Source of the DNA: Eledone cirrhosa
Lineage: Eukaryota
Direction of reading: 5' to 3'
Assembly (NCBI GenBank): GCA_964016885.1
Contig: OZ024742.1
Location: 289,416,001-289,480,000 of the forward strand
Length of the DNA: 64,000 nucleotides
Positions 1 through 64,000 of the stretch are shown here, piece after piece. Positions within the stretch are counted from its first letter, which is position 1, and every line of letters begins with the position of its first letter. The translations under genes and the position numbers were made by a program. The notes beneath the pieces were generated by a model. The model was not told the DNA's origin. It saw nothing but the letters and a program-made list of their open reading frames with translations, and did not search any database.

Positions 1-3000
1 CACCAACCACTCTATATCCTTCACCAAACACCAACCACCAACCTCTCTATATCCTTCACCAAACACCAACCATTAAATATCCTTCACCAAATACCAACCA
101 CTCAATATCATGAACCAAACACCAACCACTCTATATCCTTCACCAAACACCAACCACTCTATATCCTTCACGAAACACCAACCACTCAATATCCTATATC
201 AAATACCAACCACTCAATATCTTTCACGAAACACCAAGCACTCAATATCCTTCACCAAACACTCTATATGCTTCACCAAACACCAACCACTCTATATCCT
301 TCACCAAACACCAACCTCTCTATATCCTTCACCAAACACCAACCATTCAATATCGTTCACCAAATACCAACCACTCAATATCATTAACCAAACACCAACC
401 ACACTATATCCTTCACCAAACACCAATCACTCTATATCCTTCACCAATCACCAACCACTCAATATCCTTCACCAAACAACAACCACTCTATATCCTTCAC
501 CAAACACCAACAACTCTATATCCTTCACCAAACACCAACCACTCAATATCCTACACCAAATACCAACCACTCAATATCCTACACCAAATACCAACCACTC
601 AATATCTTTCACCAAACCCCAACCACTCAATATCCTTCACCAAACACCAACCACTCAATATCCTTCACCAAACACCAACCACTCTATATCCTTCACTAAA
701 CACCAACCACTCTATATCTTTCGCAAAACACCAACCACTCTATATCCTTCACCAAACACCAACCACCAACCATTCTATATCCTTCAACAAACACCAACCA
801 CTCAATATCCTTCACCAAACACCAACCACTCAATATCCTTCACCAAACACCAACCACTCAATATCCTTCACCAAACACCAACCACTCTATATTCTTCACC
901 AAACACCAACCAATCTATATCTTTCACGAAAATCCAACCACTCTATATACTTCACCAAACACCAACTACTCAATATCCTTCACCAAACACCAGCCACTCT
1001 ATATACTTCACCAAACACCAGCCACTCTATATCCTTCACCAAACATCAACCACTCAATATCCTTCACCAAACACCAGCCACTCAATATCCTTCACCAAAC
1101 ATCAACCACTCTATACCCTTCACCAAACACCAACCAATCTATCTTCTTCACCAAACACCAACCACTCAATATCTTTCACGAAACACCAACCACTCAATAT
1201 CCTTCTCCAAACACAAACCACTCAATATTCTTTACCAAATAAGAACCACTCTATATCCTTCACCAAACACCAACCACTCTATATACTTCACCAAACACCA
1301 ACCACTCTATATCCTTCACCAAACACCAACCTCTCAATATCCTTCACCAAACACCAACCACTCAATATCCTTCACCAAACACTAACCACTCTATGTCCTT
1401 CACCGAACACCAACCACTTAATATCCTTCACCAACCACTCAATATCCTTCACCAAACACCAACCACTCAATAACCTTCACCAAACACGAACCATTCAATA
1501 TCCTTCACCAAACACTCTATATGCTTCACCAAACACCAACCACTCTATATCCTTCACCAAACACCAACCACCAACCTCTCTCTATCCTTCACCAAACACC
1601 AACCACTAAATATCCTACACCAAATACCAACCACTCTCTATCCTTCACCAAACACCAACCACTAAATATCCTACACCAAATACCAACCACTCTCTATCCT
1701 TCACCAAACACCAACCACTAAATATCCTACACCAAATACCAACCACTCAATATCTTTCACCAATCACCAACCTCTCCATATCCTTCACCAAACACTCTAT
1801 ATGCTTCAACAAACACCAACCATTCAATATCCTTCACCAAATACCAACCACTCAATATCATTAACCAAACACCAACCACTCTATATCCTTCACCAAACAC
1901 CAACCACTCAATATCCTACACCAAATACCAACCACTCAATATCCTACACCAAATACCAACCACTCAATATCTTTCACCAAACACCAACCACACAATATCC
2001 TTCATCAAACACCAACCACTCAATATCCTTCACCAAACACCAACCACTAAATATTCTTCACCAAACACCAACCACTCTATATCCTTCACCAAACACCAAC
2101 CACCAACCACTCTATATCCTTCACCAAACACCAACCACTCTATATCCTTCACCAAACACCAACCACTCAATACGCTTCACCAAACACCAACCACTCTATA
2201 TCCTTCACCAAACACCAACCACTCAATACGCTTCACCAACCACCAACCACTCTATATCCTTCACCAAACACCAACCACTCAATACGCTTCACCAAACACC
2301 AACCACTCTATATCCTTCACCAAACACCAACCACTCTATATCTTTCACCAAACACCTACCACTCTATCTACTTCACCAAACACCAACCACTCTATATACT
2401 TCACCAAACACCAACCACCAACCTATCTATATCCTTCACCAAACACCAACCATTCAATATCCTTCACCAAATACCAACCACTTAATATCATTAACCAAAT
2501 ACCAACCACTCTATATCCTTCACCAAACACCAACCACTCTCTATCCTTCACCAAACACCAACCACTCAATATCCTACACCAAATAACAACCACTCAATAT
2601 CTTTCACCAAACACCAACCACTCTATATCCTTCACCAAACACCAACCACTCAATATCCTACACCAAACACCAACAACTCTGTATCCTTCACCAAATACCA
2701 ACCACTCTATATCCTTCACCAAGCACCAACCACTCTATATGCTTCACCAAACACCAACCACTCAATATCCTTCACCAAACACAAACCACTCAATGTTCTT
2801 TACCAAATAACAACCACTATATATCCTTCACCAAATAACAACCACTCTATATCCTTCACCAAACACCGACCTCTCAATATCCTTCACCAAACACCAACCA
2901 CTTAATATCCTTCACCAACCACTCAATATCCTTGACCAAACACCAACCACTCAATATCCTTCACCAAACACTCTATATGCTTCACCAAACACCAACCACT

Positions 3001-6000
3001 CTATATCCTTCACCAAACACCAACCACCAACCTCTGTATATCCTTCACCAAACACCAACAACTCAATATCCTTAACCAACCACTCTATATCCTTCACCAA
3101 ACACCAACCACCAACCTCTCTATATCCTTCACCAAACACCAACCATTCAATATCCTTCACCAAATTCCAACCACTTAATATCATTAACCAAATACCAACC
3201 ACTCTATATCCTTCACCAAACACCAACCACTCTGTATCCTTCACCAAACACCAACCACTCTCTATCCTTCACCAAACACCAACCACTCAATATCCTACAC
3301 GACATACCAACCAATCTATATCCTTCACCAAATACCAACTACTCAATATCCTTCACCAAACACCAACCACTCAATATCTTTCACCAAACACCAACCACTA
3401 AATATCCTTCACCAAACACTAACCACACTATGTCCTTCACCAAACACCAACCACTTAATATCCTTCACCAACCACTCAATATCCTTCACCAAACACTCTA
3501 TATCCTTCACCAAATACCAACCACTTAATATCATTAACCAAATACCAACCACTCTATATCCTTCACCAAACACTAACCACTCTCTATCCTTCACCAAACA
3601 CCAACCACTCAATATCCTACACCAAATAACAACCACTCAATATCTTTCACCAAACACCAACCACTCAATATCCTTCACCAAACACTCTATATGCTTCACC
3701 AAACACCAACCACTCTATATCCTTCACCAAACACCATCCTCTCTATATCCTTCACCAAACACCAACCATTCAATATCCTTCACCAAATACCAACCACTCA
3801 ATATCATTAACCAAACACCAACCACTCTATATCCTTCACCAAACACCAACCACTCAATATCCTACACCAAATACCAACCACTCAATATCCTACACCAAAT
3901 ACCAACCACTCAATATCTTTCACCAAACACCAACCACTCAATATCCTTCATCAAACACCAACCACTCAATATCCTTCACCAAACAACAACCACTCAATAT
4001 CCTTCACCAAACACCAACCACACAATATTCTTTACCAAACATCAACCACTCTATATCCTTCACCAAACACCAACCACTCAATATCCTTCACCAAACACCA
4101 ACCACTCAATATCCTACACCAAACACCAACAACTCTGTATACTTCACCAAACACCAACCGCTCTATATCCTTCACCAAGCACCAACCACTCTATATACTT
4201 CACCAAACACCAACCACTCATTATCCTTCACCAAACACAAACCACTCAATGTTCTTTACCACATAACAACCACTATATATCCTTCACCAAATAACAACCA
4301 CTCTATATCCTTCACCAAACACCGACCTCTCAATATCCTTCACCAAACACTAACCACTCTATGTCCTTCACCAAACACCAACCACTTAATATCCTTCACC
4401 AACCACTCAATATCCTTCACCAAACACTCTATATGCTTCACCAAACACCAACCACTCTATATCCTTCACCAAACACCAACCACCAACCTCTGTATATCCT
4501 TCACCAAACACCAACAGTTCAATATCCTTCACCAAATACCAACCACTCAATATCATTAACCAAACACCAACCACTCTCTATCCTTCACCAAAAAACAACC
4601 ACTCTATATCCTTCACCAAACACCAGCCACTCTATATCCTTCACTAAACACCAACCACTCAATATCCTTCACCAAACACCAACCACTCAACATCCTTCAC
4701 CAAACACCAACCACTCAATATCCTTCACCAAACACCAACCACTCAATATCCTTCACCAAACAACCACTCAATATCCTTCACCAAACACCAACAACTCAAT
4801 ATCCTTCACCAAACACCAACCACTCAATATCCTTCACCAAACACCAACCACTCAATATACTACACCAAACACAAACCACTCTATATCCTTCACCAAACAC
4901 TAACCACTCTATATCCTTCACCAAACACAAACCACTCTATATCCTTCACCAAACACCAACCACCAACCACTCTATATCCTTCACCAAACACCAACCACTC
5001 AATATCCTTCACCAAACACCAACCACTCAATACGCTTCACCAAACACTCTATATCTTTCACCAAACACCTACCACTCTATATACTTCACCAAACACCAAC
5101 CACTCTATATCGTTCACCAAACGCCAACCACTCTATATCGTTCACCAAAGATCAACCACTCTATACGCTTCACCAAACACCAACCAATCTATCTCCCTCA
5201 CCAAACACCAACCACTCAATATCCTTCACCAAACACCAACCACTCAATATCCTTTACCAAATAACAACCACTCTATATCCTTCACCAAACAACAACCACT
5301 CAATATACTTCACCAAATAACAACCAATCTATATCCTTCACCAAATACCAACTACTCAATATCCTTCGCCAAACACCAACCACTCAATATCCTTCACCAA
5401 ACACAAACCACTCAATATTCTTTACCAAATAACAACCACTATATATCCTTCACCAACCACTCAATATCCTTCACCAAACACTCTATATCCTTCACCAAAC
5501 ACCAACCACTCTCTATCCTTCACCAAAAATCAACCACTCTATATCCTTCACCAAACACCAACCACTCTATATCCTTCACCAAACACCAACCACTCAATAT
5601 CCTTCACCAAACACCGACCACTCAACATCCTTCACCAAACACCAACCACTCAATATCCTACACCAAACACTCTATATCCTTCACCAAACACCAACCACTC
5701 TATATCCTTCACCAAACACCAACCACTCTATATCCTTCACCAAGCACCAACCACCAACCACTCTATATGCTTCACCAAACACCAACCACTCAATATCCTT
5801 CACCAAACACCAACCACACAATATTCTTTACCACACACCAACCACTCTATATCCTTCACCAAACACCAACCACTCAATATCCTTCACCAAACACCAACAC
5901 AATATTCTTTACCAAACACCAACCACTATATATCCTTCACCAAACACCAACCTCTCAATATCCTTCACCAAACACCAACCACTCAATATCATACACCAAA

Positions 6001-6099
6001 CACCAACCACTCTTTATCTTTCACCAAATACCAACCACTCTATATCCTTCACCAAACACCAACCACTCTATATCCTTCACCAAGCACCAACCACCAACC

Positions 6100-9000
6100 A
6101 CTCTATATGCTTCACCAAACACCAACCACTCAATATCCTTCACCAAACACCAACCACACAATATTCTTTACCACACACCAACCACTCTATATCCTTCACC
6201 AAACACCAACCACTCAATATCCTACACCAAACACCAACAACTCTGTATCCTTCACCAAATACCAACCACTCTATATCCTTCACCAAACACCAATCACTCT
6301 ATATACTTCATCAAATACCAACCACTCTATATCCTTCAGCAAACACCAACCACTCTATATCCTTCACCAACCACCAACCTCTCTATATCCTTCACCAAAC
6401 ACCAACCATTCAATATCCTTCACCAAATACCAACCACTAAATATCATTAACCAAATACCAACCACTCTATATCCTTCACCAAACACCAACCACTCTATAT
6501 CCTTCACCAAACACCAACCACTCAATATCCTACACCAAATACCAACCACTCAATATCTTTCACCAAACACCAACCACTCAATATCCTTCACCAAACACTC
6601 TATATGCTTCACCAAACACCAACCTCTCTATATCCTTCACCAAACACCAACCATTCAATATCCTTCACCAAATACCAACCACTGAATATCATTAACCAAA
6701 CACTAACCACTCTATATCCTTCATCAAACACCAACCACTCAATATCCTACACCAAATACCAACCATTCATTATCCTACACCAAATACCAACCACTCAATA
6801 TCTTTCACCAAACACCAACCACTCAATATGCTTCATCAAACACCAACCACTCAATATCCTTCACCAAACACCAACCACTAAATATCCTTCACCAAACACC
6901 AACCACTCTATATTCTTCACCAAACACCAACCACCAACCACTCTATATCCTTCACCAAACACCAACCACTCAATACGCTTCACCAACCACCAACCACTCT
7001 ATATCCTTCACCAAACACCAACCACTCTATATCTTTCACCAAACACCTACCACTCAATATACTTCACCAAACACCAATCACTCTATATACTTCATCAAAC
7101 ACCAACCACTCTCTATCCTTCACCAAACGCCAACCACTCTATATCCTTCAACAAACATCAACCACTCTATACGCTTTACCAAACGCCAACCAATCTATCT
7201 CCTTCACCAAACACCAACCACTTAATATCATTAACCAAATACCAACCACTCTATATCCTTCACCAAACACCAACCACTCTATATCCTTCACCAAACACCA
7301 ACCACTCTATATCCTTCACCAAACACCAACCACTCTATATCCTTCACCAAACACTTTATATCCTGCACCAAACACCAACCACTCAATATCCTTCACCAAA
7401 CACTCTATATGCTTCACCTAACACCAACCACTCTATATCCTTCACCTAACACCAACCACCAACCTCTCTATATCCTTTACCAAACACCAACCATTCAATA
7501 TCCTTCACCAAATACCAACCACTTAATATCATTAACCAAATACCAACCACTCTATATCCTTCACCAAACACCAACCACTCTCTATCCTTCACCAAACACC
7601 AACCACTCAATACGCTTCACCAAACACCAACCACTCAATATCCTTCACCAAACACTCTATATGCTTCACCAAATACCAACCACTCAAAATCATTAACCAA
7701 ACACCAACCACTCTATATCCTTCATCAAACACCAACCACTCAATATCCTACACCAAATACCAACCATTCAATATCCTACACCAAATACCAACCACTCAAT
7801 ATCTTTCACCAAACACCAACCACTCAATATCCTTCACCAAACACCAACAACTAAATATCCTTCACCAAACACCAACCACTCTATATCCTTCACCAAACAC
7901 CAACCACCAACCACTCTATATCCTTCACCAAACACCAACCACTCAATATCCTTCACCAAACACCAACCACTCAATACGCTTCACCAACCACCAACCACTC
8001 TATATCCTTCACCAAACACCAACCACACTATATCTTTCACCAAACACCTACCACTCTATATACTTCACCAAACACCAACCACTCTATATCCTTCACCAAG
8101 CACCAACCACCAACCACTCTATATGCTTCACCAAACACCAACCACTCAATATCCTTCAGCAAACACCAACCACACAATATTCTTTACCACACACCAACCA
8201 CTCTATATCCTTCACCAAACACCAACCACTCAATATCCTTCACCAAACACCAACCACTCAATATCCTACACCAAACACCAACAACTCTGTATCCTTCACC
8301 AAATACCAACCACTCTATATCCTTCACCAAACACCAACCACTCTATATCCTTCAGCAAACACCAACCACTCTATATCCTTCACCAACCACCAACCTCTCT
8401 ATATCCTTCACCAAACACCAACCATTCAATATCCTTCACCAAATACCAACCACTAAATATCATTAACCAAATACCAACCACTCTATATCCTTCACCAAAC
8501 ACCAACCACTCTATATCCTTCACCAAACACCAACCTCTCAATATCCTACACCAAATACCAACCACTCAATATCTTTCACCAAACACCAACCACTCAATAT
8601 CCTTCACCAAACACTCTATATGCTTCACCAAACACCAACCACTCTATATCCTTCACCAAACACCAACCTCTCTATATCCTTCACCAAACACCAACCATTC
8701 AATATCCTTCACCAAATACCAACCACTGAATATCATTAACCAAACACTAACCACTCTATATCCTTCATCAAACACCAACCACTCAATATCCTACACCAAA
8801 TACCAACCATTCATTATCCTACACCAAATACCAACCACTCAATATCTTTCACCAAACACCAACCACTCAATATGCTTCATCAAACACCAACCACTCAATA
8901 TCCTTCACCAAACACCAACCACTAAATATCCTTCACCAAACACCAACCACTCTATATTCTTCACCAAACACCAACCACCAACCACTCTATATCCTTCACC

Positions 9001-10150
9001 AAACACCAACCACTCAATATCTTTCACCAAACACCAACCACTCAATACGCTTCACCAACCACCAACCACTCTATATCCTTCACCAAACAGCAACCACTCT
9101 ATATCTTTCACCAAACACCTACCACTCAATATACTTCACCAAACACCAACCACTCTATATCCTTCACCAAACGCCAACCACTCTATATCCTTCAACAAAC
9201 ATCAACCACTCTATACGCTTTACCAAACGCCAACCAATCTATCTCCTTCACCAAACACCAACCACTTAATATCATTAACCAAATACCAACCACTCTATAT
9301 CCTTCACCAAACACCAACCACTCTATATCCTTCACCAAACACCAACCACTCTATATCCTTCACCAAACACCAACCACTCTATATCCTTCACCAAACACTT
9401 TATATCCTGCACCAAACACCAACCACTCAATATCCTTCACCAAACACTCTATATGCTTCACCTAACACCAACCACTCTATATCCTTCACCTAACACCAAC
9501 CACCAACCTCTCTATATCCTTTACCAAACACCAACCATTCAATATCCTTCACCAAATACCAACCACTTAATATCATTAACCAAATACCAACCACTCTATA
9601 TCCTTCACCAAACACCAACCACTCTATATCCTTCACCAAACACCAACCACTCTCTATCCTTCACCAAACACCAACCACTCAATACGCTTCACCAAACACC
9701 AACCACTCAATATCCTTCACCAAACACTCTATATGCTTCACCAAATACCAACCACTCAAAATCATTAACCAAACACCAACCACTCTATATCCTTCATCAA
9801 ACACCAACCACTCAATATCCTACACCAAATACCAACCATTCAATATCCTACACCAAATACCAACCACTCAATATCTTTCACCAAACACCAACCACTCAAT
9901 ATCCTTCACCAAACACCAACAACTAAATATCCTTCACCAAACACCAACCACTCTATATCCTTCACCAAACACCAACCACCAACCACTCTATATCCTTCAC
10001 CAAACACCAACCACTCAATATCCTTCACCAAACACCAACCACTCAATACGCTTCACCAACCACCAACCACTCTATATCCTTCACCAAACACCAACCACTC
10101 TATATCTTTCACCAAACACCTACCACTCTATATACTTCACCAAACACCAA
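6100..10150. repeat. ~2.0-kb higher-order tandem duplication inside the satellite (boundaries approximate)
   Basis: Matching variant strings and pseudo-ORF landmarks at 6107/8123 and 6364/8380 (offset 2016) and at 7409/9453 (offset 2044). Confidence 0.85.
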
Positions 10151-11570
10151 CCCCTCTATATCCTTCACCAAACGCCAACCACTCTATATCCTTCACCAAA
10201 CAGCAACCACTCTATACGCTTCACCAAACGCCAACGCATCTATCTCCTTCACCAAACACCAACCACTCAATATCCTTCACCAAACACTTTATATCCTGCA
10301 CCAAACACCAACCACTCAATATCCTTTACCAAATAACAACCACTCTATATCCTTCACCAAACAACAACCACTCAATATCCTTCACCAAACACCAACCACT
10401 CAATATCTTTCACCAAACACCAACCACTAAATATCCTTCACCAAACACCAACCACTCAATATCCTTCACCAAACACAAACCACTCAATATCCTTCACCAA
10501 ACACCAACCACTCTATATCCTTCACCAAACACTTTATATCCTGCACCAAACACCAACCACTCAATATCCTTCACCAAACACTCTATATGCTTCACCTAAC
10601 ACCAACCACTCTATATCCTTCACCTAACACCAACCACCAACCTCTCTATATCCTTTACCAAACACCAACCATTCAATATCCTTCACCAAATACCAACCAC
10701 TTAATATCATTAACCAAATACCAACCACTCTATATCCTTCACCAAACACCAACCACTCTATATCCTTCACCAAACACCAACCACTCTCTATCCTTCACCA
10801 AACACCAACCACTCAATACGCTTCACCAAACACCAACCACTCAATATCCTTCACCAAACACTCTATATGCTTCACCAAATACCAACCACTCAAAATCATT
10901 AACCAAACACCAACCACTCTATATCCTTCATCAAACACCAACCACTCAATATCCTACACCAAATACCAACCATTCAATATCCTACACCAAATACCAACCA
11001 CTCAATATCTTTCACCAAACACCAACCACTCAATATCCTTCACCAAACACCAACAACTAAATATCCTTCACCAAACACCAACCACTCTATATCCTTCACC
11101 AAACACCAACCACCAACCACTCTATATCCTTCACCAAACACCAACCACTCAATATCCTTCACCAAACACCAACCACTCAATACGCTTCACCAAACACCAA
11201 CCACTCAATACGCTTCACCAACCACCAACCACTCTATATCCTTCACCAAACACCAACCACTCTATATCTTTCACCAAACACCTACCACTCTATATACTTC
11301 ACCAAACACCAACCCCTCTATATCCTTCACCAAACACCAACCACTCAATATCCTTCACCAAACACTTTATATCCTGCACCAAACACCAACCACTCAATAT
11401 CCTTTACCAAATAACAACCACTCTATATCCTTCACCAAACAACAACCACTCAATATCCTTCACCAAACACCAACCACTCAATATCTTTCACCAAACACCA
11501 ACCACTAAATATCCTTCACCAAACACCAACCACTCAATATCCTTCACCAAACACAAACCACTCAATATCC
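9370..11570. repeat. 1134-bp higher-order tandem duplication inside the satellite (boundaries approximate)
   Basis: Identical 157-aa pseudo-ORFs at 9453 and 10587, with shared rare variants CACCTAAC and CAAAATCATT. Confidence 0.88.
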
Positions 11571-14500
11571 TTCACCAAATAACAACCACTCTATATCCTT
11601 CACCAAACACCAACCTCTCAATATCCTTCACCAAACACTAACCACTCTATGTTCTTCACCAAACACAAACCACTCAATATCCTTCACCAAATAACAACCA
11701 CTCTATATCCTTCACCAAACACCAACCACTCAATATCCTTCACCAAACACCAACCACTCAATATCCTTCACCAAACACTCTATATGCTTTACCAAACACC
11801 AACCACTCTATATCCTTCACCAAACACCAACCACCAACCTCTCTATATCCTTCACCAAACACCAACCATTCAATATCCTTCACCAAATACCAACCACTCA
11901 ATATCATTAACCAAACACTAACCACTCTATATCCTTCACCAAACACCAACCACTCTATATACTTCACCAAACACCAACCACTCTCTATCCTTCACCAAAA
12001 AACAACCACTCAATATCCTTCACCAAATACCAACCACTCTATAGCCTTCACCAAACACCAACCACTCAACATCCTTCACCAAACACCAACCACTCTATAT
12101 CCTTCACCAAATACCAACCACTCAATATCATTAACCAATAAACCAACCACTGTATATCCTTCACCAAACACCAACCACTCTCTATCCTGCACCAAAAAAC
12201 AACCACTCAATATCCTTCACCAAACACCAACCACTCAATATCCTACACCAAACACCAACCACTCTCTATCCTTCACCAAAAAACAACCACTCAATATCCT
12301 TCATCAAACACCAACCACTCAATATCCTACACCAAATACCAACCATTCATTATCCTACACAAATTACCAACCACTCAATATCTTACACCAAACACCAACC
12401 ATTCAATATCCTTCACCAAACACCAACCATTCAATATCCTTCACCAAATACCAACCACTCTCTATCCTTCACCAAACACCAACCACTCAATATCCTACAC
12501 CAAATACCAACCACTCGATATCTTTCACCAAACACCAACCACTCAATATCCTTCACCAAACACTCTATATGCTTCACCAAACACCAACCACTCTATATCC
12601 TTCACCAAACACCAACCTCTCTATATCCTTCACAAAACACCAACCATTCAATATCCTTCACCAAATACCAACCACTCAATATCATTAACCAAACACCAAC
12701 CACTCTATATCCTTCATCAAACACCAACCACTCAATATCCTACACCAAATACCAACCATTCAATATCCTACACAAAATACCAACCACTCAATATATTTCA
12801 CCAAACACCAACCACTCAATATCCTTCACCAAACACCAACCACTCAATACGCTTCACCAACCACCAACCACTCTATATCCTTCACCAAACACCAACCACT
12901 CAATATCCTTCACCAAACACCAACCACTCAATACGCTTCACCAACCACCAACCACTCTATATCCTTCACCAAACAACTACCACTCTATATACTTCACCAA
13001 ACACCAACCACTCTATATCCTTCACCAAACGCCAACCAATCTATCTCCTTCACCAAACACCAACCACTCAATATCCTTCACCAAACACTTTATATCCTGC
13101 ACCAAACACCAACCACTCAATATCCTTCACCAAATACCAACCACTTAATATCATTAAACAAATACCAACCACTCTATATGCTTCACCAAACACCAACCAC
13201 TCTATATCCTTCACCAAACACCAACCACTCTCTATCCTTCACCAAACACCAACCACTCAATATCCTACACAAATTACCAACCACTCAATATCTTTCACCA
13301 AACACCAACCACTCAATATCCTTCACCAAACACTCTATATGCTTCACCAAACACCAACCACTCTATATCCTTCACCAAACACCAACCTCTCTATATCCTT
13401 CACCAAACACCAACCATTCAATATCCTTCACCAAATACCAACCACTCAATATCATTAACCAAACACCAACCACTCAATATCCTACACCAAATACCAACCA
13501 TTCAATATCCTACACCAAATACCAACCACTCAATATCCTTCATCAAACACCAACCACTCAATATCCTTCACCAAACACCAACCACTAAATATCCTTCACC
13601 AAACACCAACCACTCTATATCCTTCACCAAACACCAACCACCAACCACTCTATATCCTTCACCAAACACCAACCACTCAATATCCTTCACCAAACACCAA
13701 CCACTCAATACGCTTCACCAACCACCAACCACTCTATATCCTTCACCAAACACCAACCACTCTATATCTTTCACCAAACACCTACCACTCTATATACTTC
13801 ACCAAACACCAACCACTCTATATCCTTCACCAAACGCCAACCAATCTATCTCCTTCACCAAACACCAACCACTCAATATCCTTCACCAAACAACAACCAC
13901 TCAATATCCTTCACCAAATAACAACCAATCTATATCCTTCACCAAATACCAACCACTCTATATCCTTCACCAAACAACAACCACTCACTATCCTTCACCA
14001 AACACCAACCACTCAATATCTTTCACCAAACACCAACCACTAAATATCCTTCACCAAACACCAACCTCTCAATATCCTTCACCAAACACTAACCACTCTA
14101 TGTCCTTCACCAAACACCAACCACTTAATATCCTTCACCAACCACTCAATATCCTTCACCAAACACCAACCACTCAATATCCTTCACCAAACACTCTATA
14201 TGCTTCACCAAACACCAACCACTCTATATCCTTCACCAAACACCAACCACCAACCTCTGTATATCCTTCACCAAACACCAACCGTTCAATATCCTTCACC
14301 AAATACCAACCACTCAATATCATTAACCAAACACCAACCACTCTATATCCTTCACCAAACACCAACCACTCTCTATCCTTCACCAAACACCAACCACTCT
14401 ATATCCTTCACTAAACACCAACCATTCAATATCCTTCACCAAATACCAACCACTCAATATCATTAACCAAACATCAACCACTCTATATCCTTCACCAAAC

Positions 14501-15199
14501 ACCAACCACTCTATATCCTTCACCAAACACCAACCACTCTCTATCCTTCACCAAACACCAACCAATCAATATCCTACACCAAATACCAACCACTCAATAT
14601 CTTTCACCAATCACCAACCTCTCCATATCCTTCACCAAACACTCTATATGCTTCAACAAACACCAACCAGTCTATATCCTTCACCAAACACTAACCACTC
14701 TATGTCCTTCACCAAACACCAACCACTTAATATCCTTCACCAACCACTCAATATCCTTCACCAAACACTCTATATGCTTCACCAAACACCAACCACTCCA
14801 TATCCTTCACCAAACACCAACCACCAACCTCTGTATATCCTTCACCAAACACCAACCGTTCAATATCCTTCACCAAATAGCAACCACTCAATATCATTAA
14901 CCAAACACCAACCACTCTATATCCTTCACCAAACACCAACCACTCTCTATCCTTCACCAAAAAACAACCACTCTATATCCTTCACCAAACACCAGCCACT
15001 CTATATCCTTCACTAAACACCAACCACTCAATATCCTTCACCAAACACCAACCACTCAACATCCTTCACCAAACACCAACCACTCAATATCCTTCACCAA
15101 ACACCAACCACTCAATATCCTTCACCAAACAACCACTCAATATCCTTCACCAAACACCAACAACTCAATATCCTTCACCAAACACCAACCACTCAATAT

Positions 15200-18100
15200 C
15201 CTTCACCAAACACCAACCACTCAATATACAACACCAAACACCAACCACTCTATACCCTTCACCAAACACTAACCACTCTATATCTTTCAGCGAACACTTT
15301 ATATCCTGCACCAAACACCAACCACTCAATATCCTTTACAAAATAACAACCATTCTATATCCTTCAGCAAACAACAACCACTCAATATCCTTCACCAAAT
15401 ACCAACTACTCAATATCCTTCAGCAAACAACAACCACTCAATATCCTTCACCAAATACCAACTACTCAATATCCTTCACCAAACAACAACCACTCAATAT
15501 CCTTCACCAAATACCAACTACTCAATATCCTTCACCAAACACCAACCACTCAATATCTTTCACCAAACACCAACCACTAAATATCCTTCACCAAACACCA
15601 ACCACTCAATATCCTTCACCAAACACAAACCACGCAATATTCTTTACCAAATAACAACCACTATATATCCTTCACCAAATAACAACCACTCTATATCCTT
15701 CACAAAACACCAACCTCTCAATATCCTTCACCAAACACCAACCACTCAATATCCTTCACCAAACACTAATCACTCTATGTTTCACCAAACACCAACCACT
15801 TAATATCCTTCACCAACCACTCAATATCCTTCACCAAACACTCTATATGCTTCACCAAACAACAACCACTGTATATCCTTCACCAAACACCAACCACTCT
15901 ATATCCTTCACCAAACACCAACCACTCAATATCCTACACCAAATACCAACCACTCAATATCTTTCACCAAACACCAACCACTCTATATCTTTCACCAAAC
16001 ACGAACCACTCTATATCCTTCACCAAACACCAACCACTCTATATACTTCACCAAACAGCAGCCACTCTATAACCTTCACTAAACATCAACCACTCTATAT
16101 CCTTCACCAAACAGCAACCACTCAATATGCTTCACCAAACACCAACCACTCAATATCCTTCACCAAACACCAACCACTCAATATCCTTCACCAAACACCA
16201 ACCACTCTATATACTTCACCAAACACCTACCACTCTATATCCTTCAGCAAACACAAACCACTCAATATCCTTCACCAAACACCAACCAATCTATCTCCTT
16301 CACGAAACACCAATCACTCAATATCCTTCACCAAACACCAACCACTTTATATCCTGCACCAAACACCAACCACTCTATATCCTTCACCAAACAACAACCA
16401 CTTAATATCCTTCACCAAATAACAACCAATTTATATCCTTCACCAAATACCAACTACTCAATATCCTTCACCAAACACCAACCACTCAATATCTTTCACC
16501 AAACACCAACCACTAAATATCCTTCACCAAACACCAACCACTCTATATCCTTCCCCAAACACCAACCACTCAATATCCTTCACCAAACACTCTATATCCT
16601 TCACCAAACACCAACCACTCTATATCCTTCACCAAACACCAACCACTCTATATCCTTCACCAAACACCAACCACTCAATATCCTTCACCAAACACCAACC
16701 ACTCAATACGCTTAACCAAACACCAACCACTCTATATCCTTCACCAAACACCAACCACTCTATATCTTTCACTAAACACCAACCACTCTATATCTTTCAC
16801 CAAACACCAACCACTCTATATCCTTCACCAAACACCAACCACTCTATATCTTTCACTAAACACCAACCACTCTATATCTTTCACCAAACACCAACCACTC
16901 TATATCCTTCACCAAACGCCAACCACTCTATATCCTTCACCAAACATCAACCACTCTATACCCTTCACCAAACACCAACCAATCTATCTCCTTCACCAAA
17001 CACCAACCACTCAATATCTTTCACCAAAAATCTTTATATCCTTCACCAAACACCAACCACTCTATATACTTTACCAAACAGCAGCCACTCTATATCCTTC
17101 ACCAAATTCAACCACTTAATATCCTTCACCAAACACCAACCACTCAATATCTTTCACCAAACACAAACCACTCTATATCCTTCACCAAACACCAACCTCT
17201 TAATATCTTTCACCAAACACCAACCACTAAATATCCTTCACCAACACCAACCACTCTATATCCTTCACCAAACACCAACCACTCTGTATCCTTCACCAAA
17301 CACCAACCACTCTGTATCCTTCACCAAACACCAACCACTCTATATCCTTCACCAAACACCAACCACTCAATATCCTTCACCAAACACTCTATATGCTTGA
17401 CCAAACACCAACCACTCAATATCCTTCACCAAACACCAACCGCTCTATATCCTTCACCAAACACCAACCACTCTATGTCCTTCACCAAACACCAACCACT
17501 TAATATCCTTCACCAACCACTCAATATCCTTCACCAAACACTCTATATGCTTCACCAATCACCAACCACTCTATATCCTTCACCAAACACCAACCACTCT
17601 ATATCCTTCACCAAACACTAACCACTCTCTATCCTTCACCAAACAACTACCACTCTATATCCTTCACCAAACACCAACCACTCTATATCCTTCACCAAAC
17701 ACCAACCACTCAATATCCTTCACCAAACAACTACCACTCTATATCCGTCACCAAATACCAACTACTAAATATCCTTCACCAAACACCAACCTCTCAATAT
17801 CCTTCACCAAACACCAACCACTCAATATCCTTCACCAAACACTAACCACTCTATGTCCTTCACCAAACACCAACCACTTAATATCCTTCACCAACCACTC
17901 AATATCCTTCACCAAACACTCTATATGCTTCACCAATCACCAACCACTCTATATCCTTCACCAAACACCAACCACTCTATATCCTTCACCAAACACTAAC
18001 CACTCTCTATCCTTCACCAAACAACTACCACTCTATATCCTTCACCAAACACCAACCACTCTATATCCTTCACCAAACACCAACCACTCAATATCCTTCA

Positions 18101-21100
18101 CCAAACACCAACCACTCTATGTCCTTCACCAAACACCAACCACTCTATATCTTTCACCAAACACGAACCACTCTATATCCTTCACCAAACACCAACCACT
18201 CTATATACTTCACCAAACAGCAGCCACTCTATAACCTTCACTAAACATCAACCACTCTATATCCTTCACCAAACACCAACCACTCAATATGCTTCACCAA
18301 ACACGAACCACTCAATATCCTTCACCAAACACCAACCACTCTATATCCTTCACCAAACACCTACCACTCTATATACTTTACCAAACACCAACTACTCAAT
18401 ATCCTTCACCAAACACGAACCAATCTATATACTTCACCAAACAGCAGCCACTCTATAACCTTCACTAAACATCAACCACTGTATATCCTTCAGCAAACAC
18501 AAACCACTCAATATCCTTCACCAAACACCAACCACTCTATATCCTTCACCAAACACCAACCAATCTATCTCCTTCACGAAACACCAATCACTCAATATCC
18601 TTCACCAAACACCAACCACTTTATATCCTGCACCAAACACCAACCACTCTATATCCTTCACCAAACAACAACCACTTAATATCCTTCACCAAATAACAAC
18701 CAATTTATATCCTTCACCAAATACCAACCACTCAATATCTTTCACCAAACACAAACCACTCTATATCCTTCACCAAACAACAACCACTTAATATCCTTCA
18801 CCAAATACCAACCACTCAATATCTTTCACCAAACACCAACCACTCTATATCCTTCACCAAACACCAACCTCTTAATATCTTTCACCAAACACCAACCACT
18901 AAATATCCTTCACCAAACACCAACCACTCTATATCCTTCACCAAACACCAACCACTCTATATCCTTCACCAAACACCAACCACTCAATATCCTTCACCAA
19001 ACACTCTATATGCTTCACCAAACACCAACCACTCAATATCCTTCACCAAACACCAACCACTCTATATCCTTCACCAACCACCAACCACTCTATATCCTTC
19101 ACCAAACACCAACCACTCAATATCCTTCACCAAACACTCTATATGCTTCACCAAACACCAACCACTCTATATCCTTCACCAAACACCAACCACTCTATAT
19201 CCTTCCCCAAACACCAACCACTCAATATCCTTCACCAAACACTCTATATCCTTCACCAAACACCAACCACTCAATATCCTACACCAAACACCAACCTCTC
19301 AATATCCTTCACCAAACACCAACCACTCAATATCCTTCACCAAACACCAACCACTCAATGTACAACACCAAACACCAACCACTCTATACCCTTCACCAAA
19401 CACTAACCACTCTATATCTTTCAGCGAACACTTTATATCCTGCACCAATCACCAACCACTCAATATCCTTTACAAAATAACAATCATTCTATATCCTTCA
19501 GCAAACAACAACCACTCAATATCCTTCACCAAATACCAACTACTCAATATCCTTCAGCAAACAACAACCACTCAATATCCTTCACCAAATACCAACTACT
19601 CAATATCCTTCACCAAACAACAACCACTCAATATCCTTCACCAAATACCAACTACTCAATATCCTTCACCAAACACCAACCACTCAATATCTTTCACCAA
19701 ACACCAACCACTAAATATCCTTCACCAAACACCAACCACTCAATATCCTTCACCAAACACAAACCACGCAATATTCTTTACCAAATAACAACCACTATAT
19801 ATCCTTCACCAAATAACAACCACTCTATATCCTTCACAAAACACCAACCTCTCAATATCCTTCACCAAACACCAACCACTCAATATCCTTCACCAAACAC
19901 TAATCACTCTATGTTTCACCAAACACCAACCACTTAATATCCTTCACCAACCACTCAATATCCTTCACCAAACACTCTATATGCTTCACCAAACAACAAC
20001 CACTGTATATCCTTCACCAAACACCAACCACTCTATATCCTTCACCAAACACCAACCACTCAATATCCTACACCAAATACCAACCACTCAATATCTTTCA
20101 CCAAACACCAACCACTCTATATCTTTCACCAAACACGAACCACTCTATATCCTTCACCAAACACCAACCACTCTATATACTTCACCAAACAGCAGCCACT
20201 CTATAACCTTCACTAAACATCAACCACTCTATATCCTTCACCAAACACCAAGCACTCAATATGCTTCACCAAACACCAACCACTCAATATCCTTCACCAA
20301 ACACCAACCACTCAATATCCTTCACCAAACACCAACCACTCTATATACTTCACCAAACACCTACCACTCTATATCCTTCAGCAAACACAAACCACTCAAT
20401 ATCCTTCACCAAACACCAACCAATCTATCTCCGTCACGAAACACCAATCACTCAATATCCTTCAACAAACACCAACCACTTTATATCCTGCACCAAACAC
20501 CAACCACTCTATATCCTTCACCAAACAACAACCACTTAATATCCTTCACCAAATAACAACCAATTTATATCCTTCACCAAATACCAACTACTCAATATCC
20601 TTCACCAAACACCAACCACTCAATATCTTTCACCAAACACCAACCACTAAATATCCTTCACCAAACACCAACCACTCTATATCCTTCCCCAAACACCAAC
20701 CACTCAATATCCTTCACCAAACACTCTATATCCTTCACCAAACACCAACCACTCTATATCCTTCACCAAACACCAACCACTCTATATCCTTCACCAAACA
20801 CCAACCACTCAATATCCTTCACCAAACACCAACCACTCAATACGCTTAACCAAACACCAACCACTCTATATCCTTCACCAAACACCAACCACTCTATATC
20901 TTTCACTAAACACCAACCACTCTATATCTTTCACCAAACACCAACCACTCTATATCCTTCACCAAACACCAACCACTCTATATCTTTCACTAAACACCAA
21001 CCACTCTATATCTTTCACCAAACACCAACCACTCTATATCCTTCACCAAACATCAACCACTCTATACCCTTCACCAAACACCAACCAATCTATCTCCTTC

Positions 21101-24100
21101 ACCAAACACCAACCACTCAATATCTTTCACCAAAAATCTTTATATCCTTCACCAAACACCAACCACTCTATATACTTTACCAAACAGCAGCCACTCTATA
21201 TCCTTCACCAAATTCAACCACTTAATATCCTTCACCAAACACCAACCACTCAATATCTTTCACCAAACACAAACCACTCTATATCCTTCACCAAACACCA
21301 ACCTCTTAATATCTTTCACCAAACACCAACCACTAAATATCCTTCACCAACACCAACCACTCTATATCCTTCACCAAACACCAACCACTCTGTATCCTTC
21401 ACCAAACACCAACCACTCTGTATCCTTCACCAAACACCAACCACTCTATATCCTTCACCAAACACCAACCACTCTGTATCCTTCACCAAACACCAACCAC
21501 TCAATATCCTTCACCAAACACTCTATATGCTTGACCAAACACCAACCACTCAATATCCTTCACCAAACACCAACCGCTCTATATCCTTCACCAAACACCA
21601 ACCACTCTATGTCCTTCACCAAACACCAACCACTTAATATCCTTCACCAACCACTCAATATCCTTCACCAAACACTCTATATGCTTCACCAATCACCAAC
21701 CACTCTATATCCTTCACCAAACACCAACCACTCTATATCCTTCACCAAACACTAACCACTCTCTATCCTTCACCAAACAACTACCACTCTATATCCTTCA
21801 CCAAACACCAACCACTCTATATCCTTCACCAAACACCAACCACTCAATATCCTTCACCAAACAACTACCACTCTATATCCGTCACCAAATACCAACTACT
21901 AAATATCCTTCACCAAACACCAACCTCTCAATATCCTTCACCAAACACCAACCACTCAATATCCTTCACCAAACACTAACCACTCTATGTCCTTCACCAA
22001 ACACCAACCACTTAATATCCTTCACCAACCACTCAATATCCTTCACCAAACACTCTATATGCTTCACCAATCACCAACCACTCTATATCCTTCACCAAAC
22101 ACCAACCACTCTATATCCTTCACCAAACACTAACCACTCTCTATCCTTCACCAAACAACTACCACTCTATATCCTTCACCAAACACCAACCACTCTATAT
22201 CCTTCACCAAACACCAACCACTCAATATCCTTCACCAAACACCAACCACTCTATGTCCTTCACCAAACACCAACCACTCTATATCTTTCACCAAACACGA
22301 ACCACTCTATATCCTTCACCAAACACCAACCACTCTATATACTTCACCAAACAGCAGCCACTCTATAACCTTCACTAAACATCAACCACTCTATATCCTT
22401 CACCAAACACCAACCACTCAATATGCTTCACCAAACACGAACCACTCAATATCCTTCACCAAACACCAACCACTCTATATCCTTCCCCAAACACCAACCA
22501 CTCAATATCCTTCACCAAACACTCTATATCCTTCACCAAACACCAACCACTCTATATCCTTCACCAAACACCAACCACTCTATATCCTTCACCAAACACC
22601 AACCACTCAATATCCTTCACCAAACACCAACCACTCAATACGCTTAACCAAACACCAACCACTCTATATCCTTCACCAAACACCAACCACTCTATATCTT
22701 TCACTAAACACCAACCACTCTATATCTTTCACCAAACACCAACCACTCTATATCCTTCACCAAACACCAACCACTCTATATCTTTCACTAAACACCAACC
22801 ACTCTATATCTTTCACCAAACACCAACCACTCTATATCCTTCACCAAACGCCAACCACTCTATATCCTTCACCAAACATCAACCACTCTATACCCTTCAC
22901 CAAACACCAACCAATCTATCTCCTTCACCAAACACCAACCACTCAATATCTTTCACCAAAAATCTTTATATCCTTCACCAAACACCAACCACTCTATATA
23001 CTTTACCAAACAGCAGCCACTCTATATCCTTCACCAAATTCAACCACTTAATATCCTTCACCAAACACCAACCACTCAATATCTTTCACCAAACACAAAC
23101 CACTCTATATCCTTCACCAAACACCAACCTCTTAATATCTTTCACCAAACACCAACCACTAAATATCCTTCACCAACACCAACCACTCTATATCCTTCAC
23201 CAAACACCAACCACTCTGTATCCTTCACCAAACACCAACCACTCTGTATCCTTCACCAAACACCAACCACTCTATATCCTTCACCAAACACCAACCACTC
23301 AATATCCTTCACCAAACACTCTATATGCTTGACCAAACACCAACCACTCAATATCCTTCACCAAACACCAACCGCTCTATATCCTTCACCAAACACCAAC
23401 CACTCTATGTCCTTCACCAAACACCAACCACTTAATATCCTTCACCAACCACTCAATATCCTTCACCAAACACTCTATATGCTTCACCAATCACCAACCA
23501 CTCTATATCCTTCACCAAACAACTACCACTCTATATCCGTCACCAAATACCAACTACTAAATATCCTTCACCAAACACCAACCTCTCAATATCCTTCACC
23601 AAACACCAACCACTCAATATCCTTCACCAAACACTAACCACTCTATGTCCTTCACCAAACACCAACCACTTAATATCCTTCACCAACCACTCAATATCCT
23701 TCACCAAACACTCTATATGCTTCACCAATCACCAACCACTCTATATCCTTCACCAAACACCAACCACTCTATATCCTTCACCAAACACTAACCACTCTCT
23801 ATCCTTCACCAAACAACTACCACTCTATATCCTTCACCAAACACCAACCACTCTATATCCTTCACCAAACACCAACCACTCAATATCCTTCACCAAACAC
23901 CAACCACTCTATGTCCTTCACCAAACACCAACCACTCTATATCTTTCACCAAACACGAACCACTCTATATCCTTCACCAAACACCAACCACTCTATATAC
24001 TTCACCAAACAGCAGCCACTCTATAACCTTCACTAAACATCAACCACTCTATATCCTTCACCAAACACCAACCACTCAATATGCTTCACCAAACACGAAC

Positions 24101-27100
24101 CACTCAATATCCTTCACCAAACACCAACCACTCTATATCCTTCACCAAACACCTACCACTCTATATACTTTACCAAACACCAACTACTCAATATCCTTCA
24201 CCAAACACGAACCAATCTATATACTTCACCAAACAGCAGCCACTCTATAACCTTCACTAAACATCAACCACTGTATATCCTTCAGCAAACACAAACCACT
24301 CAATATCCTTCACCAAACACCAACCACTCTATATCCTTCACCAAACACCAACCAATCTATCTCCTTCACGAAACACCAATCACTCAATATCCTTCACCAA
24401 ACACCAACCACTTTATATCCTGCACCAAACACCAACCACTCTATATCCTTCACCAAACAACAACCACTTAATATCCTTCACCAAATAACAACCAATTTAT
24501 ATCCTTCACCAAATACCAACCACTCAATATCTTTCACCAAACACAAACCACTCTATATCCTTCACCAAACAACAACCACTTAATATCCTTCACCAAATAC
24601 CAACCACTCAATATCTTTCACCAAACACCAACCACTCTATATCCTTCACCAAACACCAACCTCTTAATATCTTTCACCAAACACCAACCACTAAATATCC
24701 TTCACCAAACACCAACCACTCTATATCCTTCACCAAACACCAACCACTCTATATCCTTCACCAAACACCAACCACTCAATATCCTTCACCAAACACTCTA
24801 TATGCTTCACCAAACACCAACCACTCAATATCCTTCACCAAACACCAACCACTCTATATCCTTCACCAACCACCAACCACTCTATATCCTTCACCAAACA
24901 CCAACCACTCAATATCCTTCACCAAACACTCTATATGCTTCACCAAACACCAACCACTCTATATCCTTCACCAAACACCAACCACTCTATATCCTTCCCC
25001 AAACACCAACCACTCAATATCCTTCACCAAACACTCTATATCCTTCACCAAACACCAACCACTCAATATCCTACACCAAACACCAACCTCTCAATATCCT
25101 TCACCAAACACCAACCACTCAATATCCTTCACCAAACACCAACCACTCAATGTACAACACCAAACACCAACCACTCTATACCCTTCACCAAACACTAACC
25201 ACTCTATATCTTTCAGCGAACACTTTATATCCTGCACCAAACACCAACCACTCAATATCCTTTACAAAATAACAACCATTCTATATCCTTCAGCAAACAA
25301 CAACCACTCAATATCCTTCACCAAATACCAACTACTCAATATCCTTCAGCAAACAACAACCACTCAATATCCTTCACCAAATACCAACTACTCAATATCC
25401 TTCACCAAACAACAACCACTCAATATCCTTCACCAAATACCAACTACTCAATATCCTTCACCAAACACCAACCACTCAATATCTTTCACCAAACACCAAC
25501 CACTAAATATCCTTCACCAAACACCAACCACTCAATATCCTTCACCAAACACAAACCACGCAATATTCTTTACCAAATAACAACCACTATATATCCTTCA
25601 CCAAATAACAACCACTCTATATCCTTCACAAAACACCAACCTCTCAATATCCTTCACCAAACACCAACCACTCAATATCCTTCACCAAACACTAATCACT
25701 CTATGTTTCACCAAACACCAACCACTTAATATCCTTCACCAACCACTCAATATCCTTCACCAAACACTCTATATGCTTCACCAAACAACAACCACTGTAT
25801 ATCCTTCACCAAACACCAACCACTCTATATCCTTCACCAAACACCAACCACTCAATATCCTACACCAAATACCAACCACTCAATATCTTTCACCAAACAC
25901 CAACCACTCTATATCTTTCACCAAACACGAACCACTCTATATCCTTCACCAAACACCAACCACTCTATATACTTCACCAAACAGCAGCCACTCTATAACC
26001 TTCACTAAACATCAACCACTCTATATCCTTCACCAAACACCAAGCACTCAATATGCTTCACCAAACACCAACCACTCAATATCCTTCACCAAACACCAAC
26101 CACTCAATATCCTTCACCAAACACCAACCACTCTATATACTTCACCAAACACCTACCACTCTATATCCTTCAGCAAACACAAACCACTCAATATCCTTCA
26201 CCAAACACCAACCAATCTATCTCCGTCACGAAACACCAATCACTCAATATCCTTCAACAAACACCAACCACTTTATATCCTGCACCAAACACCAACCACT
26301 CTATATCCTTCACCAAACAACAACCACTTAATATCCTTCACCAAATAACAACCAATTTATATCCTTCACCAAATACCAACTACTCAATATCCTTCACCAA
26401 ACACCAACCACTCAATATCTTTCACCAAACACCAACCACTAAATATCCTTCACCAAACACCAACCACTCTATATCCTTCCCCAAACACCAACCACTCAAT
26501 ATCCTTCACCAAACACTCTATATCCTTCACCAAACACCAACCACTCTATATCCTTCACCAAACACCAACCACTCTATATCCTTCACCAAACACCAACCAC
26601 TCAATATCCTTCACCAAACACCAACCACTCAATACGCTTAACCAAACACCAACCACTCTATATCCTTCACCAAACACCAACCACTCTATATCTTTCACTA
26701 AACACCAACCACTCTATATCTTTCACCAAACACCAACCACTCTATATCCTTCACCAAACACCAACCACTCTATATCTTTCACTAAACACCAACCACTCTA
26801 TATCTTTCACCAAACACCAACCACTCTATATCCTTCACCAAACGCCAACCACTCTATATCCTTCACCAAACATCAACCACTCTATACCCTTCACCAAACA
26901 CCAACCAATCTATCTCCTTCACCAAACACCAACCACTCAATATCTTTCACCAAAAATCTTTATATCCTTCACCAAACACCAACCACTCTATATACTTTAC
27001 CAAACAGCAGCCACTCTATATCCTTCACCAAATTCAACCACTTAATATCCTTCACCAAACACCAACCACTCAATATCTTTCACCAAACACAAACCACTCT

Positions 27101-29250
27101 ATATCCTTCACCAAACACCAACCTCTTAATATCTTTCACCAAACACCAACCACTAAATATCCTTCACCAACACCAACCACTCTATATCCTTCACCAAACA
27201 CCAACCACTCTGTATCCTTCACCAAACACCAACCACTCTGTATCCTTCACCAAACACCAACCACTCTATATCCTTCACCAAACACCAACCACTCTGTATC
27301 CTTCACCAAACACCAACCACTCAATATCCTTCACCAAACACTCTATATGCTTGACCAAACACCAACCACTCAATATCCTTCACCAAACACCAACCGCTCT
27401 ATATCCTTCACCAAACACCAACCACTCTATGTCCTTCACCAAACACCAACCACTTAATATCCTTCACCAACCACTCAATATCCTTCACCAAACACTCTAT
27501 ATGCTTCACCAATCACCAACCACTCTATATCCTTCACCAAACACCAACCACTCTATATCCTTCACCAAACACTAACCACTCTCTATCCTTCACCAAACAA
27601 CTACCACTCTATATCCTTCACCAAACACCAACCACTCTATATCCTTCACCAAACACCAACCACTCAATATCCTTCACCAAACAACTACCACTCTATATCC
27701 GTCACCAAATACCAACTACTAAATATCCTTCACCAAACACCAACCTCTCAATATCCTTCACCAAACACCAACCACTCAATATCCTTCACCAAACACTAAC
27801 CACTCTATGTCCTTCACCAAACACCAACCACTTAATATCCTTCACCAACCACTCAATATCCTTCACCAAACACTCTATATGCTTCACCAATCACCAACCA
27901 CTCTATATCCTTCACCAAACACCAACCACTCTATATCCTTCACCAAACACTAACCACTCTCTATCCTTCACCAAACAACTACCACTCTATATCCTTCACC
28001 AAACACCAACCACTCTATATCCTTCACCAAACACCAACCACTCAATATCCTTCACCAAACACCAACCACTCTATGTCCTTCACCAAACACCAACCACTCT
28101 ATATCTTTCACCAAACACGAACCACTCTATATCCTTCACCAAACACCAACCACTCTATATACTTCACCAAACAGCAGCCACTCTATAACCTTCACTAAAC
28201 ATCAACCACTCTATATCCTTCACCAAACACCAACCACTCAATATGCTTCACCAAACACGAACCACTCAATATCCTTCACCAAACACCAACCACTCTATAT
28301 CCTTCACCAAACACCTACCACTCTATATACTTTACCAAACACCAACTACTCAATATCCTTCACCAAACACGAACCAATCTATATACTTCACCAAACAGCA
28401 GCCACTCTATAACCTTCACTAAACATCAACCACTGTATATCCTTCAGCAAACACAAACCACTCAATATCCTTCACCAAACACCAACCACTCTATATCCTT
28501 CACCAAACACCAACCAATCTATCTCCTTCACGAAACACCAATCACTCAATATCCTTCACCAAACACCAACCACTTTATATCCTGCGCCAAACAACAACCA
28601 CTCTATATCCTTCACCAAACAACAACCACTTAATATCCTTCACCAAATAACAACCAATTTATATCCTTCACCAAATACCAACCACTCAATATCTTTCACC
28701 AAACACAAACCACTCTATATCCTTCACCAAACAACAACCACTTAATATCCTTCACCAAATACCAACCACTCAATATCTTTCACCAAACACCAACCACTCT
28801 ATATCCTTCACCAAACACCAACCTCTTAATATCTTTCACCAAACACCAACCACTAAATATCCTTCACCAAACACCAACCACTCTATATCCTTCACCAAAC
28901 ACCAACCACTCTATATCCTTCACCAAACACCAACCACTCAATATCCTTCACCAAACACTCTATATGCTTCACCAAACACCAACCACTCAATATCCTTCAC
29001 CAAACACCAACCACTCTATATCCTTCACCAACCACCAACCACTCTATATCCTTCACCAAACACCAACCACTCAATATCCTTCACCAAACACTCTATATGC
29101 TTCACCAAACACCAACCACTCTATATCCTTCACCAAACACCAACCACTCTATATCCTTCCCCAAACACCAACCACTCAATATCCTTCACCAAACACTCTA
29201 TATCCTTCACCAAACACCAACCACTCAATATCCTACACCAAACACCAACC
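15200..29250. repeat. Three copies of a ~4.1-kb higher-order unit; the middle copy is lengthened by an internal ~1.7-1.8-kb duplication (boundaries approximate)
   Basis: The private variant CAGCGAACACTTTAT occurs at 15288, 19422 and 25214 (offsets 4134 and 5792). Pseudo-ORF landmarks agree: 15847/19981/25773 and 17397/21531/23329/27351. Confidence 0.88.
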
Positions 29251-32216
29251 TCTCTATATCCTTCACCAAACACCAACCACTCAATATCCTTCACCAAACA
29301 CCAACCACTCAATATCTTTCACCAAACACAAACCACTCTATATCCTTCACCAAACACCAACCTCTTAATATTTTTCACCAAACACCAACCACTAAATATC
29401 CTTCACCAACACCAACCACTCTATATCCTTCACCAAACACCAACCACTCTATATCCTTCACCAAACACCAACCACTCAATATCCTTCACCAAACACTCTA
29501 TATGCTTGACCAAACACCAACCACTCAATATCCTTCACCAAACACCAACCACTCTATATCCTTCACCAAACACCAACCACTCTATATCCTTCACCAAACA
29601 CCAGCCACTCAATATCTTTCACCAAACACCAACCACTCAATATCCTTCACCAAACACCAACCACTCTATATCTTTCACCAAACACCAACCACTCTATATC
29701 CTTCACCAAACACCAACCACTCTATATCTTTCACCAAACACCAACCACTCTATATACTTCACCAAACAACAACCACTCTATATCCTTCACCAAACACCAA
29801 CCACTCTATATCTTTCACCAAACGCCAACCACTCTATATCCTTCATCAAACATCAACCACTCTATATCCTTCACCAAACATCAACCAATCTATATCCTTC
29901 ACCAAACAACAACCACTCCATATCCTTCACCAAATAACAACCAATCTATATCCGTCACCAAATACCAACTACTAAATATCCTTCACCAAACACCAACCAC
30001 TCAATATCCTTCACCAAACACAAACCAATCAATATTCTTTACCAAATAACAACCACTATATATCCTTCACCAAAATAACAACCACTCCATATCCTTCACC
30101 AAACACCAACCTCTCAATATCCTTCACCAAACACCAACCACTCAATATCCTTCACCAAACACTAACCACTCTATGTCCTTCACCAAACACCAACCACTTA
30201 ATATCCTTCACCAACCACTCAATATCCTTCACCAAACACTCTATATGCTTCACCAATCACCAACCACTCTATATCCTTCACCAAACACCAACCACTCAAT
30301 ATCCTTCACCAAACACCAACCACTGTATATCCTTCACCAAACACCAACCACTCTATATCCTTCACCAAACACCAACCACTCAATATCCTTCACCAAACAC
30401 CAACCACTCTATATCCTTCACCAAACACCAACCACTCAATATCCTTCACCAAACACCAACCACTCTATATCCTTCACCAAACACTAACCACTCTCTATCC
30501 TTCACCAAACAACTACCACTCTATATCCTTCACCAAACACCAACCACTCTATATCCTTCACCAAACACCAACCACTCAATATCCTTCACCAAACACCAAC
30601 CACTCTATTTCCTTCACCTAACACCAACCACTCTATATACTTCACCAAACAGCAGCCACTCTATAACCTTCACTAAACATCAACCACTCTATATCCTTCA
30701 CCAAACACCAACCACTCAATATGCTTCACCAAACACGAACCACTCAATATCCTTCACCAAACACCAACCACTCAATATCCTTCACCAAACACCAACCACT
30801 CTATATCCTTCACCAAACACCTACCACTCTATATACTTTACCAAACACCAACTACTCAATATCCTTCACCAAACACGAACCAATCTATATACTTCACCAA
30901 ACAGCAGCCACTCTATAACCTTCACTAAACATCAACCACTGTATATCCTTCAGCAAACACAAACCACTCAATATCCTTCACCAAACACCAACCACTCTAT
31001 ATCCTTCACCAAACACCAACCAATCTATCTCCTTCACGAAACACCAATCACTCAATATCCTTCACCAAACACCAACCACTTTATATCCTGCACCAAACAC
31101 CAACCACTCTATATCCTTCACCAAACAACAACCACTTAATATCCTTCACCAAATAACAACCAATTTATATCCTTCACCAAATACCAACCACTCAATATCT
31201 TTCACCAAACACAAACCACTCTATATCCTTCACCAAACAACAACCACTTAATATCCTTCACCAAATACCAACCACTCAATATCTTTCACCAAACACCAAC
31301 CACTCTATATCCTTCACCAAACACCAACCTCTTAATATCTTTCACCAAACACCAACCACTAAATATCCTTCACCAAACACCAACCACTCTATATCCTTCA
31401 CCAAACACCAACCACTCTATATCCTTCACCAAACACCAACCACTCAATATCCTTCACCAAACACTCTATATGCTTCACCAAACACCAACCACTCAATATC
31501 CTTCACCAAACACCAACCACTCTATATCCTTCACCAAACACCAACCACTCTATATCCTTCACCAAACACCAACCACTCAATATCCTTCACCAAACACTCT
31601 ATATCCTTCACCAAACACCAACCACTCCATATCCTTCACCAAACACCAACCACTCTATATCCTTCACCAAACACCAACCACTCTATATCCTTCCCCAAAC
31701 ACCAACCACTCAATATCCTTCACCAAACACCAACCACTCTATATCCTTCACCAAACACCAACCACTTAATATCCTTCACCAAACACCAACCACTCAATAC
31801 GCTTAACCAAACACCAACCACTCTATATCCTTCACCAAACACCAACCACTCTATATCTTTCACTAAACACCAACCACTCTATATCTTTCACCAAACACCA
31901 ACCACTCTATTTACTTCACCAAACAACAACCACTCTATATCCTTCACCAAACACCAACCACTCTATATCCTTCACCAAACGCCAACCACTCTATATCCTT
32001 CACCAAACATCAACCACTCTATACCCTTCACCAAACACCAACCAATCTATCTCCTTCACCAAACACCAACCACTCAATATCTTTCACCAAAAATCTTTAT
32101 ATCCTGCACCAAACACCAACCACTCAATATCCTTCACCATACAACAACCACTCAATATCCTTCACCAAATAACAACAAATCTATATCCTTCACCAAATAC
32201 CATCTACTCAATATCC

Positions 32217-35200
32217 TTCACCAAACACCAACCACTCAATATCTTTCACCAAACACCAACCACTAAATATCCTTTACCAAATAACAACCACTATATATCC
32301 TTCACCAAATAACAACCACTCTATATCCTTCACCAAACACCAACCTCTCAAAATCCTTCACCAAACACCAACCAATCAATATCCTTCACCAAACACTAGC
32401 CACTCTATGTCCTTCACCAAACACCAACCACTTAATATCCTTCACCAACCACTCAATATCCTTCACCAAACACTCTATATGCTTCACCAGTCACCAACCA
32501 CTCTATATCTTTCACCAAACACCAACCACTCAATATCCTTCACCAAACACCAACAACTCAATATCCTTCACCAAACACCAGCCACTCTATATCCTTCACC
32601 AAACACCAACCACTCTATATCTTTCACCAAACACCAACCACTCTATATCCTTCACCAAACACCAACCACCAACCACTCTATATCCTTCACCAAACACCAA
32701 CCAGTCAATATCCTTCACCAAACACCAACCACTCAATATCCTTCACCAAACACCAACCACTCTATATCCTTCACCAAACACCAACCACTCTATATCTTTC
32801 ACCAAACACCAACCACTCAATATCTTTCACCAAACACCAACCACTCAATATTACCTTCACCAAACACCAACCACTCAATATCCTTCACCAAACACCAACC
32901 ACTCTATATCCTTCACCAAACACCTACCACTTTATATACTTTACCAAACACCAACCACTCAATATCCTTCACCAAACACCAACCACTCTATATCCTTCAG
33001 CAAACACAAACCACTCAATATCCTTCACCAAACACCAACCACTCTATATCCTTCACCAAACACCAACCAATCTATCTCCTTCACGAAACACCAACCACTC
33101 AATATCCTTCACCAAACACCAACCACTTTATATCCTGCACCAAACACCAACCACTCTATATCCTTCACCAAACACAAACCACTCTATATCCTTCATCAAA
33201 CACCAACCTCTTAATATCTTTCACCAAACACCAACCACTAAATATCCTTCACCAAACACCAACCACTCTATATCCTTCACAAAACACCAACCACTCTATA
33301 TCCTTCACCAAACACCAACCACTCGATATCCTTCACCAAACACTCTATATGCTTGACCAAACACCAACCACTCAATATCCTTCACCAAACACCAACCACT
33401 CTATATCCTTCACCAAACACCAACCACTCTATATCCTTCACCAAACACCAGCCACTCAATATCCTTCACCAAACACTCTATATGCTTCACCAAAGACCAA
33501 CCACTCTATATCCTTCACCAAACACCAACCACTCTATATCATGCACCAAACACCAACCACTCAATACGCTTCACCAAACACCAACCACTCTATATCCTTC
33601 ACCAAACACCAACCACTTTATATCTTTCACCAAACACCAACCACTCTATATACTTCACCAAACAACAACCACTCTATATCCTTCACCAAACACCAACCAC
33701 TCTATATCTTTCACCAAACGCCAACCACTCTATATCCTTCACCAAACCTCAACCACTCTATATCCTTCACGAAACATCAACCACTCAATATCCTTCACCA
33801 AACACCAACCACTCAATATCTTTCACCAAACACTTTATATCCTGCACCAAACACCAACCACTCAATATCCTTTACAAAATAACAACCACTCTATATCCTT
33901 TACCAAACAACAACCACTCCATATCCTTCACCAAATAACAACCAATCTATATCCTTCACCAAATACCAACTACTCAATATCCTTCACCAAACACCAACCA
34001 CTCAATAACTTTCACCAAACACCAACCACTAAATATCCTTCACCAAACACCAACCACTCAATATCCTTCACCAAACACAAACCAATCAATATTCTTTACC
34101 AAATAACAACCACTATATATCCTTCACCAAATAACAACCACTCTATATCCTTCACCAAACACCAACCTCTCAATATCCTTCACCAAACACCAACCACTCA
34201 ATATCCTTCACCAAATACTAACCACTCTATGTCCTTCACCAAACACCAACCACTTAATATCCTTCACCAACCACTCAATATCCTTCACCAAACACTCTAT
34301 ATGCTTCACCAATCACCAACCACTCTATATCCTTCACCAAACACCAACCACTCTATATCCTTCACCAAACACTAACCACTCTCTATCCTTCACCAAACAA
34401 CAACCACTCTATATCCTTCACCAAACACCAACCACTCTATATCCTTCACCAAACACCAACTACTCAATATCCTTCACCAAACACCAACCACTCTATATCC
34501 TTCACCAAACACCAACCACTCTATATCTTTCACCAAACACGAACCACTCTATATCCTTCACCAAACACCAACCACTCTATATACTTCACCAAACAGCAGC
34601 CACTCTATAACCTTCACTAAACATCAACCACTCTATATCCTTCACCAAACACCAAACACTCAATATACTTTACCAAACACCAACCACTCAATATCCTTCA
34701 CCAAACACCAACCACTCAATATCCTTCACCAAACACCAACCACTCTATATCCTTCACCAAACACCTACCACTCTATATACTTTACCAAACACCAACTACT
34801 CAATATCCTTCACCAAACACCAACCAATCTATATCCTTCACCAAACACCAACCACTCTATATCTTTCACCAAACACGAACCACTCTATATCCTTCACCAA
34901 ACACCAACCACTCTATATACTTCACCAAACAGCAGCCACTCTATAACCTTCACTAAACATCAACCACTGTATATCCTTCAGCAAACACAAACCACTCAAT
35001 ATCCTTCACCAAACACCAACCACTCTATATCCTTCACCAAACACCAACCAATCTATCTCCTTCACGAAACACCAATCACTCAATATCCTTCACCAAACAC
35101 CAACCACTTTATATCCTGCACCAAACACCAACCACTCTATATCCTTCACCAAACAACAACCACTTAATATCCTTCACCAAATAACAACCAATTTATATCC

Positions 35201-38200
35201 TTCACCAAATACCAACTACTCAATATCCTTCACCAAATTCAACCACTTAATATCCTGCACCAAACACCAACCACTCAATATCTTTCACCAAACACAAACC
35301 ACTCTATATCCTTCACCAAACACCAACCTCTTAATATCTTTCACCAAACACCAACCACTAAATATCCTTCACCAAACACCAACCACTCTATATCCTTCAC
35401 CAAACACCAACCACTCTATATCCTTCGCCAAACACCAACCACTCAATATCCTTCACCAAACACTCTATATGCTTCACCAAACACCAACCACTCAATATCC
35501 TTCACCAAACACCAACCACTCTATATCCTTCACCAAACACCAACCACTCTATATCCTTCACCAAACACCAACCACTCAATATCCTTCACCAAACACTCTA
35601 TATGCTTCACCAAACACCAACCACTCTATATCCTTCACCAAACACCAACCACTCTATATCCTTCCCCAAACACCAACCACTCAATATCCTTCACCAAACA
35701 CTCTATATCCTTCACCAAACACCAACCACTCCATATCCTTCACCAAACACCAACCACTATATATCCTTCACCAAACACCAACCACTCAATATCCTTCACC
35801 AAACACCAACCACACAATACGCTTAACCAAACACCAACCACTCTATATCCTTCACCAAACACCAACCACTCTATATCTTTCACCAAACACCAACCACTCT
35901 ATATCTTTCACCAAACACCAACCACTCTATATACTTCACCAAACAACAACCACTCTATATCCTTCACCAAACACCAACCACTCTATATCCTTCACCAAAC
36001 GCCAACCACTCTATATCCTTCACCAAACATCAACCACTCTATATCCTTCACCAAACACCAACCACTCAATATCTTTTACCAAAAATCTTTATATCCTGCA
36101 CCAAACACCAACCACTCAATATCCTTTACAAAATAACAACCACTCAATATCCTTCACCAAACTCCAACCACTCAATATCCTTCACCAAATAACAACAAAT
36201 CTATATCCTTCACCAAATACCATCTACTCAATATCCTTCACCAAACACCAACCACTCAATATCTTTCACCAAACACCAACCACTAAATATCCTTCACCAA
36301 ATAACAACCACTATATATCCTTCACCAAATAACAACCACTCTATATCCTTCACCAAACACCAACCTCTCAAAATCCTTCACCAAACACCAACCAATCAAT
36401 ATCCTTCACCAAACACTAACCACTCTATGTCCTTCACCAAACACCAACCACTTAATATCCTTCACCAACCACTCAATATCCTTCACCAAACACTCTATAT
36501 GCTTCACCAGTCACCAACCACTCTATATCTTTCACCAAACACCAACCACTCAATATCCTTCACCAAACACCAACCACTCAATATCCTTCACCAAACACTC
36601 TATATGCTTCACCAATCACCAACCACTCTATATCCTTCACCAAACACTAACCACTCTCTATCCTTCACCAAACAACAACCACTCTATATCCTTCACCAAA
36701 CACCAACCACTCTATATCCTTCACCAAACACCAACTACTCAATATCCTTCACCAAACACCAACCACTCTATATCCTTCACCAAACACCAACCACTCTATA
36801 TCTTTCACCAAACACGAACCACTCTATATCCTTCACCAAACACCAACCACTCTATATACTTCACCAAACAGCAGCCACTCTATAACCTTCACTAAACATC
36901 AACCACTCTATATCCTTCACCAAACACCAAACACTCAATATACTTTACCAAACACCAACCACTCAATATCCTTCACCAAACACCAACCACTCAATATCCT
37001 TCACCAAACACCAACCACTCTATATCCTTCACCAAACACCTACCACTCTATATACTTTACCAAACACCAACTACTCAATATCCTTCACCAAACACCAACC
37101 AATCTATATCCTTCACCAAACACCAACCACTCTATATCTTTCACCAAACACGAACCACTCTATATCCTTCACCAAACACCAACCACTCTATATACTTCAC
37201 CAAACAGCAGCCACTCTATAACCTTCACTAAACATCAACCACTCTATATCCTTCACCAAACACCAACCACTCAATATGCTTCACCAAACACGAACCACTC
37301 AATATCCTTCACCAAACACCAACCACTCTATATCCTTCACCAAACACCTACCACTCTATATACTTTACCAAACACCAACTACTCAATATCCTTCACCAAA
37401 CACGAACCAATCTATATACTTCACCAAACAGCAGCCACTCTATAACCTTCACTAAACATCAACCACTGTATATCCTTCAGCAAACACAAACCACTCAATA
37501 TCCTTCACCAAACACCAACCACTCTATATCCTTCACCAAACACCAACCAATCTATCTCCTTCACGAAACACCAATCACTCAATATCCTTCACCAAACACC
37601 AACCACTTTATATCCTGCACCAAACACCAACCACTCTATATCCTTCACCAAACAACAACCACTTAATATCCTTCACCAAATAACAACCAATTTATATCCT
37701 TCACCAAATACCAACCACTCAATATCTTTCACCAAACACAAACCACTCTATATCCTTCACCAAACAACAACCACTTAATATCCTTCACCAAATACCAACC
37801 ACTCAATATCTTTCACCAAACACCAACCACTCTATATCCTTCACCAAACACCAACCTCTTAATATCTTTCACCAAACACCAACCACTAAATATCCTTCAC
37901 CAAACACCAACCACTCTATATCCTTCACCAAACACCAACCACTCTATATCCTTCACCAAACACCAACCACTCAATATCCTTCACCAAACACTCTATATGC
38001 TTCACCAAACACCAACCACTCAATATCCTTCACCAAACACCAACCACTCTATATCCTTCACCAACCACCAACCACTCTATATCCTTCACCAAACACCAAC
38101 CACTCAATATCCTTCACCAAACACTCTATATGCTTCACCAAACACCAACCACTCTATATCCTTCACCAAACACCAACCACTCTATATCCTTCCCCAAACA

Positions 38201-41200
38201 CCAACCACTCAATATCCTTCACCAAACACTCTATATCCTTCACCAAACACCAACCACTCAATATCCTACACCAAACACCAACCTCTCTATATCCTTCACC
38301 AAACACCAACCACTCAATATCCTTCACCAAACACCAACCACTCAATATCCTTCACCAAACACCAACCACTCAATATCCTTCACCAAACACCAACCACTCT
38401 ATATCCTTCACCAAACACCAACCACTCTATATCTTTCACTAAACACCAACCACTCTATATCTTTCACCAAACACCAACCACTCTATATCCTTCACCAAAC
38501 ACCAACCACTCTATATCTTTCACTAAACACCAACCACTCTATATCTTTCACCAAACACCAACCACTCAATATCTTTCACCAAACACCAACCACTAAATAT
38601 CCTTTACCAAATAACAACCACTATATATCCTTCACCAAATAACAACCACTCTATATCCTTCACCAAACACCAACCTCTCAAAATCCTTCACCAAACACCA
38701 ACCAATCAATATCCTTCACCAAACACTAGCCACTCTATGTCCTTCACCAAACACCAACCACTTAATATCCTTCACCAACCACTCAATATCCTTCACCAAA
38801 CACTCTATATGCTTCACCAGTCACCAACCACTCTATATCTTTCACCAAACACCAACCACTCAATATCCTTCACCAAACACCAACAACTCAATATCCTTCA
38901 CCAAACACCAGCCACTCTATATCCTTCACCAAACACCAACCACTCTATATCTTTCACCAAACACCAACCACTCTATATCCTTCACCAAACACCAACCACC
39001 AACCACTCTATATCCTTCACCAAACACCAACCAGTCAATATCCTTCACCAAACACCAACCACTCAATATCCTTCACCAAACACCAACCACTCTATATCCT
39101 TCACCAAACACCAACCACTCTATATCTTTCACCAAACACCAACCACTCAATATCTTTCACCAAACACCAACCACTCAATATTACCTTCACCAAACACCAA
39201 CCACTCAATATCCTTCACCAAACACCAACCACTCTATATCCTTCACCAAACACCTACCACTTTATATACTTTACCAAACACCAACCACTCAATATCCTTC
39301 ACCAAACACCAACCACTCTATATCCTTCAGCAAACACAAACCACTCAATATCCTTCACCAAACACCAACCACTCTATATCCTTCACCAAACACCAACCAA
39401 TCTATCTCCTTCACGAAACACCAACCACTCAATATCCTTCACCAAACACCAACCACTTTATATCCTGCACCAAACACCAACCACTCTATATCCTTCACCA
39501 AACACAAACCACTCTATATCCTTCATCAAACACCAACCTCTTAATATCTTTCACCAAACACCAACCACTAAATATCCTTCACCAAACACCAACCACTCTA
39601 TATCCTTCACAAAACACCAACCACTCTATATCCTTCACCAAACACCAACCACTCGATATCCTTCACCAAACACTCTATATGCTTGACCAAACACCAACCA
39701 CTCAATATCCTTCACCAAACACCAACCACTCTATATCCTTCACCAAACACCAACCACTCTATATCCTTCACCAAACACCAGCCACTCAATATCCTTCACC
39801 AAACACTCTATATGCTTCACCAAAGACCAACCACTCTATATCCTTCACCAAACACCAACCACTCTATATCATGCACCAAACACCAACCACTCAATACGCT
39901 TCACCAAACACCAACCACTCTATATCCTTCACCAAACACCAACCACTTTATATCTTTCACCAAACACCAACCACTCTATATACTTCACCAAACAACAACC
40001 ACTCTATATCCTTCACCAAACACCAACCACTCTATATCTTTCACCAAACGCCAACCACTCTATATCCTTCACCAAACCTCAACCACTCTATATCCTTCAC
40101 GAAACATCAACCACTCAATATCCTTCACCAAACACCAACCACTCAATATCTTTCACCAAACACTTTATATCCTGCACCAAACACCAACCACTCAATATCC
40201 TTTACAAAATAACAACCACTCTATATCCTTTACCAAACAACAACCACTCCATATCCTTCACCAAATAACAACCAATCTATATCCTTCACCAAATACCAAC
40301 TACTCAATATCCTTCACCAAACACCAACCACTCAATAACTTTCACCAAACACCAACCACTAAATATCCTTCACCAAACACCAACCACTCAATATCCTTCA
40401 CCAAACACAAACCAATCAATATTCTTTACCAAATAACAACCACTATATATCCTTCACCAAATAACAACCACTCTATATCCTTCACCAAACACCAACCTCT
40501 CAATATCCTTCACCAAACACCAACCACTCAATATCCTTCACCAAATACTAACCACTCTATGTCCTTCACCAAACACCAACCACTTAATATCCTTCACCAA
40601 CCACTCAATATCCTTCACCAAACACTCTATATGCTTCACCAATCACCAACCACTCTATATCCTTCACCAAACACCAACCACTCTATATCCTTCACCAAAC
40701 ACTAACCACTCTCTATCCTTCACCAAACAACAACCACTCTATATCCTTCACCAAACACCAACCACTCTATATCCTTCACCAAACACCAACTACTCAATAT
40801 CCTTCACCAAACACCAACCACTCTATATCCTTCACCAAACACCAACCACTCTATATCTTTCACCAAACACGAACCACTCTATATCCTTCACCAAACACCA
40901 ACCACTCTATATACTTCACCAAACAGCAGCCACTCTATAACCTTCACTAAACATCAACCACTCTATATCCTTCACCAAACACCAAACACTCAATATACTT
41001 TACCAAACACCAACCACTCAATATCCTTCACCAAACACCAACCACTCAATATCCTTCACCAAACACCAACCACTCTATATCCTTCACCAAACACCTACCA
41101 CTCTATATACTTTACCAAACACCAACTACTCAATATCCTTCACCAAACACCAACCAATCTATATCCTTCACCAAACACCAACCACTCTATATCTTTCACC

Positions 41201-44200
41201 AAACACGAACCACTCTATATCCTTCACCAAACACCAACCACTCTATATACTTCACCAAACAGCAGCCACTCTATAACCTTCACTAAACATCAACCACTGT
41301 ATATCCTTCAGCAAACACAAACCACTCAATATCCTTCACCAAACACCAACCACTCTATATCCTTCACCAAACACCAACCAATCTATCTCCTTCACGAAAC
41401 ACCAATCACTCAATATCCTTCACCAAACACCAACCACTTTATATCCTGCACCAAACACCAACCACTCTATATCCTTCACCAAACAACAACCACTTAATAT
41501 CCTTCACCAAATAACAACCAATTTATATCCTTCACCAAATACCAACTACTCAATATCCTTCACCAAATTCAACCACTTAATATCCTGCACCAAACACCAA
41601 CCACTCAATATCTTTCACCAAACACAAACCACTCTATATCCTTCACCAAACACCAACCTCTTAATATCTTTCACCAAACACCAACCACTAAATATCCTTC
41701 ACCAAACACCAACCACTCTATATCCTTCACCAAACACCAACCACTCTATATCCTTCGCCAAACACCAACCACTCAATATCCTTCACCAAACACTCTATAT
41801 GCTTCACCAAACACCAACCACTCAATATCCTTCACCAAACACCAACCACTCTATATCCTTCACCAAACACCAACCACTCTATATCCTTCACCAAACACCA
41901 ACCACTCAATATCCTTCACCAAACACTCTATATGCTTCACCAAACACCAACCACTCTATATCCTTCACCAAACACCAACCACTCTATATCCTTCCCCAAA
42001 CACCAACCACTCAATATCCTTCACCAAACACTCTATATCCTTCACCAAACACCAACCACTCCATATCCTTCACCAAACACCAACCACTATATATCCTTCA
42101 CCAAACACCAACCACTCAATATCCTTCACCAAACACCAACCACACAATACGCTTAACCAAACACCAACCACTCTATATCCTTCACCAAACACCAACCACT
42201 CTATATCTTTCACCAAACACCAACCACTCTATATCTTTCACCAAACACCAACCACTCTATATACTTCACCAAACAACAACCACTCTATATCCTTCACCAA
42301 ACACCAACCACTCTATATCCTTCACCAAACGCCAACCACTCTATATCCTTCACCAAACATCAACCACTCTATATCCTTCACCAAACACCAACCACTCAAT
42401 ATCTTTTACCAAAAATCTTTATATCCTGCACCAAACACCAACCACTCAATATCCTTTACAAAATAACAACCACTCAATATCCTTCACCAAACTCCAACCA
42501 CTCAATATCCTTCACCAAATAACAACAAATCTATATCCTTCACCAAATACCATCTACTCAATATCCTTCACCAAACACCAACCACTCAATATCTTTCACC
42601 AAACACCAACCACTAAATATCCTTCACCAAATAACAACCACTATATATCCTTCACCAAATAACAACCACTCTATATCCTTCACCAAACACCAACCTCTCA
42701 AAATCCTTCACCAAACACCAACCAATCAATATCCTTCACCAAACACTAACCACTCTATGTCCTTCACCAAACACCAACCACTTAATATCCTTCACCAACC
42801 ACTCAATATCCTTCACCAAACACTCTATATGCTTCACCAGTCACCAACCACTCTATATCTTTCACCAAACACCAACCACTCAATATCCTTCACCAAACAC
42901 CAACCACTCAATATCCTTCACCAAACACTCTATATGCTTCACCAATCACCAACCACTCTATATCCTTCACCAAACACTAACCACTCTCTATCCTTCACCA
43001 AACAACAACCACTCTATATCCTTCACCAAACACCAACCACTCTATATCCTTCACCAAACACCAACTACTCAATATCCTTCACCAAACACCAACCACTCTA
43101 TATCCTTCACCAAACACCAACCACTCTATATCTTTCACCAAACACGAACCACTCTATATCCTTCACCAAACACCAACCACTCTATATACTTCACCAAACA
43201 GCAGCCACTCTATAACCTTCACTAAACATCAACCACTCTATATCCTTCACCAAACACCAAACACTCAATATACTTTACCAAACACCAACCACTCAATATC
43301 CTTCACCAAACACCAACCACTCAATATCCTTCACCAAACACCAACCACTCTATATCCTTCACCAAACACCTACCACTCTATATACTTTACCAAACACCAA
43401 CTACTCAATATCCTTCACCAAACACCAACCAATCTATATCCTTCACCAAACACCAACCACTCTATATCTTTCACCAAACACGAACCACTCTATATCCTTC
43501 ACCAAACACCAACCACTCTATATACTTCACCAAACAGCAGCCACTCTATAACCTTCACTAAACATCAACCACTCTATATCCTTCACCAAACACCAACCAC
43601 TCAATATGCTTCACCAAACACGAACCACTCAATATCCTTCACCAAACACCAACCACTCTATATCCTTCACCAAACACCTACCACTCTATATACTTTACCA
43701 AACACCAACTACTCAATATCCTTCACCAAACACGAACCAATCTATATACTTCACCAAACAGCAGCCACTCTATAACCTTCACTAAACATCAACCACTGTA
43801 TATCCTTCAGCAAACACAAACCACTCAATATCCTTCACCAAACACCAACCACTCTATATCCTTCACCAAACACCAACCAATCTATCTCCTTCACGAAACA
43901 CCAATCACTCAATATCCTTCACCAAACACCAACCACTTTATATCCTGCACCAAACACCAACCACTCTATATCCTTCACCAAACAACAACCACTTAATATC
44001 CTTCACCAAATAACAACCAATTTATATCCTTCACCAAATACCAACCACTCAATATCTTTCACCAAACACAAACCACTCTATATCCTTCACCAAACAACAA
44101 CCACTTAATATCCTTCACCAAATACCAACCACTCAATATCTTTCACCAAACACCAACCACTCTATATCCTTCACCAAACACCAACCTCTTAATATCTTTC

Positions 44201-44897
44201 ACCAAACACCAACCACTAAATATCCTTCACCAAACACCAACCACTCTATATCCTTCACCAAACACCAACCACTCTATATCCTTCACCAAACACCAACCAC
44301 TCAATATCCTTCACCAAACACTCTATATGCTTCACCAAACACCAACCACTCAATATCCTTCACCAAACACCAACCACTCTATATCCTTCACCAACCACCA
44401 ACCACTCTATATCCTTCACCAAACACCAACCACTCAATATCCTTCACCAAACACTCTATATGCTTCACCAAACACCAACCACTCTATATCCTTCACCAAA
44501 CACCAACCACTCTATATCCTTCCCCAAACACCAACCACTCAATATCCTTCACCAAACACTCTATATCCTTCACCAAACACCAACCACTCAATATCCTACA
44601 CCAAACACCAACCTCTCTATATCCTTCACCAAACACCAACCACTCAATATCCTTCACCAAACACCAACCACTCAATATCCTTCACCAAACACCAACCACT
44701 CAATATCCTTCACCAAACACCAACCACTCTATATCCTTCACCAAACACCAACCACTCTATATCTTTCACTAAACACCAACCACTCTATATCTTTCACCAA
44801 ACACCAACCACTCTATATCCTTCACCAAACACCAACCACTCTATATCTTTCACTAAACACCAACCACTCTATATCTTTCACCAAACACCAACCACTC
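32217..44897. repeat. Near-perfect 6330-bp tandem duplication (two copies)
   Basis: Identical pseudo-ORFs at a constant 6330 offset (32407/38737, 33353/39683, 35469/41799, 36427/42757), plus matching ORF starts at 37997/44327. Confidence 0.92.
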
Positions 44898-45139
44898 TAT
44901 ATCCTTCACCAAACGCCAACCACTCTATATCCTTCACCAAACATCAACCACTCTATATCCTTCACCAAACACCAACCAATCTATCTCCTTCACCAAACAC
45001 CAACCACTCAATATCTTTCACCAAAAATCTTTATATCCTTCACCAAACACCAACCACTCTATATACTTTACCAAACAGCAGCCACTCTATATCCTTCACC
45101 AAATTCAACCACTTAATATCCTTCACCAAACACCAACCA

Positions 45140-48100
45140 CTCAATATCTTTCACCAAACACAAACCACTCTATATCCTTCACCAAACACCAACCTCTTAA
45201 TATTTTTCACCAAACACCAACCACTAAATATCCTTCACCAACACCAACCACTCTATATCCTTCACCAAACACCAACCACTCTATATCCTTCACCAAACAC
45301 CAACCACTCAATATCCTTCACCAAACACTCTATATGCTTGACCAAACACCAACCACTCAATATCCTTCACCAAACACCAACCACTCTATATCCTTCACCA
45401 AACACCAACCACTCTATATCCTTCACCAAACACCAGCCACTCAATATCTTTCACCAAACACCAACCACTCAATATCCTTCACCAAACATCAACCACTCTA
45501 TATCTTTCACCAAACACCAACCACTCTATATCCTTCACCAAACACCAACCACTCTATATCTTTCACCAAACACCAACCACTCTATATACTTCACCAAACA
45601 ACAACCACTCTATATCCTTCACCAAACACCAACCACTCTATATCTTTCACCAAACGCCAACCACTCTATATCCTTCATCAAACATCAACCACTCTATATC
45701 CTTCACCAAACATCAACCAATCTATATCCTTCACCAAACAACAACCACTCCATATCCTTCACCAAATAACAACCAATCTATATCCGTCACCAAATACCAA
45801 CTACTAAATATCCTTCACCAAACACCAACCACTCAATATCCTTCACCAAACACAAACCAATCAATATTCTTTACCAAATAACAACCACTATATATCCTTC
45901 ACCAAATAACAACCACTCCATATCCTTCACCAAACACCAACCTCTCAATATCCTTCACCAAACACCAACCACTCAATATCCTTCACCAAACACTAACCAC
46001 TCTATGTCCTTCACCAAACACCAACCACTTAATATCCTTCACCAACCACTCAATATCCTTCACCAAACACTCTATATGCTTCACCAATCACCAACCACTC
46101 TATATCCTTCACCAAACACCAACCACTCAATATCCTTCACCAAACACCAACCACTGTATATCCTTCACCAAACACCAACCACTCTATATCCTTCACCAAA
46201 CACCAACCACTCAATATCCTTCACCAAACACCAACCACTCTATATCCTTCACCAAACACCAACCACTCAATATCCTTCACCAAACACCAACCACTCTATA
46301 TCCTTCACCAAACACTAACCACTCTCTATCCTTCACCAAACAACTACCACTCTATATCCTTCACCAAACACCAACCACTCTATATCCTTCACCAAACACC
46401 AACCACTCAATATCCTTCACCAAACACCAACCACTCTATTTCCTTCACCTAACACCAACCACTCTATATACTTCACCAAACAGCAGCCACTCTATAACCT
46501 TCACTAAACATCAACCACTCTATATCCTTCACCAAACACCAACCACTCAATATGCTTCACCAAACACGAACCACTCAATATCCTTCACCAAACACCAACC
46601 ACTCAATATCCTTCACCAAACACCAACCACTCTATATCCTTCACCAAACACCTACCACTCTATATACTTTACCAAACACCAACTACTCAATATCCTTCAC
46701 CAAACACGAACCAATCTATATACTTCACCAAACAGCAGCCACTCTATAACCTTCACTAAACATCAACCACTGTATATCCTTCAGCAAACACAAACCACTC
46801 AATATCCTTCACCAAACACCAACCACTCTATATCCTTCACCAAACACCAACCAATCTATCTCCTTCACGAAACACCAATCACTCAATATCCTTCACCAAA
46901 CACCAACCACTTTATATCCTGCACCAAACACCAACCACTCTATATCCTTCACCAAACAACAACCACTTAATATCCTTCACCAAATAACAACCAATTTATA
47001 TCCTTCACCAAATACCAACCACTCAATATCTTTCACCAAACACAAACCACTCTATATCCTTCACCAAACAACAACCACTTAATATCCTTCACCAAATACC
47101 AACCACTCAATATCTTTCACCAAACACCAACCACTCTATATCCTTCACCAAACACCAACCTCTTAATATCTTTCACCAAACACCAACCACTAAATATCCT
47201 TCACCAAACACCAACCACTCTATATCCTTCACCAAACACCAACCACTCTATATCCTTCACCAAACACCAACCACTCAATATCCTTCACCAAACACTCTAT
47301 ATGCTTCACCAAACACCAACCACTCAATATCCTTCACCAAACACCAACCACTCTATATCCTTCACCAAACACCAACCACTCTATATCCTTCACCAAACAC
47401 CAACCACTCAATATCCTTCACCAAACACTCTATATCCTTCACCAAACAACAACCACTCCATATCCTTCACCAAACACCAACCACTCTATATCCTTCACCA
47501 AACACCAACCACTCTATATCCTTCCCCAAACACCAACCACTCAATATCCTTCACCAAACACCAACCACTCTATATCCTTCACCAAACACCAACCACTTAA
47601 TATCCTTCACCAAACACCAACCACTCAATACGCTTAACCAAACACCAACCACTCTATATCCTTCACCAAACACCAACCACTCTATATCTTTCACTAAACA
47701 CCAACCACTCTATATCTTTCACCAAACACCAACCACTCTATTTACTTCACCAAACAACAACCACTCTATATCCTTCACCAAACACCAACCACTCTATATC
47801 CTTCACCAAACGCCAACCACTCTATATCCTTCACCAAACATCAACCACTCTATACCCTTCACCAAACACCAACCAATCTATCTCCTTCACCAAACACCAA
47901 CCACTCAATATCTTTCACCAAAAATCTTTATATCCTGCACCAAACACCAACCACTCAATATCCTTCACCATACAACAACCACTCAATATCCTTCACCAAA
48001 TAACAACAAATCTATATCCTTCACCAAATACCATCTACTCAATATCCTTCACCAAACACCAACCACTCAATATCTTTCACCAAACACCAACCACTAAATA

Positions 48101-51100
48101 TCCTTTACCAAATAACAACCACTATATATCCTTCACCAAATAACAACCACTCTATATCCTTCACCAAACACCAACCTCTCAAAATCCTTCACCAAACACC
48201 AACCAATCAATATCCTTCACCAAACACTAGCCACTCTATGTCCTTCACCAAACACCAACCACTTAATATCCTTCACCAACCACTCAATATCCTTCACCAA
48301 ACACTCTATATGCTTCACCAGTCACCAACCACTCTATATCTTTCACCAAACACCAACCACTCAATATCCTTCACCAAACACCAACAACTCAATATCCTTC
48401 ACCAAACACCAGCCACTCTATATCCTTCACCAAACACCAACCACTCTATATCTTTCACCAAACACCAACCACTCTATATCCTTCACCAAACACCAACCAC
48501 CAACCACTCTATATCCTTCACCAAACACCAACCAGTCAATATCCTTCACCAAACACCAACCACTCAATATCCTTCACCAAACACCAACCACTCTATATCC
48601 TTCACCAAACACCAACCACTCTATATCTTTCACCAAACACCAACCACTCAATATCTTTCACCAAACACCAACCACTCAATATTACCTTCACCAAACACCA
48701 ACCACTCAATATCCTTCACCAAACACCAACCACTCTATATCCTTCACCAAACACCTACCACTTTATATACTTTACCAAACACCAACCACTCAATATCCTT
48801 CACCAAACACCAACCACTCTATATCCTTCAGCAAACACAAACCACTCAATATCCTTCACCAAACACCAACCACTCTATATCCTTCACCAAACACCAACCA
48901 ATCTATCTCCTTCACGAAACACCAACCACTCAATATCCTTCACCAAACACCAACCACTTTATATCCTGCACCAAACACCAACCACTCTATATCCTTCACC
49001 AAACACAAACCACTCTATATCCTTCATCAAACACCAACCTCTTAATATCTTTCACCAAACACCAACCACTAAATATCCTTCACCAAACACCAACCACTCT
49101 ATATCCTTCACAAAACACCAACCACTCTATATCCTTCACCAAACACCAACCACTCGATATCCTTCACCAAACACTCTATATGCTTGACCAAACACCAACC
49201 ACTCAATATCCTTCACCAAACACCAACCACTCTATATCCTTCACCAAACACCAACCACTCTATATCCTTCACCAAACACCAGCCACTCAATATCCTTCAC
49301 CAAACACTCTATATGCTTCACCAAAGACCAACCACTCTATATCCTTCACCAAACACCAACCACTCTATATCATGCACCAAACACCAACCACTCAATACGC
49401 TTCACCAAACACCAACCACTCTATATCCTTCACCAAACACCAACCACTTTATATCTTTCACCAAACACCAACCACTCTATATACTTCACCAAACAACAAC
49501 CACTCTATATCCTTCACCAAACACCAACCACTCTATATCTTTCACCAAACGCCAACCACTCTATATCCTTCACCAAACCTCAACCACTCTATATCCTTCA
49601 CGAAACATCAACCACTCAATATCCTTCACCAAACACCAACCACTCAATATCTTTCACCAAACACTTTATATCCTGCACCAAACACCAACCACTCAATATC
49701 CTTTACAAAATAACAACCACTCTATATCCTTTACCAAACAACAACCACTCCATATCCTTCACCAAATAACAACCAATCTATATCCTTCACCAAATACCAA
49801 CTACTCAATATCCTTCACCAAACACCAACCACTCAATAACTTTCACCAAACACCAACCACTAAATATCCTTCACCAAACACCAACCACTCAATATCCTTC
49901 ACCAAACACAAACCAATCAATATTCTTTACCAAATAACAACCACTATATATCCTTCACCAAATAACAACCACTCTATATCCTTCACCAAACACCAACCTC
50001 TCAATATCCTTCACCAAACACCAACCACTCAATATCCTTCACCAAATACTAACCACTCTATGTCCTTCACCAAACACCAACCACTTAATATCCTTCACCA
50101 ACCACTCAATATCCTTCACCAAACACTCTATATGCTTCACCAATCACCAACCACTCTATATCCTTCACCAAACACCAACCACTCTATATCCTTCACCAAA
50201 CACTAACCACTCTCTATCCTTCACCAAACAACAACCACTCTATATCCTTCACCAAACACCAACCACTCTATATCCTTCACCAAACACCAACTACTCAATA
50301 TCCTTCACCAAACACCAACCACTCTATATCCTTCACCAAACACCAACCACTCTATATCTTTCACCAAACACGAACCACTCTATATCCTTCACCAAACACC
50401 AACCACTCTATATACTTCACCAAACAGCAGCCACTCTATAACCTTCACTAAACATCAACCACTCTATATCCTTCACCAAACACCAAACACTCAATATACT
50501 TTACCAAACACCAACCACTCAATATCCTTCACCAAACACCAACCACTCAATATCCTTCACCAAACACCAACCACTCTATATCCTTCACCAAACACCTACC
50601 ACTCTATATACTTTACCAAACACCAACTACTCAATATCCTTCACCAAACACCAACCAATCTATATCCTTCACCAAACACCAACCACTCTATATCTTTCAC
50701 CAAACACGAACCACTCTATATCCTTCACCAAACACCAACCACTCTATATACTTCACCAAACAGCAGCCACTCTATAACCTTCACTAAACATCAACCACTG
50801 TATATCCTTCAGCAAACACAAACCACTCAATATCCTTCACCAAACACCAACCACTCTATATCCTTCACCAAACACCAACCAATCTATCTCCTTCACGAAA
50901 CACCAATCACTCAATATCCTTCACCAAACACCAACCACTTTATATCCTGCACCAAACACCAACCACTCTATATCCTTCACTAAACAACAACCACTTAATA
51001 TCCTTCACCAAATAACAACCAATTTATATCCTTCACCAAATACCAACTACTCAATATCCTTCACCAAATTCAACCACTTAATATCCTGCACCAAACACCA

Positions 51101-53073
51101 ACCACTCAATATCTTTCACCAAACACAAACCACTCTATATCCTTCACCAAACACCAACCTCTTAATATCTTTCACCAAACACCAACCACTAAATATCCTT
51201 CACCAAACACCAACCACTCTATATCCTTCACCAAACACCAACCACTCTATATCCTTCGCCAAACACCAACCACTCAATATCCTTCACCAAACACTCTATA
51301 TGCTTCACCAAACACCAACCACTCAATATCCTTCACCAAACACCAACCACTCTATATCCTTCACCAAACACCAACCACTCTATATCCTTCACCAAACACC
51401 AACCACTCAATATCCTTCACCAAACACTCTATATGCTTCACCAAACACCAACCACTCTATATCCTTCACCAAACACCAACCACTCTATATCCTTCCCCAA
51501 ACACCAACCACTCAATATCCTTCACCAAACACTCTATATCCTTCACCAAACACCAACCACTCCATATCCTTCACCAAACACCAACCACTATATATCCTTC
51601 ACCAAACACCAACCACTCAATATCCTTCACCAAACACCAACCACACAATACGCTTAACCAAACACCAACCACTCTATATCCTTCACCAAACACCAACCAC
51701 TCTATATCTTTCACCAAACACCAACCACTCTATATCTTTCACCAAACACCAACCACTCTATATACTTCACCAAACAACAACCACTCTATATCCTTCACCA
51801 AACACCAACCACTCTATATCCTTCACCAAACGCCAACCACTCTATATCCTTCACCAAACATCAACCACTCTATATCCTTCACCAAACACCAACCACTCAA
51901 TATCTTTTACCAAAAATCTTTATATCCTGCACCAAACACCAACCACTCAATATCCTTTACAAAATAACAACCACTCAATATCCTTCACCAAACTCCAACC
52001 ACTCAATATCCTTCACCAAATAACAACAAATCTATATCCTTCACCAAATACCATCTACTCAATATCCTTCACCAAACACCAACCACTCAATATCTTTCAC
52101 CAAACACCAACCACTAAATATCCTTCACCAAATAACAACCACTATATATCCTTCACCAAATAACAACCACTCTATATCCTTCACCAAACACCAACCTCTC
52201 AAAATCCTTCACCAAACACCAACCAATCAATATCCTTCACCAAACACTAACCACTCTATGTCCTTCACCAAACACCAACCACTTAATATCCTTCACCAAC
52301 CACTCAATATCCTTCACCAAACACTCTATATGCTTCACCAGTCACCAACCACTCTATATCTTTCACCAAACACCAACCACTCAATATCCTTCACCAAACA
52401 CCAACCACTCAATATCCTTCACCAAACACTCTATATGCTTCACCAATCACCAACCACTCTATATCCTTCACCAAACACTAACCACTCTCTATCCTTCACC
52501 AAACAACAACCACTCTATATCCTTCACCAAACACCAACCACTCTATATCCTTCACCAAACACCAACTACTCAATATCCTTCACCAAACACCAACCACTCT
52601 ATATCCTTCACCAAACACCAACCACTCTATATCTTTCACCAAACACGAACCACTCTATATCCTTCACCAAACACCAACCACTCTATATACTTCACCAAAC
52701 AGCAGCCACTCTATAACCTTCACTAAACATCAACCACTCTATATCCTTCACCAAACACCAAACACTCAATATACTTTACCAAACACCAACCACTCAATAT
52801 CCTTCACCAAACACCAACCACTCAATATCCTTCACCAAACACCAACCACTCTATATCCTTCACCAAACACCTACCACTCTATATACTTTACCAAACACCA
52901 ACTACTCAATATCCTTCACCAAACACCAACCAATCTATATCCTTCACCAAACACCAACCACTCTATATCTTTCACCAAACACGAACCACTCTATATCCTT
53001 CACCAAACACCAACCACTCTATATACTTCACCAAACAGCAGCCACTCTATAACCTTCACTAAACATCAACCAC
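45140..53073. repeat. Copy of ~29310-37240 at offset 15831-15832
   Basis: Landmarks 30173/46004, 30721/46552, 31470/47301, 32407/48238 and 36427/52258. Only a few differences seen, near 45488, 47449 and 50981, plus a 1-nt A-run difference near 30073. Confidence 0.9.
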
Positions 53074-56000
53074 TGTATATCCTTCAGCAAACACAAACCA
53101 CTCAATATCCTTCACCAAACACCAACCAATCTATCTCCTTCACGAAACACCAATCACTCAATATCCTTCACCAAACACCAACCACTTTATATCCTGCACC
53201 AACCACCAACCACTCTATATCCTTCACCAAACAACAACCACTTAATATCCTTCACCAAATAACAACCAATTTATATCCTTCACCAAATACCAACTACTCA
53301 ATATCCTTCACCAAATTCAACCACTTAATATCCTGCACCAAACACCAACCACTCAATATCTTTCACCAAACACAAACCACTCTATATCCTTCACCAAACA
53401 CCAACCTCTTAATATCTTTCACCAAACACCAACCACTAAATATCCTTCACTAAACACCAACCACTCTATATCCTTCACCAAACACCAACCACTCTATATC
53501 CTTCGCCAAACACCAACCACTCAATATCCTTCACCAAACACTCTATATGCTTCACCAAACACCAACCACTCAATATCCTTCACCAAACACCAACCACTCT
53601 ATATCCTTCACCAAACACCAACCACTCTATATCCTTCACCAAACACCTACCACTCAATATCCTTCACCAAACATTCTATATGCTTCACCAAACACCAACC
53701 ACTCTATATCCTTCACCAAACACCAACCACTATATATCCTTCACCAAACACCAACCACTCAATATCCTTCACCAAACACCAACCACTCTATATCCTTCAC
53801 CAAACACCAACCACTCTATATCCTTCACCAAACACCAACCACTCAATATCTTTCACCAAACACTCTATATGCTTCACCAAACACCAACCACTCTATATCC
53901 TTCACCAAACACCAACCACTCTATATCCTTCCCCAAACACCAACCACTCAATATCCTTCACCAAACACTCTATATCCTTCACCAAACACCAACCACTCCA
54001 TATCCTTCACCAAACACCAACCACTATATATCCTTCACCAAACACCAACCACTCAATATCCTTCACCAAACACCAACCACACAATACGCTTAACCAAACA
54101 CCAACCACTCTATATCTTTCACCAAACACCAACCACTCTATATCTTTCACCAAACACCAACCACTCTATATACTTCACCAAACAACAACCACTCTATATC
54201 CTTCATCAAACACCAACCACTCTATATCCTTCACCAAACGCCAACCACTCTATATCCTTCACCAAACATCAACCACTCTATATCCTTCACCAAACACCAA
54301 CCACTCAATATCTTTTACCAAAAATCTTTATATCCTGCACCAAACACCAACCACTCAATATCCTTTACAAAATAACAACCACTCAATATCCTTCACCAAA
54401 CTCCAACCACTCAATATCCTTCACCAAATAACAACAAATCTATATCCTTCACCAAATACCATCTACTCAATATCCTTCACCAAACACCAACCACTCAATA
54501 TCTTTCACCAAACACCAACCACTAAATATCCTTCACCAAATAACAACCACTATATATCCTTCACCAAATAACAACCACTCTATATCCTTCACCAAACACC
54601 AACCTCTCAAAATCCTTCACCAAACACCAACCAATCAATATCCTTCACCAAACACTAACCTCTCTATGTCCTTCACCAAACACCAACCACTTAATATCCT
54701 TCACCAACCACTCAATATCCTTCACCAAACACTCTATATGCTTCACCAGTCACCAACCACTCTATATCTTTCACCAAACACCAACCACTCAATATCCTTC
54801 ACCAAACACCAACCACTCAATATCCTTCACCAAACACCAGCCACTCTATATCCTTCACCAATCACCAACCACTCTATATCCTTCACCAAACACCAACCAC
54901 CAACCACTCTATATCCTTCACCAAACACCAACCAGTCAATATCCTTCACCAAACACCAACCACTCAATATCCTTCACCAAACATCAACCACTCTATATCC
55001 TTCACCAAACACCAACCACTCTATATCCTTCACCAAACACCAACCACTCAATATCTTTCACCAAACACCAACCACTCAATATCCTTCACCAAACACCAAC
55101 CACTCAATATCCTTCACCAAACACCAACCACTCTATATCCTTCACCAAACACCTACCACTCTATATACTTTACCAAACACCAACTACTCAATATCCTTCA
55201 CCAAACACCAACCACTCTATATACTTCACCAAACAGCAGCCACTCTATAACCTTCACCAAACATCAACCACTCTATATCCTTCAGCAAACACAAACCACT
55301 CAATATCCTTAACCAAACACCAATCACTCTATATCCTTCACCAAACACTAACCAATCTATCTCCTTCACGAACACCAACCACTCAATATCCTTCACCAAA
55401 CAACAACCACTTAATATCCTTCACCAAACACAAACCACTCTATATCCTTCACCAAACACCAACCTCTTAATATCTTTCACCAAACACCAACCACTAAATA
55501 TCCTTCACCAAACACCAACCACTCAATATCCTTCACCAAATTCAACCACTTAATATCCTTCACCAAACACCAACCACTCAATATCTTTCACCAAACACAA
55601 ACCACTCTATATCCTTCACCAAACACCAACCTCTTAATATCTTTCACCAAACACCAACCACTAAATATCCTTCACCAAACACCAACCACTCTATATCCTT
55701 CACCAAACACCAACCACTCTATATCCTTCACCAAACACCAACCACTAAATATCCTTCACCAAACACCAACCACTCAATATCCTTCACCAAACACTCTATA
55801 TGCTTCACCAAACACCAACCACTCTATATACTTCACCAAACAACAACCACTCTATATCTTTCACCAAACGCCAACCACTCTATATCCTTCACCAAACATC
55901 AACCACTCTATATCCTTCACCAAACATCAACCACTCTATATCCTTCACCAAACATCAACCACTCTATATCCTTCACCAAACATCAACCACTCTATACCCT

Positions 56001-59000
56001 TCACCAAACACCAACCAATCTATCTACTTCACCAAACACCAACAACTCAATATCTTTCACCAAACACTTTATATCCTGCACCAAACACCAACCACTCAAT
56101 ATCCTTTACAAAATAACAACCACTCTATATCCTTCACCAAACAACAACCACTCCATATCCTTCACCAAATAACAACCAATCTATATCCTTCACCAAATAC
56201 CAACTACTCAATATCCTTCACTAAACACCAACCACTCAATAACTTTCACCAAACACCAACCACTAAATATCCTTCACCAAACACTAACCACTCTCTATCC
56301 TTCACTAAACACCAACCACCAACCACTCAATAACTTTCACCAAACACTAACCACTCTCTATCCTTCACCAAACACCAACCACTCTATATCTTTCACCAAA
56401 CACCAACCACTCAATATCTTTCACCAAACACCAACCAGTCAATATCCTTCACCAAACACCAACCACTCAATATCCTTCACCAAACACAAACCAGTCAATA
56501 TCCTTCACCAAACACCAAACACTCTATATGCTTCACCAATCACCAACCACTCTATATCCTTCACCAAACACCAACCACTCTATATCCTTCACCAAATACC
56601 AACTACTCAATATCCTTCACTAAACACCAACCACTCTATATCTTTCACCAAACACCAACCACTCAATATCTCTCACCAAACACCAACCACTAAATATCCT
56701 TCACCAAACACCAACCTCTCAATATCCTTCACCAAACACCAACCAATCAATATCCTTCACCAAACACTAACCACTCTATGTCCTTCACCAAACACCAACC
56801 ACTTAATATCCTTCACCAAACACCAACCACTTAATATCCTTCACCAACCACTCAATATCCTTCACCAAACACTCTATATGCTTCACCAATCACCAACCAC
56901 TCTATATCCTTCACCAAACACCAACCACTCTATATCCTTCACCAAATACCAACTACTCAATATCCTTCACTAAACACCAACCACTCTATATCTTTCACCA
57001 AACACCAACCACTCTTTATCCTTCACCAAACACCAACCACCAACCACTCTATATCCTTCACCAAACACCAACCAGTCAATATCCTTCACCAAACACCAAC
57101 CACTCAATATCCTTCACCAAACACCAACCACTCTATATCCTTCACCAAACACCAACCACTCTATATCTTTCACCAAACACCAACCACTCAATATCTTTCA
57201 CCAAACACCAAAGACTCAATATTCTTCACCAAACACCAACCATTAAATATCCTTCACCAAACACCAACCACTCTATATCCTTCACCAAACACCTACCACT
57301 CTATATACTTTACCAAACACCAACTACTCAATATCCTTCACCAAACACCAACCACTCTATATACTTCAACAAACAGCAGCCACTCTATAACCTTCACCAA
57401 ACATCAACCACTCTATATTCTTCAGCAAACACAAACCACTCAATATCCTTCACCAAACACCAACCACTCTATATCCTTCACCAAACACCAACCAATCTAT
57501 CTCTTTCACGAAACACCAACCACTCAATATCCTTCACCAAACACCAACCACTTTATATCCTGCACCAAACACCAACCACTCTATATCCTTCACCAAACAA
57601 CAACCACTTAATATCCTTCACCAAACACCAACGACTAAATATCCTTCACCAAACACCAACCACTCAATATCCTTCACCAAATTCAACCACTTAATATCCT
57701 TCACCAAACACCAACCACTCAATATCTTTCACCAAACACAAACCACTCTATATCCTTCACCAAACACCAACCTCTTAATATCTTTCACCAAACACCAACC
57801 ACTAAATATCCTTCACCAAACACCAACCACTCTATATCCTTCACCAAACACCAACCACTCTATATCCTTCACCAAACACCAACCACTCAATATCCTTCAC
57901 CAAACACTCTATATGCTTCACCAAACACCAACCACTCAATATCCTTCACCAAACACCAACCACTCTATATCCTTCACCAAACACCAACCACTCTATATCC
58001 TTCACCAAACACCAACCACTCTATATCCTTCACCAAACACCAACCACTCAATATCCTTCACCAAACACTCTATATGCTTCACCAAACACCAACCACTCTA
58101 TATCCTTCACCAAACACCAACCACTCTATATCCTTCACCAAACACCAACCACTCAATATCTTTCACCAAACATCAACCACTCTACATCCTTTACCAAACA
58201 TCAACCACTCTATACCCTTCACCAAATACCAACCAATCTATCTCCTTCACCAAACACCAACCACTCAATATCCTTCACCAAACACCAACCACTTTATATC
58301 CTTCACCAAACAACAACCACTCAATATCCTTCACCAAACACCAACCAATTTATCTCCTTCACCAAATACCAACTACTCAATATCCTTCACCAAACACCAA
58401 CCACTCAATATCTTTCACCAAACACCCTAAATATCCTTCACCAAACACCAACCACTCAATATCCTTCACCAAATTCAACCACTCTATATCTTTCACCAAA
58501 CACCAACCACGCAATATCCTTCACTAAACACAAACCACTCAATATCCTTTACCAAATAACAACCACTCTATATCCTTCACCAAACACCAACCTCTCAATA
58601 TCCTTCACAAAACACCAACCACTCAATATCCTTCACCAAACACTAACCACTCTATGTCCTTCACCAAACACCAACCACTTAATATCCTTCACCAACCACT
58701 CAATATCCTACACCAAATACCAACCACTCTATATCCTTCACCAAACACCAACCACTCAATATCCTTCACCAAACACAACCACTTAATATCCTTCACCAAA
58801 TACCAACCACTTTATATCCTTCACCAAACACCAACCACTCAATATCTTTCACCAAACACAAACCACTCTATATCCTTCACCAAACACTAACTAATGTATA
58901 TCCTTCACCAAACACCAACCACTAAATATCCTTCACCAAACCCCAACCACTCAATATCCTTCACCAAACACCAATCACTCAATATCCTTCACCAAACACC

Positions 59001-60732
59001 AACCATTCAATATCCTTCACAATACAACAACCACTCAATATCCTTCACCAAACAACAACCACTCAATATCCTTCACCAAATACCAATCACTCAATATCCT
59101 TCACCAAACACCAACCATTCAATATCCTTCACCAAACACCAACCATTCAATATCCTTCACCAAACACCTACCACTCAATATCCTTCACCAAACACCAACC
59201 ACTCTATATCCTTCACCAAACACCAACCACTCTATATCCTTCACCAACCTCTCTATATCCTTCACCAAACACTAACCACTCAATATCCTTCACGAAACAC
59301 CAACCACTCTATATCCTTCACCAAACACCAACCACTCTATACCCTTCACCAAACACCAAACACTCAATATCCTTCACCAAACACCAATCAATCTATATCA
59401 TTCGACAAACACTCTATATCTTTCATCAAACACCAACCACTTAATATCCTTCACCAAACACCAACCACTCAATATCCTTCACCAAACACCAACCACTCTA
59501 TATCCTTCACAAATCACCAACCTCTCAATATCCTTCACCAAACACCAACCACTCTATATCCTTCACCAAATACCAACCACTCAATATCCTTCACCAAACA
59601 CCAATCAATCTATATCATTCACCAAACACTCTATATCTTTCATCAAACACCAACCACTTAATATCCTTCACCAAACACCAACCACTCAATATCCTTCACC
59701 AAACACCAACCACTCAATATCATTCACCAAACACGAACCACTCAATATCTTTCACCAAACACCAACCTCTCTATATCCTTCACCAAATACCAACCACTCA
59801 ATATCCTTCACCAAACACCAACCACTCAATATCTTTCACCAAACACGAACCACTCTATATCTTTCACCAAACACGAACCACTCTAAATCCTTCACCAAAC
59901 ACGAACCACTCAATATCCTTCACCAAACACCAACCACTCAATATCCTTCACCAAACACCTACCACTCAATATCCTTCACCAAACACCAACCACTCTATAT
60001 CCTTCACCAAACACCAACCACTCTATATCCTTCACCAACCACTCTAAATCCTTCACCAAACACCAACCTCTCTATATCCTTCACCAAATACCAACCACTC
60101 AATATCCTTCACCAAACACCAACCACTCAATATCTTTCACCAAACACCAACCACTCTATATCTTTCACCAAACACGAACCACTCTAAATCCTTCACCAAA
60201 CACGAACCACTCAATATCCTTCACCAAACACCAACCACTCAATATCCTTCACCAAACACCTACCACTCAATATCCTTCACCAAACACCAACCACTCTATA
60301 TCCTTCACCAAACACCAACCACTCTATATCCTTCACCAACCACTCTAAATCCTTCACCAAACACCAACCACTCTATATACTTTACCAAATACCAACCACT
60401 CAATATCCTTCACCAAACACGAACCACTCAATATCCTTCACCAAATACCAACCACTCTAAATCTGTCACCAAACACCAACCACTCAATATCCTTCACCAA
60501 ACACGAACCACTCAATATCCTTTACCAAATACCAACCACTCAATATCCTTCACCAAACACCAACCACTCTAAATCCTTCACCAAACACGAACCACTCTAA
60601 ATCCTTCACCAACACCAACCACTCAATATCCTTCACCAAACACGAACCACTCTAAATCCTTCACCAACACCAACCACTCAATATCCTTCACCAAATACCA
60701 ACCACTCAATATCCTTACTTAATATAACTTAC

Positions 60733-60806
60733 TTCTCTTCCTCTTCTTCTATTTTCACTTCAGTGCTTAACTGTTTCTCGTGTAACAACTTTAGTCTGTT
60801 TCTTTC
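60733..60806 (-). CDS. Coding exon C (74 nt, phase 0 to 2) of an unidentified coiled-coil-like protein: ERNRLKLLHEKQLSTEVKIEEEEE(K/N)
   Basis: Minus strand reads TTTTATTGACATCTTTCATTGTAG | GAAAGAAAC...GAAGAGAA | GTAAGT. Only the phase-0 frame is open and it matches the phase of exon B. If unspliced it reads K then TAA, so it could instead be a terminal exon. Confidence 0.8.
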
Positions 60807-60847
60807 CTACAATGAAAGATGTCAATAAAATTATTTCTCAGCGAAAA

Positions 60848-61600
60848 CATCATCATTGTCATCATTTATCCATGTTTCCATGCCTGCATGGGTTGAACAA
60901 GTCATTTCCAAAATTGTGTTTTGTCACTTATTTCATTTCTTTGTCATATCTTCTGTGAGGTTCAGTATCCTGAAATCAGTTTTCACCACTCCTAGCCATA
61001 TCTTCCTCGGTCTTCTACTCCTGCAGCTTCCTTCCAATTGGAATTCCTAGTATTTTATAACTCAACTGTCACCAACAATATGCAGCATATGTCCATACCA
61101 GCATAATCATTTCTCTTGCATACTACGTCTGATTCCTCTTATATCTTCTCAACTCTTCTGTGCAGTGCAATGGATATGCCATTGTGCTTAGATGTGCCAA
61201 CTCCTGCCAATAAAAAACATTTTTTTTTTTTCCACCCAGTTCTTATTCTAGCTACTTAGCTTCCAGAACAACCTCATCCAGGTCACCTAAGTACTGTTGG
61301 GTCTTAAGTAACTCCCCCTTCCACTTATTAAATTTACAGATTTTTTTCACACCCCCACTTATCTCAGGTAAAATTTTATTTTAAGTGGTAGTATTCCTGT
61401 GACAATTTTTTAAATGCACATTACTAGAAAACCTATAAAATAAATAGAATGGGTTGGGGTCTCAATGGTTAAACTAAATGACTAATTTCGTTTTTTTTTT
61501 AAATCAACGGAGACAACTAGAAAAATTACTGATTTTCTCCCACCCCATCCCATTATTTGGGACTCGAGAGTAATAGAAACTATCAATTACTTGGGATCTT
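60848..61600 (-). mobile_element. Decayed 5'-truncated RTE-clade LINE, copy 1, interrupted by a MITE at 61292-61572
   Basis: Minus-strand translation gives QVIDSFYYLGDL (across the MITE), MQEK*LCWYGHM and EGSCRSRRPRKIWLGVVKTDFRILNLTEDMT, matching the post-RT/C-terminal motifs of RTE ORFs (YLG, RLRWxGHV, GRPRKTW). It ends in a (GAT)n-type tail at 60848. Confidence 0.85.
61292..61572. mobile_element. ~280-bp non-autonomous DNA transposon (MITE) with TA target duplication
   Basis: Ends TACTGTTGGGTCTTAAGTAA and, as reverse complement, TACTCTCGAGTCCCAAATAA match at 14 of 20 positions. Removing it and one TA restores the LINE frame TTC TAT TAC TTA GGT GAC (FYYLGD). Confidence 0.75.
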
Positions 61601-61626
61601 TTTAAATATGTTAAATATACGTTAAT

Positions 61627-62010
61627 ATCATCATCATCATCATCAGGTCTAGCGTCCGTGTTCCACGCTTGCATGGGTTTGGACGGGGGTTTTCCCACTT
61701 GAGGCAAGAGTGGTTGTCTTGCTCGCATAGGACTGTCTGGCGGGTTTTCTACAGTTGGATGCCCTTCCTAACACCAACCACATTTACAGTGTGGGGCTGG
61801 GAGGTTTTTACCGTGTTGCCTACACGGCCACATTACAGCGTGGACTGTCTGGCGGGTTTTCTACAGCTGGATGCCCTTCCTAACACCAACCACATTTACA
61901 GTGTGGGGCTGGGAGGTTTTTACCGTGTTGCCTACACGGCCACATTTACAGCGTGGACTGTGTGTTTTTTGTCGTGACACCTACACGATCTCATTTGTTT
62001 CGGCCTGGAT
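61627..62010 (-). mobile_element. SINE-like non-autonomous retroelement with an RTE-type 3' end (5' boundary uncertain)
   Basis: (ATC)6 at 61627-61644 is followed by CGTCCGTGTTCCACGCTTGCATGGGTTTGGACG, similar to the ends of both RTE copies (TTTCCATGCCTGCATGGGTTGAAC; TTTTCCATGCTAGCATGAACTGGATG). The body is more GC-rich than the flanks and shows no RTE-like coding. Confidence 0.6.
61730..61961. repeat. 112/113-bp tandem duplication inside the SINE-like element
   Basis: GGACTGT starts at 61730, 61842 and 61955. The two units differ by about one substitution and one 1-nt indel. Confidence 0.93.
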
Positions 62011-62092
62011 GTTGTGGGACCAACATAACTGTACATTGAAAGGGGCGGTGTGGATGGGGTGGAGGTGGTGGGACAATACATGTTCAACTTAC

Positions 62093-62143
62093 TTTTTCTA
62101 GCTGTGATTTCATAATTTTTCTTTCTTGCTCCAAACGTGTATT
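62093..62143 (-). CDS. Coding exon B (51 nt, phase 0 to 0): NTRLEQERKIMKSQLEK
   Basis: Minus strand reads TATTTTTTTTATTGTAG | AATACACGT...CTAGAAAAA | GTAAGT. It is open and in phase with exons A and C. Confidence 0.82.
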
Positions 62144-62522
62144 CTACAATAAAAAAAATATTTTTGTTTAAGTTTGTTCTCTTTTAATTAGTTAGCTACT
62201 TTAATTAATAAAATAATTTTATGGAAGAACCATTGTAAAGTTATATTCCAAACACCAGATTAATAATAATAAACTTAGTTGTATTACTAAATCTCTCCAA
62301 ATTCTTTATTATTTTCAAGAGGAAGTTGGAGAAATACTTTAATTTTTATAAACTGGGTGTGTTTATTAAGTAGATCACCAACACTAGGGAGGTTATGATG
62401 TCCTTGACACAACCGAAGGGTCCTCCCAACCCTTTGTTTGGCAAAAATATACATATATATTAGTGTTGTTGTGTGAATAAAATGTTTAAGAAAGGCTTGA
62501 AAATACATTGAGGAAAACATAC

Positions 62523-62592
62523 CCAATATTCTTTTTCTTTTCTCAGTTGAAATCTCAATTCTTTGACTTCTTCTTCAAGTACAATATCTCTG
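62523..62592 (-). CDS. Coding exon A (70 nt, or 67 nt via the tandem TAGCAG acceptor; phase 2 to 0): RDIVLEEEVKELRFQLRKEKEYW
   Basis: Minus strand reads AATATTGTTCTGTTCTATTAG | CAGAGATATT...GAATATTGG | GTATGT. The frame is open, E/K/R/L-rich and ends on a codon boundary. Confidence 0.8.
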
Positions 62593-62658
62593 CTAATAGA
62601 ACAGAACAATATTACTTCAATATCTCTGATATTAATAAAAGAACAATATTATCAGGAC

Positions 62659-63213
62659 CATCATCATAGTTTTATGTCTGTTTTCCATGCTAGCATGAAC
62701 TGGATGTGTCTTTTACAGTCATGCATCCTTCCACATATTGTAGTTCTTCATTATCTCAACTGTGAGCTTAAGTGTTTTGAGACCAGCTCTCATATCTTCC
62801 CAGGTCTTTCTTAATCTTTTACTGTGGCTTTCTTCCACTGGGATTTCTTGGCACTTCTTCACCCAACGATCATCATCCATACACATCACATGTCTCGACT
62901 AGCACAGTCTTCTCTCCTGCACACTATATCTGATTCCTCTTATATTCAGTTTTTTTCTCAGCTCATCCATGCTTTATTGTCTACGCATATTAGAATTACA
63001 CATCCAAAGAGGCATGCTTTCGCATATCCTCTGCATTCAATGCCCATATTTCACTACCATCATGCATTGCACACAGGCATCATACAGCTGACCTTTCATT
63101 CATTGAGAGAAAACTTTTGTTATCAACAGAGGTATTAGCTCCCTGGATTTTTTTCCATTCTGTTTTTATTCTAGCTACTATGCTCTCACAGCCCCCTCCT
63201 CCACTACTAATTA
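62659..63213 (-). mobile_element. Decayed RTE-clade LINE, copy 2, 3' part
   Basis: Minus strand gives LISSGGGGCESIVARIKTEWKK / RELIPLL..., GSEIWALNAEDMRK and VQERRLC*SRHVMCMDDDRWVKKC with stops and frameshifts. It has a (GAT)n tail at 62659. Confidence 0.88.
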
Positions 63214-63958
63214 TTAGGTTGTTCCGAAAATAATGGCCGATTCCAGAAACAATTTTATTCTTGAAAAATTAACAACAGAAATTATTTTTGATTAGTCAAA
63301 GTATGAGCCGTGAACATCTATGCCTATTGACTATTCGGTCAAGAAAAGGATCATTGGGGTTTCGCAGAAAGAGCATTGAGCACACTTCAAAATACCAAAC
63401 TTTATGATTTTCATTGAGCTTATGCGGTACCCATTTATCAAGCTTTTTCACCTTACCAATCTTCTGCAGATGGCGTGAGACCGTTGCAATACCGACACCA
63501 AGTGCCTGAGACATTTTTCTGACACTTTGACGTGGGTTTTGTTCAACAATTACTTTCAATTGTTCATTGTCAAGACTACATGACCGTCCACTACTTTCTT
63601 TATCTTCAAGGCTCTCATCACCACTACGAAATTTTTGAAACCACCTTCGTACTGTGCGATCACTTGTGGACCCTTTTCCCCATGCCCTGTTAATATTGGC
63701 AGCTGTTTGGGAGGCATTGTGCCCAAGCTTGAACTCATGCAAGAAAAGTAAGCGAAGGTCCTTTTTTGTCATGTTCATAATTAAGGGCGCCTATGCTTCA
63801 AGAATGTTTTCTGTCTGAAATAAGTATAAAATTATTAAAGAGCATACATCAATTATTAAGTATGTCGAAATTCACCTAAAATATAATTAAAATACTATGA
63901 TAAAATTGCGTTTCAAAACACAACACTTAGAGCGGCCATTATTTTCGGAACAACTTAA
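63214..63958 (-). mobile_element. Internally deleted mariner transposon (Hsmar1-like, cecropia-type), 745 bp, TA target duplication
   Basis: TIRs at 63214-63239 (TTAGGTTGTTCCGAAAATAATGGCCG) and 63933-63958 (reverse complement TTAAGTTGTTCCGAAAATAATGGCCG) match at 25 of 26. TA sits at 63212-63213 and 63959-63960, and a transposase ORF lies inside. Confidence 0.96.
63296..63778 (-). pseudogene. Truncated mariner transposase: bipartite HTH DNA-binding region and WVPHKL linker present, DD34D catalytic domain deleted
   Basis: Motifs LFLHEFKLG, RTVRRWFQKFRSGDESLED, IGKVKKLDKWVPHKL and PFLDRIV match mariner transposases. Homology stops just before the TCDEKW motif, and the native C-terminus IDVHGSYFD* follows out of frame (63321-63292). 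Confidence 0.93.
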
Positions 63959-63960
63959 TA

Positions 63961-64000
63961 GATCACCTAGGTAGCAGAAGCTATCAACCACTTCTATGAA
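63961..64000 (-). mobile_element. RTE-clade LINE copy 2, continuation beyond the mariner (runs off the window)
   Basis: Minus strand FIEVVDSFCYLGD joins LISSGGG in frame when the mariner and one TA are removed. Confidence 0.88.

Follow-up and report, generated by a model that had tools for sequence, protein, structure and literature searches.

A single-locus 28-bp minisatellite fills a predicted 69.8-kb intron of an ANKRD26-like gene in the octopod Eledone cirrhosa

Large introns filled with repeats are already known from genes of the Drosophila Y chromosome and, on a small scale, from human VNTRs. The genes kl-3 and kl-5 are described as Y-loop genes with gigantic, satellite-filled introns that are served by a programme involving Blanks and Heph (PMC6508621, PMC11207136). 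According to one of these accounts, genes with introns of 50–100 kb are not consistently down-regulated by splicing knock-downs in the Drosophila testis, unlike the Y-linked giants (PMC11207136). In humans, the 25-bp VNTR of ABCA7 is reported to cause the use of a cryptic donor and the skipping of the next exon, both increasing with array length (PMC5954066). For array-filled introns in cephalopods, no published description was found. Here we describe such an intron in a conserved gene of E. cirrhosa. We consider it probable that a private 28-bp repeat fills this intron from donor to acceptor, has grown by multi-kb duplications, is tolerated and spliced by the ordinary machinery, and is one of many such arrays in the genome.

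The repeat-filled intron and its host gene

The window, which is the whole stretch of DNA analysed, covers 64,000 nucleotides of contig OZ024742.1, the 379-Mb sequence called C3 below. Three exons of the gene lie in it, all on the minus strand. Exon A (62523..62592) shares 83–87% identity with Octopus homologues and has tandem acceptors, so that it can begin at 62592 or 62589 without a change of frame. It is followed by intron A-B (62144..62522, 379 nt, phase 0), exon B (62093..62143, 51 nt, 88% identity with Octopus homologues) and intron B-C (60807..62092, 1,286 nt, phase 0); the sizes of both introns given in the original prediction were reproduced. Intron B-C contains 3′ tails of a very abundant LINE, which we take to be RTE-like, and a full-length relative of this element carries endonuclease and RT domains. 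Exon C (60733..60806, 74 nt) encodes a coiled-coil segment and ends in phase 2.

The original prediction placed a GTAAGT donor at 60732 and the beginning of the array at 60716, 16 nt into the intron, and both positions hold. Its proposal of a repeat-filled intron is borne out by an acceptor and an in-frame exon beyond the array, about 9 kb to the left of the window. This 64-nt exon D (C3:289,406,935-872, minus strand, phase 2 to 0) is the continuing phase-2 exon that was to be sought in the adjacent assembly. It continues the frame of exon C and agrees with Octopus residues 1405–1425 at 16 of 21 positions. Direct joining of exon C to the more distant exon E was rejected, since the nearer phase-2 exon D matches the homologues. 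The same donor and acceptor were also chosen by an automatic frame-preserving junction search, and the three homologous Octopus proteins run uninterrupted across the C-D junction, the flanking exons joining in frame.

Intron C-D is 69,797 nt long (C3:289,476,732 to 289,406,936, minus strand); the portion 1..60732 lies in the window and 9,065 nt lie beyond its left edge. Its non-repeat head (60717..60732) holds the GTAAGT donor and a second donor-like site, GTAAGG, at 60718. At the 3′ end, a 26-nt non-repeat tail with a U-rich tract leads to the AG acceptor, and an A at −26 is branch-point-like by consensus only. All but approximately 42 nt of the intron belongs to the array, so that 99.9% of it is tandem repeat, with zero N. 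Read-through past exon C would meet an in-frame TAA at 60731-60729. The reading of exon C as a terminal exon ending there, which the original prediction had named as a refuting case, fails because at least six downstream exons, up to the conserved C-terminus and stop codon, lie beyond the array. Homology of the exons thus argues that intron C-D is a spliceosomal GT-AG intron of a conserved coding gene, which is presumably expressed and spliced accordingly.

The host gene spans 449 kb, and arrays make up 48% of its length. Exon by exon, it shares 50–94% identity with the Octopus relatives XP_029640334.1, CAI9714731.1 and A0A0L8FR23. N-terminal ankyrin repeats and a C-terminal coiled coil are common to its product and the Octopus ANKRD26-like proteins. 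Ank families were found at residues 55–254 of the query protein P0002, with matching exons in order in the genome; the coiled coil was called from composition only, and Pfam searches with the query proteins P0004 and P0007 gave no further family at E values up to 1. The name ANKRD26 is taken from the labels of the source records, and orthology to vertebrate ANKRD26 is putative. ANKRD26 itself is described as a protein of the ciliary transition fibres (PMC7198521). The gene is single-copy, as all eight matches of the query protein P0001 fell at the locus in a stricter first look. GT-AG junctions were found in 33 of the 34 consecutive match pairs along the query protein P0006; the one missed pair involves a match starting on a stop codon upstream of its acceptor, and some of the pairs probably conceal unmatched exons. 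Two other introns of the gene, 52.4 and 48.6 kb long, are of the ordinary kind filled with transposons.

Organisation of the 28-bp array

In the window, the minisatellite occupies positions 1..60716 (plus-strand unit CACCAAACACCAACCACTCWATATCCTT), where TRF reported 2,202 copies with 85% matches, the span starting at 1 or 29. The complete array measures approximately 69.75 kb and holds about 2,524 units, which are G/U-rich on the gene strand. Variants of 21 and 35 bp correspond to 7 bp lost or gained, and 412 variant units were recognised among the 2,496 units parsed, which are arranged head-to-tail. The array is a single-locus minisatellite: all 572 exact matches of the unit in the genome lie inside intron C-D.

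The array contains an exact tandem duplication (32219..44879) of 6,330 bp, comprising 229 units with 0 differing. It is nested in near-exact duplications with offsets of 9.5 kb and 15.8 kb, and a further duplicate block comprises 286 units, 4 of them differing. Altogether, 54% of the units fall within near-exact duplicates of at least 30 units, as detected by a unit-level diagonal scan with a threshold of 30, in which shuffled unit order scores up to 4. The identical 6.3-kb duplication suggests recent or ongoing change in array length.

Several candidate properties of the repeat were discarded. A coding repeat is not supported, the longest stop-free run being 105 codons on the gene strand and 788 codons on the opposite strand, the latter equalled by 73 of 100 unit-order shuffles. 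No three-tier G-quadruplex motif occurs in intron C-D, the folds of six units were unchanged when quadruplexes were allowed, and an Rfam search of positions 59000-64000 gave 0 matches. Derivation of the unit from the donor sequence was rejected, its likeness to the intron head not being significant (117 of 2,000 shuffles). The unit and the tail of the RTE-like LINE are alike in 18 of 21 columns; this tail was picked post hoc, 7 of 1,000 shuffles scoring equally against it and 34 of 1,000 doing so when the whole flank is used, and seeding by the LINE is a lead only.

Other array-filled introns and the genome background

The largest intron of the ANKRD26-like gene is a second array intron, of 150,730 nt, 98.8% of which is a 40-bp array; all 2,729 genome-wide matches of the 40-bp motif lie inside it. 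Read on the gene strand, the 28-bp and 40-bp units have opposite polarity. A common origin of the two was rejected (761 of 1,000 shuffles score equally), and a search for a long duplex between the two array introns gave no support. RAD54B, a recombination factor, is encoded 0.75 Mb from the locus, and its gene is predicted to contain two array-filled introns of approximately 121.5 kb and 55.1 kb, accounting for 177 of about 201 kb. The former consists of a 43–45-bp unit, array having been found in all 12 sampled stretches and at the sampled end, and the latter of a 22-bp unit, beginning about 17 nt past a GTAAGT donor. The original prediction regarded the locus as its best candidate for an undescribed system. 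Array-filled introns of this kind are predicted once more in the same gene and twice in RAD54B, which points to a feature of the genome and not to a system dedicated to one gene.

The arrays are not uniform in their properties. Eight units were searched genome-wide, the RAD54B 43-bp unit being left out of these searches. Two of the eight are proven single-locus, four fit one locus (on one strand, among the first 100 matches listed), and two, of 87 and 19 bp, are multi-locus; the notion that all arrays are private was therefore dropped. Nor do all arrays abut exons: a simple scan of the available flanks revealed no convincing adjacent exon for the 36-, 39-, 16-, 19-, 87-, 20- and 63-bp arrays. 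Elsewhere in the genome, 7 of 100 probe midpoints fell in arrays, defined as at least 3 kb of a 10–130-bp unit (95% interval 2.9–13.9%). Within 2.5 Mb of the locus, 3 of 20 probes did so, which is not significantly more (Fisher p 0.37). In the 1.35 Mb around the locus, five arrays make up approximately 31% of the sequence, which exceeds the background of 7%; all but one of them lie inside the two genes.

Splice and poly(A) signals were counted on both strands. The sense strand of intron C-D (69.8 kb) contains 0 pyrimidine-tract-AG, 0 AATAAA, 0 ATTAAA and 21 GTRAG; the ordinary 48.6-kb intron of the gene contains 348 pyrimidine-tract-AG, 32 AATAAA and 68 GTRAG. Between the gene strand and the opposite strand, GTRAG numbers 0 versus 3,481 in the 40-bp array, and pyrimidine-tract-AG 1 versus 349 in the 22-bp array. 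GTRAG is commoner on the gene strand in the 28-bp array (21 versus 0) and in the 43-bp array (98 versus 6). Because the strand counts are mixed and most short units would lack such sites by chance, a strand filter keeping the gene strand free of cryptic signals is weak as evidence.

Explanations and relation to known systems

Growth of these repeats is likely to be a tolerated habit of the E. cirrhosa genome and not a special giant-gene system, as three more arrays of 55–150 kb, with their own repeats, lie in predicted introns of this gene and RAD54B. We propose that a short unit arises in a small intron, is diversified by 7-bp slippage and expands by unequal exchange or conversion until the flanking splice signals halt its growth. 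A unit free of acceptor-like and poly(A) signals could be present in thousands of copies without breakage of the mRNA, and exons C and D would be joined after recognition through exon definition. The added burden would be transcription time: at an elongation rate of 1–3 kb/min, about 25–70 min for intron C-D and 2.5–7.5 h for the 449-kb gene. The arrays themselves are presumably neutral, in which case a pure-repeat intron of 70–150 kb requires no special programme. Two observations count against this explanation. Two of the four intronic arrays begin less than 20 nt from a donor, something not obviously expected under plain drift, although the sample is small. The arrays may also be linked to germline expression, since they exceed the background locally and four of the five lie in two genes that could be germline-active. 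In a bolder reading, transcription-linked expansion beside donors, favouring germline-active genes, would turn small introns of single-copy genes in this octopod lineage into private arrays of 50–150 kb. The genes would then act as an autosomal and sequence-independent analogue of Y-loops, with timing or loop formation in germ cells governed by length. We regard this as unlikely; if true, each intron would bear its own RNA barcode.

It is improbable that the arrays are retained for a Y-loop-like programme, with lampbrush-like loops and dedicated proteins, or for germ-cell timing by gene length. ANKRD26 and RAD54B are both plausibly active in spermatocytes, and arrays fill much of either gene. 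Intron-length timers have been proposed for genes of 10–80 kb (PMC11207136). Against such a programme, the introns measure 55–150 kb and not megabases, the four different units of mixed polarity offer no shared binding motif, and similar arrays occur at several places where the exon scan found no adjacent exon. The homologues lie on Octopus sequences of 200–226 Mb, presumably the largest chromosomes, and not on Z, which is chr17 or former chr20. An autosomal position of the locus is probable; in the account of the Drosophila work, genes with 50–100-kb introns and autosomal giants are less affected by splicing knock-down (PMC11207136). Modulation of splicing by the array, whose length or donor-like site at 60718 would tune the share of productive mRNA, likewise appears doubtful. 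In its favour, the array adjoins the donor and has another GTAAG at its edge, its length may still be changing, as the exact 6,330-bp duplication suggests, and in the human precedent the ABCA7 VNTR is reported to include the donor, with effects rising with length (PMC5954066). Use of 60718 is predicted to add 14 nt containing the TAA; skipping of exon C or D alone would shift the frame, and skipping of both (138 nt) would remove 46 residues in frame. However, the 28-bp unit lacks a donor consensus, GTAAG occurring once inside the array besides the edge site, and it does not resemble the intron head beyond chance. Moreover, any influence of the array on splicing might be costly and not functional, which is compatible with tolerated growth.

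An artefact or dead gene, with misjoined flanks, an over-expanded array or a gene cut after a terminal exon C, is very improbable. A duplication without any difference could be created by an assembler, and taking out the duplicate would cost the array only 9% of its length; the interior length of the array comes from one assembly of one species. The original prediction would have been undermined had the array not joined unique flanks, and at each end of the array short-read contigs pass from unique flank into the repeat. These contigs derive from three runs of one sample, possibly the assembly's own, and cover introns and repeats as genomic DNA would. The acceptor end is bridged in all three runs; at the donor end, one run has 31 or more letters to either side of the boundary, with 21 gap letters, and the remaining two extend 30 letters into the array. 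Further evidence against an artefact is the absence of N in intron C-D, of a poly(A) signal on the gene strand of the array, and of a second copy of the downstream exons in the search made for one, together with the continuity of exon order, strand and phase on both sides.

The octopod arrays lie in conserved single-copy genes in which each intron has its own unit, with two fully covered introns free of gaps. A probe against one unit would therefore mark one intron of one gene, so that nascent RNA could be imaged, and the order of splicing and the speed of elongation in pure repeat measured directly, which is hard with the shared satellites of the fly; the simple Y-loop satellites of Drosophila (~5 bp) also occur elsewhere in its genome. 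If about 7% of the genome consists of such arrays, they represent a sizeable route of octopod genome growth, and such genes would be split by annotation pipelines that allow only short introns (limit of 20 kb, PMC9795677).

The likeness to kl-3 and kl-5 drawn in the original prediction stands for the repeat-filled intron; it does not extend to scale (69.8 kb against multiple megabases), unit type or a need for special processing. In both systems, coding genes are transcribed through several introns of almost pure tandem repeat. The octopod introns measure 55–150 kb and those of kl-3 and kl-5 megabases; the octopod units are 22–45 bp long and private where tested, and those of the fly genes are described as simple (AATAT)n or (AAGAC)n satellites. 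The fly genes lie on the Y chromosome and the octopod locus is probably autosomal. Testis restriction, loops and dedicated RNA-binding proteins are traits of kl-3 and kl-5 and would be conjectural for the octopod genes. The Drosophila genes Pzl, Myo81F and Mitf are also autosomal with large, repeat-rich introns, and from the published account seem less sensitive to loss of splicing than the Y-linked giants (PMC11207136). The intron-18 VNTR of ABCA7 resembles the octopod array in being a single-locus array of a 25–28-bp unit, at or beside a donor that has another donor-like site close by. The octopod array is approximately seven times the size of the expanded ABCA7 allele, given as 9.7 kb (PMC5954066). 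Unlike the ABCA7 VNTR, it reaches the branch-point region, contains multi-kb higher-order duplications and is built from a unit without a donor.

Anatomy of the intron and its host gene

The ANKRD26-like gene lies on the minus strand. In the window (G000:C3:289,416,001-289,480,000), exon A ends at position 62523 and is followed by an intron of 379 nt, exon B (62143-62093), an intron of 1,286 nt and exon C (60806-60733). Exon C has a GTAAGT donor at 60732, and a TAA at 60731-60729 would terminate read-through from it. The array begins 16 nt past this exon, and Tandem Repeats Finder reports window 29-60716 as one 28-bp array with 2,202 copies. The array, donor, TAA and intron sizes of the original prediction were all correct on re-check. 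It had further suggested looking in the adjacent assembly for a continuing exon in phase 2, and this exon was found past the far end of the array. Left of the window there is only about 9 kb more of the array, free of N, and 26 nt separate its end from an AG acceptor. The first base beyond the array is an A that, judged by the consensus, resembles a branch point. The acceptor is followed by the 64-nt exon D, which begins in phase 2 and carries on the reading frame of exon C. Intron C-D measures 69,797 nt, of which 99.9% is tandem repeat, amounting to some 2,524 units; roughly 42 bases fall outside the repeat. The proposed satellite-filled intron is borne out: the array is bounded by a donor and an AG acceptor, and the flanking exons are in frame with Octopus homologues that are contiguous across the junction. 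DNA contigs run from the flank into the array at both ends; they come from one sample, may be the assembly's own and cover the array ends, not the interior.

The search with the downstream exon matched 3 proteins of 24 candidates, all from Octopus, with 84% identity. The name ANKRD26-like is the source label of several cluster members, and N-terminal ankyrin repeats are recognized by Pfam. At least 35 exons follow in order over 449 kb, with protein matches chained over 604 kb. All eight genome matches of a C-terminal homologue fall at this locus in a stricter first look. The automatic junction search picked the identical donor and acceptor for intron C-D and gave GT-AG junctions in 33 of 34 match pairs along the homologous protein P0006. 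Homology suggests that exon C is spliced to exon D. Two other introns of the gene (52.4 and 48.6 kb) contain no minisatellite arrays of 1 kb or more. The acceptor region of exon F is also present in three or four degraded copies directly upstream of the real acceptor (L003:1500-1160, minus strand).

Composition and growth of the 28-bp array

A genome-wide search with the two commonest units gave 572 exact matches, every one of them inside intron C-D. From one end of the array to the other, units diverge from the column majority by 4.4-5.4%, and the 21- and 35-bp variants have lost or gained 7 bp. Near-exact duplicates of at least 30 units, a threshold to be compared with the score of 4 reached by shuffled unit order, take in 54% of the units, all mid-array. 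The blocks include one of 286 units with 4 differing and one of 229 units (6,330 bp) with none differing. Because of these blocks, the latest growth of the array is ascribed to multi-kb duplication. The perfect 6.3-kb copy, 9% of the array length, could be an assembly error. The gene strand of the array is clean, with no pyrimidine-tract-AG, no AATAAA or ATTAAA and 21 GTRAG, against 348, 43 and 68, respectively, in the gene's ordinary 48.6-kb intron. A coding reading of the array was rejected after open-frame tests.

Mobile elements are found nearby. Window 61626-62081 is the 3′ tail of an RTE-like LINE (RTE is the label we assume for this family) with an internal 112-bp tandem duplication and a summed contig depth above 1 million, versus about 10 for unique DNA. 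It contains a motif resembling the 28-bp unit; seeding of the unit by this tail is no more than a lead (against the flank, 34 of 1,000 shuffles score as well; post hoc choice). A relative in intron E-F (L003:8900-5750) has a 1,050-codon open frame with endonuclease, RT and a PHD-like finger. An internally deleted mariner at window 63212-63960, with 28-nt inverted ends (96% complementary) and a 160-codon frame for the N-terminal part of the transposase (Mos1 HTH), lies within a decayed LINE fragment.

Recurrence of array-filled introns

The same anatomy recurs in a second intron of the gene (G000:C3:289,695,992-289,545,263, assembly stretches L032-L047), in which a 40-bp array makes up 98.8% of 150,730 nt. 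The motif of this array has 2,729 matches in the genome, none of them outside the intron. The array is C-rich on the gene strand, unrelated to the 28-mer, and has degenerate precursor-like units at either end; it holds a 2.8-kb, 5′-truncated RTE-like LINE carrying a (GAT)n-type tail (L038:8439-L039:1221). Together the two arrays constitute 48% of the gene.

Two consecutive filled introns are present in RAD54B (G000:C3:288,525,806-288,727,266; L152, L154-L168, L099), where they flank one 150-nt exon with the SNF2 DEGH motif. One, of about 121.5 kb, showed a 43-45-bp array in 12 of 12 stretches sampled. The other, of 55.1 kb, is a 22-bp array first met by a probe 0.75 Mb from the ANKRD26-like locus and starting about 17 nt past the donor of a RAD54B exon. 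No gap between the remaining matched exons exceeds about 3 kb. One RAD54B exon of this octopod shows 92% identity to Argonauta hians versus 86% to Octopus sinensis. At G000:C6:17,347,907-17,349,733 there is a RAD54-family match (607 residues, 45% identity) in one intronless open frame, which is unusual in this intron-rich genome; it may represent a retrocopy or a RAD54-like gene with a single exon. Between the two genes lies a fifth array (36-bp unit, about 32 kb), for which no adjoining exon was found. Smaller arrays of 26-, 83-, 52- and 35-bp units (L016:960-4899, L075:4899-7184, L009:32-2574 and L007:4854-5579, respectively) span 0.7-3.9 kb and may show the same process at an early stage; the first two are located in introns of the ANKRD26-like gene.

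To sample the 3.0-Gb assembly, 120 probes, each 5 or 10 kb long, were placed at even spacing, and arrays of at least 3 kb with units of 10-130 bp that are not TA-dominated were counted. This filter excluded a probe-filling 7-bp array, arrays of 310 and 468 bp, a 63-bp array truncated at 2.9 kb and TA microsatellites. Arrays were hit by 3 of the 20 probes that lay at most 2.5 Mb from the locus and by 7 of the other 100 (Fisher p 0.37; 95% interval for the latter 2.9-13.9%). The latter figure is rough, because 92 of these 100 probes fall on the four largest chromosomes and 20 or more are no further than 20 Mb from the locus. Eight units were searched genome-wide: two are proven single-locus, four fit one locus and two are multi-locus. 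The probe counts and unit searches imply that long arrays are common here and many are private. A 19-bp satellite (L125, C5:60.0 Mb; L214, C1:279.4 Mb) has 20,172 exact matches, which share one strand, and occurs on at least two chromosomes. It lies beside another AT-rich array and an assembly gap and is a candidate centromeric or major satellite. A 75-87-bp repeat family has 3,315 matches scattered over both strands; it has expanded to at least 8.9 kb at L190 (C1:430.0 Mb) and forms short runs at the other listed places.

Origin of the arrays and known systems

Neutral array growth under splicing constraint is the most likely course, and we regard it as probable. A short unit would appear in a small intron, and slippage and unequal exchange would enlarge the array, which would persist when its sense strand gains no acceptor-like or poly(A) signal. 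Splice signals would halt the growth, and exon definition would join exon C to exon D. The anatomy, the duplications, the clean sense strand and the recurrence are observed; the sequence of events, the splicing and the neutrality are deduced. The strand filter is weak, since two arrays favour the gene strand and two lean opposite for donors.

The original prediction likened the intron to those of Drosophila kl-3 and kl-5. As to sex linkage, the homologues are on 200-226-Mb Octopus sequences, which we take to be the largest chromosomes, and C3 itself has 379 Mb. It is one of four giants (443, 416, 379 and 379 Mb), followed by C5-C10 at no more than 135 Mb; the giants, being larger than these Octopus sequences, may be fusions. 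The octopus Z is chr17 (bioRxiv 10.1101/2024.02.21.581452). The likeness holds for a tandem-repeat intron; it fails for size and for a shared simple satellite. The kl-3/kl-5 programme has introns of megabase size built of simple satellites and involves the proteins Blanks and Heph (PMC6508621), whereas intron C-D has 69,797 nt and a private unit. Drosophila genes with 50-100-kb introns are not as sensitive to splicing loss as the Y-linked giants (PMC11207136). A Y-loop-like role of the array-filled introns is improbable.

No description of array-filled introns in cephalopods was found in the main-text literature, mostly open-access, whose supplements could hold tandem-repeat tables. Term look-up in parts of the cephalopod genome papers PMC9795677, PMC13652810 and PMC12682272 gave nothing on them, nor did the first third of the O. 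vulgaris repeat annotation PMC13282606. Intron C-D has a closer likeness to an intronic VNTR of very large size. The closest system is the human ABCA7 VNTR (PMC5954066), which has a known effect on splicing, whereas the array here is not known to have one and the 28-bp unit carries no donor. Repeat-filled introns are already known, and this one, though real, is modest. Of more interest is that private arrays fill introns as a habit across this genome, so that each array offers a probe for a single intron.
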